DNA from: a virus
Taxonomy: Duplodnaviria; Heunggongvirae; Uroviricota; Caudoviricetes
Reading direction: 5' to 3' (one strand)
Length of the DNA stretch: 64,000 nt
Virus record (IMG/VR): IMGVR_UViG_3300031344_000001
Part shown: piece after piece, positions 1 through 64,000 of the stretch
How the letters are laid out: every line of letters begins with the position of its first letter
Position numbering within the stretch: the stretch's first letter is position 1
The notes under the pieces: model-generated
Database searches by the model: none
The model's input: the letters and a program-made list of their open reading frames with translations, nothing else
Told to the model about the DNA's origin: nothing
Program-made: the position numbers and the translations under genes

Positions 1-185
1 GTTGGCGACCTGGGAAGAGATCGCCACGCTGGTCGATCGCACGGCGTAACGGTCGCGTGATCGGCACAAGGTGCCGACGCCGCCATGCCCAGCCAGCCGA
101 GCAGTCACGTGAAATTCCTATTTCACCCCTGGGGGCGGTAAGCTCGGCGAACCGACGGCCCCAACGCGAACGGAAGCAAGCGATC

Positions 186-1004
186 ATGAAGCCCCTCAAG
201 AAAAGCGTCCGCGCCAAGCACGCTCGACAGCTCTCGACGCCCATCAAGAAATTCGTCCGCGGCAAGCCCGAACGACAGCTCTCGACGCCCGACTCGACGC
301 CCGACTCGACGCCCGAACGACAGCTCTCGACGTCCGACAAGCTCGATCGTGAGATCAACGAGGTGCTGAGCAGCCCCCGAAAGAGGCAGGGCCCTCGCGG
401 CAAGGTCGCCCCGAGCGCAAAATCAAGCGTGCGTCCACCCACGTCCACGTCGGACGTTCGCTCGCCGACGTCTACCTCCACCGAAGTACGCAGCCCGACG
501 TCCACGTCTACGGAGGTACGCTCGCCGACGTCCACATCCACGGACGCATACACGAGCGGTAACGTGACGGTCACGGGTGGCGCGGGAGACGGCGCTACGA
601 CCTCGGTCAAGATCTACGCTTCCCCGAAATCTGGCAAAGATCCCCGTCGGGCGGATACGCGGTCGAACGAGTATCGCTCCCGGGGCTCACAGCAGCGCAT
701 GACGGACATGATCGAAGCCACGATGGCACCGCGCACACCGGCGCCCATGCCCGCGATCATGCGTTCCACGGGCGATCGAAAGCACGCGAAGCCCAAAGAG
801 CACTCCGATGACGGGCTCTCCAGGGAGCCGACCGCTGTATACGTGCCCAAGAAGGCACTGGGCTCCGTGAAGCAGCGCAGCTCGACATACGTGCCCAAGA
901 AGGCACTGAGCCCCATGAAGTCTCGCAGCTCGGAGCGCGACCTCAACGCATGGCTCGACCGTCACGGTTACCACCACGCGCACGCTCGCAAGCAGGTCCG
1001 GTGA
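186..1004 (+). CDS. Basic, Ser/Thr/Pro-rich repetitive protein with LDREINEVL and ERDLNAWLDRHGY motifs
   Basis: ORF 57..1004, ATG at 186 preferred. Internal repeats RQLSTP, VRSPTSTST (x4) and YVPKKAL (x2). Motifs are shared with 2176..3366 and 62443..62970. Confidence 0.7.
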   Translation: MKPLKKSVRAKHARQLSTPIKKFVRGKPERQLSTPDSTPDSTPERQLSTSDKLDREINEVLSSPRKRQGPRGKVAPSAKSSVRPPTSTSDVRSPTSTSTEVRSPTSTSTEVRSPTSTSTDAYTSGNVTVTGGAGDGATTSVKIYASPKSGKDPRRADTRSNEYRSRGSQQRMTDMIEATMAPRTPAPMPAIMRSTGDRKHAKPKEHSDDGLSREPTAVYVPKKALGSVKQRSSTYVPKKALSPMKSRSSERDLNAWLDRHGYHHAHARKQVR

Positions 1005-1082
1005 CTCACGCCTCACGTCCGGCACCTTTCACGTGCCGCAAGAAACCTGCGCGTTGCTGTCCGCTTCGATAGACTCCCCCTC

Positions 1083-1892
1083 ATGACCGCCCTTCGTTTC
1101 AGCAGAGCCAAGCCTACAGGCAGCTTCCGCGTGTTCCATCCGAGTTCACGGCGTGTTGCTGCACACACCGACACGCTCGCCGAAGCCCGGAAGGACGCCG
1201 AGTTCTGGACCAAGACGACCCCAAACCCCGTCGAAATCCAGAAGCGCTTTCCCTCAGGTACGTGGGTCACGATCGAAACCAAGAAGCGCCAGTTCACGTC
1301 TGCTCCTGCACACACGAGCGCGACGAGCACGAAGCGCAGCCTTGGGCCTAGGGCCAGGGCACACGCGACGAAGCTCGCGAAGACCGGCGACAAGACGAGC
1401 GACAAGATCAACGTCGATCATCTCGCGAAGATGTTCGGCCTGCCCGACTGGGACAAGATCGACGAGTTGAACCAGCAGCACTACTGGGAGATGGCCCACG
1501 GCGCTGGCGACGAGGAAGCGCAGATGGCCGCCGAGAGCACGGCGCAGGACGAAGTCTACGGAAAGTGGTACGACGCGGTCGTGCACGCCGCCTCGACGCT
1601 GTTCGACGAGCACGGCCTGGAGCTGCAACCGACCGGCAAGCAGGGAACCGAGGATCGACGCTACGACTTCAAGATCGTCCCGAGCGCGTCGTGGAACGCA
1701 GCCGCCGACAAGATCCGCACGACGCTCAACGGCGTCGGCACGTTCCACTTCGACGACCTGAAGGACTTCCTCAGCTCGGGGCCGTACACCGCGCGCCAAG
1801 CCGTCCTGTCGCACCTGGGCACGATTCGCAGCTACCCCGAAGTGTACGGCAGTCGCGACGCCCGCCAGCTGTACGACCAGCACTGGCGCTGA
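1083..1892 (+). CDS. Two-domain hypothetical protein with His-Ala-Thr linker
   Basis: Typical codon usage. TAGACT 7 nt before ATG. Linker RARAHATKLAK separates two globular-looking parts. Confidence 0.75.
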   Translation: MTALRFSRAKPTGSFRVFHPSSRRVAAHTDTLAEARKDAEFWTKTTPNPVEIQKRFPSGTWVTIETKKRQFTSAPAHTSATSTKRSLGPRARAHATKLAKTGDKTSDKINVDHLAKMFGLPDWDKIDELNQQHYWEMAHGAGDEEAQMAAESTAQDEVYGKWYDAVVHAASTLFDEHGLELQPTGKQGTEDRRYDFKIVPSASWNAAADKIRTTLNGVGTFHFDDLKDFLSSGPYTARQAVLSHLGTIRSYPEVYGSRDARQLYDQHWR

Positions 1893-1932
1893 AAACTGGC
1901 GGCAGCGCTGAGCGCTGAGTAGCCTGGCAAGC

Positions 1933-2103
1933 ATGAGAGACGCTTGCCTCCTCCGCGACGCCTGCCCTGAAGGACCTCAGTCCCTCAGCACCAGTCGCGT
2001 CACCATGCTGGCCGTCGACACGGGACTCGGCATCCAGGGCGTACCAGCCTGCGACGCCACGCGGCGCTGCCGACGCTGCCGACACCGTCGCTGCCGCTGC
2101 TGA
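1933..2103 (+). CDS. 56-aa Cys/Arg-rich microprotein (ends RRCRRCRHRRCRC)
   Basis: Translated by hand, below the ORF-track cut-off. TAGCCT at 1920-1925, 7 nt before ATG. Confidence 0.55.
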   Translation: MRDACLLRDACPEGPQSLSTSRVTMLAVDTGLGIQGVPACDATRRCRRCRHRRCRC

Positions 2104-2175
2104 GTCCCCTCGGCCCCCGCGATCTGCGGCAGCCGACAACTTGACCCGCGTCCGAGCGAACGTGATGCTCGCTAA

Positions 2176-3366
2176 ATGGCGACGGCAAAACGTCCGACAC
2201 TCCGCAAGAACGATCGCGTGACGCTTGCCTCACACAAGAGCGTGATCCCGTCATACGACGGAAAGCCTTTCGTCCTCCGCGACACGGTGCTGACGGTCTC
2301 ACACCTCACGGGCACGGGCTCGAATCGAAATCCTTGGCACGTCGTCGTCACCGACGGCACCCACTTCTGGTACCTCGAACCCGACGACGTCACTCCTGTC
2401 GACAACGTCGACAACAGCGCCGCGCACAGTGCCGTGAAGCAACGCAACGCGGAGCGCGAACTCGACGACTGGCTCAACCGTCACGGCTACCGCCACGAGA
2501 GACAGCCTCCGGTCGCGGGCGTCGGGCACGCGGCGAAGTCGTACGAGGACCCCGCCGAGAGACTGTCCATCGCGACGTTCCCGACGGGCATCAGCTACGC
2601 CGACAAGCAGCGTCAACGCCACGGCGACTACCTGCGACTGGCGTTCCTTCCGTTCAAAACGCTGGAACTGGAGTGGGCTCCCGTGCCCATCGCACTCGGC
2701 CTTCGGCACCTGATCGAGGAGCACGCGCAACGCCTGCGCGCTCGCCGCGGAGAGGACTACCCCACCTCGACGAACGGCCAGACGGTCAAGCTCGGGCACG
2801 CGCGCGTGATCCACCACGCCACACGAAAACGCGGCGACGCCCCCAAGTTCCAGGTCGGCGACATCGTCCGGCGCACGGCCGCGCGAATGCGGTCGATGGG
2901 TATCATCGCTGGGCCCGTCAACGGCAAGGTCGTTGGCTACTCGGGCCCGTGGCCCCTCATTCACTGGTCCGACATGAGCGAGTCGGACGAGCCGATGACG
3001 CAGGCCGAAGAAGGTCTCGAGCTGGACAAGCGCGCGATGGCGCGGCGCCCTGCCGTCGGTCACGCGCGGATGATCCACCAGGCCCCGACCGGTCGAGCAG
3101 TGTTCGCCGCGCACGAACGCGACCACCACATCACGACGTCCGGTCGCCGCGCCCTCACCTCCGCGCAGTTCGCGCTCCCCCCAGGCCCCGAGGAAAAGCG
3201 TCGTGGGATCAAGGGCCGACTGCCCATCGACACGCTCGACCGCGCCCGCAACGCGCTCACGCGCGCCGCGCAAATGCTCAAGCACGGGAGCATCAACCTC
3301 GGCCAACTCACGACAGCCCGGCGCAGGGTCCACGCGGCGTGGCCGTCGATTGAGAGCTACGCATGA
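2176..3366 (+). CDS. Multi-module protein with C-terminal DUF6582-like domain
   Basis: Short modules separated by AHSAVK, GHAAK, GHAR, HHATRK and GHAR. C-terminal RRALTSAQFALP...RLPIDTLDRARNALTR resembles DUF6582. Confidence 0.7.
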   Translation: MATAKRPTLRKNDRVTLASHKSVIPSYDGKPFVLRDTVLTVSHLTGTGSNRNPWHVVVTDGTHFWYLEPDDVTPVDNVDNSAAHSAVKQRNAERELDDWLNRHGYRHERQPPVAGVGHAAKSYEDPAERLSIATFPTGISYADKQRQRHGDYLRLAFLPFKTLELEWAPVPIALGLRHLIEEHAQRLRARRGEDYPTSTNGQTVKLGHARVIHHATRKRGDAPKFQVGDIVRRTAARMRSMGIIAGPVNGKVVGYSGPWPLIHWSDMSESDEPMTQAEEGLELDKRAMARRPAVGHARMIHQAPTGRAVFAAHERDHHITTSGRRALTSAQFALPPGPEEKRRGIKGRLPIDTLDRARNALTRAAQMLKHGSINLGQLTTARRRVHAAWPSIESYA

Positions 3367-3533
3367 TCGAGCGCAACTACGACGCCGCGGTCATCCGCTG
3401 GTTCGACTGCGTTGCGCGAGGCACCCACCGGTTCAACAGCGCGGGCGCGTGCATGGACTGCGGGGCCCCACGCCGCGGGCCCACAGTGACGATACGCGGC
3501 GGCGGCCAACCGCGTCGCGAGAGCGCCAAGTAA
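3363..3533 (+). CDS. Small hypothetical protein with C/H/CxxC motif
   Basis: ATGA overlap with the upstream stop. MIERNYDAAVIRWFDC...CMDCGAP. Confidence 0.5.
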   Translation: MIERNYDAAVIRWFDCVARGTHRFNSAGACMDCGAPRRGPTVTIRGGGQPRRESAK

Positions 3534-3568
3534 GCTCCACACTTCACGGCGGCGGACGACGACTGCCG

Positions 3569-3601
3569 AAAAATGGAGATCCTGTACCGGTCACGTAGGA
3601 T
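3569..3601 (+). promoter_or_regulatory. Leaderless promoter of collagen-like gene 1
   Basis: AAAAATGGAGATC...CGTAGGAT, 6 nt before ATG 3608. The same arrangement lies upstream of the paralog at 7750. Confidence 0.6.
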
Positions 3602-3607
3602 CGCCGG

Positions 3608-4138
3608 ATGTCCGACAGCAAACGCGGCTCCGAGGGACGCGGCGAACGCGGGCCCCGCGGACACCGCGGACCCCACGGACGCGACGGCTCCGCAGGATCA
3701 GGGACCACGGGCCCCGCGGGACTGACAGGCCCATCCGGGCCATCCGGTCCGTCGAGCTCGTCCAGGAGCCAGGCCAAGTTCTCCGGCCTGATGCAGACCT
3801 CGGGTAACACGCTCCTGGCCGACGCCGGGACCGCGAACCTCGGGTCAAACACCTTTCCCGCCTACCCGGTCCCTTCCGCGCACGCCCTGCAAAACCTGGC
3901 CACGAACCTCGGCGGGTTCGTCGTGCCCGCCGCCAGTACCATCGTCTTCGAGGTGCTGGTGAACGGCGCTGTCGTGGCCGGCTACTCCGTCACGTACACG
4001 ACCGGCGAGTCAGGGGTCAAGACGATCACCTTCGGCCCTGAAGCCTTGTCGGCCAACGACACGTTCGCCCTTCGCGTCACGCCCGCCGGAACGTTTGGAT
4101 CAGCCGTCCCGGTGACGGCCACCATCGAGGTCGCGTGA
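3608..4138 (+). CDS. Collagen-like protein (Gly-X-Y) with C-terminal beta domain, paralog 1
   Basis: GERGPRGHRGPHGRDG...GTTGPAGLTGPSGPSG triplets. Clear paralog of 7214..7750. Confidence 0.85.
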   Translation: MSDSKRGSEGRGERGPRGHRGPHGRDGSAGSGTTGPAGLTGPSGPSGPSSSSRSQAKFSGLMQTSGNTLLADAGTANLGSNTFPAYPVPSAHALQNLATNLGGFVVPAASTIVFEVLVNGAVVAGYSVTYTTGESGVKTITFGPEALSANDTFALRVTPAGTFGSAVPVTATIEVA

Positions 4139-4366
4139 ATGCTCGGGCACTACTGCCCCTGCGGCTACCACGCGCCCACACTCGCGGGCCTGCGCAGGCA
4201 CGCGCGAAAGTGCGGGCGCGCTGACGCCAAACTGCGAGCTGCGGAAGATCGTGCCCGCGTCGAGCGCGTCGAGCGCGCGAAGAAGATCAACGACGCCACG
4301 CGCGCGGAGTGGTGGCAGCGCCTCCTGGGGCATCCACCTCCGCGGCACTTCCTGAAGCGTCCGTGA
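4139..4366 (+). CDS. Small zinc-finger-like protein
   Basis: YCPCG...LRRHARKC. Starts directly after the collagen gene stop. Confidence 0.55.
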   Translation: MLGHYCPCGYHAPTLAGLRRHARKCGRADAKLRAAEDRARVERVERAKKINDATRAEWWQRLLGHPPPRHFLKRP

Positions 4367-4409
4367 TCCGTGATCGAGCACCCCGACGAGCGCACGAACC
4401 CACGCGCTC

Positions 4410-4919
4410 ATGGAGAACCCGGTGAGCCCCGAGAAGACCCCCAAGAAGATCGACCGCGGTAACGAGGAAGCCCTGCGCACGATCGGTCGCGGACGCAGCT
4501 CGCACTGGCCCACGGTCGAGAAGGCGTTCCGCAAGCTCCATCCACAGTGCGTCTGCTGCGTCGTCCCAAGCACCAAGCACGTCCAGATCCACCACCGCTT
4601 CCCGTTCCACTTCTGCGTCGCCCTCGGCAGGGCGGACCTCGAGCTGGACATGCGCAACCTCATCACGCTCTGCGAGTGGCCGAGCCACCCGAGCCCCGAC
4701 CATCACTTGCTGATCGGGCACCTGGACAACTTCCGATCGTCGAACCTCGACGTCGCCGAGGACGCCGTCACCTTCCGCGGCATGACCGAGGCCGAGATCA
4801 AGAAAGACGCGCGCTGGGTCGCCAAGGTCAAGACGCGCCTCGCGGTGCTCGACGAGATGACCACGAAGGACAAGGCGTCCTTCGTCAAGCGCATGAACGC
4901 AACGTTCCCCAAGAAGTAG
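4410..4919 (+). CDS. HNH endonuclease-like protein
   Basis: CVCC...VQIHH...NLITLCE...HHLLIGH pattern. Confidence 0.7.
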   Translation: MENPVSPEKTPKKIDRGNEEALRTIGRGRSSHWPTVEKAFRKLHPQCVCCVVPSTKHVQIHHRFPFHFCVALGRADLELDMRNLITLCEWPSHPSPDHHLLIGHLDNFRSSNLDVAEDAVTFRGMTEAEIKKDARWVAKVKTRLAVLDEMTTKDKASFVKRMNATFPKK

Positions 4920-4984
4920 CCGGCATGGGGCACGGGCGCGGTCACGAAGTCGCGTGACACAGCGCGCGCACCTAGACTCTTGAG

Positions 4985-5236
4985 ATGAGCGACCACCCCA
5001 GAGACCCGCGGCCGACGGTGAGACTCGACCCGACCGACCTGCGCCCGTCGTGGCCGATCATCGTCGCGTCCCTGGAGCAGATCTCCGAGTGGGCCACGCT
5101 GGCCCTCCGCCTCGGGACGCTCGCCCTCATCCAGGAGTGCGTGCGCGACCTCGCCCAAAGGGACGCCCGCGCTGACGGGATCGTGAGGCTACGCGAGCTG
5201 GTCGACGCCCTCGCGCACATGCCGTTCGAGACGTGA
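4985..5236 (+). CDS. Hypothetical protein
   Basis: TAGACT 6 nt before ATG. Coupled by GTGA to the next gene. Confidence 0.55.
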   Translation: MSDHPRDPRPTVRLDPTDLRPSWPIIVASLEQISEWATLALRLGTLALIQECVRDLAQRDARADGIVRLRELVDALAHMPFET

Positions 5237-5925
5237 CAGATCTCCCCACGACCACGCGCCCACGCGGACGCACCATCGTTCGCAGTAGTCTCTCCACCAT
5301 GCAACGCCTGTCCCCCACATCTACCGTCCAACCGAACCCCTTCCAGCACGGCCGCAACGACGTCTTCGTCAACGTCTCCGCCGAGATGCGTGACGAGGCC
5401 CTCAAACGCACCTCCGACGTGCTGTGGGAGCTCGACAAGATCCGCAAGTCGCTGGAGCTGCCGATCGAGCAACTCCCGATCGTGATCGAGACCTACAGCC
5501 AGGCCGTGCTCGCGCTGGTGGCGGAGGCAGCGCACGCGGAGCGCGCCAAGCACACGAAGCGCGTGCCGATCACGATGCGGTCAGAGAATCGCGAATACCA
5601 GCCGATGAAGCTCGCCCCCGGCGAGAAGTTCGACGTCATCACCCGGCCGCAGGAGATCTCGTTCACGCCTGAGGACTTCACGATCCACGGCGATCGAAAG
5701 CGCTGGCTCGTGCACGACGTCAAGATCGGCAACCGGTCGCAGTTCGCCAGTCACCGCGGCCCCGCGCCCGGCACCGAATTCGGCCCGGGTGGCCTCCTGG
5801 AGCACATGCGCCTCGAGACCGTGAGGACGGCGATGGACCTCGTCCTGGTCGTCGAGTACATCGGCCCCGAGCCGGAGGGCGAGGTATTCGAGGCCACGGT
5901 GGTCGGAACCGTCATGGTGCTCTAG
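5233..5925 (+). CDS. Hypothetical protein with C-terminal conserved all-beta domain (ITRPQ...VEYIG family)
   Basis: C-terminal ~105 aa align by eye with 17054..17536 and 45341..45706. Confidence 0.7.
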   Translation: MTDLPTTTRPRGRTIVRSSLSTMQRLSPTSTVQPNPFQHGRNDVFVNVSAEMRDEALKRTSDVLWELDKIRKSLELPIEQLPIVIETYSQAVLALVAEAAHAERAKHTKRVPITMRSENREYQPMKLAPGEKFDVITRPQEISFTPEDFTIHGDRKRWLVHDVKIGNRSQFASHRGPAPGTEFGPGGLLEHMRLETVRTAMDLVLVVEYIGPEPEGEVFEATVVGTVMVL

Positions 5926-5983
5926 CTCTAGCCCCGACCGCGACTATCTCGATCGTGCCGTGACCCTCGGCTAGGATGCGTGC

Positions 5984-7033
5984 ATGCGACACGCGGTGAT
6001 CCTCGCGGGCGGTTCAGGCACGCGCCTCTGGCCTGCGTCGCGACGATCGCGACCCAAGCAACTCCTGCCATTGGCGTCCGACGAACCCCTGATCGCAGCA
6101 GCCGTCGCGCTCGGACGCGAGGTGGCCGACCGCGTGCTGGTCGTGACCGCAGAATCGCAGGTCGAGGCAACGATCGACGCCGTACCCGGCGTCGAGGTGC
6201 TCGCCGAGCCCGTCGGAAGGAACACCGCCGCGGCGATCGGCCTCGCCGCCGCGACGATCGCCGACCGCGACCTCCACGCAACGATCGCCGTCCTACCGGC
6301 TGACCACCACGTCCGCGACCGCGACGGCATGGCACGCGCGATCACCGCATGCCTGTCCGCCGCCGAGAAGACCGACGTGATCGCGCTCGTCGGCATCCCT
6401 CCCACGCGCGCGGAGACGGGCTACGGCTACCTGGAGGTGTCCGCCGACCCCTCGAACGACGACGGCGTGCGCACCGTGCGGCGCTTCGTCGAGAAGCCCG
6501 ACCGCACCAACGCCGAGGAGTACCTCGCGAGCGGGCGCTTCCTGTGGAACGCGGGAATCTTTTGCTCGACCGCGCGGCGACTCCTCGCCGAGCTCGACGC
6601 TCACCTACCCCAGACCGCCGGCATCGTGCGCCAGATCGTGCGCGACAACGGCCTCGTCGTCGACCCCCGCGGCCTCTACGAACAGATCGTACCCACGTCG
6701 TTCGACCACGGCGTAATGGAGAAGGTTGCGCGAGTGGTCGTCGTACCCGCGGCGGTCGGCTGGAGCGACGTCGGATCGTGGGCGGCCCTCCCCGAAGTGC
6801 ACGGCACCAGCAAGATCAGCGGCAACACCATGGTCGGGACGACCTGCGCGATCGACAGCAACGACAACATCCTGGTGTCCGACGACGAGACCCTAATCGC
6901 GGCGATCGGCGTGTCGGACCTCGTCGTGGTAAAGTTCGGCGACGCGATCCTGGTCACGCGCAAGGACCAGGCGCAGCGAGTCAAGGACCTCGTCGAGGCT
7001 CTCGGTGCGGGCGGGTGGTCGCGCTACCTGTGA
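5984..7033 (+). CDS. manC: Mannose-1-phosphate guanylyltransferase
   Basis: VILAGGSGTRLWPASR..PKQ, EPVGRNTA, PADH, GYGY, FVEKP, WNAGIF and WSDVGSW motifs. TAGGAT 6 nt before ATG. Confidence 0.95.
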   Translation: MRHAVILAGGSGTRLWPASRRSRPKQLLPLASDEPLIAAAVALGREVADRVLVVTAESQVEATIDAVPGVEVLAEPVGRNTAAAIGLAAATIADRDLHATIAVLPADHHVRDRDGMARAITACLSAAEKTDVIALVGIPPTRAETGYGYLEVSADPSNDDGVRTVRRFVEKPDRTNAEEYLASGRFLWNAGIFCSTARRLLAELDAHLPQTAGIVRQIVRDNGLVVDPRGLYEQIVPTSFDHGVMEKVARVVVVPAAVGWSDVGSWAALPEVHGTSKISGNTMVGTTCAIDSNDNILVSDDETLIAAIGVSDLVVVKFGDAILVTRKDQAQRVKDLVEALGAGGWSRYL

Positions 7034-7213
7034 CAGCAGCACGACGCTCTGGCATGCCTACAACATCGACGAGACACGCTGGATCGCGAGAGACCACTTC
7101 ACGCTTCACGCTTCACGCTCGAATCCATCAAACGTGTGCTCACCGAACTGGACTACTGCTCTTCCCCGAAGGACCCACTCCGCCGGGAAGCGCCTCGCGG
7201 TGCGAAGCACGAA

Positions 7214-7750
7214 TCACGTGGTCTCGATCTCGAGGACCGCTGACACCGGAATCGCGCTCGAGAACCCCACGCCGACAGGCGCGACCGCCAGCGCGACCGT
7301 GTCGTCAGCCGCCAAGGCGACGGGACCGAAAGTGAGCGACTTGACCCCAGACTCACCGACCGCGTACGTGAGGGCGTAGCCCGCCACGGGCGCCCCGTTG
7401 ACCAGCACCTCGAAGGTGATGGTGCCGGCAGGCACGACGAACCCCCCGATGTTGGCAGCCAGGTTTCGCAGGGCACTCACGGAGGAGACTGGATAGCCAG
7501 GGAACGGAGTACCGGCCAAGAGCGTTCCAGTATCCGCCAAGATGAAGGTACCAGCCTCGATCAACCCCGAGAACTTGACGAGGCCCCTCGACGACGTGCC
7601 CGCAGCGCCGGCTGGACCTGTAGAACCTGTAGAACCTGTAGAGCCTGTCGGCCCCGTGGTGCCGGCAGCTCCATGAGGCCCGCGAGGCCCACGAGGCCCA
7701 CGAGGCCCGCGCTCGTGAAGAATTCCGGGGCCCCGTTTGATGTCAGACAT
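7214..7750 (-). CDS. Collagen-like protein with C-terminal beta domain, paralog 2
   Basis: MSDIKRG start, GPR/GST triplets and KFSGL...LADxGT...NLAxNxGGFVVPA...FEVLVNGA shared with 3608..4138. TAGGAT 6 nt upstream. Confidence 0.85.
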   Translation of the reverse strand: MSDIKRGPGILHERGPRGPRGPRGPHGAAGTTGPTGSTGSTGSTGPAGAAGTSSRGLVKFSGLIEAGTFILADTGTLLAGTPFPGYPVSSVSALRNLAANIGGFVVPAGTITFEVLVNGAPVAGYALTYAVGESGVKSLTFGPVALAADDTVALAVAPVGVGFSSAIPVSAVLEIETT

Positions 7751-7875
7751 TTCCTGATCCTACGATACTGCCGCAAGATCACCATTTTTTGACGTCCGTC
7801 CACGACGTCTTCCAGCTTCCAGCGAGGGAAGCCGCGCGGACGGTGGACCACGGACCGCGTGATAGCGTCCGCGCC

Positions 7876-8112
7876 ATGAAGCAAGTCGTCTACACGTGCG
7901 AGCGCTGCGGCAAGCAGGCCGCGGTTGACACAGGCCCCGACAACGGTGTCCCCCTGACCATCCCCATGGAGTGGGCCGTGGTCCATTACGGGCGTCTCCA
8001 CACCGTGAACCAGGACGGGAACGCGCGGACCGTCCACACCACGAGCACGACGCACGCTTGCGGTGACTGCGCGGAGAGCGCGCTCCACGCGGTCGAGGCG
8101 CGGAAGCCATGA
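7876..8112 (+). CDS. Zinc-ribbon protein
   Basis: YTCERCG...HACGDC. TAGCGT 7 nt before ATG 7876. ATGA-coupled to manB. Confidence 0.6.
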   Translation: MKQVVYTCERCGKQAAVDTGPDNGVPLTIPMEWAVVHYGRLHTVNQDGNARTVHTTSTTHACGDCAESALHAVEARKP

Positions 8113-9464
8113 ACCCCCGCATCTTCCGCGAGTACGACGTCCGCGGCGTCGCAGATCGCGACCTAACCGACGACGTCGCGCGCGCGATCGGCCTCGCGAT
8201 CGGAGAGCGCGCCATCGGCGGCACCGTCGCGGTCGGACGCGCCTGCCGCCTGTCGTCGCCGCGCCTCTTCGACGCGCTCACCGCTGGCGTGCGCGTCGTC
8301 GCCGACGTCCTGGACATCGGGATCGTACCGACGCCCGTCGCGTACTTCGCGCAGCAGCTCCTCGAGCCCGCGGCCACCGTGATGATCACCGGCAGCCACA
8401 ACCCGGCCGAGGACAACGGCTTCAAGGTCATGATCGGCCCAGACACGCTGCACGGCGCAGGGATCACCGCGATCGGCCGCCGCGCCGCGGAGCTGCTCGC
8501 AGCACCCCAGCGGAGTCCTCGCGGCACGGTCACCGTGACGAGCGTCAGCGAGGCGTACATCGCGCACGCGATCAGCGAACTTCGCCTCGGGCCACGCAAG
8601 CCCCGGATCGTCGTCGACGCGGGCAACGGCGCTGGAGGCCCCACCGCCGTCGCGCTCTACACCGAGATGGGCTTCGACGTCGTGCCCCTCTACTGCGACT
8701 TCGACGGGCGCTTTCCTCACCACCACCCCGACCCAACCCAGCCCGAGAACCTCTCGGACCTGATCACCGCGGTCACCTACTTCAACGCGGAGCTCGGCAT
8801 CGCGCTCGACGGTGACGCGGATCGCGTCGGCGCGGTCGACGCCACCGGCCGGATCCTGTGGGGCGACGAGCTGATGATCCTCCTCGGCAGGGCCCTGCTC
8901 GCGGAGGTGCCCGACGCATGCTTCGTCGCCGAGGTGAAGTGCAGCCAGTCCCTGTACGACGCGCTGCCGAGCTGCGAGATGTGGAAGGTCGGGCACTCGC
9001 TCATCAAGGAACGCATGCGCGAGACGGGCGCGCAGCTCGCCGGCGAACTATCAGGGCACCTCTTCTTCGCGCACCGGTGGCTGGGCTTCGACGACGGTAT
9101 CTACGCCGGTGCGCGGCTCCTGGAGTTAGTGTCGCGGAGCGAGCGAACGCTCGTCGATCTGGCCGCGGACCTACCCCGCATGACCAACACCCCCGAGATC
9201 CGGATCGACTGCCCCGACGAGGAGAAGTTCGGTGTCGTCGCGCGCGCGACGGAGAGCCTGCGCGGCGACCCCGCCGTCCAATCCGTCATCACGATCGATG
9301 GCGTGCGCGCGCGGTTCGCGGACGGCTGGGGACTGCTCCGCGCATCGAACACGCAGCCCGCACTCGTCATGCGCTGCGAGGCGCGGAACCTGGGAGCGCT
9401 CCGCGCGATCAAGACGATGATCGAGGAGCACGTCGCGCGCGCCCGCGAGACGGCTCCTCGATGA
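8109..9464 (+). CDS. manB: Phosphomannomutase/phosphoglucomutase
   Basis: IFREYDVRG, TGSHNP (catalytic Ser), DGDADR (metal loop), GELSGH and RASNTQP. Confidence 0.95.
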   Translation: MNPRIFREYDVRGVADRDLTDDVARAIGLAIGERAIGGTVAVGRACRLSSPRLFDALTAGVRVVADVLDIGIVPTPVAYFAQQLLEPAATVMITGSHNPAEDNGFKVMIGPDTLHGAGITAIGRRAAELLAAPQRSPRGTVTVTSVSEAYIAHAISELRLGPRKPRIVVDAGNGAGGPTAVALYTEMGFDVVPLYCDFDGRFPHHHPDPTQPENLSDLITAVTYFNAELGIALDGDADRVGAVDATGRILWGDELMILLGRALLAEVPDACFVAEVKCSQSLYDALPSCEMWKVGHSLIKERMRETGAQLAGELSGHLFFAHRWLGFDDGIYAGARLLELVSRSERTLVDLAADLPRMTNTPEIRIDCPDEEKFGVVARATESLRGDPAVQSVITIDGVRARFADGWGLLRASNTQPALVMRCEARNLGALRAIKTMIEEHVARARETAPR

Positions 9465-9560
9465 AAAGACCTGCGCAAAAAGAGAGTTGCTGAACTACGC
9501 GGTCACGAGGGTTGCGTGCCCTTCGTGACACGGTCGACGCTCGACGTCAGCAGCCCACGA

Positions 9561-9722
9561 TCAGCGACAGGCGTTGCAGTCGTGGTGCCGGAAGCCGCTG
9601 CACACGAGCACGTTCTTGAAGCTCGAGCAGGCGTTCGCGCCCGCGACGAAGGTGTTCTTCGCGCGCTTGCGGGACGACTTGCAGGAGCGGTTGCGACGAC
9701 GATCTTTGCAATTGCACGACAT
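9561..9722 (-). CDS. 53-aa Cys/Arg-rich microprotein MSCNCKDRRRNRSCKSSRKRAKNTFVAGANACSSFKNVLVCSGFRHHDCNACR
   Basis: Translated by hand. Shares FVAGANxCS...NVLV with 9922..10131. TCGACC-N17-TAGACT promoter 6 nt upstream. Confidence 0.7.
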   Translation of the reverse strand: MSCNCKDRRRNRSCKSSRKRAKNTFVAGANACSSFKNVLVCSGFRHHDCNACR

Positions 9723-9728
9723 GAAGCC

Positions 9729-9762
9729 AGTCTACCAACAGCGATCCAGCAGGTCGAATTTC
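9729..9762 (-). promoter_or_regulatory. Sigma70-type leaderless promoter (A-tract, TCGACC, N17, TGG-TAGACT)
   Basis: Exact 17-nt spacer. Same layout as the promoters at 9881-9915 and 10366-10399. Confidence 0.65.
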
Positions 9763-9880
9763 TTGCAAAGGTGCTGAGCACTTTTTTCCGAAGGCCCTCA
9801 GCGTGCGCCCAACTCTCCATCACCACACAAGAAGACGGCACGATCCTCAACTTGACCGACGAGTCGCGACAGCCTCAGCA

Positions 9881-9915
9881 AAAAAATCGACCCCCGCGAA
9901 GAGCGCTGGTACGTT
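9881..9915 (+). promoter_or_regulatory. Sigma70-type leaderless promoter (A-tract, TCGACC, N17, TGG-TACGTT)
   Basis: 6 nt before ATG 9922. Confidence 0.65.
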
Positions 9916-9921
9916 CAAAAC

Positions 9922-10131
9922 ATGTCGGACTTCAGCGCCACGTTCGCGACGGACAACAACTGCACCGGCCTCAACACGGGGGGCGTCTCCGCGCTGTGCG
10001 CGGACAGCCAGACGTGCGGCAACTCGCTCAGGAACCTCAACAGGGGACGGCGTGCGCGCGCGCGGCGCTCCTTCGTCGCCGGAGCGAACTGCTGTAGCGG
10101 GCACGTGAACGTGCTCGTCGCCCGCCGCTGA
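9922..10131 (+). CDS. 69-aa Cys/Arg-rich microprotein
   Basis: N-half MSDFSATFA...NTGG...LC resembles 10406..10573. C-half resembles 9561..9722. Confidence 0.7.
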   Translation: MSDFSATFATDNNCTGLNTGGVSALCADSQTCGNSLRNLNRGRRARARRSFVAGANCCSGHVNVLVARR

Positions 10132-10365
10132 CCGCGAGCCCCCGCGTTTGGAAGGCCGGCGCGCACGCGAGAACGCGCACGTGGTCGGGCTCTTCGTCGT
10201 CGAAACGAGGGGGCCTGACGACCGCTGGACGGCGTGCAGTACGCGCACCACCGCGAGCGCCGCGAGCGCCTGCGCGTGGGAGTTGCTCACGCGCGAAGGC
10301 GGTGAAGTGCGGATCCGCCAGGGCTCACACGTCGTCGCCGAGGGCTCGCGCGTGAGTCACCGCTA

Positions 10366-10399
10366 GAAATTCGCCCCCACCGATCGCAGCTGGTAGGTT
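10366..10399 (+). promoter_or_regulatory. Sigma70-type leaderless promoter (GAAAT, TCGCCC, N17, TGG-TAGGTT)
   Basis: 6 nt before ATG 10406. Confidence 0.65.
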
Positions 10400-10405
10400 G
10401 AACGC

Positions 10406-10573
10406 ATGGCTGACTTCGCATCAATCTTTGCCCCGGCCCCCTGTTGCTACCTCGCGAACAGCGGTGGCACCAACATCACCCTCTGCAACGGAGGCAACTG
10501 CCCCGCAGGCGAGGGCCGCAGCTGCTGCGGCCGGAAGAAGTGCCACAAGCGCAAGCGCTGCAACTGCCACTAG
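10406..10573 (+). CDS. 55-aa Cys-rich microprotein MADFASIFAPAPCCYLANSGGTNITLCNGGNCPAGEGRSCCGRKKCHKRKRCNCH
   Basis: Translated by hand. 9 Cys. Paralogous N-terminus to 9922. Has its own promoter. Confidence 0.7.
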   Translation: MADFASIFAPAPCCYLANSGGTNITLCNGGNCPAGEGRSCCGRKKCHKRKRCNCH

Positions 10574-10603
10574 CCGCGCCGCAGCTCTGCTAGGATCGGC
10601 GCC

Positions 10604-10831
10604 GTGACACCCGGGACCACACTCGTGCTGCTCGGCCTCGGCCTCGGCGCACTAGTCGTCACCGGTCCATCGACGCCCCAGCCGTCGCTCCGAGCACGGG
10701 CAGACGCGCTGCGCACGCTGACCATCACGGCGCAGCGCAACTCCGCCTCCGCGGCACAGCTCGCGCGCGACTTCAGGGCGCGGTGGAGCGCCGCCGAGGA
10801 CGCTGCGCGTCGGCAAGAGGACCACGGATGA
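10604..10831 (+). CDS. Small protein with N-terminal hydrophobic anchor
   Basis: TLVLLGLGLGALVV. TGC-TAGGAT 7 nt before GTG. Confidence 0.5.
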   Translation: MTPGTTLVLLGLGLGALVVTGPSTPQPSLRARADALRTLTITAQRNSASAAQLARDFRARWSAAEDAARRQEDHG

Positions 10832-10891
10832 CGACGAAGGCACCGCTCGACCTCGGCGACTTCGTGCACGCCTACACGGAAGGGTACTGAC

Positions 10892-11347
10892 GTGAGTGAC
10901 TTGCACGAACGCGCCGCGCGCGCGCTGGGCTGGAGCGTGCACGACACGCAGTCGATGTCGATGCAGGCCCTGCGCGAAGTCGTCCGCCCCGTCGACCCCG
11001 CGCTCGCACGCGAGATGGACTTCCTGATCCAGTCCGGCGCGTACGTCCGCGGCGAGCCCCTGATGTCCTCGGGGAAACGCCGTGCAAGACGCTCCCACGC
11101 GACGATCGGCGAGACGGCCGGCGGCACGAAGATCTGGCAGCGTGTCGACTGGAAGGCGCCGGGCGCAACGGAGCCGCTCAAGTACACCTGGAAGCTCGTG
11201 CGCCCACACGTCCGCGCCGACGAGGTCGAGGAGTGGCTCAAGATCTATCGTGACGACCACCCGGGCGTCATGTTCGTCGCAGACCCCACGAAACCGCGCG
11301 CGAAGAAGGGTCCGAAGATCATGCGCGGCCCCGGTTCGGACTACTGA
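10892..11347 (+). CDS. Two-module hypothetical protein with RRSHAT linker
   Basis: SD-like GGAAGG upstream. Coding-like composition. Confidence 0.65.
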   Translation: MSDLHERAARALGWSVHDTQSMSMQALREVVRPVDPALAREMDFLIQSGAYVRGEPLMSSGKRRARRSHATIGETAGGTKIWQRVDWKAPGATEPLKYTWKLVRPHVRADEVEEWLKIYRDDHPGVMFVADPTKPRAKKGPKIMRGPGSDY

Positions 11348-11357
11348 GGAGAGCACG

Positions 11358-12122
11358 ATGCCCCGCTACGAAGTGATCGAATCCAAGGCGTGGAAGCGCG
11401 ACGACGGCCGCACCGCTAGCCTCTACGGCGCGGTGCCGTGGACATCCTCAAGCGAGGAGGCGCGCTGGAAGGTGGTCACACGCGGCTACACGATCCGCGA
11501 CAACGTGAGTGGCACCGTCGGCGTCGGTCGAAAGCCGTGGGAGACGCGCGCCGAGGCGCAGGCATGGGCGGACAAGGCAAACGAGCGCGTCGCCGGCGTG
11601 CGCGCCCACTCCACCAAGCGCACCTCACCAAGCGACCTCCGCGAGTTCCGCGGCTTCCTCCGCAACGCGACCGATCGCCAGGTCCAGGGCATCTACGACA
11701 AGGAGCAGAGCGCCGGCCGCGACGAGTACGCCGAGCTGGCCGTCGAGGAGGCCGAGCGGCGTGGGATCTTCCTGGAGCGGGAAGACCACGCGCGCAAGAA
11801 GGCCCACGTCTGCGCGACGCACGCCTGCAAGATGTCGCACGCGCACGCGACGGTGACGACGAAGGCCCCTGCCCTCAAGTTGGAGCAGCGCTACCTGATC
11901 GACGCGACCCTCACGCGCTATGGAGCCACGCTCACTGAGGATGGATTCATCGCAAAGCCGGCTGACAAACCAACAAACGTACAAGTTGGAATATCAAAAG
12001 GACGTATGCGCATGTCTGGCAGAGGAGTCGAGCTTGCCAGTTATCCAACCTCACGCATCGAGGCGGGCGTGAAAGACTTCGTGGAGAACTTTTGGTTCTG
12101 GAAGCCGACAGCTTCGATATAG
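11358..12122 (+). CDS. Three-module hypothetical protein with HST/HAR/HAT linkers
   Basis: GAGGAG SD before ATG 11358. The last module has visibly lower GC. Confidence 0.7.
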   Translation: MPRYEVIESKAWKRDDGRTASLYGAVPWTSSSEEARWKVVTRGYTIRDNVSGTVGVGRKPWETRAEAQAWADKANERVAGVRAHSTKRTSPSDLREFRGFLRNATDRQVQGIYDKEQSAGRDEYAELAVEEAERRGIFLEREDHARKKAHVCATHACKMSHAHATVTTKAPALKLEQRYLIDATLTRYGATLTEDGFIAKPADKPTNVQVGISKGRMRMSGRGVELASYPTSRIEAGVKDFVENFWFWKPTASI

Positions 12123-12371
12123 GCGGCACGCGCTGATCGCGAGATCGCGCAGCCCGCAACGCGAAGATGCCATGAAGCCCTACCAAGATCCTATCGCCTG
12201 GGCAGCCTACGCCTGGACCAACCACCTCGGCCGATGGGCGAGCGTCCGTCGCGAGTGCAGACGTCGACACCCGCGATCCGTCGCGCGCGTCGTGTTCGCC
12301 CTCGCCAGCATGATCCAGTGACCTCGGCGCGAGGTCACGCCTGATGGCGGACTCGCGTAGACTCGGCGGCG

Positions 12372-12854
12372 ATGACGCCACCATGCATCACCGATCGCGT
12401 GACGACCGCCGCTTGCAGCATTCGCGCGCTGGTCGCAGTGGTCGCAATAGTCACGGGATGCAGCAGCGATTTCGAGTTCCAGGTTGCCGTCAGCTACGAC
12501 GGCGTCGACGCGGTGACTCTCGACGGGAGCCCGGCGGACGACCCCACGGTGATCACGACGACGTTCGCGCGCTACAGCGAAGCGTGCGGCGTCGCGTACG
12601 CCTTTGACGTCACGTACCAGACAGCCACCACCACGGTCTCCATTTCTCCGTGTTCCTGTGGTGGCGGACCGGGCCCCGTCTCGAGCACCCCGTTCAACGA
12701 CGTCACGAGCGAGGACGACGGTTACCGTATCTACGTCAAGGATGGCGCGATCGCCGTCTGGGGTGAGGGTGGGTGCAGCAACGGTGCGACGCGCTGCTCG
12801 TGGCGCACCGGCGAGATCGACGACGACTGCGGAGCGCTCGGGAGCGACCAGTGA
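12372..12854 (+). CDS. Putative lipoprotein
   Basis: RALVAVVAIVTGC lipobox. TAGACT 8 nt before ATG. Confidence 0.55.
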   Translation: MTPPCITDRVTTAACSIRALVAVVAIVTGCSSDFEFQVAVSYDGVDAVTLDGSPADDPTVITTTFARYSEACGVAYAFDVTYQTATTTVSISPCSCGGGPGPVSSTPFNDVTSEDDGYRIYVKDGAIAVWGEGGCSNGATRCSWRTGEIDDDCGALGSDQ

Positions 12855-12891
12855 GCCGCAACATCGCCAAGAACGACGCGACGGCCAAGAT

Positions 12892-13083
12892 ATGGGACGA
12901 TCACCTCGGGAACAACACGCCTTCGTCCAGCACCGCGACCAATGCGTGAGTTGCCTGGCGGCGTACCAAGCACGGGGGCTTGGACAAGCGGCTGCCGGGT
13001 GTCCCGACGGAGAACGCATCTTCAACGAGATGATCGACGAGATCTGCACTCAAATGGATGAGGCGATCGAGAACCAGAACTGA
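12892..13083 (+). CDS. Small Cys-containing hypothetical protein
   Basis: H..CVSC...GCPDG. 3' part of the 12604 ORF. Confidence 0.45.
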   Translation: MGRSPREQHAFVQHRDQCVSCLAAYQARGLGQAAAGCPDGERIFNEMIDEICTQMDEAIENQN

Positions 13084-13109
13084 CGTGCGGATCCAGTAGG
13101 ATGGGACCC

Positions 13110-13724
13110 ATGAACGTTGTCACCTTCGACCCGCGGACCGGGCAGCCGCTGTGGGTCGAGATCAAGCTCGGCACCATCGGCACCAGCGAGAGCAAGGGCC
13201 TCATGTTCGCGCACACGGCGCACGTGTGCCCCGCCTGCGTGGAGGACCTCTCGCGCCTTCTGCCCGACGCCCGCGATTTCTTGGGGTCGTTCGTGACGCG
13301 CGAAGCGACGATCGCCCTGCCGCCGTCACCCCCCGTCCCGGCAGACATGTCCGTCACGACATCGACGGGCACGCTCGAGGCACCGTTCAAGATCGTGAGG
13401 TTCGAGGTCGATGACGAAGATGCCTGGGTGATCAACGACGTCAGGATCAAGGACGGCCACTCGATGGCGTCCATCTTCAACGAGAGCAAGGCGCTCAGCG
13501 TCGCAGAAGTCAACGCGGACGTGAGCGCGTTCACCGCCGCTCAAATCGGCCAGAACATCAGCATCATCATGACGCCGAAAGACCTCGAAGATTCGACTCG
13601 TCGGTATCACGACGGGGTGGCCGCCGCTCTCAGGCGGCGACGCGGCGACAGCGGCGACCTAGCAGTACCCGCGCGGCGCGCTGACAACGTCAACGTCAGC
13701 CCTTCGTACGCCGCACGAGCTTGA
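13110..13724 (+). CDS. Hypothetical protein, Zn-knuckle plus divergent all-beta family domain
   Basis: TAGGAT 7 nt before ATG 13110. HVCPAC. PFKIVRF...WVINDVRI...TAAQIGQNISI resembles the 5233/45341 domain. Confidence 0.55.
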   Translation: MNVVTFDPRTGQPLWVEIKLGTIGTSESKGLMFAHTAHVCPACVEDLSRLLPDARDFLGSFVTREATIALPPSPPVPADMSVTTSTGTLEAPFKIVRFEVDDEDAWVINDVRIKDGHSMASIFNESKALSVAEVNADVSAFTAAQIGQNISIIMTPKDLEDSTRRYHDGVAAALRRRRGDSGDLAVPARRADNVNVSPSYAARA

Positions 13725-13890
13725 AGGCCCCCTTCTCGAAGGCTTCGGCCAGGGCCAGGACCTTCACCCCGAGCTTGACGGCCTCCTCATCACGACGACC
13801 CAAGAGCGCTGACGGTCGATCGATGACGCGCTTGGCGATTGCCACCGCCTCTCGCATGTACACGCGCGGATCGTCGCTGACCTTGCCCAT
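13696..13890 (-). CDS. Small hypothetical protein
   Basis: TAGGAT 6 nt before ATG. Confidence 0.55.
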   Translation of the reverse strand: MGKVSDDPRVYMREAVAIAKRVIDRPSALLGRRDEEAVKLGVKVLALAEAFEKGAFKLVRRTKG

Positions 13891-13947
13891 GCGCGCATCC
13901 TACACGCGAAACTGGCGGCGCCGCCACCGCGCGACGTACCGTGACCC

Positions 13948-14799
13948 ATGGCGACCATCGGCATCGACATCGCGAGCGTAGACGGCAACGGCACCCCCGA
14001 CTGGAGCGCGGCCGTGCAGCAAGGGCACCTGCGTTTCGTCGGCCTCCGCGCCGTGTACGGCGTGACGCCGGACCCGTGGTACCCGACCTACGTCAACCAG
14101 CTCGACGCGCGCGGCATCCCGCACTTCCCGTACCTCATCATGACGCCCAACCTCGACACCCCCGAGGCCCAGGCGCAGAAGGCCCTCGCCGTCGTCGGCA
14201 CGCTCAACAACCACTACTTCCCGCTCGCGCTCGATGTCGAGGGCAATCGCAACGGGCTCACCGCGGCGCAGTGGCTCGACTGGGTCACGCGCGCGTACCA
14301 CGTGATCAAGTCCGCGCTCGGCGTGCCGCCGCTGCTCTACACGTCGCAAGAATACTGGGTCGACCCCGACGGCATGGACAACCTGCCGGCACCCGAGCTC
14401 GCCGACTGCGCGGGGTGGTGGAAATACTGGCCGTGGGCCGTCCACTCGAAGGCCGTCTACGACCCGGCTGTCGTCGACAAGCTCGCGGCACCGCCGGCAC
14501 CGCCACCATGGAAGGGCGCCTGGATTCTCCAGCAGTACATGGGGGACGCGCTCGGCTACCCTGGCTTCAAGTCGACGACGGACATGGACCGACTGAACGT
14601 GCAGAAGCAGGGCGCCACCGGCGCGAGCGTCGAGTGGGTGCAGCGTCGACTCCCCGGGCTCACCGTCGACGGTGTCTTCGGTCCCGCGACCACCGACGCC
14701 GTGAAGGCGTTCCAGACGCTCAAGAAGATCGCTGCGGACGGTATCGTCGGACTCGACACCGCGCAGTTGCTCGCGTGGGTCCCGCCACGCACGGCATGA
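13948..14799 (+). CDS. GH25 muramidase with C-terminal peptidoglycan-binding domain (endolysin-like)
   Basis: GIDIAS, LALDVE (DxE), PLLYT, QQY and DMD motifs. C-terminal VDGVFGPATTDAVKAFQ...DGIVG. Confidence 0.88.
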   Translation: MATIGIDIASVDGNGTPDWSAAVQQGHLRFVGLRAVYGVTPDPWYPTYVNQLDARGIPHFPYLIMTPNLDTPEAQAQKALAVVGTLNNHYFPLALDVEGNRNGLTAAQWLDWVTRAYHVIKSALGVPPLLYTSQEYWVDPDGMDNLPAPELADCAGWWKYWPWAVHSKAVYDPAVVDKLAAPPAPPPWKGAWILQQYMGDALGYPGFKSTTDMDRLNVQKQGATGASVEWVQRRLPGLTVDGVFGPATTDAVKAFQTLKKIAADGIVGLDTAQLLAWVPPRTA

Positions 14800-14811
14800 T
14801 AGCCTCGGCGA

Positions 14812-14982
14812 ATGGGCTCCGACTTGACCGCCGACGAACTCGAAGCTCTCACGCGGAGTGCGGCGACGCAGCTGTCCCAGACGTCACCGCTCTTGAGCGT
14901 GCACGTCCTGCGCCTCATCTCCGAGGTCCAGCGCCGACGGATCAACGAGCGCGCCTGCACAAGTTGCGGCACTCCGCGATGA
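14812..14982 (+). CDS. 56-aa hypothetical protein with C-terminal CxxC
   Basis: Translated by hand. TAGCCT 6 nt before ATG. Confidence 0.5.
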   Translation: MGSDLTADELEALTRSAATQLSQTSPLLSVHVLRLISEVQRRRINERACTSCGTPR

Positions 14983-15009
14983 GCCCATCGACCGTGGTAG
15001 CCTCGGCGC

Positions 15010-15306
15010 ATGAGCTTCTGGAAGTTGTTCCGCGCCTCGAAGCAACCGCGCGAGCAGCCGCCACTGCCACGCTTCCAGACGCGCCGCCCCGCGCAGACAA
15101 CCGAAGAGGTCACGCCCGGAGAAGTCACGGGCGCCACGATCACCGACGAGCAGATCCGCCAGCTACTGAACGAGGACTGGCTCTCCGAGTGGGAGGCCCG
15201 CGGCGCCTTCAGGTACGCGCTTGATCGCGAAGAAGCGTCGGACCCGCGCAGAGCACGCGCCTACGCAGCGGAAGTCTTCAACCGCTACCTAGCGGCGCGT
15301 ACGTAG
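15010..15306 (+). CDS. Hypothetical protein
   Basis: TGG-TAGCCT 6 nt before ATG. Confidence 0.6.
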   Translation: MSFWKLFRASKQPREQPPLPRFQTRRPAQTTEEVTPGEVTGATITDEQIRQLLNEDWLSEWEARGAFRYALDREEASDPRRARAYAAEVFNRYLAART

Positions 15307-15315
15307 GAAGATGCT

Positions 15316-15516
15316 GTGAAACTCTTCTTGCGTCACAAGAACGGGTTGACCCACATGCTCGGCGAGAGACCCACGACCAAGCTCAAGCGTGAACTCGCCG
15401 CCGGACGAGGAGGTCCAGAGATCACGAAGCTCGTCATGAACGAGTACACAGGCTTCCTGGGACCCGACGGCGAAGAATGGCCGCTGGACGCGCTGACCGC
15501 CGAGATGATCAAATGA
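15316..15516 (+). CDS. Small hypothetical protein
   Basis: Coding-like. ATGA-coupled to the next gene. Confidence 0.55.
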   Translation: MKLFLRHKNGLTHMLGERPTTKLKRELAAGRGGPEITKLVMNEYTGFLGPDGEEWPLDALTAEMIK

Positions 15517-15938
15517 ACCCCCAGCTGCGCAGAGGCCCGACGAAGACGAAGAAGGCCGCGTACACTCGCTCGACCACCATCGTCGGCGTCTATCGCAGCG
15601 CTTTACCCGACGAAGACGAAGACGGCACGTCGGGGCTCGACAGCGCGTCAGGCAAGCCCATCAGGATTCGCGCTACGTACGGCGACCTCGTGCACCTGCT
15701 AGGCAACCCGAACGGCCGCAGCTCCGAGCAGACCACGAGCGCCTGGGTGCTCCGCAAAGACGGCGGCGCGTTCACGGTCTACGACTACAAGGCGACGTCG
15801 AAGTACGACCCCGAAGACCTCCCCTCCGTCACCGAGTTCCGCAAGAAGCCATACGACTGGCACGTGGGGACTGACGGAAGCGACGGAGCTGCGCAGGGTG
15901 CCGCCCTGGTGAAGAAGGCCGTCGCGAAGCTGCGCTGA
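15513..15938 (+). CDS. Conserved phage-type hypothetical protein
   Basis: ATYGDLVHLLGNP...W...FTVYDYK...YDWHVG pattern. Confidence 0.65.
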   Translation: MNPQLRRGPTKTKKAAYTRSTTIVGVYRSALPDEDEDGTSGLDSASGKPIRIRATYGDLVHLLGNPNGRSSEQTTSAWVLRKDGGAFTVYDYKATSKYDPEDLPSVTEFRKKPYDWHVGTDGSDGAAQGAALVKKAVAKLR

Positions 15939-16016
15939 TCTAGCGCTGACCACAGCGGTCAGGTAACGCCGGGGCGGTGACTCGCGGTCACGGCCCCACC
16001 CAGGTACTGGTGAGAA

Positions 16017-16367
16017 ATGTCCAAGATCCCAACAGCTATTGTTGATAAGGCCGGCGTGGGCAACCAGGTCGTGCGTGTCTACCTGTCTGGATCGCCGTGC
16101 TCGCGGTGCGGCTGTTTCGAGAACCAGGACCTCGTAGGCGTGGGCTGGTGTTGCTACTGCTGCGGCGGCGTAACGACTAAGCGCCACAGCCCCTGTGAGG
16201 AGGACGACCGCCGAGGGCTCGTCGGCCTCGAAGGAACAGGCACGGACGGTCACGGGATGCTCGGGGCGAGCCAGCGATGCAAAGCCGGCCAAATCGTCCA
16301 CAGGCACAGCCAGGATTATCTCAATAACCGAGGCGCCTTCCGCGCCGTCGAAGTCGTCTACGACTGA
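16017..16367 (+). CDS. Cys-rich hypothetical protein
   Basis: PCSRCGC...WCCYCC. Atypical codon usage. Confidence 0.45.
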   Translation: MSKIPTAIVDKAGVGNQVVRVYLSGSPCSRCGCFENQDLVGVGWCCYCCGGVTTKRHSPCEEDDRRGLVGLEGTGTDGHGMLGASQRCKAGQIVHRHSQDYLNNRGAFRAVEVVYD

Positions 16368-16442
16368 GGCGTGATCCGAGATCGCGAGCACCTCGGGTAG
16401 CGCCAGACCAACGATCGCACGGGACGCTTCAGACGCGGAAGC

Positions 16443-16985
16443 CTACTTCGCTCTGGCAACGACGACCAGCGCCGGACGCAGCAGGCGACCGCCCATCTTG
16501 TAGCCCCGCTGGAGCACCTGGACGATCGTCCCCGGCGCCGCGTCGTACTCCAGCTGCGAGATCGCCTCGTGCAGGTTCGGATCGAACGGCTGGTTGAGCG
16601 CCTCGACCGGCGTGACCTCGAGACGCTCGAACGCGGTCAGCAGCTGACGGAGCACGAGCTGCACGCCCTCGATCAGCGGTGCGCTCTTGGAGACGTCATT
16701 CATCTGCGCGGCGGCGTGCTCGATCGCGCGCTCCAGGTTGTCGACGACCGGCAGCAGCTCCTTGAGCGCGTTGCAGCGCGCGTCGACCTTGGCGTCATCG
16801 ACCTCGCGGCGCTGCCTCTTGCGCAGATTCTCGAGGTCGGCAGCCGCCCGCAGGTAGCGGTCCCAGTGGGCCTTCTTCTCCTCCTCAGCCGCGGCGAGTT
16901 GCGTCTTGAGAGCGCCGATGTCGTCGGGCAGATCATCAGGCGCGTTGGCACTACCGGGCGCTTCGGCGGGGGAATCGGGACTCAT
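16443..16985 (-). CDS. grpE: Nucleotide exchange factor GrpE
   Basis: [33 protein letters not shown] and [24 protein letters not shown] 7 nt before ATG 16985. Confidence 0.93.
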
Positions 16986-17053
16986 CCATCGCAAGATAGC
17001 GACGATCGGTCCTGCAAACCAGCTCGGTGCGCAACACCGTCGCAAGGCCGGAG

Positions 17054-17536
17054 CTAGCCCACGATCGCGCGGACCGAGTCGATCGGCAGCACCAGCCGCC
17101 CGACACCGGCGACGGATCTCCCAATCAGCGCGGCCTGGAACCGCGCGCCACGTGGGTCGTCCCCGACGTAACGCACGCGGAAGCGGATCTCGACGCCCGC
17201 GGACGCCGTGTCGAACGAGAGTACCGGGGTCGGAGCGTCCGAGACGAACAGCTCGGCAGGAAGAGCCTGCACGACGTGCGCCGCCGCGCCCACGCGGATG
17301 TCCTCGATCACGAAGAGCGCTGCGGTCGCGGGGTGCACGACGAGGCGCTCTGGACGGAACGCCGCGTCGGGCACCACGACGATGTCCGCCGCGGTCGGCG
17401 CCTGGTCTGGGGTCTCCTGCTCGGCGACCAGGTCGCGCTCGAGGCTCTCCAGGACCCGCGCAAGCTTGCGCGGGAAGAGCAGCCCCACGGAGACGGCGCC
17501 GACGCCCTTGAGGAAAGATCGGCGTGTGAGGTCCAC
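17054..17536 (-). CDS. Tat-signal protein carrying the conserved all-beta domain
   Basis: LTRRSFLKG twin-arginine motif. FRPERLVV...IEDIRVG...VRYVGDDPRG. Confidence 0.7.
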   Translation of the reverse strand: MDLTRRSFLKGVGAVSVGLLFPRKLARVLESLERDLVAEQETPDQAPTAADIVVVPDAAFRPERLVVHPATAALFVIEDIRVGAAAHVVQALPAELFVSDAPTPVLSFDTASAGVEIRFRVRYVGDDPRGARFQAALIGRSVAGVGRLVLPIDSVRAIVG

Positions 17537-17583
17537 ACACGCATCATCGCCCAGCGCCTCACCGGACGCCAGTCGTGCCCGCG

Positions 17584-18291
17584 CTACGAGGACGAGCTGG
17601 TGCTCTCCTCGTCGGAGAAACCACTGTCGTCGCCGCGAGAGAGCTTCTTCCACATCTCGTCCGCAAGCTTCTTGCGATCGCGCGACAGGTGCTCGCCCAG
17701 GTACTTGAGCCACGGCCGCTGCTTGCTCTTCTTCCGATCGCTGTGCCTCTCCCAGTGCTCGGTGTCGATGAGGGCGATCCTCCCGTCCGTCGTGAACGGC
17801 ACGTTCTTGGCCGTGGAATCGAGACCGCGGAACGCGAAGAGCGCGACACACAAATCACGCAGGACGTCCTCGGTGATGCGCCGGTACTCGCGCTCGGAGG
17901 CGTCGTTGTCCAGAAGGTCCAGTCTCTCGACGATGAGGATCCGGCCCGGTCGACCACGCCGCCCGAACGCGGGCGGCAGCTCGCGGAGCCACTTGCCCGG
18001 CACGACGACGTGCCTGATCCCATCGCTCGCGATGAGCTCGCGGAGACGGCGAGCACCCTCCAGGCGCGTCTCGTAGTTCGCGAGTTGGTCGTCCTCGTCG
18101 TCACGCTTGCCCGCGCGGACGTACTTCTTGAACAGGTACCCCGGCACCGACTCGTGGCTCGCGACGGTGATCTTGTTGTCGCTGGCCCGCAGGATCTTGA
18201 ACCCCGCGCGGGCCCAGGCGTCGGAGGTGTCGAACATGGCAGGGTCGCGAAACAGGGAGCTGAGGTCGAACGACGCTGGATTGAACGACAT
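17584..18291 (-). CDS. Atypical protein-kinase-fold protein
   Basis: YLFKKY (ATP Lys), VVPGKW, LIVERL, LDSTAKN (catalytic DxxxxN) and IALIDTE (DFG-equivalent). TAACGT 6 nt upstream. Confidence 0.6.
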   Translation of the reverse strand: MSFNPASFDLSSLFRDPAMFDTSDAWARAGFKILRASDNKITVASHESVPGYLFKKYVRAGKRDDEDDQLANYETRLEGARRLRELIASDGIRHVVVPGKWLRELPPAFGRRGRPGRILIVERLDLLDNDASEREYRRITEDVLRDLCVALFAFRGLDSTAKNVPFTTDGRIALIDTEHWERHSDRKKSKQRPWLKYLGEHLSRDRKKLADEMWKKLSRGDDSGFSDEESTSSSS

Positions 18292-18371
18292 GCTCCGACG
18301 TTAAACGCTTGACGAAGCTCCTGCGAGATATCGTCGCGCCGTTCACTGGCAAACGCCGTAAGGCCGGCGTT

Positions 18372-19139
18372 CTAAATTTCGTTGATCAACGCTTCGAGAT
18401 CGCGATCCACGTCATCATCGGCACCAAACGCCGAGGCAGCTTCCACCATCACGATCGGCTGCCGCGTGGGAGCTGCTCGCAGCTTGACGATCTCGGCGTC
18501 GATCTTCACGAGCGCCGCGATGATCGCTCGACGCTCGCGTTCTACCTCTGCACACCGAGGATCCGAGATCTTCCGACAAGCGCCGAGGTCGTTGTCCACA
18601 TGCGAAAGCGCAGTGACTAGCGCTTCGCGGCGTCCTTCCAACACGCCTAGATCAGACAGCTCTGGAGCAGCGTGATCTTCAAGCATCGCCAAATCTTGCT
18701 GCTTTAGCTGCTTGGCAGCCCGTTTGTGGTGATGGTGTTTTCGATGACAGCTGGCACAGATTACCACGCACTTTGACAGCTCCTTCAAGAGGATCGGGAG
18801 CGTCGGCGTTCGCCGGATCAGCGTCGAGATGTCCATTTTTTTATGGACTGGGTTCTTATGGTGGCAGTCGAGTGCGCTGGGATCTTTCTCGTCGCAGTGA
18901 AGGCAGCCCTGCGTGGCTTTGAACTCATTGAGCCACACCAACACCTCAGCAACACGCTGCTGTTTACGAGTGGTTCGGCGTCGACGTGCCTTTTTTTGCG
19001 CCTCGGTCGGCACGTTGTTGTCAACAAGCGCCTGACAGTCCTGGCAGTAAATCGGTGATCCAGGATTTCGCCAGTCTACTGCACGCCACCGACGGCAGCG
19101 CTGGCAGTACCGGCTGAGCCTGTTCCGCGCGGCTGACAT
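18372..19139 (-). CDS. HNH endonuclease with N-terminal Zn finger
   Basis: CQRC/CQDC, GCLHC...LDCHH...KCVVICASCHRKHH. Lower GC. TGG-TATAGT 6 nt before ATG 19139. Confidence 0.8.
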   Translation of the reverse strand: MSAARNRLSRYCQRCRRWRAVDWRNPGSPIYCQDCQALVDNNVPTEAQKKARRRRTTRKQQRVAEVLVWLNEFKATQGCLHCDEKDPSALDCHHKNPVHKKMDISTLIRRTPTLPILLKELSKCVVICASCHRKHHHHKRAAKQLKQQDLAMLEDHAAPELSDLGVLEGRREALVTALSHVDNDLGACRKISDPRCAEVERERRAIIAALVKIDAEIVKLRAAPTRQPIVMVEAASAFGADDDVDRDLEALINEI

Positions 19140-19189
19140 TTCAATACTATACCACGTGTCTGCTGGACATGCGTTTAGGCGCACCCGAG

Positions 19190-19520
19190 GGAACTAGGAA
19201 GCTATTTCAGTTATTGGTCTTTATTACTGTTCCCCCTGATCCTCCCTGATTATGAAGAGGATCTTGGAGGTACAACTTGCCGGCCCGCGAGCAGTCAACT
19301 CCTGAGCACTCTAGGATGTTGGGAGGAACGGCTGATCGGGGAGATCAGCCTCCCCCCACAACGGCTGCAACTAATGAACAACACAGCCATCACGCCTCGA
19401 TCAACACGCTGATCTCCCCACCCCCGTGCTCTCACGGCTGACGCTGCCCACGCGAGCGCAGGAAGGCTGAACAAAATTCATTGATGTCGTCGCCCCTTTC
19501 CGAGATCTGCTCCGCTTTGA
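19190..19520. other. Candidate replication origin / divergent control region
   Basis: AT-richer intergenic region. CCCTGAT/CTGATC repeats. Inverted repeat GGCTGATC-N5-GATCAGCC at 19330-19350. Strand G/C bias flips here by eye. Confidence 0.5.
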
Positions 19521-19584
19521 TCGCTGTCGTTCTGGCGTGATCGCTCTTGTTCGCTGTTGCGCGAAGTTGGTAAAGGAACAGGCC

Positions 19585-19887
19585 GTGGACGCGGACCAGG
19601 ACCTCCTCGCGGCGACCTCGCTCCTGCGTTCCGCGCTCGCCGACGCGAACGGCAAGCTCCGCGCGGACGATGCTCGTCGGTTGGCGGGCTTCGAGCGGCG
19701 GACGCGCCTCCGCGCGCACGTCATCGCCCTCGCGATGCGCGACCTCGGTTGGGATCGCGGGCGCTACCGTTTCAACGGCGTGCTCGCGCCGGCCTACGCG
19801 CGCGGGAGTTCCCTGGAGCGCGAGATCATCCTCGACGTCGAGCGCGGTGCGGACGGCCAACTCGTCGTGAAGCGGAGGGACCCATGA
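19585..19887 (+). CDS. Stand-alone paralog of the primase-helicase C-terminal (winged-helix-like) domain
   Basis: ALADANGKLRADDA...AMRDLGWDRGRYRFNGVLAPAYARG...ERE aligns with ALGNRTGKLKVSDA...AIRELGWERKRKRFDGALEYAYVKG...QRE of 53135..55387. AAGGA SD before GTG. Confidence 0.75.
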   Translation: MDADQDLLAATSLLRSALADANGKLRADDARRLAGFERRTRLRAHVIALAMRDLGWDRGRYRFNGVLAPAYARGSSLEREIILDVERGADGQLVVKRRDP

Positions 19888-20723
19888 GCGCGCGGAGTCG
19901 TACGACGAAGCGCCAGGCTGCCAAGTCGGCCCTGAGGCCCCTCGGGTCTCCCCCGGCGCTGCACAGCGACGCTTCGCCCGAGTGGGGGACGCCGATGATC
20001 CTGCGGCGCTTCTCGGCCTGCGTGCTGAGCCCGGCCGCGATGGGGATGGCGATCGACCTCGACTACGCCACCTCGGCGTACTGGCAGCAGTGGTGGGACG
20101 AGGCCGATCGTCCCCACGCCTTCCTCGACGGATCGAAGGGCCGCGACGTGCTCGTCGAGGCCGACCGCCGCGCCGCGCAACCGCGGCTGGGCTCGGGGCA
20201 CTTCAACGCGCCGGGCACTGGCGGCGGCGAGATGGTCCAGCAGTGCTGGGAGCTGTTCGAGGAGGACCACCGCAAGGAGAAGCTCGGCTCGGGCTTCTGG
20301 ATGGGGTACTCCGTCGAACAATTCGGGTCGCTCCAGAACGTCGGTGAGCGCAACCCGCTCACGACGGACGCGGACGACCTCATCACGACGATCGTGCCGA
20401 GCCGCCGCGCGCAGTACGTGCTCCACCCTGACCAGCTCGTCGCGATCACGAAGAAGAAGCAGAAGCGGCGCGAGCGCCGGAGCAAGCAGTGGCTCGTCGA
20501 GCAGCGCCTGATCGAGAGGCTGCGCACGCGCACGGACGACGCCCCTGTCGGCGCTGGGGCGCCCTCGCACCTCTCCTACCTGACCGTGCTCTGGCACCGC
20601 GAGCGCGCGGTGCGCCGGCAGCAGATGAGCGCCGCGTGGAAATTCCTCGCCGAGCAGCGTCTCGACAAGAAGTCGCTGCTCCACAAGTTCGAGGTGATCG
20701 GTCCGCTGGAGGCTCGCAAGTGA
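19884..20723 (+). CDS. Divergent phage Dam-like DNA adenine methyltransferase-fold protein
   Basis: EWGTP, IDLDYAT, HFNAPG (NPPY position), SRRAQY and APSH. Confidence 0.55.
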   Translation: MSARSRTTKRQAAKSALRPLGSPPALHSDASPEWGTPMILRRFSACVLSPAAMGMAIDLDYATSAYWQQWWDEADRPHAFLDGSKGRDVLVEADRRAAQPRLGSGHFNAPGTGGGEMVQQCWELFEEDHRKEKLGSGFWMGYSVEQFGSLQNVGERNPLTTDADDLITTIVPSRRAQYVLHPDQLVAITKKKQKRRERRSKQWLVEQRLIERLRTRTDDAPVGAGAPSHLSYLTVLWHRERAVRRQQMSAAWKFLAEQRLDKKSLLHKFEVIGPLEARK

Positions 20724-21158
20724 CCAAGCTGTTCCGCGGCTGTCGCTACGAGGTGTACGTGCACACCCCGAACAAGGGCTTGTGGTCGCGGCACTCGTCG
20801 TTCGGCGAGGCGCAGCGGTCGTTCCGTGCGGCGGTGAACAACCAGCGCGGTGACCACGCGGTGGGCACGCGCGTCGAGCTGGCCGACGTCTACGGAGGGG
20901 TGGCCCAGGCCCTCGACAGTAAGGTGGGGCGGGCGTGAGGGACTTGAGACAGGAGTTCGAGGCTAGCGTCACGTCGGTGTTCGACGTGATGGCCGCGGCT
21001 CAAGGGCGTGCGTACACGTCCCTCGAGATGGAGGAGTTTCTGGCGGAGTTGGGGGCTGCGCACGTCGCGGCTCTTGCGTTGCTCACGGGACGGTCGGATG
21101 AGCAGTCCGTGCTGGAGCGCGCCGCCCGGCGTCTCCGCGCGCGTGCGTTGGGGGAACC

Positions 21159-21518
21159 GTGAAGCGTGAGGATCGCGAGCAGCTTCGAGCTGCGGCTGCC
21201 TTGGCGCTGGCCGCGACGCGCTGTCGGGCGTTGACAGGCGCGAACGACGACGACTGGGAGATCCAGACGTCGAACTCGTTCCGGCGCATTGGCGTGCATG
21301 GCGGAGGGGACGGCGACGTGCTGTGCGCGACGACGCACCGGTACGACGGGCACCCGGACCTCCTCGCGCCGCGTGGCGTGCTCGAGTACATCGTCTCCGC
21401 GCAGCCGTGCGTCGTGATCGAGCTGCTCGACCGCCTCGACGCGGTGGAGGCCGAGCTGGAGATGATCGCCGCCGTGGAGCTGGCCAAGATCGCCGCGATC
21501 ACCAAGGAGCCCCGATGA
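21159..21518 (+). CDS. Ead/Ea22-like protein
   Basis: W...DGHPDL...YIVSAQPCVVIELLDRL pattern. Confidence 0.55.
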   Translation: MKREDREQLRAAAALALAATRCRALTGANDDDWEIQTSNSFRRIGVHGGGDGDVLCATTHRYDGHPDLLAPRGVLEYIVSAQPCVVIELLDRLDAVEAELEMIAAVELAKIAAITKEPR

Positions 21519-22078
21519 GCCTCCGTGCCGAGAGCCCGACACCAGAACGGGGATGCGATCCGAAGGATTGCACCGGTTGCGGAGGTAAGAAGGGCGCCCC
21601 GCTCGCGGCGATCGTCTACGTCGGCACCGATCGGAACGTCCCCGCGACCAAGCTCGTGCTCTGCGAGGAGTGCGGGCGAGACGCGGCGAACGCGATCGGT
21701 TTCATGTGCGTTCGCGATGGGGGCTGGTCAAAGATCGAGCCGCGGAAGCGCAAGCCGGTGAAGGAGTCCTCGCGGTGAAGCCGCAGCCTTCAAAGCGCTA
21801 TGTCGTGCACGCGCTGGGCGTCGATGTGCTGGTCACCTTCGACGCGGACAAAGCAGGGCGATCGATGGTGAGTCCGACGGCGCAGACGCTACGGTGCGTC
21901 CGTGACGCGCGGGCTGCCGGTCGAGCTTGCGTCGCGAAAGCGCAAGCTCGTGAAGGGGGCGCTGTGAAGCGGCGGAAGCGGAAGTCGAAGTACCCCGGGC
22001 AGTACATCGTGCACGTGCATGGGACTACCGTGGCAGTTACCGTGCTTGTCCGGTTAACACCCAAGAAGTGAACAACTA

Positions 22079-22534
22079 ATGAAGATCGTAAACCTCACCC
22101 CGCACGCAATCACGATTCCTGAGACAGCCCACCCGGAACAGGGCGCTTGGACATTGCCGCCGTCTGGTACGGTAGCGCGCGCGAACGAACTTGCCGTCTT
22201 CGCCGGATGGATCGACGACATTCCTACGTCGCGAATCAGCTATGGCTCTGTTCAGGACTTGCCCGATCCAGAGTGGACCGTACTTCCAAACCCTTGCGAT
22301 AAACCTGGCGCGGTCCCTGAGGGAAGTCGGTTTTGTCTCGCGTGCGGAGCGACGGACGGCCATGTTCCAGGCTCGCCGCGAGTGCCTGCCGCATATTACG
22401 TCGTATCAACGATCGCGGCAGAAGCGGCACGTCGTGCCGGCCGAACAACGGAGGATCTGCTCGTGCCTGGGCAGCAACTTCGGGATGGCGCTGGGCGCAT
22501 CATCGGATGCCGATCGCTTGCGAGGGTTGGGTGA
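22079..22534 (+). CDS. Conserved phage hypothetical protein
   Basis: MKIVNLTPHAI...PPSGTVAR...DLLVPG...RDGAGRIIGC family pattern. Confidence 0.7.
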   Translation: MKIVNLTPHAITIPETAHPEQGAWTLPPSGTVARANELAVFAGWIDDIPTSRISYGSVQDLPDPEWTVLPNPCDKPGAVPEGSRFCLACGATDGHVPGSPRVPAAYYVVSTIAAEAARRAGRTTEDLLVPGQQLRDGAGRIIGCRSLARVG

Positions 22535-22547
22535 CAACCGGACAAGC

Positions 22548-22748
22548 ATGGCAGTTACCTTCAACGCAAACGAAGAGGCCCGTGTGAAGGTCAAGGCGTC
22601 GGCCCTCGGGCTCACCGTCGAGGACCTCGTCGCGAAGGCAGCTCGCGACAAGGCCAACCGCGTGGGTTGGAGTTGTCAGGATGAGCTGCACGCCTTGATC
22701 TCGCGGGCAGTCTCCGCGGTGGGCGCGCCGAAGCGGAGTGGACGGTGA
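22548..22748 (+). CDS. Small ribbon-helix-helix-like protein
   Basis: VTFNANEEARVKVKASALGLTVEDLV. GTGA-coupled to the next gene. Confidence 0.5.
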   Translation: MAVTFNANEEARVKVKASALGLTVEDLVAKAARDKANRVGWSCQDELHALISRAVSAVGAPKRSGR

Positions 22749-24631
22749 AGCTGCGCGTCTCTGACGATCTCTCCCTCGCCGCCGACTTCGTGACGGCGAC
22801 TGCGGGCATCTTCGCGACGAAGGGGCAGGGCAAGTCGCACCTCGCCCAGGTGATCGCCGAGGAGATGCTGGAGAGCGGCCAGGTCATCGTCGCGATCGAT
22901 CCGACCGACGTGTGGAGCGGTTTGCGATCGAGCGCGGACGGCAAGCGCGACGGTTACCCGATCCTGGTCGTCGGTGGTGACCACGGTGACTTGAAGCTCG
23001 ACCCGGAGCCCGGGGCGGGAACGCGCCTCGCCGAGGCGATCGTCGCCGAGCGCTTCTCGTGCGTGGTCTGCACGGACGGTGTCGACGACACCCGCGCGAT
23101 CCGTTTCGCGCGCGAGGTCCTGGAGACGATCTACAAGAAGAACCGCGAGCCGATCCACGTGTTCGTGGACGAGGCCGACTGCTTCGCGCCGCAGCAGCCC
23201 AAGGAGGAGGAGGACTACCGCTGCATTCGCGCGATGGCGCACGTCGTGCGGCGCGGGCGCAAGAAGGGTATCGGCTCGACGCTCATCACGCAGCGCCCCT
23301 CCGAGCTCAACGCGAGCGTGCGCAGCCAGGTGGAGATGCTGTTCGTGCTCGGCATGCTCCACGACCTCGACATCGGCGCGGTCGAGAAGTGGTTGCGCTT
23401 GCGCAAGAAGAAGCGAGGCAACGAGGCGGCCTTCGCGCGCCAGGAGGAGATGATCGACTCGCTCGACTCGCTCCCGCGCGGCGACGCCTGGGTGTGGGCT
23501 CCGCGCCTCAAGATCCACCAGCGTTTCCGCGCGCGCGTGAAGCGCACGTTTGACTCGGGAGCGACGCCCAAGCCTGGCCAGAAGGTGCGCGCGGCCAAGC
23601 GCCTCGCGCCGGTGGACATCCAGCGTCTCGGGTCGGCGATCACCGAGGCAGCCAAACGCCAGAAGGAGAACGACCCGGCCGAGCTGAAGCGCCAGGTCAT
23701 CGCGCTCCGCAAGGAGGTGTCACGCCTCGGCGAGGTGCATGCGCTCTCTGCGACGAGCACCGCGGCCCAGAAGGTCAAGGAGAAGATCGTCGTCAAGGAG
23801 GTCGAGGTCGTGAAGGCCGCGGACCTTCGGCGGCTGGAGGACCTCGTGAAGAAGATCGACAAGCTCGTTCTGCGCGTCACCGGCACCAACGCGGAGTTGG
23901 AGCTGCACCTCACGGGGCTGCGGGCGGAGGCGGGCAAGCTCAAGGAGGTCGCGGCACGCGTGACGGCGTTCCGCGCCAAGGGCGGTGACGCGGGCAAGCT
24001 CGTCGCTGACGTGGTAGCCCTTGCCCCGGACGAGCCTTCCGTGCCGAAGCCTCCGCGGCCGGTCCTGCCGTCCGTGAACGTGAGCGTGACCCCGCGCTCG
24101 ACGAAGAAGTCTGTCCCGACGACGAACGTTGCGCATGCCGTCGACCTCAAGCCCGCGCACCTGCGTCTCCTGTCCGCGATCGCGTGGTGGGAGAGCATCG
24201 GCGTTCCCGCGCCCGATCTCGGGGGCGTGGCGTTCGTGGCGAAGACCTCGACGAAGTCGTCGGCGTTCGACAACAACCGGTCGCGCCTTCGCGCGGGCGG
24301 CTACATCGACTATTCGTCGGGCGGGCGCGTGCAGCTGACCGAGGCTGGTCGTGCGCTCGCGCCGGTGCCGGACCTACCGCCCACGAACGCGGCGCTGCAC
24401 GACGCGATCCTCGGGGAGGTCACGCCCGCGCACGGGCGCATGCTGCGCGTTCTCATCGCAGCGTACCCGGATGAGATGGCGCTGGAGGCGTTTGCCAAGG
24501 GTGCGGGTACCAGCGTGACGTCGAGCGCGTTCGACAACAACCGGTCGTGGCTGCGCGCTCGCGGGCTCGCCGAGTACCCGCGCACGGGGTACGTGCGCGC
24601 GACGCGGCTCCTGTTCCCGGAGGGGTCATGA
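22745..24631 (+). CDS. HerA/DUF87-like P-loop ATPase with coiled coil and two C-terminal winged-helix repeats
   Basis: ATKGQGKSH, AIDPT, FVDEAD, RRGRKKG and ITQRPS. Repeat SSAFDNNRSxLRAxG x2. Confidence 0.8.
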   Translation: MKLRVSDDLSLAADFVTATAGIFATKGQGKSHLAQVIAEEMLESGQVIVAIDPTDVWSGLRSSADGKRDGYPILVVGGDHGDLKLDPEPGAGTRLAEAIVAERFSCVVCTDGVDDTRAIRFAREVLETIYKKNREPIHVFVDEADCFAPQQPKEEEDYRCIRAMAHVVRRGRKKGIGSTLITQRPSELNASVRSQVEMLFVLGMLHDLDIGAVEKWLRLRKKKRGNEAAFARQEEMIDSLDSLPRGDAWVWAPRLKIHQRFRARVKRTFDSGATPKPGQKVRAAKRLAPVDIQRLGSAITEAAKRQKENDPAELKRQVIALRKEVSRLGEVHALSATSTAAQKVKEKIVVKEVEVVKAADLRRLEDLVKKIDKLVLRVTGTNAELELHLTGLRAEAGKLKEVAARVTAFRAKGGDAGKLVADVVALAPDEPSVPKPPRPVLPSVNVSVTPRSTKKSVPTTNVAHAVDLKPAHLRLLSAIAWWESIGVPAPDLGGVAFVAKTSTKSSAFDNNRSRLRAGGYIDYSSGGRVQLTEAGRALAPVPDLPPTNAALHDAILGEVTPAHGRMLRVLIAAYPDEMALEAFAKGAGTSVTSSAFDNNRSWLRARGLAEYPRTGYVRATRLLFPEGS

Positions 24632-25592
24632 GCGTCGTCGAGCCTCCCCTGCGTTACGTGCGGCTGCCGGGCGGCAGGGTGACGGTCGTGTGCGCGTGTG
24701 GCTGGGAGGACCCTCTCGGGCCGGTCTGGCCGAGCGCGTTCGACCCGCTCGAAGCCCTCGTCGCCGCGCGCGCGTCGCACCCGCGCTGTGGCGAGCGCTC
24801 TGCTGAGGAGGTACCGTGAAGGCTCACGTCGAAAGCGCTCTTGCACAGTGCGGTCGTGATCGCGTCGGCTATTTCGAGGGACGGGACGGTGTCTCGATCG
24901 CGATTCGGTACGACATGCCGAGCGGGTGCGCGTCGCCGGACGGGATCGAGAAGTTCCTCGTGCGCAAGGCCCTGACGATCGACGAGGCGGGGCATGCGGC
25001 GGCGACCGCGTTCGCGGCGCACCTGCGAGCCCGCGCTCGTGAGACGCTCGAGTGGGCCGAGCGGATCGAGCGGTCTCTTTCTCTCGGAGAAGGGCTGCCA
25101 TGAGCCTCGCTGCCGAGGATGGAGGCAAGGCGTGCGCGCGTGCTCTGCTGCGCGAGGTCGCTCTCGGCGTGCCCTGGGGGTCGGCGCTGTGATCGACGAG
25201 ATCAAGCTGCTCGACGCTCGCTCGCCGACGCGGGGGATGCGGGCCACGATCTTCACGGAGGGATGGCTCGCCAAGCTGATCGTCAGCGCCCCCGCCCAGC
25301 TCGATGCAATGATCGCCGGCCGGCGATCTGCCATCGACGAAGCGCAGCGGATCCTCGTCGCGCTCAAGACCGTTCGACCCAAGGAAGGAACGCCATGAAG
25401 ATCTATGCCATCGAGGTCGAGACCGACCTCGGCCGTCGTGTCGTGAAGCTCTCCGCGCCGATGGACGTCGCGCCCGTGGGAGACATGCCCCCGCAGTTTC
25501 GATCGCTCACCGACGTTCTCTGGGGAGTCGTCTGCGAAGTCGCTGCAAAGGGGCCGGAGCTCGCCGCCGCGGCGCCCAAGGCGGAGGCGTAG

Positions 25593-26204
25593 ATGTCGCA
25601 GCCGGGTATTCAACAAGGCGGCGAGGCGTTGCTGTGGTGGAAGGTTGCGCTGCACCTCGACGAGGCGCAGCTCGCGCTCGCCAACGTGACGGCGCACAAC
25701 CTCGACGACCCGCGCTTGGCGCTCGCGCTCCAGGAGCGGCTTCGCGAGGGGCAGGCGATCCTCCTCGAGATCTTCCGCGCGAAGGGATTGCTGCCGACGG
25801 AGCCGGCCGCGACGGAGCCGGCCGCGACGGAGCCGCTCGTGGTCCTTCCATCACCGAAGCCGACGGTGGGGGCTACTCCGTCTCCGGAGGTGCCGACCGC
25901 CGTGATGCCGGGGCCAGAAGAGCCGTCAGCGCGCCTGCTCGTGGGGGGTTCGCCGTTCGCCGCGGGAGGTCCCCCGGGCGGCGCGGGCGCTGCGCTGCCG
26001 TGGGCTCCACAGTTCCGGCAGGGAGCGGGGCCGCAGGTTCCCCCGCCTCCGCCGTGGATTTCGCAGGTGCCGCCTGTTCCCCAGGTGCCGCCCCCCGCGC
26101 CTCCTCCGTCGGTCGAGTCGACCATTGCTGCGTCGACGCTCGAGGGGCTTCCACCCCTGCCTGATGTGCCGCCGTCGGCGAAGGCTCCGCAGGCTAAGGC
26201 ATGA
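25593..26204 (+). CDS. Pro-rich hypothetical protein
   Basis: GGAGG SD. Helical N-terminus plus PAATE/PPP tail. Confidence 0.55.
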   Translation: MSQPGIQQGGEALLWWKVALHLDEAQLALANVTAHNLDDPRLALALQERLREGQAILLEIFRAKGLLPTEPAATEPAATEPLVVLPSPKPTVGATPSPEVPTAVMPGPEEPSARLLVGGSPFAAGGPPGGAGAALPWAPQFRQGAGPQVPPPPPWISQVPPVPQVPPPAPPPSVESTIAASTLEGLPPLPDVPPSAKAPQAKA

Positions 26205-26596
26205 GGAAACGTGCCGTTCCCCGCGTCGACGCGCGGGACTTCGCGGAGGCGATCGTCACTCTCGCGGCTACCTGCGTGGTCGGTTTCCCGTGCGATCGGC
26301 ACGGGGGCGCCGTGCACGGGCAGGAGGCCGAGGAGCTGCGCGCGGGCGTCGAGCAGATCCTCGGCAACACGGAGGACGTGTCTGCGGAGTACGCGGAGGA
26401 CGTCCTGCGCAAGATGCGGAAGGCGCTGACCTTCCTGCTCGACCACGTCGACGCCCGTGACAGCCTCGCGTTCCGCGAGGCGACCGATCCTCCCGACGAC
26501 GGCGCCGCGACGGCGCCGCCACCCGCGTAATTTTTACGGCACTGTGACGGCACTCGCCGTCCGAGGCCGCGTAACAACCAGGTAAGGAGCAACTCC

Positions 26597-26842
26597 ATGA
26601 CACAGGCACAGGCAGCGACCGGCAGCACCACCAACGGCACCACCAACGGCAACGGCAACGGCAACGGCAGCCCCAACGGCAGCCCCAACGGCAACGCCGG
26701 CAGGCAGGCGAAGGTCCTGACGGCGATCGACGCGATCACGAAGATCACCAAGATCCTCGAGCCGCTGTCGCTGACGGATCGAAAGCGCGTGCTTGCGTTC
26801 GTCAACGAGGAGCACAGCGAGAGCACCGCAGGTAACGCGTAA
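26597..26842 (+). CDS. Small protein with Asn-Gly repeat and AIxAITKITKILEPLS...RKRVLAFVN module
   Basis: TAAGGAG SD. The module is duplicated at the end of 55415..56212. Confidence 0.75.
   Translation: MTQAQAATGSTTNGTTNGNGNGNGSPNGSPNGNAGRQAKVLTAIDAITKITKILEPLSLTDRKRVLAFVNEEHSESTAGNA
26722..26807 (+). repeat. 86-bp dispersed repeat, copy 1 (copy 2 at 56122..56207)
   Basis: Direct alignment shows 5 mismatches. Confidence 0.9.
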
Positions 26843-26862
26843 GGCGCCGTCGAGGAGTTCGC

Positions 26863-28110
26863 GTGCGGGTTATCTTCCTGGACATCGACGGCGTGCTCAA
26901 CAGCGAGAGCTATCTGCTCAAGCTGGAGGCGAAGCACCACCAACTCGGGCACACCGCACCCGCGGGGCCCGAGAGCGCGTCGTCGTGCGACTGCTTCAAG
27001 CTCTACCAGCAGATCGACCCGGAGGCGATCGCACGCCTGAACCGCCTCGTGGCGGTGACCGACGCGCGGATCGTGGTCAGCAGCACCTGGCGCAAGCTCT
27101 TCGACCCGCCCGAGCTGCTCGACCTACTCCTCGGGCATGGCCTGGTCGCCGAGATCATCGGCGAGACCCCGGACGGGCACGCCGAGCCCGAGATGCTGGA
27201 CGTGTATGGGCCGCTCGAGCGGATCTATCGTGGGTACGAGATCGACTTCTGGCTGCGCAAGCACCCCGAGGTCGACCGGTTCGTGATCCTCGACGACGGG
27301 TCCGACATGGAGATGCACACGAAGCGTCTCGTGCAGACCGACAGCGAGGAGGGGCTGCTTGACGAGCACGTCGAGTTGGCGATCCGCGTGCTGGCGTGGG
27401 ACGGCGAGACTTCGCCGTCCCCGCTGGAGGCGATGCAGGACGAGTTGGAAGGCCCGAAGGCGATCACGAGCACGCGGTCGAACGCGAGCGTGGACGCACG
27501 GCGGGACTTCGACGGTTTCGCCGTCGACGAGGAGTTGTCGCGGCTCCGCTGCGCGCTGCTGGCCGGTCGGTGGCGCGTTGTGGCCGAGTTGGCGGCGAAC
27601 CTCGACGAGCACCTCTGCCGCGGCGGGGCGCTCCCCGTGGCGTGGCTCGGCCCCGCATGCATGCAGGCATCGGGCGACCTGGAGTCGCGCCTCCGGCTCT
27701 CGGTCGAGGCTGCTGCGCGGATGTCGCAGGAACAGCGGCAGGACGCGGTGACCGGATACGTCGCGGTCACGCCGCCGCCGGTCGCGCCTCCGGAGTCGTC
27801 CTGGGGTTTGCACTGCAATGAGAAGGGCTGCGTGGAGATGCTCACGCTCTCCTGCACGATGGCGACGGCGATGACAGACGAGGAGGCTTACGAGCAGCTG
27901 TGCCCCGCGCACGCCACGGCCGCGGTGTTCCTTGGATGGCGCACCTACCGTTGCGTGTGGTGGTGCCCGACGCATGTCGTCGCTAAGAACCTCGCGTGTG
28001 CGCGTTGCATGTCCGCGTGCCCGTCGTGCTCGTGCCTCGGTGGTCCGCGCGGTGACGCCGTCGATGGGATCGTCGTCGCGGTCGAGACCACCGAAGGAGA
28101 AACACCGTGA
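26863..28110 (+). CDS. HAD-superfamily (Swiss-army-knife RNA-repair type) phosphatase with C-terminal Cys-rich extension
   Basis: IFLDIDGVLN, IVVSSTWR, RGYEI..WL and FVILDD. Confidence 0.8.
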   Translation: MRVIFLDIDGVLNSESYLLKLEAKHHQLGHTAPAGPESASSCDCFKLYQQIDPEAIARLNRLVAVTDARIVVSSTWRKLFDPPELLDLLLGHGLVAEIIGETPDGHAEPEMLDVYGPLERIYRGYEIDFWLRKHPEVDRFVILDDGSDMEMHTKRLVQTDSEEGLLDEHVELAIRVLAWDGETSPSPLEAMQDELEGPKAITSTRSNASVDARRDFDGFAVDEELSRLRCALLAGRWRVVAELAANLDEHLCRGGALPVAWLGPACMQASGDLESRLRLSVEAAARMSQEQRQDAVTGYVAVTPPPVAPPESSWGLHCNEKGCVEMLTLSCTMATAMTDEEAYEQLCPAHATAAVFLGWRTYRCVWWCPTHVVAKNLACARCMSACPSCSCLGGPRGDAVDGIVVAVETTEGETP

Positions 28111-28685
28111 CGCAATGGTCTGGAGAGGAGCGCGCCGCGCTGGAGGCCCGCCTGCGGAGGATGAGCTGGAAGCAGATCACCAAGCGCCTCAAGGAAGCGG
28201 TCGAAGAGCATCGTACGCCTCTGGAGCTTCCGCCGATGATTCGTCGCTGGCTCGAAGTGAACCGTGGCGAGCCGCGCACCGTTGAGGAGGCGGCTCACAT
28301 CGCTCGCGAGATTCGCGCGCTCCAGTGGTGGGTAGACGCGCAGGGTGACTCCGCGCGGTGGTTCGCGGACAAGACGGAGAGCGCGCCGATCTCGGGGTGG
28401 GTCGTCGAGGTGGCGCACTTCCTGAAGGATGGCAAACGGTGGTGGCTGTTCGCTGCCCGGCGCCACGACGATCGAGCCCCCCTCGTGGGAGCCACAGTGC
28501 CCGCGCCCGCTTCGCAACTTGACCTCAAGAAGCTCGGTAAGATCATCGCGTACGCTGGGGGCAATCCGAAGCGTGAGCTGTTGCGGACGGGTGCTATCAC
28601 GCAGGAGGAGCATGACGAGTTCCTCGCAGCGGGTAGGGCCGACATCGCCGAGTACGGTCAGATTATCTACGGGTGGAGAGCGTGA
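28107..28685 (+). CDS. Hypothetical protein
   Basis: AAGGAG SD. GTGA coupling. Confidence 0.6.
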   Translation: MTQWSGEERAALEARLRRMSWKQITKRLKEAVEEHRTPLELPPMIRRWLEVNRGEPRTVEEAAHIAREIRALQWWVDAQGDSARWFADKTESAPISGWVVEVAHFLKDGKRWWLFAARRHDDRAPLVGATVPAPASQLDLKKLGKIIAYAGGNPKRELLRTGAITQEEHDEFLAAGRADIAEYGQIIYGWRA

Positions 28686-30036
28686 CCCCCAAGCAAGACG
28701 CCGAGGAGCAGGTCGTCGGCGAGGGCGATCGGGCGAGCGAACAGGGACGCTTCGCGGCGCGTGCGTTCGTCGCGCGGTGGTACCGCGAGACGGGAGAGGC
28801 GCCGTCCCCGCTCGTCACGGAGCGGATGTTGTTCGCGTACGAGATCGGTTACCTGCGGGGCCGCAGCGACGCCAACTTGGAAACGATGAAGCTGATGAAC
28901 GAACACGAGAGGAAGAAGAGCGATGCCGAATGAAGCTGCCAAGATGCTGACCCCCGAGGGCCTGGCGAACCAGTTGTTCGACGGGGCGCTCGCGCATAAC
29001 GCGACCGATCCCCGCGGGGCAGCCCGCCAGGTGATCACGTTCTTGAACGACGCCCTCTTGTACGCGGTCTTCTCGGCGAAGGAGGACCCGATCGTGTACT
29101 TGACCGAGGCGCTCGTGTACCTGATCTCGGCGACATCGGGCGACGAGGCCGCCCGCAAGGAGCTGCTCAAGCACGTCGGTGAGACGATCGCCAACGCACC
29201 GCTGCTCCCGGGAGGCAAGCCCCCGGCGTCGGTGGCCGGCAAGCCCTGATGCCCGCGATGAAGAGGGCGAAGGAGGAGAAGCCTGCCCCGGCGCGGCCCC
29301 TCTGCTCGTGCGGGTCTCCGGGGGCGTTCCTGGTTCAGATCGACGTCCAGGAGCTCGTGCTCGACCGGGACGCGGGCATCTCGTCGCGGCCGTACTGGTC
29401 GGCGAAGTATCGGACCGGCACGAGGATCGAGTCGATCATGTGCAAGGACTGCGTGCGTGCGAACGTGCAACTCCAGATCCTCGTGACGGCGAAGGTCGAG
29501 AAGGCACGCGAGGTACCGTGAAGGTCATTGTCATCAAAGATGAGGACGCTGAGGCGCTGCTCGCGAAGCTTCGACTCAAGGAACATGCGCTTGTCGATCG
29601 TTTCGCCCAGCAGGACGATGCCCAGCGTCACGTGGCCGTCGAGACTTCGCGCGGACTGATGTACGTGATCGTCGACTGGTTGCAGGCGCAGGGATTCAGG
29701 GCGCAATGATGCGCGCGTGGACGTGCCCGCGAGGCGCCGTGACGAGTGCTCTCCCGAGGGGACGCGCGTGACGTTCGGCCTACTCTTGCAGGTCGTGATC
29801 GTCGTGGCGCTCTTTGACGGGATGGTCGTCCGTCCGATCGAGCGGCGGCTCCGGCGGCGGTTCGTCGCGCGGCGGCTCGGCCTCCTGCCGTGCGTGGTCG
29901 TGCCGGTGGCCGAGGACGCGCGCGCGTCTCGGCTCCGTCAGCTCGGAGAGCGGGGAACGCTCCGCGTCCACAACTGCGGCAAGATCTTGCACGTCGACTA
30001 CGACCGTGGGGAGCTGATCGTCGAGCGGGAGGTCCG

Positions 30037-32637
30037 ATGAGGCCGGGCAAGCCGCCGCCGCTCTTTCGCCACCAGCAGGAGCTGCTCGACAAGACCTGGG
30101 AGTTGTCGGCGTGGGCGATCTTCTTTCAGACCGGATGCGTTGACTGCACGACGGAATACCTCGCGCCCGAGGGCTGGCGTCGGATCGATCAGTATCGGGG
30201 CGGCGAAGTGGCGCAGTGGTGGCCGGAGACAGGGCTCGCGGAGTTTGTGGAGCCTTCGCGTTATATCGTGCTGCCGTGTGAAGAACAGATGTTACGCATC
30301 TCGGGAAAATACGGGACAGACCAGTTGTTGAGTTTGGATCATCGGGTTCCTCTATTAGAGCGGCGTGCAGGCATGGGGCCGAGCGAGCGTCGCTATTGGA
30401 AGACGATCGAGGCGCGAGAGCTACCTCAAGCAAAGATGAGGTGTCTTCCGAGTCAGTCGACGCTGCGCATGCGCGGGGCAGGGATTGCGTTGTCGGAGCC
30501 TGATCTTCGTTTGCAGGTGGCCGTCATGGCGGATGGATACTTTGCGAGTCAGACGAATCGTTGCGTGGTGCGGTTGAAGAAGCCCTATAAGATAGCGCGG
30601 CTCACCGAGTTGCTGAGTTCGGCGAAGCGTACGGGGCACAAGCGGCCTTGTAAGCCTGAGGGCTTCGTCGCTTTTTCCTTTGAAGCGCCGCTTCGCGCGA
30701 AGGTTTATCCATTGGAATGGTGGACGCAGGTAAGTGAGCGTCAGGCGGAGATCTTGGCTGATGAGGTATGTCGTTGGGACGGATCGATCAAGGGCGATCG
30801 TAAGCAGTATCGTTCGAGGCATCAGACCGACGCGGACTTCATTCAGTACGTCCTGTTGTCGAGGGGACTCGTTACACGGCGGACGTTTCATCCTGCCCGC
30901 CAAGGTACAGATCGTGTGCGGGGAGCGCTGTGGGAAGTCTCGGTGCGTGGGAAAAGTGTTGGAGGGTTCTGGGCGCAAGCACACAACTATAGTTATGAGT
31001 GCTCGCCTGACGGTAAGATGTACTGCTTCACAGTGGCGAGTGGTCACTTGCTATTGCGTCGTAATGGCGTGCCGTTTCCGACGGGAAACTGCGGAAAGAC
31101 GGCGCCCACGATCCACACAGCAGCGCGCCTTCACCAGGCCGGGCGCATCAATGGGGCGATCGTCGTCGCGCCGAACATGGTGCATCGCAACTGGATCACA
31201 GAAGAGATCCCGTTGCACTCGCCGGTCAGCTGGCGCGGGCTCGACTGGCACAGCTCGCGCGCCAAGGCGCAGGATCGTGCGTTCGCGCAGCTCCTCGAGA
31301 CTCCGAAGGAGGAACTTCCGTGGCTCGCGATCACGTACGATGGCCTCATCACGCCGCGTGGTCGCAAGGCGGTACTCGACTTCCTCGCGCGGTTCGCGCG
31401 TCCTATGCTGATCGCGGACGAGGGCTCGCGCATCAAGAACCCCGAGGCGATACGTACGAAGAAGGTGGCGGCGCTGCGCAAGCTCTCCGCCTACGTGAGG
31501 CTCTTGAACGGGACGCCGACCACGCAGGCCCCGACCGAGATCTACGCGCAGATGAAGCTCCTCGATGACATGTACTGGGTCCGGCACGGCATTGGATCGT
31601 TCACGGCGTTCAAGTCGAAGTTCTGCGTGTTCAGGAAGATCGTGGTCGGCGGCGAGGACGATCGTGAGGCGAATGAGCTGAAGGGGTCGAGGAAGCACGC
31701 GCAGATCGTGCCGCACGACGCCGACCCGGAGGGCGTGGCCGCGTACGAGCAACTCGACCTGGACGGCATCTTCGGGCAGGAGCCCCAGGAGCCCCGCGCG
31801 CCAGTATCGCCGGTGACGAAGCGTCCAGCTGTGGCGACGACGGGGCACACGATTGACGTCGTCGTCAGCTACCGTGACCTGGACAAGCTCCACGGGATGA
31901 TCCAGCCCCTGTCGACGCGGCTCACCAAGGAGCAGGCCGGGCTCGACCTCCCTCCCAAGCTCTATCAGCGGCTCGTGTTCGACCTCGCGCCCGAGCAGCG
32001 TCGCGTCTACGACCAGCTTCGCAAGGAGTACATGGTCGAGTTGGACAACGGGGTCCTCATCACCGCCGCGATCGCGATGGTGAGGATCCTCCGCCTCCAG
32101 CAGGTGGCGTGCGGCTACTTGCCGAATCCCGACGACCCCGAGGGCGAGCCGATCCTCGTCCCCAAGGGGGAGAACCCACGGCTCGCCGCCTTCATGGACT
32201 GGTTGGAGGACATCGGCTCGCAGCAGGTGATCGTGTGGTGCCGCTTCACGCGTGACGTCGACCTGATCACGCGCGAGCTCGGCCCCCCGCGTTGCGTGCG
32301 CTTCGACGGTCAGGTGAACGAGAAGGGCAAGGTCCAGGCGCTCGACCTCTTCAAGAGCGGCAAGCGGCAAGTGTGCGTCGCGAAGGCTTCGAGCATGGGG
32401 ATGGGGCTGACCCTGGTGAACAGCTCGCTCTCGTTCTACTACAGCAACACGTTCTCGCTCCTGGAGCGGCTCCAGAGTGAGGATCGGCAGCACCGCCCCG
32501 GGCAGCACAACCCGGTGACCTACGTCGATCTCGAGGCCGACAAGACGGTTGACCAGAAGATCAGGCACTCTTTGCGCGAGAGCAACGAGATGGCGAGCCG
32601 CGTCGTCGGCGACGCCTACCGCGAGTGGTTGGCGTGA
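30037..32637 (+). CDS. SNF2-family helicase containing an intein
   Basis: Spliced motif I QTG-CGKT, ADEGS..IKNP, LNGTP, LRLQQ, IVWCRF, GMGLTL and QSEDRQHRPGQ. Confidence 0.9.
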   Translation: MRPGKPPPLFRHQQELLDKTWELSAWAIFFQTGCVDCTTEYLAPEGWRRIDQYRGGEVAQWWPETGLAEFVEPSRYIVLPCEEQMLRISGKYGTDQLLSLDHRVPLLERRAGMGPSERRYWKTIEARELPQAKMRCLPSQSTLRMRGAGIALSEPDLRLQVAVMADGYFASQTNRCVVRLKKPYKIARLTELLSSAKRTGHKRPCKPEGFVAFSFEAPLRAKVYPLEWWTQVSERQAEILADEVCRWDGSIKGDRKQYRSRHQTDADFIQYVLLSRGLVTRRTFHPARQGTDRVRGALWEVSVRGKSVGGFWAQAHNYSYECSPDGKMYCFTVASGHLLLRRNGVPFPTGNCGKTAPTIHTAARLHQAGRINGAIVVAPNMVHRNWITEEIPLHSPVSWRGLDWHSSRAKAQDRAFAQLLETPKEELPWLAITYDGLITPRGRKAVLDFLARFARPMLIADEGSRIKNPEAIRTKKVAALRKLSAYVRLLNGTPTTQAPTEIYAQMKLLDDMYWVRHGIGSFTAFKSKFCVFRKIVVGGEDDREANELKGSRKHAQIVPHDADPEGVAAYEQLDLDGIFGQEPQEPRAPVSPVTKRPAVATTGHTIDVVVSYRDLDKLHGMIQPLSTRLTKEQAGLDLPPKLYQRLVFDLAPEQRRVYDQLRKEYMVELDNGVLITAAIAMVRILRLQQVACGYLPNPDDPEGEPILVPKGENPRLAAFMDWLEDIGSQQVIVWCRFTRDVDLITRELGPPRCVRFDGQVNEKGKVQALDLFKSGKRQVCVAKASSMGMGLTLVNSSLSFYYSNTFSLLERLQSEDRQHRPGQHNPVTYVDLEADKTVDQKIRHSLRESNEMASRVVGDAYREWLA
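30136..31089 (+). mobile_element. Intein with LAGLIDADG-type homing endonuclease in helicase Walker A
   Basis: Starts CVDCTTEYL. Ends YCFTV..GHLLLRRNG...TGN followed by Cys. VMADG and CRWDGS helices. Lower GC than flanks. Confidence 0.88.
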
Positions 32638-32897
32638 CGCTTTTCGCGCAGCGTTCGCAGTGTTCCGTCGCCGTCACAGGGACCCGTTAGCGTTAGCGTG
32701 GAGGCACACCATGTCGGAGTCTTTTCGATGAATGAAGTCCGCATCGAGTATGACGATGACCAGCTCGCCGTCGTCGACAAGATCAACAAGGTCTTGAAGC
32801 GCCACGGGCTCGTCTTGGTCGACGACGACCTACTGCATGAGGGCTACTGCCTCTTCACGCTGCAAGCCGTTGCCGCTGCGGGAACTGGGAGTGTCCG

Positions 32898-33482
32898 GTG
32901 ACGACGGACAACCGGACGAGCGCGCGCGGTGTCATGAGCGAGCCCAAGAAGAGTGCTGTGAAGGACGAGTTCTTTCACCAGCCCAGCGCCTCGCTCGAGG
33001 ATGCGAAGAAGTGGTTGCGGGTTCGATTCGGCAAGGGCGCGACGTGCCCCTGCTGCCAGCAGTTCGTGAAGCTGTACAAGCGGCCGTTCAACAAGTCGAT
33101 GGCCTACGTGCTGCTCTTGATCGCGCGCTACTACCGCCGCGTCCCGCGTCCCGACGAGTGGCTGCACGTGCCGAGCTACATCGCGGAGGTCGCGGTCGGC
33201 AATCCGCGCCGCGCCGCGGCCGTGCGCGGTGACTGGGCGAAGCTGAAGTTCTGGGGGCTCATCGAGGAGAAGCCCGACGTGCGCGCGGACGGCAGTCCCC
33301 GCATAGGTTACTGGAGGCTCACGCCGCTCGGGCAGAAGTTCGTCGACCGCGAGGTCAAGGTCCCGTCGCACGTCTACATCTACAACGGCGAGGCACTCCA
33401 GCGCGCCGTCGACGAGCAGATCACGATCGACGACGCGCTCGGCACGGAATTCAGCTACTCCGAAATCATGGGGGAAGCGTAG
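32898..33482 (+). CDS. Conserved phage protein with CPCC Zn finger and winged-helix-like region
   Basis: CPCCQQFVKLYKRP...AKLKFWGLIE...GYWRLTPLG. Confidence 0.7.
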   Translation: MTTDNRTSARGVMSEPKKSAVKDEFFHQPSASLEDAKKWLRVRFGKGATCPCCQQFVKLYKRPFNKSMAYVLLLIARYYRRVPRPDEWLHVPSYIAEVAVGNPRRAAAVRGDWAKLKFWGLIEEKPDVRADGSPRIGYWRLTPLGQKFVDREVKVPSHVYIYNGEALQRAVDEQITIDDALGTEFSYSEIMGEA

Positions 33483-33483
33483 C

Positions 33484-33642
33484 GTGAAGAAGAAGGTCCG
33501 CTCCAGGAACCTCACGATCCGGATCTCGGACGACGACTACAAGACGCTCACCGAGCGTTCCGAGGAGGCCGGCATGACGCAGTCGGAGTACCTCCGCTTC
33601 TTGATCAGGCGGGCGCGGATCCGCGTGAGCGTCGAGGTTTGA
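33484..33642 (+). CDS. Ribbon-helix-helix (CopG/MobC-like) protein
   Basis: Translated by hand: LTIRISDDDYKTLTERSEEAGMTQSEYLRFLI. Confidence 0.7.
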   Translation: MKKKVRSRNLTIRISDDDYKTLTERSEEAGMTQSEYLRFLIRRARIRVSVEV

Positions 33643-34563
33643 CGATGACGCGAGATGAGTCGGCGAGCCCCGCGCGTGAAGTCATCCCGCTGTCCGCGCG
33701 TGCGACGGGCACGCGGCTGCAAATTTCCGTATCGCCCGCGCGCAGCGTTCGCCCGATCGAGGTGCACGTTCGAGAGATGGACGGCACCGCGTGGCGTGTG
33801 ACGGCGGTGACCGTCGACGGCGTCGTTCACCGGTACGGTGACCCGCCGTACTCGCCGTGTCCGGGTAACTGCTGGATCGACCTTGATGTGGAGTGCGCGC
33901 ACGACCACCCGCCGACCGACGCTGCACCGATCGAGCTGTGCGGTGTGGTCCTGTGCGAAGCGAGCGACTTGCCCGTGAGCGCCGGTGACACTGACCGTGA
34001 TCGCCGATGGGAGGCTGATCGGAAGCGTAAGCCCCAGGGGTCGAGGAGGCTGTCAAACGGTGAGTGGGAACCCATTTTTCGAGGGGACGCGGTCCCCATG
34101 CGGAGGCGCCCGTGAGCAAGGACAAGATTCGATCGTTAGCGCGTCGTCAGATCATCGCGGCGTTGGAGGAGGACCTTCAGGGCGGCGAGTCGCTCATGAA
34201 GGAAGTGTGGGAGCAGTGCGAGACGGACGCTGACGTCGCCACGGCGAAGGGCGAGATGGAGGCGATCGTCGGGGACATCCAGCGGCGCGAGGCGTTGGAG
34301 GATTGGCAGCGGCCGTCGCGTGACGGCACGACGGCGCACCTGGTCGCGTCGTTCTCCACGTACCCGCTCGACGCGCTGCTGAACGAGTTGGTCATGTGCA
34401 CCGTCCGCTACAACCTCGGCGACCTGGACGGCGAGGAGCGTCGGATCGCGACGGCCGTCCTCGAGCGCATGGCGTCGTTCGGGATCGCTCGCAAGGTGCA
34501 CCGTGAGGGCTGCGAGGTCTGGCCGGAGCATCGGCTCTGCCGGTGCCCTTGGGCCGTGCCCTC

Positions 34564-34887
34564 GTGAGTTCTCCGCCGTTCGACCCCGCGGCGCTACGGG
34601 AAGCGTTCCACAGCGCGAACCGCGTCGCCTCGCAGCGCGCGCGCTGGTGCGCCGACGATCCTGGTGCCGACCTGGACACGTGCCGCTACTGCGGTCGGCG
34701 CTGGAGGCGTTGGGCTGGCAGTACGCTCGACGGTCACGCCGCCTGCATCGTCACCGACGACTTCAAGCAGCGCCTCTGCGAAGTCCTCCGGTCGCCGCGG
34801 GTGACGTACCAGGCGATCGCCGACGCGATCGGGGTGACGCCGGCGGTCATTCGTTCGTGGACCTACCCGACCAGGAGTACCGCGTGA
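34564..34887 (+). CDS. Zn-finger + HTH protein, paralog 1
   Basis: DTCRYCG...GHAACIV...TYQAIADAIGVTPAVIRSW. Confidence 0.7.
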   Translation: MSSPPFDPAALREAFHSANRVASQRARWCADDPGADLDTCRYCGRRWRRWAGSTLDGHAACIVTDDFKQRLCEVLRSPRVTYQAIADAIGVTPAVIRSWTYPTRSTA

Positions 34888-35396
34888 CAGAGAAGCCTGC
34901 CATCCGCTTGAAGTTCAGGGACTCGTCTCCCATCACCATCTCTGCCGTGACCCCGCCCGTGCAAGGCGCCACCAAGCCGCGGCCGCCGACGGCTGGCACG
35001 GAGGCCCTCGTCGTCAAGTGCGGGCACACGATCGCGTTCGAGTTGTATGTGAAGGACACGTTCCGCGACCAACGCCGCGCGAAGACGGTGATCCGCGATT
35101 GTCCCGCGTGCCGACAGGCGCGCGTGCAGGCGGAAGCGATCGCGGGTAAGGAGCGCCGCGCGAAGAAGGCGACGACGTTCGCCAAGTCGCTCAAGCCGCG
35201 GTTGCCCGACGGCGCGCACTTCGCTGCGACCTACGACGCGACGCAGGTGCAGTGGACTGGGACCCTGACGATCGAGGGCGTGGCGTTCAAGCGTGGTGCG
35301 AGCAACCTCAACAAGCTCCTGCACAGGTTGGACGACGACTATCGCGCGTGGGCGTCGGTCCAAGTCCAGTCTGACAGCTCCGCCGTCGCATCGTGA
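34884..35396 (+). CDS. Zn-binding hypothetical protein
   Basis: KCGH...CPAC. GTGA coupling. Confidence 0.55.
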   Translation: MTEKPAIRLKFRDSSPITISAVTPPVQGATKPRPPTAGTEALVVKCGHTIAFELYVKDTFRDQRRAKTVIRDCPACRQARVQAEAIAGKERRAKKATTFAKSLKPRLPDGAHFAATYDATQVQWTGTLTIEGVAFKRGASNLNKLLHRLDDDYRAWASVQVQSDSSAVAS

Positions 35397-35761
35397 TCAC
35401 GTACGCCGAGCGCGCTTGCTTCCACCCGGCGCACCTGAGGGTACTCGCCAGCGCCCAGGCGCTCGTCGCGCGCGTGTCTGCGACGTGGGGCAACGAGCTT
35501 CGTTGCCACGAACTCGCTCGCGCGGTGCATCGCGCGTTGGGCGATCGCAAGCTCCGCATCGTCGACGGTCACTGCGGCATGGTCGAGCACAGCTGGCTCC
35601 TCTTCTCTGACGGGACGATCCTCGACGCCTACGCGCCGGGACGGCTGCCGTCGGTGCAGATCGTCGACGCGGTTGTCGGAGGGGCGTACCGCGAGGGCTC
35701 GCGGAGGCGGGACGTTCGGCGCGCGATCGTCAAGAAGCTCGTCGCCGAGATGCAAAGGTAG
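35393..35761 (+). CDS. Hypothetical protein (C...H...D, transglutaminase-like pattern)
   Basis: RCHELARA...EHSWL...ILD. Confidence 0.5.
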   Translation: MITYAERACFHPAHLRVLASAQALVARVSATWGNELRCHELARAVHRALGDRKLRIVDGHCGMVEHSWLLFSDGTILDAYAPGRLPSVQIVDAVVGGAYREGSRRRDVRRAIVKKLVAEMQR

Positions 35762-35764
35762 CGC

Positions 35765-36127
35765 GTGCTTGACGCTACCGATCGTGCCGCGTTGGTCGTG
35801 GCGTTCTGTACCTCCAAGGCTGTTGCGGCACAGCAGGCGGTGTGGTCGTGCACCGATCCGAAGATGCCCGTTGACACATGCAGGTACTGTGGGAAGCGCT
35901 GGCAACTCCGTTTCGGCAGTCGTCTTGAGGGCCACGCGGCGTGCATCGTTACCGAGGACTTCAAGCGCCGCGTGGGTGCGATCTTACGGAAGGAACCGCG
36001 TTTGACGTACGCCGTGCTCGCTGAGGTTCTTGGTGTGACACCAGGCATCGTTCGTTCGTGGGCGTTCTCCGCGGGCATTGCGGGTCCGATCGATCACACG
36101 TTGCGCCGCCGTGGAGAGAAGGCTTGA
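35765..36127 (+). CDS. Zn-finger + HTH protein, paralog 2
   Basis: DTCRYCG...GHAACIV...TYAVLAEVLGVTPGIVRSW. Confidence 0.7.
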   Translation: MLDATDRAALVVAFCTSKAVAAQQAVWSCTDPKMPVDTCRYCGKRWQLRFGSRLEGHAACIVTEDFKRRVGAILRKEPRLTYAVLAEVLGVTPGIVRSWAFSAGIAGPIDHTLRRRGEKA

Positions 36128-36351
36128 TCGTGGGCTTTGGATCGCAACGGTTTCAGCATTGCCCGCTGGGGCTTGTGCTCGTTGAACGTACGGCTGACGC
36201 GCGTCGAAACGCGGCTCATGTTCATACGTATGCAGTACGCGCGCGTTGGACGCTCCGCGTCGTTGTGGTGCGCGCGTCGACTACGTTCCCGCACGGTGAG
36301 CTGAAAAACGCCCCGGGATCTCTCCGAGATCACTTCGCGTAGTTGCGCTGG

Positions 36352-36449
36352 TTGTCCACAGGATCTTCACGCTGTGGAAAGCGCGCGTTGACCGCTCGTT
36401 CCCGACGAGCGCGCAGCGCGTCGGCGGGATCTGTCCACAGCGGTCCACA
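36352..36449. promoter_or_regulatory. Cluster of four DnaA-box-like TCCACA motifs
   Basis: TTGTCCACA 36352, TGTGGAAAG 36373 (reverse), CTGTCCACA 36431 and CGGTCCACA 36441, in an intergenic gap. Confidence 0.4.
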
Positions 36450-36615
36450 GAGGTCCGTGCGATCTGCGTGATCGCACGATCGCCACGACCGTGCGCGCAC
36501 GGTGCGACGTCGGCGCCCGCTCCCGCTTGACGGATCGATCTCCGATTCGCTACAGGTCCAAGTCGTGTCGGACACTTCGATCGGTGATGTCACATCCGCA
36601 TGCGAGCGTCCTCCC

Positions 36616-37278
36616 ATGGACAGCTCTTCCGACGTCGCCGCTCGTCTCGCTGACCGTGCAATCCCGTCCGGCTCTCCGGCGGCAACGACGACCGCGCCCG
36701 ACGCGGTGACGGACGACGCTTTCGACTACGGCACGGACGCCGTCCCGGACGACGCTTCGGTCGCGCGCGCGTTCGCCGACCTCGATCGGATGACGCTGGC
36801 GGCGGAGCGGCTCACCGACCAGCGCAAGAAGGCCGAGGAGCAACTCCAGAAGTTGAAGGCTGCCGAGGAGCAGCTCCTCAACAAGGACATCCCCGAGTTG
36901 CTCTCTCGCATGCGCCTCGACGAGTGCACGACCGCGTCGGGCGTTCAGGTCAAGGTCAAGCGCGAGATCAAGGCGTCGCTGCCCGGGCACGAGCGCGTCG
37001 AGGCACGCATGGGAGCGCTGCGCTGGCTCATCGAGCACGGGCACGGCGGCGTGATCAAGAACCAGGTCTCGGTCGCGCTCGAGCGCGGTGAGGACACGCG
37101 CGCGGACGAGCTGGTGGTCGAGCTGCGCACCAAGGGCTTCGAGGTCGAGGCCAAGAAGGACGTGCACGCCTCCACGCTCGGCGCGCTCGTCCGCGAGTTG
37201 ATGGCCGACGGCAAAATCGTTCCCCGAGATCTCTTCAATCTTTTTGACATGAGGATCGCGCGGCTCTCTCGAAAGTAA
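36616..37278 (+). CDS. Conserved phage replication-module protein
   Basis: Coiled coil, IPELL, ALRWLIEHGHGGVIKN and VHASTLGALVRE, a pattern typical upstream of phage SSB genes. Confidence 0.7.
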   Translation: MDSSSDVAARLADRAIPSGSPAATTTAPDAVTDDAFDYGTDAVPDDASVARAFADLDRMTLAAERLTDQRKKAEEQLQKLKAAEEQLLNKDIPELLSRMRLDECTTASGVQVKVKREIKASLPGHERVEARMGALRWLIEHGHGGVIKNQVSVALERGEDTRADELVVELRTKGFEVEAKKDVHASTLGALVRELMADGKIVPRDLFNLFDMRIARLSRK

Positions 37279-37344
37279 CGGCGCTTTGGCCGCGCTTCGG
37301 CGCGGCTTGAACCAACGAACGCACGAAAAAAAGGACGCACGCAC

Positions 37345-38292
37345 ATGGCGAACGAGACGCAGACGCAGACGGGCAAGAACAACAAGAAGGTCGACGCCGC
37401 GCCGCCGGGCACTCCTGGCCCCACGGTGCCGGTGGCCGCGGCACCGACCGCGATGACGCCGCCGCCGGAGAACCAGGCGCTGGTCGAGCTCGACTACGGC
37501 GACGACGCCGGGCAGGGCTTCGAGAACCAGGACATGTCCGACCGGAAGCTGCCGCTCATCGAGCTGCTCCAGTCGAACTCGCCCGAGGTCGCCGAGAGCA
37601 AGGGCAAGGTGTGGGCGGGCATGTTCCGCAACACCGTGACCGGCGAGTTCTACGAGGAGGTCCTCTTCACGCCGGCGATCACCGATCACTGCTGGACGGA
37701 GTGGGTCCCGCGCGACGACGGTGGCGGGTTCAAGGGGCGCCACCCCAAGAACGCCAAGATCGTCGCGGACGCGGTCGCGCGCAACGACGGCCGCGCGATC
37801 GGCAAGCTGAAGGTCCCGCAGCCGCCCGACCAGAAGACGGGGAAGCCTCAGCCGGACCACGAGCTGGTGGAGAGCTTCGAGATCTACGCGATCCTCTACG
37901 ACCCCAAGACGAACGAGGTGCTCGGGTTCGCGATGATCCCGTTCACGTCGACGAAGATCAAGGTGTACCGGGCGTGGAACTCGGCGATCGGTAACTTCGC
38001 GCCGACGATCGGCGGCAGGAAGCTCGCGCCGGGAGCGGTGCCGATCTTCGCGCACCGCGTGAAGATGACCTCGGAGTCCGAGACCAAGGGCACGAACACG
38101 TACATGATCCCGGTGCTCCAGCCGGCCGAGGGTGGCGACGACCTCAAGAACTCGCTGCTGCCCAAGACCGACGCGCGCTACGTCGCGGCCAAGAAGCTCC
38201 ACGACGACGTGCTCGGCGGCCTCGCGAAGGCGGCCTACGAGACGACGAAGCAGGAGGCGGGTCCCGACCCCGAGAGCGGCGTTCCGTTCTGA
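37345..38292 (+). CDS. Putative phage single-stranded DNA-binding protein
   Basis: GFEN...LPLIELLQSNSPEV, EWVPRDDGGG, and an acidic C-terminus ending VPF. Strong SD. Confidence 0.65.
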   Translation: MANETQTQTGKNNKKVDAAPPGTPGPTVPVAAAPTAMTPPPENQALVELDYGDDAGQGFENQDMSDRKLPLIELLQSNSPEVAESKGKVWAGMFRNTVTGEFYEEVLFTPAITDHCWTEWVPRDDGGGFKGRHPKNAKIVADAVARNDGRAIGKLKVPQPPDQKTGKPQPDHELVESFEIYAILYDPKTNEVLGFAMIPFTSTKIKVYRAWNSAIGNFAPTIGGRKLAPGAVPIFAHRVKMTSESETKGTNTYMIPVLQPAEGGDDLKNSLLPKTDARYVAAKKLHDDVLGGLAKAAYETTKQEAGPDPESGVPF

Positions 38293-38303
38293 GCGTCTGA
38301 ACG

Positions 38304-38317
38304 TTTAGCGCGCTAAA
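38304..38317. promoter_or_regulatory. Perfect 14-bp palindrome TTTAGCGCGCTAAA (operator-like)
   Basis: Intergenic and AT-rich relative to its surroundings. Confidence 0.4.
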
Positions 38318-38421
38318 AATTTGCTCGCGACGCCCGCACGGATCATCGTGCGGGCACGGCACCCGCGTCGACATACGAGCTGCTCGGTCGCTCAAACGAT
38401 CGAGACGAAGGAACGGACATC

Positions 38422-38634
38422 GTGAACACGTCCCAGTACCCGACAGAGACTCGCAAGAACTTCAAGCGCGACCAGCGCACGGACGCGTACCGCGAGCTGC
38501 AACGCCGCTCCGCCGAGGAGCGTGTCAAGCTCGAGACCAAGCTCCGCGAGAGCAACGTGGTGATCGAACGCCTCACGAAGAAGCTCGTCGACGCTGGCTT
38601 CAGCGCCGTCGAGGTCGCGAAGCTGGCCGCGTGA
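38422..38634 (+). CDS. Small coiled-coil protein
   Basis: AAGGA SD. Coding-like composition. Confidence 0.6.
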   Translation: MNTSQYPTETRKNFKRDQRTDAYRELQRRSAEERVKLETKLRESNVVIERLTKKLVDAGFSAVEVAKLAA

Positions 38635-38775
38635 TCGCGTCGTAGTCCTGGCGGATGACGACACCGTGGGTGTCGTCATCGCCCAGGGTCGGTACTGGTA
38701 ACGCCCCGCCGCCGTCGACAGGTGGCTGCGGGGTCGTCCCTCATTTCCCTGTCGGCCTCAATCCTTGAGGTGCCT

Positions 38776-39018
38776 GTGAAGTTCTCGCCCGAGCAACAGT
38801 CGTCGGCTGCCGCGGCTGGTCGCGGCCATGGTCGCGACCGTGACCACGCCTTTAGTCTCATCCCGGCCGTCGGCGTCGTGTGCCCGCGTTGCGGCGCGCG
38901 CGTCGGTAAGCCTTGCGTCTCGACGGTGCCGACTTTTGGGGTCGGATCTGTCGGGGGTCCGATCGACGGCGTCCACGTCGAGCGGGTCGCGTACGCACGT
39001 GAGAAGGGCGTGGCGTGA
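38776..39018 (+). CDS. Small Zn-finger protein (CPRC...C...H)
   Basis: GAGG SD. Begins MKFSP like the next gene. Confidence 0.55.
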   Translation: MKFSPEQQSSAAAAGRGHGRDRDHAFSLIPAVGVVCPRCGARVGKPCVSTVPTFGVGSVGGPIDGVHVERVAYAREKGVA

Positions 39019-40247
39019 AGTTCTCACCCGCGCAGGCCAAGGCGCTCGCCGCGATCGCGGCGTGGCTCGCCGACCCGAACGGCAAGCCGACGTTCTATCT
39101 CGCGGGTCCGGCCGGCAGTGGCAAGAGCACGATCACCAAGTACGCTGTCGCCAACGTTACGGGGCGGATCGTGTACTGCGCTCCGACGGGAAAAGCCGCG
39201 CTGGTCATGCGCCGCAAGGGCTGCCTCGGCGCGCGCACGATCCACCAGGTCATCTACACGCCTGCCGGTGACCCTCCGTCGCCCGAGGTGGTCGAGAAGC
39301 TGCGCGAGGAGATCAAGCGCCTCTACGCGGTCAACGAGGCGGGCGCTCGCGCGACGGCGGACAAGCTCGTCGAGCAGCTCCAGCGCACCGAGGCCGACTC
39401 CAAGCGCAAGGGCCCGCGCTTCTCGTTGAATCTCGTGAGCGACCTGAAGGGCGCGGCGGTGGGCGTCGTTGACGAGTGCAGCATGGTCGATCAGTTCGTC
39501 GGCAAAGACTTGGAGTCGTACGGCACCAAGCTCCTCGTGATCGGCGACCCGAACCAGCTGCCTCCGGTGTACGGCTCGGGCTACTTCACGAGCCGCGAGC
39601 CCGACGCTTACATCGACGAGATCCACCGGCAGGCGCTCGACAGCCCGATCCTACGGCTCGCGGACCTCGCGCGTCGGGGACAGCGACTCCCCGTGGGGCC
39701 CGTCGGCGACGGTGTCGACGTACGTCGCTACGGCGACCCGTCGCTGGAGGAGCGGGCCCTGGCCGCGGAGATGATCATCGTCGGGCGCAACAAGACGCGC
39801 CACGCCTCGAACGCGAAGATCCGGCGCCTGCTCGGGCGCGGAGACTCGCCCGCGCCGGTGCGGGGTGATCGCGTGATCTGCCGGCGCAACAACCACGAGC
39901 TGGGGCTGCTCAACGGCTCGTCGTGGACGATCGGCCACTGCGTGCCGGACATGGAAAGGCTCACGGCGACGATCGAGGTCATCTCCTCCGAGGATGATCG
40001 TGATCGCGTCGAGTGCTCGACGTGGTTGCACCACTTCATGGCGCGCGAGGACGAGCTGCTCGGGCACAACCGCCGCGCGCACGACGAGTTCTCGTACGGC
40101 TGGGCGATCACGGCGCACTCTGCTCAAGGCTCGCAGTACGACGACGTCCTCCTGTTCGATGAGTCGCGGCAGTTTGGCAAGGATGCGCCGAAGCACCTCT
40201 ACACGGCGATCACGCGCGCAGCCAAGACGCTGACGGTGGTGGTGTGA
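39015..40247 (+). CDS. SF1B DNA helicase (Dda/RecD2-like)
   Basis: GPAGSGKST, APTGKAA, TIH, VDECSMV, GDPNQLPPV, HRQ, AITAHSAQGSQY and YTAITRA. Confidence 0.9.
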   Translation: MKFSPAQAKALAAIAAWLADPNGKPTFYLAGPAGSGKSTITKYAVANVTGRIVYCAPTGKAALVMRRKGCLGARTIHQVIYTPAGDPPSPEVVEKLREEIKRLYAVNEAGARATADKLVEQLQRTEADSKRKGPRFSLNLVSDLKGAAVGVVDECSMVDQFVGKDLESYGTKLLVIGDPNQLPPVYGSGYFTSREPDAYIDEIHRQALDSPILRLADLARRGQRLPVGPVGDGVDVRRYGDPSLEERALAAEMIIVGRNKTRHASNAKIRRLLGRGDSPAPVRGDRVICRRNNHELGLLNGSSWTIGHCVPDMERLTATIEVISSEDDRDRVECSTWLHHFMAREDELLGHNRRAHDEFSYGWAITAHSAQGSQYDDVLLFDESRQFGKDAPKHLYTAITRAAKTLTVVV

Positions 40248-40676
40248 TGACTGCGCCCTTCGACATCGATGCGGCTCGAGCGCTTGTGGCCTCCGCTCCC
40301 GTCAACACTCCTATGGCGTGTGCGGACTGCTGCCCACCGGCGCGCAGCCGCACGGCGATGGCCGCGCTGCTGCCGGCCGCTCTCGATGAGATCTCGCGAC
40401 TGGACGGTGAGAAGTGGCGCGCGTACGCCGCTAGTTGCAGCAACTGCGGGCAGATCTATCGTGACAGCGCTGGGCGTGAACCTATCGACCTTGGGATCTG
40501 CCCCGTGTGCGATCGTGACGCAAAACTCGCGTTTGCGCGCGTCGAGATCATCCGTCTCAAGGCTCTCGCGCTTGAGGCGTGCAATTTCGCGAGTCTCGCG
40601 CACCAGTGCCCGACGTGTCACAGCGTCGACGTCGACGAGCCCGCGCGCGTCGTGGAGATCCGCTCCGAGGTGGACC

Positions 40677-41201
40677 GTGGCTGACGCTGTCGATCGCGCG
40701 CGCACCTCAGGGCGTGTCTTACTGATTGGCGAGGACAATCCGTACGGATCTGCGCCCGAGTTCGCGCTCTACTGCCACCCGGCGGGCTGCTCGGGCTACC
40801 GGCTGCGCCGCATCCTGGGACTGCCGGAGTCCCAGTACCTCGCGCTCCACCGCAAGAACCTCTGCGACGACGCGTGGACGGCGAAGGAAGCGCGCGCGCG
40901 CGCGTTTGAGCTGCTCTCGCCGTTCGCGGAGTGGGACGTGCTGGTGCTACTCGGTCGCAAGGTCACCGAGACTTTCGAGAAGGTTGCGCTCAGTGGTGAG
41001 CCACTCGTCGCGTTCTCGACGCGGGGCTGCTGCCCGGGGAGGACGCTTGTCTCGCTGCCTCACCCCAGTGGCCGGAACGTGGCGCTCTGGAATCCCAAGG
41101 CGCGCGAGCGCGCACGCCAGATCCTGCGTGAAGTGGCGCCCGAGGTGCCGTGGGGATCCATCGACGCGGAGGGCTCCCCCGCCGAGGAGGCATCCGCGTG
41201 A
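40677..41201 (+). CDS. Uracil-DNA glycosylase-superfamily protein
   Basis: LLIGEDNP, SGYRL, VLLGRKV and LPHPSGRN..W. Confidence 0.6.
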   Translation: MADAVDRARTSGRVLLIGEDNPYGSAPEFALYCHPAGCSGYRLRRILGLPESQYLALHRKNLCDDAWTAKEARARAFELLSPFAEWDVLVLLGRKVTETFEKVALSGEPLVAFSTRGCCPGRTLVSLPHPSGRNVALWNPKARERARQILREVAPEVPWGSIDAEGSPAEEASA

Positions 41202-41570
41202 TGGAAGACCAGACGCTCCAAGATCGGGCGGCTGCGTCCGCGCAGGTGTTTCGTGACTTCCTCGCGGGGCATGACGCTCACGATCCGGGTGACCGTCAGG
41301 CTGTCGCGCGGATCCGTGAGCGCGTGCATGCGGAGGTGTACCGGCGTGAGCGCGAACTCTTCCCGGAGTACATCGACCATGGAGGCGAGGCGTAGTGACG
41401 GTCGAGGTCCTCCGCTGCCCGCAGCACGCCCAGTCCTGGGCGATCGCTGTCAACGATCGTCGGATCACGCCGAGCAAGTGCTGCGGTGCGTGGTCGTCGA
41501 TCGTGTGGTGGAGAATTGACGGGCGCTCGTTCGCGACAGAGCTGCGCCGCGCGGTGCGTGGGGGCCAAGC

Positions 41571-43589
41571 GTGAGCGCGACTAGGGCCCAGAAGACGGCC
41601 GGGTGGCTCCAGACGCCGCTCTTCGAGCCGGCACTGACGTGGACGCCGACGCCGGTCTCGCAGATGCCCGCGTGGACCGACGCCAAGCGGGTCTGCGTCG
41701 ACGTCGAGTGTCGCGACGACCATCTCTACGAGCTGGGCCCGGGTGTCCGTCGTGGCGGCTACGTGTGCGGCGTCTCGTTCGCGATCGAGGACGGCCCTGC
41801 GCACTACCTGCCGATTCGTCACGAGGGTGGCGGCAACCTGTCCGCCGACAACGTCTGGGCGTACCTGCGCGATCAGGCGAGCGCTTTCTGCGGCGAGGTG
41901 GTGTTCAACTCGGCGCCCTACGACCTCGACTACCTATGGGAGAACAAGGTCGAGTTCACCAAGGTCCTCTTCCACCGCGACGTCCAGGTCGCCGAGCCGC
42001 TGCTCGACGAGCTCCAGAAGAAGTACGGGCTCGACGCGATCTGCGCGCGCCGCGGGTTAGTCGGCAAGGATGAGAGCAAGCTCCGCGAGCACGCCAAGGC
42101 ATGGGGCATCGATCCCAAGAAGGACCTCTGGCGTCTGCACGCTGGCGCGGTCGGCAACTACGCGATCGGCGACGTGGTCGCGCCGCTGCCGCTTCTGCGC
42201 GTGCAGGAGAAGGAGATCGAGGAGCAGAACCTCCGCGAGACGTACGACCTCGAATCGAGGGTGACTCCGGCGCTGGTGCGCATGACGCGCCGAGGGATGC
42301 GCGTCGACCTCGACGAGATGGACCGCGTCGAGACGTGGGCGAAGGGGCGCTTGGGAGAGTACCTCGATCGGATTCATTCCCTGACGGGTGTCCGGATCGG
42401 GTCGATCAGCAACGCCGAGGAGGTCGGTCGCGCGCTGGTGAAGCACGGCGTCGAGGTGCCGACGAAGATCCACGGAGGCACGGGCAAGAAGATGTACTCG
42501 GTCGTCAAGCTGTGGCTCCAGCAGCAGACGGACGAGGTCTCGAAGTCCGTGATCGTGGGCCGCGAGTTCGCGAAGCTCTTGGGGACCTACGTCGGGGGCT
42601 TTCGCAAGCACCTCGTCAAGGATCGCCTCCACCCGACATTCAAGCAGCTTGTCGGCGCCTCGGACGAGGACGAGGACAACGGGGACGAGGACGGCGACTC
42701 GAGCGGCGCGCGCTTCGGGCGCTGCGCTGCGAAGCACCCCAATGTGCAGGCCCAAATGAAGCGCTCGAAAGAGATCCAAAAGCGCTGGCGCAAGGTGCTC
42801 ATCCCCGACGAGGGGAAGCGCTGGTTCAAATGCGATCTTGGGCAACAAGAACCGCGGCTGACGGTGCACTTCGCCGAGTTGTGCAAGCTTCCGGGGGCGA
42901 CGCAGGCAGGGAACGCTTTCCGTGACGACCCGTGCTTCGACCCGTACCAACTCATGGTCGAGCTGTGCAAGACGCCGCTGGATCTTGACCTGAAGCAGCT
43001 GCGAGATGACCTCAAGGAGGTCTACCTCGCGCGCTGCTACGGGATGGGCGGCGGCAAGATCTCAAAGAAGCTCAGGCTGCCGACGGTATGGAAGACGAAC
43101 GAGAGCACAGGTTTCACCTACGAGGCGGCGGGTCCCGAGGCGCAGGGCAAGATCGATCGTTTCGACCGCGGTGTTCCGTACGTCAAGGCGCTCGCCAGGC
43201 TCTGCACCAAGAGCGCGAAGGCGAAGGGGTACATCATCGCGCTTGGCAACCGTCGTGTGCGCTTCGAGCAGGACGAGAACGGCGAGATTCGTGACGAGCA
43301 CAAGGCAATCTCGAAGCTGATCCAAGGAAGTGCAGCGCACCAAACGAAGAAGGCACTCGCCGAATTGGATGCCGCAGGATTTCCCATCCAACTCACGGTC
43401 CACGACGAGTTCGGTTATTCGGGGGACGATGAGAATGAAGCGCGCCGCATGGGAGAGATCACCTGCGACGCCGTCGTGATTCGTGTGCCCTTTCGTTGTG
43501 ACATCGAGGCGGGACTGAGCTACGGCGACTTGACGAAGCTGTTCACGGTGGCGAGCAGGCACACGCTGCTCTCGAAGGCGGCAGCGTGA
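41571..43589 (+). CDS. Family A DNA polymerase with 3'-5' exonuclease domain
   Basis: ExoI DVECRD, ExoII FNSAPYDL, ExoIII YAIGD. Motif A DLGQQEPR, B K...YGMG, IQGSAA, C VHDE. Confidence 0.92.
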   Translation: MSATRAQKTAGWLQTPLFEPALTWTPTPVSQMPAWTDAKRVCVDVECRDDHLYELGPGVRRGGYVCGVSFAIEDGPAHYLPIRHEGGGNLSADNVWAYLRDQASAFCGEVVFNSAPYDLDYLWENKVEFTKVLFHRDVQVAEPLLDELQKKYGLDAICARRGLVGKDESKLREHAKAWGIDPKKDLWRLHAGAVGNYAIGDVVAPLPLLRVQEKEIEEQNLRETYDLESRVTPALVRMTRRGMRVDLDEMDRVETWAKGRLGEYLDRIHSLTGVRIGSISNAEEVGRALVKHGVEVPTKIHGGTGKKMYSVVKLWLQQQTDEVSKSVIVGREFAKLLGTYVGGFRKHLVKDRLHPTFKQLVGASDEDEDNGDEDGDSSGARFGRCAAKHPNVQAQMKRSKEIQKRWRKVLIPDEGKRWFKCDLGQQEPRLTVHFAELCKLPGATQAGNAFRDDPCFDPYQLMVELCKTPLDLDLKQLRDDLKEVYLARCYGMGGGKISKKLRLPTVWKTNESTGFTYEAAGPEAQGKIDRFDRGVPYVKALARLCTKSAKAKGYIIALGNRRVRFEQDENGEIRDEHKAISKLIQGSAAHQTKKALAELDAAGFPIQLTVHDEFGYSGDDENEARRMGEITCDAVVIRVPFRCDIEAGLSYGDLTKLFTVASRHTLLSKAAA

Positions 43590-44443
43590 ACAAGCAAAGC
43601 GTGATCGGCGAGATCTGGTGGCCGTCCATCGGCGATTTGGAAGTCTTGTTCGACAGAGATCCGCTCACAGGCTGTTGGAACTGGAAGAAGAGGATCAAAA
43701 AAGCGGCGTACGACTCCGGCTACGGCGTTTACTCGCTCAAGTGCGTCATTGACGGATTTAATTGGTTTAGGGCGATCCCGGCGCATCGTTTAGTCTACAC
43801 AATTCATCGTGGACAGATCCCAGACGGTTTGGACCTGGATCATTTGTGTCGCAATACGCGCTGCGTGAATCCTGAGCATCTTGAACCAGTCACTCCGCAG
43901 GAGAACATTCGGCGCGCACTTTCCTACAAGAGTGGGACTAAGGAGCGCTGTCCGAGGGGACACGTGCTTGCTGCCGAAACACTTGGAAATTCAGTCTGGC
44001 AGTCGTTTTGTAGGACGTGTCGTAATGAAGGCGCGAAGAAACGGAGAATGCAGGACGAGCAGTCCTATACGCCGATCCCGCGTGACACACAGAAGCGTAA
44101 TCGCTTTGACCGTAAGATCCTTGCGGAGCTTTTGGCAGCGATCGACAGTGGTGAGACACCCGCCGATATCGCACGCCGATACAACTTCAATCCGATCTTG
44201 GTCTGGCATCTACGGCAGCGCTACAGACCAGGCTTCAAAGAGAAGACGTACGCCGCGATTCCTCGCGATCCTACAGATCGTCGTCGTTACGACCTAACGG
44301 CCACTGCAACGCTGATGGCGGAATTTAAGCGTGGTGACTCTGTTGCACAGGTGTCTGAGAGGCACAATTACAATCCAATTCTTGTTTGGCATTTCAAGAA
44401 AAGGATTGGTGTTAACAGCGGTATGAAGGAGGAGACTGCATGA
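43586..44443 (+). CDS. HNH homing endonuclease
   Basis: GCWNW...GYG...AHRLVY...DHLCRNTRCVNPEHLEPVT..EN, CPRGH. Duplicated YNxNPILVWH. Low GC. Lies directly after the polymerase. Confidence 0.88.
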   Translation: MNKQSVIGEIWWPSIGDLEVLFDRDPLTGCWNWKKRIKKAAYDSGYGVYSLKCVIDGFNWFRAIPAHRLVYTIHRGQIPDGLDLDHLCRNTRCVNPEHLEPVTPQENIRRALSYKSGTKERCPRGHVLAAETLGNSVWQSFCRTCRNEGAKKRRMQDEQSYTPIPRDTQKRNRFDRKILAELLAAIDSGETPADIARRYNFNPILVWHLRQRYRPGFKEKTYAAIPRDPTDRRRYDLTATATLMAEFKRGDSVAQVSERHNYNPILVWHFKKRIGVNSGMKEETA

Positions 44444-44715
44444 TCAAGCGTGACGAGATCGAGGACACCGCGTCTTGCTTCAACAAGGCCGGCGACAGAG
44501 AGCGCCTCTTCGTGTTGTTGGCCCGTGATCCGGCGGCGCCCACCGCGATCCGCGCGTGGATCGCGGAGCGGGTCCGCCTGGGCGTGAACACGCCGGACGA
44601 CGCGCAGGTGCGCGAGGCCCTAGAGTGCGCCTCGCTCATGGAGGGTGAGCGCGCCGAGATCGAGGCGGCGAGCCGCCAGCAAGCCTTCTGGGCTGGTGTT
44701 GGAGTCGCGCTGTGA
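44440..44715 (+). CDS. Conserved phage hypothetical protein
   Basis: SCFNKA...FVLLARDPAAP...W pattern. Confidence 0.65.
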   Translation: MIKRDEIEDTASCFNKAGDRERLFVLLARDPAAPTAIRAWIAERVRLGVNTPDDAQVREALECASLMEGERAEIEAASRQQAFWAGVGVAL

Positions 44716-45344
44716 ACGTCGCGATCTCACGGTTCTCGTCCGTGCACGACGTCCACCCCGCCCGGGAGGACCGGTCCTGGTCGGACTTCGTCACGCTGCT
44801 GTCGGAGCCGATCATCACGCCGTGCACGCTGGCGAGCTGCGCGCGGTCGGCCTGCCCGCACAAGCGCGGGGCGTGCTGGTCACCGGCCGTGTCCGCTGAC
44901 GGGACCCGGCGCGGCGAGGTCGCGGCGCTCTCGCTGCTCGTTTTCGACGTCGATCGCGCGACCGACGCGCAGGTCTACGCGCTGCGTGGGCGCCTCGACG
45001 GTCACCGGTACCTGATCCACGCGACGCACGCGGACCGACCGGACGACCGCTTCGTGCGGGTCGTGGTCACGCTCTCGCGGCCGGTCCCGCGGGTGGCGTG
45101 GCGGGCGTTCTGGGCCGTCGCGCAGCAGACGATCGGCCCGATCGCGGATTCGACCTGCGCCGACGCGGGTCGGATCTACTTCTTGCCGAGCGTCCCCCGT
45201 GACGCGGGGTACCTCGTCCAGGTGAACGAGGGGGAGCCGTTCGACGTCGACGCTGCCTTGGCGATGTCTGCGATCGCAGCGCTGGCGAATGGAGCGGGTC
45301 GTGTGGGCGGGGTTGCCAAGCGCACGGAAGGAGCGCTCCCATGA
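44712..45344 (+). CDS. Stand-alone paralog of the primase-helicase N-terminal primase domain
   Basis: C...HKRGACWSPAV, SLLVFDVD, HATHADRP, RPVPR..W..FW and DSTCADAGRIYFLPS match 53135..53780. Confidence 0.8.
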   Translation: MNVAISRFSSVHDVHPAREDRSWSDFVTLLSEPIITPCTLASCARSACPHKRGACWSPAVSADGTRRGEVAALSLLVFDVDRATDAQVYALRGRLDGHRYLIHATHADRPDDRFVRVVVTLSRPVPRVAWRAFWAVAQQTIGPIADSTCADAGRIYFLPSVPRDAGYLVQVNEGEPFDVDAALAMSAIAALANGAGRVGGVAKRTEGALP

Positions 45345-45706
45345 GCGTCAGTGAGAGGACCAGTAACGGAGAGAGGTTCGTGCTCGATTCGGACACCCTG
45401 CGCGTGTTGCCGGGGCAGACGGTTTTCATCACGCGACGTCCGCAGCAGCGCGTGGGGGTCTTCTACTGGCAGCGCTTCGTGGTCTCGAATCCCGAGCACT
45501 GGGACATCCACAATATCAGCGTCGGCAACTTCTCGCTGTTCCCGTCAGCGGAGGTCATCCCCGCGCAGCGCCTCCATCTGGCAGACCTCGAAAAGCTTGG
45601 ATGTCGCGTGGGCCAGGACTTCACGATCGCAGTGACGTACGTTGGCGATGACCCGACCGGTGAGCCGTTCGTGTGCGAAGTTTTCGGCCACGAGGCGCTC
45701 GCATGA
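45341..45706 (+). CDS. Conserved all-beta domain protein (ITRRPQ...VTYVGDDPTG)
   Basis: Aligns with the 5233 C-terminus and with 17054..17536. Confidence 0.7.
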   Translation: MSVSERTSNGERFVLDSDTLRVLPGQTVFITRRPQQRVGVFYWQRFVVSNPEHWDIHNISVGNFSLFPSAEVIPAQRLHLADLEKLGCRVGQDFTIAVTYVGDDPTGEPFVCEVFGHEALA

Positions 45707-46131
45707 CGCCCATCGTCGATCAGCCCCCGCCAGTACCGCAGGAGCATCGACAACCCGTATGGGAGGTCGTGATCGACCACGTCGCGCGCGCGCGGGAGGC
45801 GGGCATTTTCGGCGCGTCTCCGGTCGTCGACCTCTTGATCGCCGACATGCGTGATCGTGACCAGGTCGGGCGCCAGCGCTACGGGACGCCGCTCACGAGT
45901 GGCAACGGCCGCGACCACCTCGTCGACGCTTTCCAAGAGGTACTCGACGCGTGCGTCTACCTGGTGAATGATCTCGACGAGCACGGTGTTGGACCGTCGC
46001 TGCCGATCACGAGCGCCCTCGTGCCGGATTCCAAGCTTCGCGAACAGCTGCACGTCGTGCAGCAACTCTTCGCAGACCAGGTGCGTGCGGCTTTCTGCCT
46101 TCGCACGATGATCGAGGAGCGCGCGTCGTGA
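45703..46131 (+). CDS. Phage protein, possible all-alpha NTP-pyrophosphatase (MazG-like fold)
   Basis: RDQVGRQRYGTPL...DAFQEVLDACVYL. Confidence 0.55.
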   Translation: MTPIVDQPPPVPQEHRQPVWEVVIDHVARAREAGIFGASPVVDLLIADMRDRDQVGRQRYGTPLTSGNGRDHLVDAFQEVLDACVYLVNDLDEHGVGPSLPITSALVPDSKLREQLHVVQQLFADQVRAAFCLRTMIEERAS

Positions 46132-46361
46132 AGCGCCCGAACGTGTGGCACCAGGCGATCGTCTTGCAGATGCAAGCGGCCGGCGTCCAGCCCTTGGGCA
46201 TCGATCAGATCTGGCAGCGCATGGAGGCCGCGGGCTTCCGGCACGCCAGCAAGACGCCGCGTGCCACGCTCGGTGGTCGCCTCGCCGAGCTGGTCCGGCT
46301 GAAGAAGCTCACGCGCGTCGGGCGCTCGACGTACGCGCTGTCGCCGGAGGCGTCGTCGTGA
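46128..46361 (+). CDS. HARE-HTH-like winged-helix protein
   Basis: PLGIDQIW...SKTPRATL...RVGRSTYAL. Confidence 0.6.
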   Translation: MKRPNVWHQAIVLQMQAAGVQPLGIDQIWQRMEAAGFRHASKTPRATLGGRLAELVRLKKLTRVGRSTYALSPEASS

Positions 46362-46984
46362 GGAGGCTCAAGCTCGCGCTTGACTGCGACGGCGTGCTCG
46401 GAAACTTCATGTCCGGGGCGCTCGCAGTCATCGAGGAGGTGACCGGCAAGAAGTTCACCCTCGGGGATGTCACCGATTTTGACTACATCAAGTCCCTGGG
46501 CCTGACCGCGCGTGAAGGGAGCGCGGTCAAGAAGGCGATCGGCGATCGCCGTGGCTTCGCCACGGGGCTGGCGCCGTACCCCGACGCGCGCCAGGGTGTC
46601 CGGCGCTTGCGAGAGCTGGGGGACGTGTTCTGCGTGACGACGCCGTGGAAGAGCAACCCCTGGTGGCGCGCGGAGCGCGAGTCGTGGCTCGCCCTCCACT
46701 TCGGCATCGACCTCGTGCACCACGCGGAGGACGACGACAAGACCGGCTACGAGGCGGACGTCTTCGTCGACGACAAGGCGGCGCACGTGCGCGCGTGGCT
46801 GGCAGCGTGGCCGGGGCGGACGTCGGTGTTCTGGCGCACGCAGCACAACAGCGGCGAGGCCGTGCCCGCGGGGGCGCATTCGATCAACTCGTGGGACGTG
46901 CTCTACCAGGTCGTGCTCGAGGTGGCCCGGGGTCCGCGGCAAGGGACGTTTGAACTCGTCGCGACGTCCGAGGGTGCGCCGTGA
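46358..46984 (+). CDS. 5'(3')-deoxyribonucleotidase (NT5C-type HAD)
   Basis: ALDCDGVL, PYPDA, VTTP, WL..HF, DK...DVFVDD. Confidence 0.8.
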   Translation: MRRLKLALDCDGVLGNFMSGALAVIEEVTGKKFTLGDVTDFDYIKSLGLTAREGSAVKKAIGDRRGFATGLAPYPDARQGVRRLRELGDVFCVTTPWKSNPWWRAERESWLALHFGIDLVHHAEDDDKTGYEADVFVDDKAAHVRAWLAAWPGRTSVFWRTQHNSGEAVPAGAHSINSWDVLYQVVLEVARGPRQGTFELVATSEGAP

Positions 46985-47542
46985 CGGCAACCACGGTCCC
47001 CACGATGGTCGTCGAGGACGTCGAGCTGCGATCGCGGCCGAGCCTCCTCGCGACGCACGCCGATCCGATGGACTGCGAGCACCTGTGGGAGCCGTACGCG
47101 CGAGAGACGGGGCGCGCGTACTGCGCGCGCTGCGGGTCGCGTGCGCGCTGGGCCAACGATCCACGGGTGGAGGAGGCGTCGTGAGGTTCTCGGCCGCCCA
47201 GTACGACGCCGCCATCGAGGCGCTCGTCGCGGCCAGAGGGCAACTCGTGCCCGACGCGCGGAGCTGCCGGATCTGTCACGACACGGGGCACCAGGCGTGG
47301 GAATGCGGGCACAACCCGCTGTACGCGATGAGCGCGTGCGTCGAGCTCGTGGCCTCGGCGCGTCTCGCGCACGACCAACTCCACGCGATCGAGGCCAAGA
47401 TGGACGAAGAAGATCAGACGGCAGTCCTCGTGGACTGGCGCGAGGATGCACACGCGCTCCTTCACTACCTGAGCGGTCATGACCACGAGCTAGGACGACG
47501 GGCGGGGCCGGCGGGCGTGGTGTTGCCCGCGGGGGTCGCGTC

Positions 47543-48433
47543 GTGACGCGCGCGGACGACAGCTCGATCCGGATCGTGGTCCTGGACGTCGAGTCGACCG
47601 GCAAGGAGCGGGCGACGGACCAGATCATCGAGATGTGCGTGCGGTTCGGCGTCGGTCCCGATGCCGCGTCGCGCACGTGGCGCATCAGGCCCGAGGTTCC
47701 GATTCACCCCGAGGCGGTGGCCGTGCACGGCATCACGATGGAGGCGGTCGCCGCGTGCCCGTTGTTCGCGGACCTGGTCGGCGAGTTCCTGCCGTTGATC
47801 GCGGGGGCGGACGTGATCGTCGGCTACAACGTCGCGTTCGACCTCGACATGCTCCAGGCCGAGCTGACGCGCGCGAAGATCCCGCCGCTCGACCTGGGGG
47901 GCAAGCAGGTCGTCGACGTGCTTCGGCTCTGGCACCACGTGGAGCCCAGGACCCTCGTCGCGGCGCATCAGAAGTTCTGCGGCACGGAGCTGGTCGACGC
48001 GCACCAGGCCGAGGCCGACGTCGCGGCCACCGCGCGGGTGCTGGAGGCGATGCTGGCGACGTTCGGCCTCGCGGACAAGACGTGGCCCGAGATCGCGGCG
48101 ATCTCGGACCCGTTCGCCAAGCGCTCGACGTGGCTCGGGCCCTCGCCGCACATCCAGTGGGATGAGAGCGGCGCGGTGGTGTTCGGCTTCGGGAAGTACA
48201 AGGGGGAGCAGGTGGCACACGCCGACGCGGGGTTCCTCAAGTGGGTCCTCGCGAAGGACTTCCCTCCCCACGTCCAGAAGATCTGCCAGGTCGCGTTGGA
48301 GCGTCGCCGCAAGTTCGGCGAGTGGGTGACGACCTACTACCCGCGCCCCTCGTCGAAGGCTCCCGCGGCAGCGGAGACGTCGTCGGAAATGTCGTCGTCT
48401 GCTCAGGTGTCTGCTCAGGGGGTGCTGCTGTGA
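47543..48433 (+). CDS. DEDDh 3'-5' exonuclease (DnaQ/ExoX-like)
   Basis: LDVESTG, VHGIT, GYNVAFDL and AHQAEADV. C-terminal FGKYKG. Confidence 0.88.
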   Translation: MTRADDSSIRIVVLDVESTGKERATDQIIEMCVRFGVGPDAASRTWRIRPEVPIHPEAVAVHGITMEAVAACPLFADLVGEFLPLIAGADVIVGYNVAFDLDMLQAELTRAKIPPLDLGGKQVVDVLRLWHHVEPRTLVAAHQKFCGTELVDAHQAEADVAATARVLEAMLATFGLADKTWPEIAAISDPFAKRSTWLGPSPHIQWDESGAVVFGFGKYKGEQVAHADAGFLKWVLAKDFPPHVQKICQVALERRRKFGEWVTTYYPRPSSKAPAAAETSSEMSSSAQVSAQGVLL

Positions 48434-49695
48434 CGCCGACGTGGCGCGTGTGGTCGGTGACGCCACCGGAGTGCCTCGAGACGGTCTCCTGCGCGTCGAT
48501 GCTCGACGCGGCGCGGGCGTGGGCGGACCGGCAGTTTCGCAAGGGACTTCTGCCGCGCAGCGGCACCGAGGTGCTCGTGTGCAGCGAGAACGACCCGCAG
48601 CCGCGGGCGTCGGCGTGCCGCGTGAAGATCTCGATCGTCAACGCGCCGGCGTTCCGCGCGACGTTCGCGGGGCTGGCGTTCGAGGGGCTCAACGGCATGC
48701 CGAACAAGGGGGGCGACCGTGGCTAGCCGCAGGACGCCAGGGCCATGCGTGTGCGGCTGCACATACGCGGAGCACCGTCTCGGCATGACGTTCGCGGACG
48801 TGCGTCGAATGCTGTGGGACCAGGAGGATCCGAACCGTCCGGGCTGGTGGCGGCAGAAGCGTCGGCACGGCGTGCTGGGGATGATGCGGAAGCTGAAGAT
48901 CCATTCCTTCTACGCGATCCACCACTACTGCGAGGACGCGATGGGAGTCGCCGCGTGAGCGCGAAGCACGCTCATCGCGTCAGCGCGGGGAAGCTTTGTC
49001 AGCAGTCGCCCTTCGCGGCGAACGTCGATGCGCATGAGGTCGTCGAGGGCTACCAGCTCGGCGCTGTCGATTGTCCGGACTGCTTGGCACGCCTTGCGGA
49101 CACGCACGCGGCGGTGGCCGCGTTTTTCCGCGCACGGTTGGTCGCGTTGTCGGCGCCGAAGCGGTGCCGGGCGTACGACGCGCTCTGCATCAACCCGAGC
49201 TACTGCGACGCGCGTGACGCTTGTTGCGCGGGTGACCCGGCCTGCCGCGCGGAGGTCCCGTGAAGAGGACCCCGGAGAAGGAGGTCCGTCCCACGTCGCG
49301 GCGCACGCTCCGCGCGCTCGGCGGACGACGCCTCGTGATCGAAGGCTTCGGTCGGCGCTCCCCCGCGTTCGTGGTGATCTCCGGCGGCGGTGACGCGCCG
49401 ACCGGCGCGTGGGTCCCTCCGGCCGAGCTGCGGCGCCTCGTCGCCGCGGTGAGGAGAATCCTGAAGTGAGTGCGACCGTGAGGACCTCGACGTGCGTGGA
49501 CTGCGCCACACCGATCATCGGTGACCGTTTGCGCTGTCCGGCCTGCCGTGCGGACCACACGGCGGCGAGCGAGCGTGTGTCCATGGCGACCACTCGGCCC
49601 TCGCTCTGGAGGGTCCTCCTGGCGTGGGTCGTCCTCATCGAGGTCCTCGCGGCGGTCGTCTTCGGGATGGTGCTCGCGGCGAGGGGGTGTACACC

Positions 49696-50649
49696 GTGAC
49701 GACGTCCCTGGCGCAGGTGACGGCCCTGGTCGACGCGCACGTCAACCACGACCACGTGCGTTTTCGGACGGTCACGCTCCAGATCGCCGCGCACGTCGAG
49801 GCACGGTCGGAGCGCGGGGCCGACCAGTTGCGCAAGCTCGTGGATCGTCCGCGGGCCGTCTCCTTCGCACCGTTGCCGAGCGCGAGCGGACTGCTGTCTG
49901 TGCGGCAAGATCTCGCGTCTCTCGACGACGTGGTGCTCGCGCCGAGCGTCCGCGAGGTGATCGACCGCGTGCTCCTCGAGTACGCGCAACGCGACGTCCT
50001 GATGGTCCACAGCCTGCGCCCGGCGCGCAAGCTCCTGTTCACCGGGCCGCCCGGCGTGGGCAAGACGATGACGGCCGGAGTGCTCGCGCGTTCGCTCGGG
50101 CTGCCCTTGTTCCGCGTCGAGCTGCACGCCGTGGTCGCGTCGCACCTCGGCGAGACGCCGGCGAACCTGGCCAAGGTTTTCGCGCACGTGAGCGCGATGC
50201 CCGCGGTGTACCTGTTCGACGAGTTCGACGCGCTCGGCGCCGACCGGGCGTCGGTCAGCGACGGGTCGTCCGCAGGCGCGGAGATGCGACGGGTTGTTAA
50301 CTCGCTCCTCCAGTTCATCGAGGACGATCGGTCGGAGGGACTCCTCGTGGCGGCGACCAATCACCCGCAGATGCTCGACCGCGCGATCTTCCGGCGCTTC
50401 GACGAGGCGGTGGTATTCCCGCCGTTGGCCAAGGTCGAGTTGATGGCGCTCGTTGACCGCGCGCTCTCGGGCTTCAACGCGGGGGCCCTCGACTACGACG
50501 CCATCTACGCGGCGAGCACGTCGCTGGGGCACTCGGACCTGTGCTCGGTCCTCGACCGCGCGTGCAAGGACCACGTGATCGCGGGGACGCCGATCGACAC
50601 TGGCCGCGTCGTCGAGGGCATCCGTCGTCGCATGGAGGCACAAGCGTGA
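49696..50649 (+). CDS. AAA+ ATPase resembling IetA-type ATPases
   Basis: N-terminal H..RF...LQIAAH, GPPGVGKT, FDEFDA, EMRRVVNSLLQ, AATNHP.LDRAIFRRFD. Confidence 0.8.
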   Translation: MTTSLAQVTALVDAHVNHDHVRFRTVTLQIAAHVEARSERGADQLRKLVDRPRAVSFAPLPSASGLLSVRQDLASLDDVVLAPSVREVIDRVLLEYAQRDVLMVHSLRPARKLLFTGPPGVGKTMTAGVLARSLGLPLFRVELHAVVASHLGETPANLAKVFAHVSAMPAVYLFDEFDALGADRASVSDGSSAGAEMRRVVNSLLQFIEDDRSEGLLVAATNHPQMLDRAIFRRFDEAVVFPPLAKVELMALVDRALSGFNAGALDYDAIYAASTSLGHSDLCSVLDRACKDHVIAGTPIDTGRVVEGIRRRMEAQA

Positions 50650-50878
50650 GCGACATCTTGAATGATGATGGCGCTGCGGCGCACACGGTGGTCCGCTGCT
50701 CGGGCGTCAGTGACGATGGGCAGTGCGGGCGCGAGCAGGCGATTGCTTCCGATGCTGAGGGGGTCGGTGTGCGCGTGGCTTCGAGGGTCGCGCCCGACGT
50801 CGTTGCGTGGTTGTCCTCTTTCGGGTGGCGTCAGGCGAGCGGGCGCTGGTTGTGTCCTTTTTGCGCGGGGGGTCGGGC

Positions 50879-52600
50879 ATGAGCACGCTCGACGTCGTCG
50901 CCGAAGTTCTCCGCGAGGTCGCGCCGCGAGCGCTCAAGGCGCGAGAGATCGTCGCGTACGCGGGCTCGCGACTGCCGTCGGCGTCGCGCACACCGCACAC
51001 GGTGGTGTCGCGCGACCTCGCGATCGACGTGCGGGATCGCGGAGCGGCGTCGCGCTTCTTGCGCGTGGACCGCGGCGCGTTCGTGCTCAAGGGTGCGCTG
51101 CCAACGGCCTTCTACAACGACAACGAGCCGTACGCTGCGCAGTGGACCCGCAACCTGATCGCCGCGGGAGAGATCGCGGCAGGAGTCGTCGATGAGCGAT
51201 CCATCCGAGACATCAAGCCTGCCGACGTCGCTGGCTACCGTCAATTTCACGCCTTCAGTGGGATCGGTGTCTGGGCCCGCGCTCTGCGAGACGCCGGGTG
51301 GCCCGCCGACGTCAGCGTGTGGTCTGGAAGCTGCCCGTGCCAACCGATCTCGCAGGCGGGTCTGCGCCGCGGCTTCGCCGACGAGCGGCATCTCTGGCCA
51401 GAGTGGTTCCGCCTCATCGCCGCCTGTCGACCCCCTGTCGTCATTGGTGAACAAGTGGCAAGCAAGGACGGCCTCGCTTGGCTCGACCTTGTATTCGCTG
51501 ACCTGGAGGGAGCGGGTTACGCCGTTCGGACGCTCGATCTCCCAGCTGCGAGCTGTGGCGCTCCGCATGCGCGGCAGCGCTTCTACTTCGTGGCCTACGC
51601 CCGTGAGAGAGGACGCGAGATCCTCGGCGCGCCATGGCTACATGATCGAGGGCAACTCGGGGACGACGCTGCTCGACGCGGCGAGGCTGACGGCGGAGAT
51701 TCCGGCGCCGTACCCGACGCCGCAGGCGCACGACCACGCGGCGCCCAAGACGCCGGAGCAGATCGTCGAGATGCGGGCGCGTGCACCGATGCGCTCGGGC
51801 GGTGGACCACCGGGGATCTCGAACCTCAACGAGGTGGTCATGCAGATGATCCCGGCGCCGTACCCGACGCCGAACGCTTCGTGCGGGACGCGGGGTGGAT
51901 CGGTGGACCACATGGACGGGCGGAGGTCCAACTTGATCGACACGGTCAAGCTGATGGAGGGGCCGACGAGCTGGGCGACGCCGGCCTCGCACGAGGCGGG
52001 CGGGACGCCGGAGCGATTCCTCGAGCGCAAGCGGATGGCGAAGGAGAACGGATCGAAGCTTGGGATCTCGCTGACGAGCCTGTCGCTCCAGGCGCAGTTG
52101 ACGGAGGCGCGTGCGCTGACGGAGAGCCCGACGGAGAGCCCGACGGAGAGCCTGACGGAGAGCCCGACGGAGAGTTCGGCGGAGGATCCGCCCGTGGAGA
52201 AGTCGGGCTGGTACGAGGAGCAGCTTGTGCTGCCGGGGACGCTGGAGGATTCCGACCGGGAGACCGCATCCGCCGCGCCGATGATCCCACCTGGGGAGGA
52301 GCCGTCCGAGGATACTGGGCCGACGACGTCGAGTGGATCTATTGCCGGCCGGAGCCGGGGCACCAAGACGGGCGCTGGCGGCCAGCTGGCGCCCGAATTG
52401 TCGCGTTGGCTCATGGGACTGCCCCCGGCGTGGGACGCACACGCGCCAAGCGACTGAGGGGGTACGGCAACGCGATCGTGCTGCCGGTGGCGACGGCCTT
52501 CGTCGCGGCGGTGATCGACTCTTTCGCCGACGCACGTTTGCAAGCGGACCGGCAGGAAGCTGAACCGACGTTTCCGTCGTGCGAGGAGGATCCTGCGTGA
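50879..52600 (+). CDS. C5 DNA cytosine methyltransferase (alpha frame) with N-terminal HARE-HTH
   Basis: FSGIG (I), SCPCQP (IV), GEQV (VI), PHARQR (VIII) and LRGYGNAIV (X). Motif IX is absent from this frame. Confidence 0.85.
   Translation: MSTLDVVAEVLREVAPRALKAREIVAYAGSRLPSASRTPHTVVSRDLAIDVRDRGAASRFLRVDRGAFVLKGALPTAFYNDNEPYAAQWTRNLIAAGEIAAGVVDERSIRDIKPADVAGYRQFHAFSGIGVWARALRDAGWPADVSVWSGSCPCQPISQAGLRRGFADERHLWPEWFRLIAACRPPVVIGEQVASKDGLAWLDLVFADLEGAGYAVRTLDLPAASCGAPHARQRFYFVAYARERGREILGAPWLHDRGQLGDDAARRGEADGGDSGAVPDAAGARPRGAQDAGADRRDAGACTDALGRWTTGDLEPQRGGHADDPGAVPDAERFVRDAGWIGGPHGRAEVQLDRHGQADGGADELGDAGLARGGRDAGAIPRAQADGEGERIEAWDLADEPVAPGAVDGGACADGEPDGEPDGEPDGEPDGEFGGGSARGEVGLVRGAACAAGDAGGFRPGDRIRRADDPTWGGAVRGYWADDVEWIYCRPEPGHQDGRWRPAGARIVALAHGTAPGVGRTRAKRLRGYGNAIVLPVATAFVAAVIDSFADARLQADRQEAEPTFPSCEEDPA
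51192..52457 (+). CDS. Nested +1-frame ORF: putative methyltransferase beta subunit (xPTP repeats + motif IX)
   Basis: 421-codon open frame with SWPTP, YPTP, YPTP and WATP units, ending QLAPELSRWLMGLPPAWD. True start uncertain. Confidence 0.7.
   Translation: MSDPSETSSLPTSLATVNFTPSVGSVSGPALCETPGGPPTSACGLEAARANRSRRRVCAAASPTSGISGQSGSASSPPVDPLSSLVNKWQARTASLGSTLYSLTWRERVTPFGRSISQLRAVALRMRGSASTSWPTPVREDARSSARHGYMIEGNSGTTLLDAARLTAEIPAPYPTPQAHDHAAPKTPEQIVEMRARAPMRSGGGPPGISNLNEVVMQMIPAPYPTPNASCGTRGGSVDHMDGRRSNLIDTVKLMEGPTSWATPASHEAGGTPERFLERKRMAKENGSKLGISLTSLSLQAQLTEARALTESPTESPTESLTESPTESSAEDPPVEKSGWYEEQLVLPGTLEDSDRETASAAPMIPPGEEPSEDTGPTTSSGSIAGRSRGTKTGAGGQLAPELSRWLMGLPPAWDAHAPSD
52118..52174 (+). 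repeat. 12-bp tandem repeat GACGGAGAGCCY (about 4.75 units)
   Basis: Reads DGEP in one frame and TESP in the other. Confidence 0.9.
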
Positions 52601-52700
52601 GCAGGTCGGTGCGCAGCATCGACGCGCGCTTGGGCCTGCGCGCGTCACGCGTCTTCGACGCGCGCGCGTCCATGCGCGTGCGCTGCACGGAGGTCTGCGC

Positions 52701-53138
52701 GTGAGGCCCGAGTCGGCGATGTGGCGGAAGCTCCGCCCACATTTGGTGACTGCCAAGCTCGACCCGGTGCGCGTCGAGAACCCGATCCATCCGGGCACAC
52801 CTGATGTCAACCTCTGCACGGGGCTGTGGATCGAGTTGAAGTACCTCCTCGGCTGGCCTGCGCGCGCGGGGAGCATCGTCCGGATTGATCATTTCACTCC
52901 GCAGCAGCGCGTCTGGCTGTTCCGGCGCTGGAAGTACGCGCCCGGGTCGACGATGCTCTTGCTCGAGGTGCGCACGAGTGGTCTGTGGCTCCTCTTCGAC
53001 GGCGATGTTGCCGCCAGGGTAGTGGGGCGCGCGAACGCGGCGGATCACCGCGCGAACGCGCGCGCGGTCCTCGCCGAGCGCGAGCTCTCGGAGCTTCCGA
53101 AGATTCTCACCGCGATCGAAAGGCCCCGCGCGGCGTGA
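52701..53138 (+). CDS. VRR-NUC / Holliday-junction-resolvase-like PD-(D/E)xK nuclease
   Basis: ESAMW...RVEN...GTPDV...WIELK...QQRVW. Confidence 0.78.
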   Translation: MRPESAMWRKLRPHLVTAKLDPVRVENPIHPGTPDVNLCTGLWIELKYLLGWPARAGSIVRIDHFTPQQRVWLFRRWKYAPGSTMLLLEVRTSGLWLLFDGDVAARVVGRANAADHRANARAVLAERELSELPKILTAIERPRAA

Positions 53139-55387
53139 TCGACCACGTCGCAATCTCGGCGCTTCGCGACAAGCACGACTCCGCTCCTCGGCGGTCGACG
53201 GTGCCGTGGGGCAAGCTCGTCGAGGCGTTCCGTAAGGTGCGCAAGACGGCGTGCGTGGTGGCGAACTGCAAGCACCACCTGTGCGCGCACAAGAACGGTA
53301 AGGCGTGGTCGCCCGCCGTCTACCCGCCGGGGACGCCGCGTCAGAAGCAGTTCGTCGAGGAGGTCTCGCTCCTGGTCGTCGACCTCGACCACCTGAGCGA
53401 CGAGCAGCTCGCTGCCGCGCTCGCGCCGCTCGTTCCCTACCAGCGGATCCTGCATGCAAGCCACTCGGACCGTCCGTCCGGCGTCACGGTCTGCACGTGC
53501 GGGAGCGAGCCCGGCGCGCTTCACGGGCCGGACTGCCCGTCGCGCGTCGACCGTTGCGTGCGCGCGATCATCACGCTCACGCGTCCGGTCACCCGCGACG
53601 AGTGGCCGCGGTTCTGGCCGACCGCGATGGCCTTCCTCAAGCAGCCCGCAGACCCGTCCACCTGCGACGCGAACCGGCTCTACTACCTGCCGTCGAGGCC
53701 CGGCGATGCGAGCACGTTCTTCTTCGAGGCGCACGACGGTGGTGCGCTCGACGTCGAGGCGGTCCTGGCGATCGCGCCGCCGGAGGCGCCGTCGGTCGCC
53801 GAGCAGCTCCAGGTCGATCCCGACGGTGTCGTCGAGCCTGGGCAGCGTCACGCGATGCTCAAGTCGATCGCCGGGGCGCTCCGCTTCCGCGGTGCGGGGC
53901 TCGCCGAGATCGAGAACGCGCTCCTGGCCGCGAACAGCGCGCGCTGCCACCCGCCCAAGTCTGTGGCGGAGGTCAAGGCGATCGCGCGCTGGGCCGCCGA
54001 GCAGCCGATGACGAACCGTCCGAAGGGCGGCGGTGGCGGCGGTGGTGGCGGCGGTGGCGGCGGTGGCGGTGGCGGCGGCGACGGCGGCGGTAGTGACAGC
54101 GACGGTCATGACGGGGGAGACGCGGCTGACGATCCGGACTTCCTGCGTGACAAGTACGGCACCCCGTACAACACGCAGTTCAACCTCGAAGTCGCGATCC
54201 GAAAGATGGGCGTGCGCCTCCGCTACGACGAGTTCTCTGGCGACGAGATCGTCGAGAACCTGCGCGGTTACGGCCCACGCTTCGATGATCCGGCGACGAT
54301 CAATCTTCGCCTGAAGGTCGACTCGATGTTCAAGTTCCTGCCCGGCCGCGAGCTGTTCCGCGACGTGACGAGCAACATCGCGCGTCGGAACCGCTTTCAC
54401 CCGGTGCGCGACTACCTCACCGCGCTTGCCTGGGACCAGCAGCCCCGGATCGAGCGCTGGCTCATCGACTACGCCGGCGCGCCCGACACGCCGTACGTGC
54501 GCGCGGTGTCGCGGATCGTTCTCGTCGCGGCGTGCCGGCGGATCCGGAAGCCTGGGTCCAAGTATGACGAGATGGTGATCCTCGAGAGCCCTCAAGGCAC
54601 TGATAAATCAAGTGGACTGCGTGCACTCGCGTGCGACGACGACTGGTTCACCGACGATCTCCCGCTCGGCAGCGACACGCGCCGGTTCATGGAGAGCACG
54701 GTCGGCAAGTGGATCGTCGAGGCTGGCGAGTTGAAGGGCATGGGCCGTGGCGACGTCGCGGCGCTCAAGGCGTGCCTCTCGCGACAGCGCGACGAGGCAC
54801 GCATGGCGTACGGCCACAAGAACACGCGCGTGCCGCGGCAGTTCGTGATCATCGGGACGACCAACGAGACCGACGGGTACCTGCGCGACGCGACGGGCAA
54901 CCGGCGCTTCTGGCCGGTGCGCATCCAGCGCTTCGACCTGCCGCGCCTCCGGGCCGACCGCGACCAACTCTGGGCGGAGGCGGCCGAGGCCGAGCGGCTC
55001 GGCGAGTCGATCCGCCTCGACCCGCGGCTCTACGAAGCCGCGGCGGTCGAGCAGGAGGCGCGCTTGCGCGGCGACGACCCGCTCGTCGACGTGCTTCACC
55101 GCGCGCTCGGCAACCGTACGGGCAAGCTCAAGGTGTCCGACGCCTACCTCATCTGTGGGCTGGAGGCGGGCAGGGTCAACCAGGACCAGATCGAGCGGTT
55201 CGGCCGCGCGATCCGCGAGCTGGGCTGGGAGCGCAAGCGCAAGCGCTTCGACGGCGCGCTCGAGTACGCCTACGTCAAGGGGGACGCCTCGCAGCGCGAG
55301 GTGGAGCTCGTCGTCGAGTACGACCCGCACATGCGGAGCGTGCGCATCGAGGTCGACGCGCACCAGCAGCCGCCCGTCCCGAACTAG
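53135..55387 (+). CDS. Primase-helicase: primase domain, PriCT-like, poly-Gly linker, VirE/VapE ATPase, C-terminal winged-helix-like domain
   Basis: VVDLD, GQRHAML...N..RCHPP..EV, FHPVRDYL, WDQQPRI, PGSKYD, QGTDKS, GTTN and DATGNRRFWPV. Confidence 0.88.
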   Translation: MIDHVAISALRDKHDSAPRRSTVPWGKLVEAFRKVRKTACVVANCKHHLCAHKNGKAWSPAVYPPGTPRQKQFVEEVSLLVVDLDHLSDEQLAAALAPLVPYQRILHASHSDRPSGVTVCTCGSEPGALHGPDCPSRVDRCVRAIITLTRPVTRDEWPRFWPTAMAFLKQPADPSTCDANRLYYLPSRPGDASTFFFEAHDGGALDVEAVLAIAPPEAPSVAEQLQVDPDGVVEPGQRHAMLKSIAGALRFRGAGLAEIENALLAANSARCHPPKSVAEVKAIARWAAEQPMTNRPKGGGGGGGGGGGGGGGGGGDGGGSDSDGHDGGDAADDPDFLRDKYGTPYNTQFNLEVAIRKMGVRLRYDEFSGDEIVENLRGYGPRFDDPATINLRLKVDSMFKFLPGRELFRDVTSNIARRNRFHPVRDYLTALAWDQQPRIERWLIDYAGAPDTPYVRAVSRIVLVAACRRIRKPGSKYDEMVILESPQGTDKSSGLRALACDDDWFTDDLPLGSDTRRFMESTVGKWIVEAGELKGMGRGDVAALKACLSRQRDEARMAYGHKNTRVPRQFVIIGTTNETDGYLRDATGNRRFWPVRIQRFDLPRLRADRDQLWAEAAEAERLGESIRLDPRLYEAAAVEQEARLRGDDPLVDVLHRALGNRTGKLKVSDAYLICGLEAGRVNQDQIERFGRAIRELGWERKRKRFDGALEYAYVKGDASQREVELVVEYDPHMRSVRIEVDAHQQPPVPN
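54026..54091 (+). repeat. GGC/GGT tract encoding a poly-Gly linker
   Basis: A long Gly run between the primase and ATPase parts. Confidence 0.9.
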
Positions 55388-55414
55388 TGCGAGAACAGCA
55401 ACACGAAGGAGAAG

Positions 55415-56212
55415 ATGCAGATGCAGACGCAGATGATCGCAGCCACGCAGCCGAAGTCCGTGACGGACTACCTCGACGCCCTCACCTGGGACGGTACGCC
55501 GCGAATCGATCGCTGGCTCGTCGACTACGCGGGCGCCGAGGACACGCCCTACGTCCGCGGGGTGTCGCGCGCGATGCTGGTCGCGGCCGTGCGTCGCGCT
55601 CGTCACCCGGGGAGCCCTCTCGACCAGGTGCTGGTGCTCGAAGGGCCGCAGGGCTGCGGCAAGTCGACGGCGCTCCGCGTACTCGCCGCGGACGACGCTT
55701 GGTTCACCGACGCCCTGCCGTCCGTCAAGGACGCCCGGCAGGTCATCGAGGCGACGGCGGGCAAGTGGATCGTTGAGGACTCCGAGTTGGCGGCCAAGAT
55801 GGCAGCTGCGGGGTTCAAGGCGTTCTTGTCGGCGACGCACGACGAGGCGCGCCTCGCGTACCAGCGCGAGAGCACGCGCGTGCCGCGGAGCTTCGTGGTC
55901 GTCGGGACGACCAACGCGACCGACGACTACCTGCGCGACGCGACGGGCAACCGGCGCTTCTGGCCGGTGCGCGTGCGCCGCTTCGACCTCGAGCGCCTGG
56001 CGGCGGCTCGTGACCAGCTCTGGGCCGAGGCCGCGGTCGCCGAGGCCGCGGGCGCGTCGATCGACAGCGTTCCCCCCGAGACGCAGACTGGGACCCTTTC
56101 GACCAACGGCAACGTCAAGCAGGCGATCGAAGCGATCACGAAGATCACCAAGATCCTCGAACCGCTGTCGCCGACGGATCGCAAGCGCGTGCTCGCGTTC
56201 GTCAACGCTTGA
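55415..56212 (+). CDS. Stand-alone VirE/VapE ATPase paralog fused to the 26597-type module
   Basis: WDGTPRID, EGPQGCGKST, GTTN and DATGNRRFWPV. 45 bp (55928-55972) identical to 54878-54922. Confidence 0.85.
   Translation: MQMQTQMIAATQPKSVTDYLDALTWDGTPRIDRWLVDYAGAEDTPYVRGVSRAMLVAAVRRARHPGSPLDQVLVLEGPQGCGKSTALRVLAADDAWFTDALPSVKDARQVIEATAGKWIVEDSELAAKMAAAGFKAFLSATHDEARLAYQRESTRVPRSFVVVGTTNATDDYLRDATGNRRFWPVRVRRFDLERLAAARDQLWAEAAVAEAAGASIDSVPPETQTGTLSTNGNVKQAIEAITKITKILEPLSPTDRKRVLAFVNA
56122..56207 (+). repeat. 86-bp dispersed repeat, copy 2
   Basis: Matches 26722..26807. Confidence 0.9.
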
Positions 56213-56221
56213 GAGGAGAAG

Positions 56222-56440
56222 ATGGCGCAGGTGCACAACGTTCCGGCAAAGACAAAGCTGACCCCGGTGAACCGCCCCTCGATCAGCGTGTCCGGTAGGA
56301 CCTACGACCGCCTTCGCGCGGCGCGGCCCTCCGGGGGCCTGGCGGCCTACGTCGAGGCGATCGTTACGGCCGCGCTCAATGATCCGGCGATCGCGGCGCG
56401 CGTGGTCGACGAGTGCCGGCGGGCGGACGCGCTCTCGTGA
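56222..56440 (+). CDS. Ribbon-helix-helix-like protein
   Basis: GAGGAG SD. SISVSGRTYDRLR. Confidence 0.6.
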   Translation: MAQVHNVPAKTKLTPVNRPSISVSGRTYDRLRAARPSGGLAAYVEAIVTAALNDPAIAARVVDECRRADALS

Positions 56441-56561
56441 CCGCAGTGGTCGTCATCGCGGCCCTCGCCGCCCTCGTAGCGCTCGGTGTCGAGACCGTGC
56501 GCTGGGTGCTCCGGCCCGAGGCCCGGCGGCTCCGTAGGATCCGAAAGATTGGAGGTAGGCG

Positions 56562-57014
56562 ATGACTCGTGAGAACAGGGATACCGACGATGTACGGAGG
56601 TTCCTGGAGGCAACAACGGCGGGCAAGTGGCTCGTCGAGGATAAGAACGTCGTTGCCGCTGCCGCCGTCCCCGTGCTCAAGGGACGCGCCTTCGTGATCG
56701 TTGGCACGAGCGGGTCGACGGACTACTTGAAGGACACGACTGGCGACCGGCGGTACTGGCCTGTCGTCGTCCCGACGGCGCCCACGGCACCCCTCTCGCA
56801 GGAGGCTCACGCTCGCCTCGACGCGCTGATCGCCGCGGGGCCCCTCTCCACACTGATCACTGTGGAGCCCGGCTGCGACGGCGTCCACGTCGACGGGGCG
56901 CCGTCGCAGCACCTGTGTACGCGCTGCTACCCGGACCCGCGGGGAGATCTCCCCGCGCAAGAAGATGAAGCGGGCGAAGACGATCGCCGAGATCCCGCGC
57001 AGGAGATGGAGTAG
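56562..57014 (+). CDS. Truncated VirE-derived protein
   Basis: RRFLEATTAGKWLVE...FVIVGT...YLKDTTGDRRYWPV, with no Walker A. Has TAGGAT and a GGAGGT SD. Confidence 0.65.
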   Translation: MTRENRDTDDVRRFLEATTAGKWLVEDKNVVAAAAVPVLKGRAFVIVGTSGSTDYLKDTTGDRRYWPVVVPTAPTAPLSQEAHARLDALIAAGPLSTLITVEPGCDGVHVDGAPSQHLCTRCYPDPRGDLPAQEDEAGEDDRRDPAQEME

Positions 57015-57017
57015 AGC

Positions 57018-57251
57018 ATGTCTTTCATGATGAGGATCGACGCTGCGCAGCGCAGGCCGCTCGAGCAACTCGCCGTGGACTACTTCACGCAGCGATCGGG
57101 GACGCCATCGATCGACTTCTGCCGCAGGGTGCTCGGTGTGCCCGAGAGCGACGACGTCGTCGCCCGGCGTCTGAGCGTCGCGGTGTCGACGGTGCGCGGA
57201 TGGCGAGACGTGGGGCGTCGCGCGACCCCGGTGCACTGGAGTGTCCAGTGA
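57018..57251 (+). CDS. Small HTH protein
   Basis: VARRLSVAVSTVRGWR. Confidence 0.55.
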   Translation: MSFMMRIDAAQRRPLEQLAVDYFTQRSGTPSIDFCRRVLGVPESDDVVARRLSVAVSTVRGWRDVGRRATPVHWSVQ

Positions 57252-57859
57252 CGTCGTCCGGGAAGTCCGTAGACTGGGAGGCGGTGTTCACGGCCGACTG
57301 CGACCCATACGGGGCCGGTGCCTCGGTGCTGTTCGACAAGTTGCCGGACGCCGTCACGCAAGACGACCGGGACCTCGTCAAGCGCGTGTTCATGCACATC
57401 GCGGCCCGTCGTGGCATGGGTGCGGGAGGTCCGTTCGAGCAGGCCCTGCGGCGTGCTGCGGACCTGTTCCACGAGGTGGGGTCGTCGGCGACCGCGGAGG
57501 ACCTCGTCGCGGACTGCCGTAACGCGATCCTGGCGAACTCGCTCCGCTCGAAGCTCCGATCGCGCGACCAGGTCAAGAGGATCACGGCCGACGGCTTCGA
57601 GCTGTGCGTCCTCGCACTTGCCGAGATGGGTGCCTCGGACGTCACGATCCACGAGTGCGGAGAGGCGGCGCTCGGCGAGCAGCCCTGGGAAGCGCCCATG
57701 ACGTGCACGGGGTCACTCGTCCACGACGAGTTCACCGCGTGCCCCTTGCACGATGGGGGCGGGGCGCAATCCGCGGACGAGGCCGTGTGTACGGGGTCAC
57801 TCGTTCACGACGAGTTTACCGCGTGCCCCATCCACGATCGAAGAGGTCCTCGGCGGTGA
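57248..57859 (+). CDS. Hypothetical protein with two C-terminal CTGSLVHDEFTACPxHD repeats
   Basis: Direct repeat at about 57700-57838. Confidence 0.6.
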   Translation: MTSSGKSVDWEAVFTADCDPYGAGASVLFDKLPDAVTQDDRDLVKRVFMHIAARRGMGAGGPFEQALRRAADLFHEVGSSATAEDLVADCRNAILANSLRSKLRSRDQVKRITADGFELCVLALAEMGASDVTIHECGEAALGEQPWEAPMTCTGSLVHDEFTACPLHDGGGAQSADEAVCTGSLVHDEFTACPIHDRRGPRR

Positions 57860-58263
57860 GCGGGCTCCACCCCATCTACCTGTACGCGGCCAAGAGCGTG
57901 CAGCGTGCGCTCGCGATCGCTTGTCCTGTCTGCCGCGAGCAGCCCGGGCAGGCGTGCAAGGTCGAGGAGGGCAAGCCGGTCGTCCACGACGCGCGCGAGT
58001 CGCTGGCGTTCCACGGCAAGAAGATCTGGCTGTGAAATCGTGAGTAGGTCGGTCGTTGTCGAGTACATCGAGCTGCGCGAGCGGGTCGCCGTGGAAGCGT
58101 TGTTCGCCGAGGAGGGTGAGGCGAGTCTCTACGCGCGACTCGACCAGCTCTGGCGCGCGGAGATGTCGCCCGCCGATCGCGAGGAAGCGCAGGGGTGCTT
58201 GGCCGTCAAGGCGCAGGCGTGGCAGGCGTGGCGTGTCCCTATCAATCGTCGCAAGGAGGATCT

Positions 58264-59238
58264 GTGATCGTGACCGCTGAGATCGAGCGTCTTCGCGAAG
58301 CCTGCGACGCTGCACCCCCGCGTGCCGACGGTCGTCAGGTCATCCTCGACCCACGAACCGTCATCGCGCTGCTCGACGAGGTCGAGCGCCTGCGCGCGAT
58401 CGACGTGAGCAACGTCGGAGACATGGTCACGCTGTCCGACACGAACGCGGACCTCCGCGCCGAGGTTTCGCGCCTTCGCAAGCGACCCCCGATGGCCTGC
58501 ACGCCGTGCGAGGAGTTTAACCTGAAGCTCGCCGACGAGAACGACCGGGTTGAGGCCGAGAACGCGGAGCTGCGTGAGGTCATCTCCGAAGACAAGGCGA
58601 TCCTGCTGGAGTCCCGTAATGAGCTGGAGTGCCAGATGCACGAGGTGGTCGACGCACTCATGTTCGTCGTCGATGACAAGCCAGACCTCTTCATCAAGAA
58701 GGATGCCGGCGCGAAGATCGACGTTCTCGTGAAGAAACTTCGTTCGGCTGAGGCCTCCGTGCGTGAAGCCGACGTCGCGATCGAGCGCATGCGGACGGTG
58801 TACGAGGCGGCGAAGGTGTGGCGCCTCTTGACGATGCAAGACACCCCCATCGATGACACGTTCGCTGACGTCGTCGACGCGGCGCTAGCGAAGGAGAAGG
58901 AGTCGAGAGAGTCCTCCTCCGCTCCTGGTGGACGAGGGTCCTTGGAAGCCTTCGTGGAAGAGCGCCTCGCGAGCATGCGCGCGCGGCCCCTGATGTGGGC
59001 GACCACCAAAGAGTCGTTCGGCAGTCAGCTCCTTCTCTTGTGCGATGTAGCTCTCTATCCGCAGTCCGCCAGCGTGGCGGGGCTCCCGCCCGTGAGCGAG
59101 CTGACGCAGTTGCTCCTTGGGCCGGGCAGCGCGGGCCCCACCGACGCGATCGACGACGCCTGGGCCGTGGAGCGTGTTGATCTCGCGCGGGGGTTCATCT
59201 CGAAAAAGTGGAGCGGCGCCGTGACGCCACTCCGATAG
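58264..59238 (+). CDS. Ead/Ea22-like coiled-coil protein
   Basis: IERLRE...PRTVIALLDEVERLR. AAGGAGG SD. Confidence 0.55.
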   Translation: MIVTAEIERLREACDAAPPRADGRQVILDPRTVIALLDEVERLRAIDVSNVGDMVTLSDTNADLRAEVSRLRKRPPMACTPCEEFNLKLADENDRVEAENAELREVISEDKAILLESRNELECQMHEVVDALMFVVDDKPDLFIKKDAGAKIDVLVKKLRSAEASVREADVAIERMRTVYEAAKVWRLLTMQDTPIDDTFADVVDAALAKEKESRESSSAPGGRGSLEAFVEERLASMRARPLMWATTKESFGSQLLLLCDVALYPQSASVAGLPPVSELTQLLLGPGSAGPTDAIDDAWAVERVDLARGFISKKWSGAVTPLR

Positions 59239-59517
59239 GCACGGACCACGGACCAACAGACAAAGGACAAGGAACCATGACGAAGACCAAAGGCAAGAAG
59301 ACCGAGGGCAGTGGCGCGGACGACGCAAGGGGTGCCGCCGTCGACGCTTGGGTGGACGAGCACGAGCTCGCGCGCAAGCAGCTACTCGCGCAGGTGGCCG
59401 CGCACGTTGCGGCCAGCGTCGTCAGCGCGCCGAGCAAGAAGGTGACGACGCCGGACGCGATCGCCGAGATCGCGGTCGACGTCGCCGAGGCGATCTTGCA
59501 GCGGGTCGGCTTGTGAC

Positions 59518-59751
59518 ATGACGACGACCGGCCTCCACGACGGGGACATGAATCGCTGCTCGATCTGCGGGGCGGCCGGGCACAACCGGCAGCTCCACGG
59601 TGACGCGCTGACGCGCAGCGAGGAGGCCGGCAGCCTCGTCTACGAGCAGGGCCTCTCGTTCGCGGAGGCTGGGAGGCGGGTCGGTGTGAGCCGGCAGGCG
59701 GCTCACCAGGGCTGGCGCCGCTACGTGCAGCGGCAGGATCTGCACCGGTAG
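59518..59751 (+). CDS. Zn-knuckle + HTH protein
   Basis: RCSICGAAGHNR and GLSFAEAGRRVGVSRQAAHQ. Confidence 0.65.
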   Translation: MTTTGLHDGDMNRCSICGAAGHNRQLHGDALTRSEEAGSLVYEQGLSFAEAGRRVGVSRQAAHQGWRRYVQRQDLHR

Positions 59752-59848
59752 AGATCTGCAAACTGCTTGACGTCTGGGGGCTCTCGTTGACCGTCGCCTG
59801 GATCGACGGGACCTTACGGGAGGTGGAAAATTTGCCGCATGGCCCGCG

Positions 59849-60712
59849 ATGAGCTTGTCGGTAGACGACAAGCGGGAGGTGTGCAGCCGTCATGGCTGGG
59901 TGGGCAGGCGCGCTTTCCAGCGCGATCGCCACGACCTCTGCGAGGCGCCTGCCGAGGACGTGCTCTCCGACGACGATGAAGCGCCCGCGGGTTTGGACGA
60001 CGACGGCGCGCCCGCTGACGACGCTGACGGCGGGCACGAGACCGTCGACGATGTGGACGACGGTGCAGAGGCCGTGGCGGACGACGACCTTGGTGACGTC
60101 GACGTTGATGTCGACGAGCCTGGGGCGAAGCCCGCGCGTGAGGAGCAGCGGTGGAGTCGCGCGGCGGCGCGGCGGCGGGGCATCCCGCCCAAGAAGACGC
60201 TGGCGGTCCGTCGGATCACGCAGGTCGAGCTGGCGGCGGGGCGCGCCGAGCTGCGCGAGCTCGGGGCCGACGCGCCGTACGCGCGGCCCAAGACGCGGGG
60301 TGACTGTGCGAGCGTGCCTCGCCCGTGCCCCTACGTGGCCTGCAAATACTCGCTCTACCTCGACGTGTCCGAGACCGGGTCGATCATCCTCAACTTCCCG
60401 CATCTCGAGCCAGGCCAGATGCCGGCACACCAGAGCTGCTCGCTCGACTTGTCCGATCGCGGCGCGATGACGCTCGAGGACATCGCGGTCGTCACCAATC
60501 TGACCCGCGAGCGCATCCGACAGGTCGAGCTGAGAGCGCTGATCCGGCGAGCGCGGCCGGCGGCGATCGAGATGGGGCTGGGACCCGAGGACGCCGCGGC
60601 GGTCGGCGCCCGCCACCAGGTCGGGCCCGGCGCCGACCTTGAGGAGACTGGCGTTGAGGGAGCGGTGCCCAGCGATGTCGCCACGATCTTGGCGGGGTCC
60701 GACCGCGAATAG
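59849..60712 (+). CDS. Sigma70 region-4 domain protein of myxobacterial type with acidic N-terminus
   Basis: RPKTRGDC..PRPCPYVACKY.LYLDV...GSIILNFP...CSLD...MTLEDIA...LTRERIRQVE. Confidence 0.8.
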   Translation: MSLSVDDKREVCSRHGWVGRRAFQRDRHDLCEAPAEDVLSDDDEAPAGLDDDGAPADDADGGHETVDDVDDGAEAVADDDLGDVDVDVDEPGAKPAREEQRWSRAAARRRGIPPKKTLAVRRITQVELAAGRAELRELGADAPYARPKTRGDCASVPRPCPYVACKYSLYLDVSETGSIILNFPHLEPGQMPAHQSCSLDLSDRGAMTLEDIAVVTNLTRERIRQVELRALIRRARPAAIEMGLGPEDAAAVGARHQVGPGADLEETGVEGAVPSDVATILAGSDRE

Positions 60713-60774
60713 ATGACGGCGACGGCGAGGTAAAGCGCTGCACGCAAGCGCGAAGCACGATTGGACGAAGCTTG

Positions 60775-61086
60775 ATGAAGATCAACGCGAACGAGCACGT
60801 GGGGCACGCCTTCCCTCCGGACGCGGGCAAGAGGCTCGCGAGTGCCCTCCTCAAGCAACCAGACCTTAGCTGGGATGACTTAGAGATCGACGTGCGCTGG
60901 TTACCACCCGCACTGCTGATCTCGGCCTTTTTTAACGGGTTCCTGCAACAGGTCTACGCGACGAACCCCGACATCTTGCCGAAGGCACGACAGGTCCGGT
61001 GGCTGCTGCGCTTCGCGTTTCAGAACGCGAACTTCGAGAAGTGGATGGTCTCGTTTCAGCCTGTTATCCGTGGCGCTACCGTGTGA
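60775..61086 (+). CDS. STAS-like (DUF4325-type) protein
   Basis: G..L...L...LEIDV...LISAFFNGF. Lower GC. Confidence 0.55.
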   Translation: MKINANEHVGHAFPPDAGKRLASALLKQPDLSWDDLEIDVRWLPPALLISAFFNGFLQQVYATNPDILPKARQVRWLLRFAFQNANFEKWMVSFQPVIRGATV

Positions 61087-61174
61087 GGTCGTGATGGGAC
61101 GGGACGAGACGTCACCTCCTCACATCGCACAAGGGCTCGTCGTGGCGACTCGTCACAGTGGTAGCGTAGGCGCA

Positions 61175-61885
61175 ATGAGAACGCACTCCGACGGCGGCCC
61201 CGTTATCCCGCGGCACGACGGAAACTTCCCCGGGGCTGACTGGGCGCGGCGGCTGTTCCAGACGTACGACGTCAAGGACGTGCTCGACGTCGGTGCCAAC
61301 GTCGGCGGCTGGTTGGCGACGTGGTTTGCAAGCGGCGCTCGGCGCGCGCACGCGATCGAGCCCGTGCCCGAGGTGTTCGAGGTGCTGCACCAGGCATACA
61401 AGGACGACGATCGCGTGACCCTGCACCGGCGTGGCGTGAGCGACCGTCCGGCGCAGATCAAGGACCAGAACATCTACAACTGCTGGTCGCTCTTGCCACA
61501 AGGCTCGACGAAACTCGACGCCGCGCTGGAGTTCAAGGACAAGCCTCCGTTCGACGTCGACCTCGTGACGATCGACGACCTGCTCTCGGAGACGGGCTTC
61601 GCGCCCGACTTCATCAAGATCGACGTTGACGGCTACGACGTGCGCGCCCTTCGCGGCGGTCGGAGCTACGTCTCGCGACGACTGCCCGTGATGATGATCG
61701 AGGTCTCGGGGCTGCCGAAGATGCTCGGCGACGACTGCGAGTCGATGATCCGCGACCTCTATGACATGGGCTACGTGCTCACGAACATCAACGGGGGCCA
61801 ACGCTACGACAGCGCGGCGGACTTCATGAAGATCTTCCCGTGGCACACGAGCTGGGACGCGATCTGCGAGCCGCGATCTGCGTGA
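61175..61885 (+). CDS. FkbM-family methyltransferase
   Basis: VLDVGANVG, AIEP, TIDD and PDFIKIDVDGYD. TGG-TAGCGT 7 nt before ATG 61175. Confidence 0.88.
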   Translation: MRTHSDGGPVIPRHDGNFPGADWARRLFQTYDVKDVLDVGANVGGWLATWFASGARRAHAIEPVPEVFEVLHQAYKDDDRVTLHRRGVSDRPAQIKDQNIYNCWSLLPQGSTKLDAALEFKDKPPFDVDLVTIDDLLSETGFAPDFIKIDVDGYDVRALRGGRSYVSRRLPVMMIEVSGLPKMLGDDCESMIRDLYDMGYVLTNINGGQRYDSAADFMKIFPWHTSWDAICEPRSA

Positions 61886-61901
61886 TGCGAAGCGGTCGCG
61901 G

Positions 61902-62093
61902 CTAGTGGGGGCCAGCGCTTGCGAACTCAAGGTCCGCGCGCAGGCGCTGAATAGCTAGGAATAGTTTGCGACTAAGCGGATCCTCGTACCACGTGCCCTC
62001 CGGACCGCCGTGCGCGTTGAGGATCTTATCCTGGGCTAATGCCAGGTCATGATCGATGCGACTCAAAGAGCGCGCGGAAAGCTTCTTAGCCAT
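61902..62093 (-). CDS. Small hypothetical protein
   Basis: AAGGAAG SD. MAKK start. Confidence 0.55.
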   Translation of the reverse strand: MAKKLSARSLSRIDHDLALAQDKILNAHGGPEGTWYEDPLSRKLFLAIQRLRADLEFASAGPH

Positions 62094-62151
62094 CGTCAGG
62101 TCTTCCTTTTCCCTATGAGGGTTGGCACCGCTGCACCGCTGCACAGCTGTG

Positions 62152-62442
62152 TCAGCGGCGCTTCTTCCCACGCTTTTCGGCGTTCTCGATTGCCGCAGCA
62201 AGCGCCAGATAGCAGATGCGATCCGCTATCTCTTGGTTCACTTGGGCTGTGGACATCCCAAGCTCGCGCGCTTTGTCGGCAGTATTCGACAAGTAGTCGC
62301 CCACGGTTTTCTCCCAAGTCCCGCGCTCGTCCGCCAAGAACCACGCTTTCGTTGAGGGGTTCTTCACTTGCTTCGCCGCAAGTCGAATGATCTCGCGCAC
62401 CCTCTCGTAATCCGCAGGCAAACGTCCACCGCTCTGCAACAT
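62152..62442 (-). CDS. Hypothetical protein
   Basis: GGAGAGG SD. Starts right after the upstream stop. Confidence 0.55.
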   Translation of the reverse strand: MLQSGGRLPADYERVREIIRLAAKQVKNPSTKAWFLADERGTWEKTVGDYLSNTADKARELGMSTAQVNQEIADRICYLALAAAIENAEKRGKKRR

Positions 62443-62970
62443 TTAGTGCTCCTCTCCTTCGAGGTTGTCGATCGCGGCGCGCTGCTGCTCGATGCGCTGG
62501 CGCGCGCGCGCGTCGTAGCGGGCTGGATCTCGCTCGAACCCGGCGCGGTGCGCCTCGTAGCTCTGGCGTAACTCGCGGAGGACGGCCGCGCGACCCTCGG
62601 GCGTGAGGGTCAGCGTCGATGGTGAGCTGACTTCCACCAGGCCCGCGTCGAGCGTCCGCTTGATGTGAGGGCGATCGGTGGCGTGCAGTCGGTTCGGGAA
62701 CGTCGACTTCCCGCCCGCGTTCAGGACGAGCTCGGCGAGCGCGAAGATGTTCGTGCCCGTGATCGTCATCTTCTTCGGCGGCGGCCGCTTCGGGTAGCGG
62801 AAGCCGAGGGCTTGCGCCACCTCGTAGCGCTCTGCCTGCAACCCGCCCGCGAGGACCTCGTCGATCTCGGCGTCGAGCTGCTCGGGCGTCTTGATCCCGG
62901 ACTTCTTCGGGATCCGCGCGAGGGCTTCGCGGACCTCTTGGTCGAGCTGTGCGGATCGCTTCTTCGCCAT
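62443..62970 (-). CDS. Protein with two N-terminal QLDxE[VI]xExL motifs and a winged-helix-like domain
   Basis: KKRSAQLDQEVREAL...KTPEQLDAEIDEVL. TAGGAT 9 nt upstream. Confidence 0.7.
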   Translation of the reverse strand: MAKKRSAQLDQEVREALARIPKKSGIKTPEQLDAEIDEVLAGGLQAERYEVAQALGFRYPKRPPPKKMTITGTNIFALAELVLNAGGKSTFPNRLHATDRPHIKRTLDAGLVEVSSPSTLTLTPEGRAAVLRELRQSYEAHRAGFERDPARYDARARQRIEQQRAAIDNLEGEEH

Positions 62971-62982
62971 GCGGTGGTGATC

Positions 62983-63186
62983 CTACACCGAGCGTTTGGG
63001 CGTCTTCGCGAGTTCGTCTTCAACCGCGTCCTGCTCGGACTCGGAAAGCGCCTCCCACAGGCGCCCCAGGCGCGCAGCGAACGCCAGTTCTTCCTCGCGT
63101 GGGAGTGCTTCGACGCCGGCCTGGAGGCGTTGTGCCTCAAGCTCGTTCAGCCCCTCGAAATAGTCCTGGGTGCGTGTGCGTGTCAC
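62983..63186 (-). CDS. Small acidic hypothetical protein
   Basis: Coding-like. Resembles the small ORF at about 58040-58267 (RLxxLW...S..xxE). Confidence 0.5.
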   Translation of the reverse strand: MTRTRTQDYFEGLNELEAQRLQAGVEALPREEELAFAARLGRLWEALSESEQDAVEDELAKTPKRSV

Positions 63187-63190
63187 CGTG

Positions 63191-63529
63191 TCACCGCTTC
63201 ATGCCGCCGACGCGAATCGTGGCCTCGGCGGCGCCGCGCACGAGCGTGTTCCTGGCTCTGGCCTTCTTGGCGGTCCTCCGCGCATCGCGCGCACTCCGCT
63301 TCGTCGACTTCCCGACGGTCCAGTGGGCTTCGGCCCAGTGGGCGCACCAGGCTTCGATCGGGTCGACCTCGCGCTCGCCGTGCTCCGTGAGGATGCGCGC
63401 GGCGTCGAGGTGGTCACCGGGCTCCCATCTCTCGAATGGACCCATGTCCGGGGCCTGGTGGCTCGGCAGGAGCACGGCGTGACCAGCGCGCGTGTAGCCG
63501 AGGACAAGCGTTGACTTCTTCTTGGACAT
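63191..63529 (-). CDS. Basic hypothetical protein
   Basis: TAGGAT 19 nt upstream. Coding-like. Confidence 0.55.
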   Translation of the reverse strand: MSKKKSTLVLGYTRAGHAVLLPSHQAPDMGPFERWEPGDHLDAARILTEHGEREVDPIEAWCAHWAEAHWTVGKSTKRSARDARRTAKKARARNTLVRGAAEATIRVGGMKR

Positions 63530-64000
63530 GGCGCTGTGGTCTTGTCGGATCCTACGACGAACGTGCGGAAGCGGGCGAATTTCTGGCGCTTACCGCGTCC
63601 CGAGTCACGCCAGGAACGCTTCGTAGATCTGCCGGCAGCCGTTTCGCAGACAGCACATGTGCGAGGGCACCTCGGCGATCGGGATCAGCTTGCTTAGCAG
63701 GATGACGCTGCGTGACTGCCAGCGACGCGGCTCTTTGGCCCTGCACGCGGCTAGGCCGCCGTCGACCATGACGTGGTAGCTGGTCGCCCGCCCGTGCGAG
63801 GCGGTCCAGACCTCGCGGTGGCCGCACCAGAGTTGCCCGACCTCTAGGAGCTAGGAGGTCGTACGGCTTGACGTAGTGCCCGTCCTTTAGTTTGGCGGGC
63901 AGGAGTGGTGGAGGGCGTCTCACGCCTTGCCGATCGCCTGTCGCCCGGCGGGCGTGATCCTGTAGCGGCAGCTGCCCTTGCAGCAGCACTTGGGCGACGG

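Follow-up and report, generated by a model that had tools for sequence, protein, structure and literature searches.

Four genes in this viral DNA are local members of four old families, each derived from one segment of a primase-helicase-type protein, and they coexist with a full-length primase-helicase gene, here called the parent. The best overall explanation, to which we assign a probability of roughly 0.55, is that these segment-derived families have been retained by selection and fill accessory roles that we infer for each gene below. The window (the whole stretch of 64,000 nucleotides that was analysed) constitutes the replication-gene region of a virus-like element of very large size, whose host is a high-G+C soil bacterium. 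An earlier note on this DNA had described a primase-helicase whose primase, ATPase and C-terminal domains, together with a further ATPase fragment, also exist as stand-alone genes. All five ORFs are indeed present, and each fragment aligns to the part of the parent from which it had been said to come. An all-against-all BLASTP comparison of ~100 coding-like ORFs in the window returned nothing at E<1e-4 beyond the primase-helicase set, one weak pair unrelated to it and a shared tail of 31 residues. Since the window has hardly any other paralogy, the pattern is non-random, and the paralogy of primase-helicase parts exceeds chance.

BLASTP, Pfam and ortholog alignment identify the parent (53135..55387, + strand, 750 aa) as a replicative initiator-helicase in which an AEP primase, PriCT_1, a VapE SF3 ATPase and a winged-helix C-terminal domain (CTD) are fused. 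Its start at 53135 matches the N-termini of 25 orthologs, and its domains follow the order Cys/His cluster and AEP primase (residues ~1-215), PriCT_1 (231-285), poly-Gly linker, collar, VapE-like SF3 ATPase (428-643, Pfam) and CTD (about 645-750). The P-loop, SPQGTDKS, is a variant whose conserved form is QGT[D/N]KS, and in relatives an intein sits within it. Selfish elements are abundant in the lineage: besides this intein there are HNH genes at 18372..19184 and 43586..44443, and relatives also carry TnpB and a group II intron reverse transcriptase.

The claim that the fragments are paralogs of the parent holds for homology, but the tree and the alignments reveal old lineages rather than simple paralogs of the resident gene. 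Recent copying from the resident parent was rejected for all four genes, as each lineage predates the radiation of the sampled full-length genes. All four families are patchily present across relatives, and because related genomes replicate without some of these genes, the set is accessory. The note had also judged the fragments to be intact and maintained, not the debris of decay. This view is borne out by their conservation in relatives, by dN/dS values below 1 and by the retention of key family motifs, and the start signals are as described or better (a GTGA overlap at 44712 and ATGA overlaps at 19884 and 56562). The dN/dS (omega) check that it had proposed gave 0.28-0.52 across the four families, with every upper limit below 1 (0.45-0.78, 95% bootstrap): 0.31 (0.22-0.45) for the stand-alone ATPase core, VapE2; 0.49 (0.33-0.74) for the small remnant at 56562; 0.52 (0.36-0.78) for the AEP copy; and 0.28-0.40, with upper limits of at most 0.65, for the winged-helix copy at 19585. 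These values are two to five times that of the parent (0.17; 0.06 for its ATPase core). Substitution patterns thus indicate purifying selection on all four families, and the four paralogs appear to be working accessory genes kept by selection. We rank their proposed roles, from most to least likely, as those of the winged helix, the AEP copy, VapE2 and the small remnant.

The winged-helix copy of the parent CTD (19585..19887, + strand, 100 aa), recognised by BLASTP, family search and structure modelling, is 39% identical to parent residues 653-728 (E 3e-13). Its family comprises 18 other clusters of 91-115 aa, is just 32-36% identical to any CTD and has a recognition helix unlike that of the CTDs. 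A confident model (pLDDT 93) supports the predicted winged-helix topology. Outside its own family, it comes closest to Atlas structures of C-termini from VapE, D5_N/DUF5906 and Prim-Pol helicases (TM 0.50-0.58), and a Foldseek search with this product gave no significant match (best VIA Z 5.3), the structural matches being generic. The gene is the first of a ~42-kb co-directional block that contains replication genes, is joined to the next gene by the ATGA overlap at 19884, and always keeps this leading position, being likewise the first gene after the strand switch in four relatives. The block that it heads begins with a HerA/FtsK-like ATPase.

The note had placed this gene first beside a candidate origin at 19190-19520, 34 kb from the parent. 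Its first-gene position stands, but the origin is not supported, as there is no iteron array; instead we find short palindromes, two direct 15-mers and a modest drop in G+C to 48%. The divergent intergenic region (19185..19584), bounded on its other side by an HNH endonuclease-like gene (18372..19184, - strand; phrog_3106, E 7e-18), holds the palindrome GGCTGATC-GGG-GAGATCAGCC, an inverted pair of GGGGAGATCAGC, and GAGATCTGCTCCG, while the 15-mers, TGATCGCT.T.GTTC, lie just ahead of the 19585 Shine-Dalgarno. Several of these elements are conserved in two relatives (L015 and L016), and no sigma-70 consensus was found in 19185..19584. The leader repeats are confined to this site within the window, so nothing ties the 19585 protein to sites near the parent gene. 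We propose that the protein is a DNA-binding regulator, the first product of the replication-gene block, whose probable targets are the conserved direct repeats of its own leader; sites or surfaces that the initiator CTD uses may be additional targets.

The stand-alone AEP primase copy (44712..45344, + strand, 210 aa), identified by BLASTP to the parent, motifs and structure modelling, is 35% identical to parent residues 4-208 (E 2e-34). It carries the CxxxxC...CxHK cluster and the DxD, HxxHxD and D...R motifs, keeps every family-invariant residue, and is without PriCT, ATPase and CTD. A 26-residue insert of the close parents is missing both from AEP copies and from deep-branching full-length forms. 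A primase fold is supported by a confident model (pLDDT 86), whose best match is the AEP domain of the cyanophage S-2L PrimPol (E 1.5e-5, probability 1.0). The family has 34 other clusters, and the gene occupies a fixed, conserved position, always adjoining PolA; the flanks sampled in L009, L011, L012 and L014 do not contain it, and the L013 copy seems to carry a frameshift. Its GTGA stop/start overlap is with a 91-aa partner gene (44440..44715, + strand; omega 0.20), and in some relatives the two form one polypeptide of ~290 aa. Between PolA and this pair lies a low-G+C, free-standing HNH_3 homing endonuclease gene with an HTH (43586..44443, + strand), which is missing at this site in L008. 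The AEP copy and its partner may constitute a second, helicase-independent primase or primase-polymerase, possibly used for repriming or polymerase-coupled priming.

VapE2 (55415..56212, + strand, 265 aa), found by BLASTP, Pfam, motifs and tree, is 64% identical to parent residues 424-613 (E 5e-81), and the VapE-like Pfam domain is detected in it as well. It has a canonical P-loop, GPQGCGKST, resembling that of the solved VapE helicase 7pds, along with Walker B, sensor 1 and the GNRRF block; collar and CTD are missing. In the tree, the VapE2 copies group in a single clade (99/97 support) that excludes 42 full-length ATPase domains, on branches ~5-15 times longer than those of the parents from the same genomes. 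Of the 75 core positions invariant in the parents they retain 54-66; reading frames have stayed open and catalytic motifs have persisted across dS above 1, with the sensor-1 Asn lost in two of five copies. VapE2 is missing in L014, L011 and L012. Relatives whose parents are 53-74% identical have no ATPase copy, so this copy, at least, is dispensable. Copy ends are chimeric and variable across genomes: here the last ~31 residues of VapE2 are borrowed from an 81-aa gene (26597..26842, + strand), the donor or a sibling of this tail, whose 3' part shares 94% DNA identity over 86 nt with the VapE2 3' end, and elsewhere we find an extra 200 aa (L009) or a CTD-VapE2 fusion (L010). In relatives, self-loading and full activity require the collar and CTD. 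VapE2 has neither and therefore cannot serve as an initiator; most likely it would work with the parent ring, as an auxiliary or modulating ATPase subunit.

The small VapE remnant (56562..57014, + strand, 150 aa; BLASTP, Pfam and motifs) is 36% identical to parent residues 514-597 (E 3e-11), and its Pfam VapE-like piece spans 46 positions (profile 137-182; 38.5 bits, cut-off 25). As the note had claimed, it has no Walker A. Its motifs are, in order, a Walker-B-like KWLVED, IVGTSGS.DYLKDTTGDRRYWPV, a C-H-C-C motif (CDGVH...LCTRCYP) and an acidic tail ending EME, the second corresponding to the sensor-1/arginine-finger strand pair, in which the sensor Asn is no longer present. The family has at least 31 representative clusters, mostly of 52-180 aa. 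The promoter ascribed to this gene was not recovered, with no sigma-70-type promoter detectable; the gene is translationally coupled, its ATG overlapped (ATGA) by the stop of a conserved gene for a 42-aa hydrophobic, transmembrane-like peptide (56437..56565, + strand) with orthologs in L008, L009, L012 and L013. The conserved cassette downstream of the parent also includes a 72-aa gene with a ribbon-helix-helix-like N-terminus (56222..56440, + strand; omega 0.78, limits including 1), whose product had no Pfam match, and ends with a 77-aa HTH-like protein (57018..57251, + strand; omega 0.22). Having kept only the strand pair from the ATPase and gained new conserved motifs, the metal-binding knuckle and acidic tail, the remnant appears from its motifs to be a neofunctionalised mini-protein, possibly an adaptor or regulator.

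Partial duplication at and around the primase-helicase gene keeps recurring. In relatives, 3' copies of the parent yield CTDs 95%, 87% and 72% identical to their own parents, a graded series of ages, with the two most recent 91-92% identical at the DNA level, and L013 carries a peptide-CTD fusion. A few such products have been retained long by selection and changed in specific ways.

The foremost alternative, which we nevertheless consider unlikely, is that the paralogs have functions unrelated to the parent, the AEP copy serving as a repair polymerase and the winged helix as an ordinary early-gene transcription factor. The age of the families, their own partners and neighbours (the 91-aa domain and PolA for AEP, the HerA/FtsK-like ATPase block for the winged helix) and the divergent recognition helix would suit this. 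However, VapE2, the remnant and the recent CTD copies directly follow the parent in all genomes in which they occur, a constancy that suggests co-expression and a linked role, and in most genomes VapE2 has gained no further domain through which it could act on a new substrate.

The note had suggested a repressor, a poisoning subunit, a free primase or decoys as possible roles. Use of the fragments in competition or counter-defence, either as truncated subunits that poison the helicase of relatives infecting the same cell (exclusion) or as decoys that engage host sensors of viral replication proteins, is improbable. The long VapE2 branches, the patchy, accessory presence and the location in a variable cassette fit such a use, and VapE2, having neither collar nor CTD, could conceivably enter or cap rings while giving no loading support (PMC9371898, PMC3375335). 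Against it, pairwise omega is well below 1 with no whole-gene sign of diversifying selection, the winged-helix and AEP copies hold fixed positions typical of core regulatory or replication genes, and no defence or anti-defence model matched the set beyond a weak match of the P-loop to VakA (E 0.0012).

Least probable is that the fragments are functionless by-products of recombination (partial duplications, homing-endonuclease/intein repair tracts or illegitimate joins), pieces whose frames remain open for some time before they disappear: the 95% and 87% identical CTD copies, chimeric ends and fusions, patchy distribution, frameshifted-looking L013 copy, raised omega and a lineage rich in selfish elements (HNH, intein, TnpB, group II intron reverse transcriptase) are outweighed by omega limits below 1 in all four families, by the single old VapE2 clade with its intact frames and motifs, by tens of diverged clusters per family with stable lengths and positions, by the new motifs of the remnant and by the dedicated, sometimes fused, partner of the AEP copy.

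The old, selection-kept segment families described here share features with several known systems. Phage T7 gene 4 yields a 63-kDa primase-helicase and a 56-kDa helicase-only form, which are thought to form mixed rings. There too a primase-helicase coexists with a shorter form missing part of the primase, but the short T7 form arises from an internal start in one DnaB/SF4-family gene, whereas here the genes are separate and of the SF3 family, and mixed rings would be a matter of inference. Mycobacteriophage 'RecA-core-only' DnaB-like proteins are phage-encoded proteins with only the ATPase core of a replicative helicase family (PMC4523182); they resemble VapE2 in being core-only but belong to another helicase superfamily and are not described beside a full-length paralog and other domain copies. 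In adeno-associated virus, Rep78/68 coexist with Rep52/40, which are essentially the SF3 domain, and the core-only form does not stably self-assemble (PMC3375335). This likewise sets a full-length SF3 initiator-helicase beside shorter SF3-core proteins, but a promoter inside that very gene gives rise to the small Reps, which are identical in sequence, while VapE2 is a paralog that has diverged (64% identity) and has a P-loop unlike the parent's, and a packaging role is not indicated here.

OBPC (UL8.5) of herpes simplex virus 1 is a modulator of origin use. As with the 19585 gene, the DNA-binding C-terminal part of an initiator-helicase, UL9, is made separately beside the full-length form. OBPC is listed among known truncated isoforms, with reference to Baradaran et al. 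1994 (PMC7184758). It is N-terminally truncated, co-linear with UL9 and made from the same gene via an internal transcript with identical sequence, whereas the 19585 protein has its own gene 34 kb from the parent, shares only 39% identity with the CTD, belongs to a conserved family of its own and is encoded first in its block.

The closest solved relative is PriRep5 of the Staphylococcus aureus pathogenicity island SaPI5 (PDB 7pds), in which primase and helicase are fused, while SaPI1 encodes Pri and Rep1 as separate genes; the winged helix of the PriRep5 CTD binds the origin iterons, and both ATPase and helicase activity depend on it to reach their full level (PMC9371898). Against 7pds the parent gives E 5.5e-34 and VapE2 gives E 1.5e-30. 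Both systems have an AEP-type primase and a self-loading, VapE-family SF3 helicase with a C-terminal winged helix, and fused and split arrangements both occur in nature. In our case no iteron origin lies downstream of the primase-helicase gene, and the parent P-loop is the conserved variant QGT[D/N]KS, not GxGKS. Where a SaPI has either the fused or the split form, the fused protein here coexists with diverged stand-alone parts and a remnant.

The full-length primase-helicase (53135..55387, plus strand, 750 aa) combines an AEP primase domain with PriCT_1 (residues 231-285 in Pfam), a VapE-like SF3 ATPase domain (residues 428-643 in Pfam) and a winged-helix C-terminal domain (CTD; about residues 645-750), and its start is supported by the N-termini of 25 orthologs. 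All five ORFs named in the earlier note, this parent and four smaller genes, were found by alignment and Pfam searches to be present and to match the claimed parent segments. The primase copy (44712..45344) aligns with parent residues 4-208 (identity = 35%, E = 2e-34), the ATPase copy VapE2 (55415..56212) with residues 424-613 (64%, E = 5e-81), the predicted winged-helix copy (19585..19887) with residues 653-728 (39%, E = 3e-13) and a small remnant (56562..57014), which has an internal deletion, with residues 514-597 (36%, E = 3e-11). When about 100 coding-like ORFs of the window were compared all against all, the only other matches were one weak unrelated pair and a common 31-residue tail. 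The primase-helicase set is thus nearly the sole paralogy in the window, so the pattern is not the by-product of a generally repetitive genome.

Estimates of omega (dN/dS; Nei-Gojobori with bootstrap 95% limits) were 0.17 (0.13-0.21) for the whole parent and 0.06 (0.03-0.12) for its ATPase core, against 0.31 (0.22-0.45) for VapE2, 0.49 (0.33-0.74) for the remnant, 0.52 (0.36-0.78) for the primase copy and 0.28-0.40 (upper limits no higher than 0.65) for the winged-helix family. Purifying selection acts on all four copies, but is two to five times more relaxed than on the parent. The genes had been presented as domain paralogs of the resident primase-helicase; conserved, selected families they are, but old ones rather than copies of that resident gene. 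This evolutionary picture of the four families is solid.

VapE2 matches PF05272 (VapE-like) over profile positions 1-197 of 217 (E = 1.3e-63, 214.8 bits with a cut-off of 25) and the VapE helicase 7pds (E = 1.5e-30). The window copy has Walker A (GPQGCGKST), Walker B (KWIVED), sensor-1 (GTTN) and the arginine-finger block (GNRRFWPV), and every VapE2 copy has the P-loop GPQG[C/A]GKS, as 7pds does. VapE2 lacks both the 508-515 loop and the one that follows Walker B, and the sensor-1 Asn is replaced in the copies of two relatives (loci L008 and L009). The protein runs from about parent residue 424 to shortly past 626, without the collar (parent 335-423) and without the CTD. We considered VapE2 as a self-loading initiator-helicase of the SaPI Rep type and rejected this, since neither the collar nor a C-terminal winged helix is present. 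Loss of the DNA-contacting beta-hairpin was likewise dropped: when the essential PriRep5 lysine K591, 70 residues past Walker K521, was mapped onto the VapE2 alignment, most copies proved to keep a basic residue there (AYQR), and the loop actually missing corresponds to parent K534-G535-M536. VapE2 lies directly 3' of the parent in L008, L009, L010 and L013, and comparison of the parent-locus flanks found no VapE2 in L014, L011 or L012. In the tree, the five VapE2 copies form a single clade (support 99/97) outside 42 full-length ATPase domains, with terminal branches about 5-15 times as long as those of the full-length genes in these genomes, and they retain 54-66 of the 75 core positions that are invariant in the parents. 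Over 86 nt, the 3' end of VapE2 (56060-56212) shares 94% identity with the 3' portion of a gene 29 kb away (26597-26842), which encodes 81 aa with an Asn/Gly-rich repeat; this looks like either a recent recombination or a common C-terminal module.

The remnant matches VapE profile positions 137-182 of 217 only. It has no Walker A, and the sensor GTTN has become GTSGS in every member; a complete VapE-like SF3 ATPase was therefore ruled out, as both the P-loop and the sensor-1 Asn are missing. The remnant is of VapE descent without being one of that family's ATPases. Its own family comprises at least 31 representative clusters at E<=1e-10, mostly of 52-180 aa, and is built of two modules: the VapE sensor-1/arginine-finger strand pair (IGTSGS.DYL.D.TG.[RQ]RFWPV, the sensor Asn always replaced) and CDG.HDE.AP...LC[TS]RCFP followed by an acidic tail. 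Complex prediction of the remnant with parent residues 400-650 scored 0.00, the fold of the partner itself being uncertain in that prediction, and the score weighs neither for nor against an interaction. The remnant belongs to a conserved cassette 3' of the parent that consists, in order, of VapE2 (optional), a ribbon-helix-helix-like protein of about 70 aa, a 42-aa hydrophobic peptide, the remnant and a 77-aa HTH-like protein. The remnant ATG overlaps the stop of the 42-aa peptide gene, and L014, which is without VapE2, retains a 73-aa remnant-like gene. Consensus scans of 55300-57300 detected neither a sigma-70-type promoter nor a terminator (a weak test, as the consensus may not be that of the host). 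The promoter of its own that the earlier note had proposed for 56562 was thus not recovered, and the remnant is most simply read as part of an operon.

Partial duplications of the parent 3' end, of several ages, are found in the relatives. One CTD copy in L013 is 95% identical to its own parent (92% at the DNA level) and a second 72%, while a CTD copy in L010, fused ahead of its VapE2, is 87% identical to its parent (91% at the DNA level). At its N-terminus, the L013 copy with 95% identity is similar to the 42-aa cassette peptide. These graded duplications and joined ends mark the region 3' of the parent as a zone of recurrent partial duplication and joining, a few of whose products have long been retained. 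Four conserved, selected families from separate segments of the primase-helicase coexist with the full-length gene, and the duplication process behind them remains active.

For the primase copy (44712..45344), a Pfam search matched no family, while PHROG returned phrog_9765, annotated as DNA primase (E = 5.8e-17). The predicted structure (pLDDT 86) has as its best Foldseek match the AEP domain of the cyanophage S-2L PrimPol (6zp9_A; E = 1.5e-5, probability 1.00, TM 0.47-0.52), followed by LigD-Pol, RepB' and then the poxvirus D5/E5 primase domains, and supports the AEP / Prim-Pol catalytic fold. All family-invariant residues are retained in the stand-alone copy: D79 and the nearly invariant D81 (FDVD), H103, H106 and D108 (HATHAD), D146 and R154, with motifs I-III (the acidic, metal-binding DxD, the His-containing motif and the third, acidic one) assigned by pattern rather than by structural superposition. 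A 26-residue Cys/His insert found in close parents is missing both from the copy and from deep-branching full-length forms. The family includes 34 other clusters (44-65% identity), several of which share long contigs with parent orthologs; co-occurrence of the four families within one genome was checked inside 10-kb flanks. The family falls into two length classes, the longer of which is a fusion with the 91-aa gene (44440..44715; 77% identity) that overlaps the start of the copy in the window. Because of this fused class, the "free primase" proposed earlier is rather a two-part protein. In both the window (PolA at 41571..43589) and L008 the copy lies just 3' of PolA. Between PolA and the pair the window has a free-standing HNH_3 homing endonuclease gene with an HTH (43586-44443) of low G+C (about 47-52%), and L008 has no gene at that site. 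The gene 3' of the primase copy (45341-45706, with an ATGA overlap at 45341) is a weak paralog of 5233-5925, 40 kb away (29% over 105 residues, E = 1e-8).

The winged-helix copy (19585..19887) has a family of 18 other clusters (91-115 aa; 55-69% identity), which as a whole is only 32-36% identical to any CTD. Alignment of the 19 family members with 10 CTD sequences shows 11 common invariant columns and supports homology to the CTD of VapE-type helicases. The model (pLDDT 93) has the helix-strand-helix-helix-strand-strand order of a winged helix plus an extra hairpin. Foldseek against the PDB gave winged-helix matches only, all non-significant (best E = 0.28); VIA gave a top Z of 5.3, with nearly all matches winged helices and the NrS-1 primase-helicase C-terminus at Z 3.9. 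Past its own family, the ESM Atlas neighbours are C-termini of VapE, D5_N/DUF5906 and Prim-Pol helicases (TM 0.50-0.58). In the alignment and model, K24, R52, R60, R62 and R79 are conserved basic residues on or near the recognition helix and wing, which is only suggestive of sequence-specific DNA binding.

In the window as in four relatives, the winged-helix gene comes first past a strand switch; each of these relatives encodes a HerA-like ATPase about 2-3 kb downstream of it. One relative has the gene divergent from an XRE-type HTH gene, and GH25 lysozyme genes lie near one relative of the 19585 gene. Just 5' of the Shine-Dalgarno, the leader has two to three direct GATC-containing 15-mers, and its elements are conserved between genomes. 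A candidate origin had been placed beside this gene, at 19190..19520. We found two direct 15-mers and a few palindromes there, with G+C falling only to 48%. No tandem array was found, an iteron array is missing both there and from all other intergenic DNA of the window, and no intergenic region showed a local excess of k-mers; the origin assignment is thus unsupported. Consensus scans of 19050-19650 found no sigma-70 promoter or intrinsic terminator (again with a consensus that may not be the host's). The exact upstream repeats do not recur elsewhere in the window, including near the parent, and looser matches are at chance level. The region upstream of 19585 looks like a regulated promoter and leader. 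Two independent assemblies (L015 1-290 and L016 1-178) break off 180-290 bp before the start of their 19585 ortholog, which suggests strain-variable or repeated DNA just upstream or, in some relatives, possibly a genome end. The HerA/FtsK-like ATPase ortholog at L015 2335-5289 (984 aa) has a weak LAGLIDADG match and probably contains another intein.

In the parent itself, the P-loop (54596-54619, residues 488-495) has the form S.QGT[D/N]KS rather than GxxGxGKS. Every parent ortholog has a variant P-loop, most often of this form, which is conserved in dozens of the orthologs (P0006-P0125) down to about 50% identity, unlike the canonical P-loop of the adjoining VapE2 and of the solved relative 7pds. 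About 15 parent orthologs (among them L013 10001-13231, P0016, P0019, P0023, P0056, P0083 and P0092) contain an intein of about 345 residues with homing-endonuclease domains, and its site is the variant P-loop itself: it enters after the Walker Lys of QGTDK, has the form C...HN and is followed by SS, with the Walker Ser as the +1 residue. The P-loop after the Walker Lys is a classic intein site of essential ATPases, and this position of the intein argues that the variant P-loop is functional. Between PriCT_1 and the helicase part, a stretch of about 25 Gly residues from GGC-type codons (54026-54106) is probably a flexible linker. A 145-aa gene (52701-53138) that overlaps the parent start, is syntenic in relatives and matches phrog_2165 ("DNA helicase"; E = 1.2e-29) may encode an additional primase-helicase partner.

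Nearly all genes from 19.5 to about 62 kb of the window (G+C 61-70%) are on the plus strand, and this block encodes the HerA/FtsK-like ATPase, a HAD_SAK_2 protein, SNF2 and SF1 helicases, a family A DNA polymerase, an RNase T-like exonuclease and an AAA protein. Soil metagenomes contain many parent orthologs (53-83% identity), on contigs that reach 0.3-0.5 Mb, and for the proteins of the window itself the contig on record is 154,736 bp long. One match was to a Kofleriaceae MAG. Among deposited phage genomes we found no near relative, and protein-level phage matches to the parent cover the helicase half only (30-41% identity). The lineage is rich in selfish elements: the window has HNH genes at 18372..19184 and 43586..44443, and inteins are found in relatives. 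Relatives also have, within the replication-gene block, genes for TnpB/IS605 OrfB, a reverse transcriptase of the group II intron type and an IS1595 transposase (several sites in L011 and L012; L013 401-1258). Two adjoining 9-bp tandem arrays, ACCTGTAGA (x3.7) and CCACGAGGC (x4.2), occupy 7616-7708, apparently intergenic and upstream of 7789.

The set is accessory, since relatives lack some of the genes. What these proteins do we infer from the closest solved relative, SaPI5 PriRep5, in which origin repeats are recognised by the winged helix of the CTD and full ATPase and helicase activity depends on it (PMC9371898). On this basis a core-only VapE2 without collar and CTD could not serve as initiator and is more likely an auxiliary or modulating subunit. 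Most simply, the free winged helix, as the first product of a block that starts behind conserved repeats, would be a DNA-binding regulator; its own leader may be one target, and initiator sites or docking surfaces are possible others. The primase copy and its partner beside PolA would be a second primase or primase-polymerase; and the remnant would be a neofunctionalised small protein.

A more novel reading, to which we give about a one-in-five chance, is a replication-control kit built from the initiator's own parts in a clade of very large soil viruses. The winged helix, made first, would set when or where the initiator acts, by competition at the initiator's DNA sites or at the surface of the ATPase ring where the CTD docks. 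The collar-less, CTD-less ATPase with its canonical P-loop could enter or cap the ring, and the remnant, with its arginine-finger strand pair, zinc knuckle and acidic tail, could tune or block ring ATPase sites, either of the virus's own helicase or of that of co-infecting relatives. To the roles given above there are three alternatives of low probability. One is that the paralogs have functions unrelated to the parent. Slightly less probable is that they are tools of competition or counter-defence; defence-system models gave no meaningful match. Least probable are neutral by-products without function, against which the selection and conservation data count.

In this lineage of very large bacterial virus-like elements, the primase, ATPase and DNA-binding parts of the initiator each have a separate, diverged gene, alongside a derived mini-protein. 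Fresh partial copies still arise beside the parent, which provides a natural series with recent duplicates at one end and old, specialised genes at the other, useful for studying how fragments of essential machinery turn into regulators or auxiliary subunits. The large family of helicase-derived mini-proteins, and the conserved, intein-hosting, non-canonical P-loop in an essential helicase, are of interest for the SF3 helicase mechanism, and four small, easily expressed proteins are on offer with clear biochemical tests.

Each part is a member of a known family, be it the AEP primases, the VapE/D5 SF3 helicases or the winged-helix CTDs of the latter. Animal viruses make shortened replication initiators, from the same gene as the full-length form, that regulate or redirect replication, and T7 gene 4 is another example of a shortened form. 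Such shortened initiators include HSV-1 OBPC/UL8.5, which PMC7184758 lists, and the small Reps of AAV (PMC3375335). However, the HSV-1, AAV and T7 proteins are co-linear products of one gene, whereas here the genes are separate and diverged. Unlike those systems, this lineage has stand-alone genes for three different parts and a derived mini-protein, an ATPase copy that differs from its parent in the P-loop, and a CTD copy fixed at the head of a gene block.
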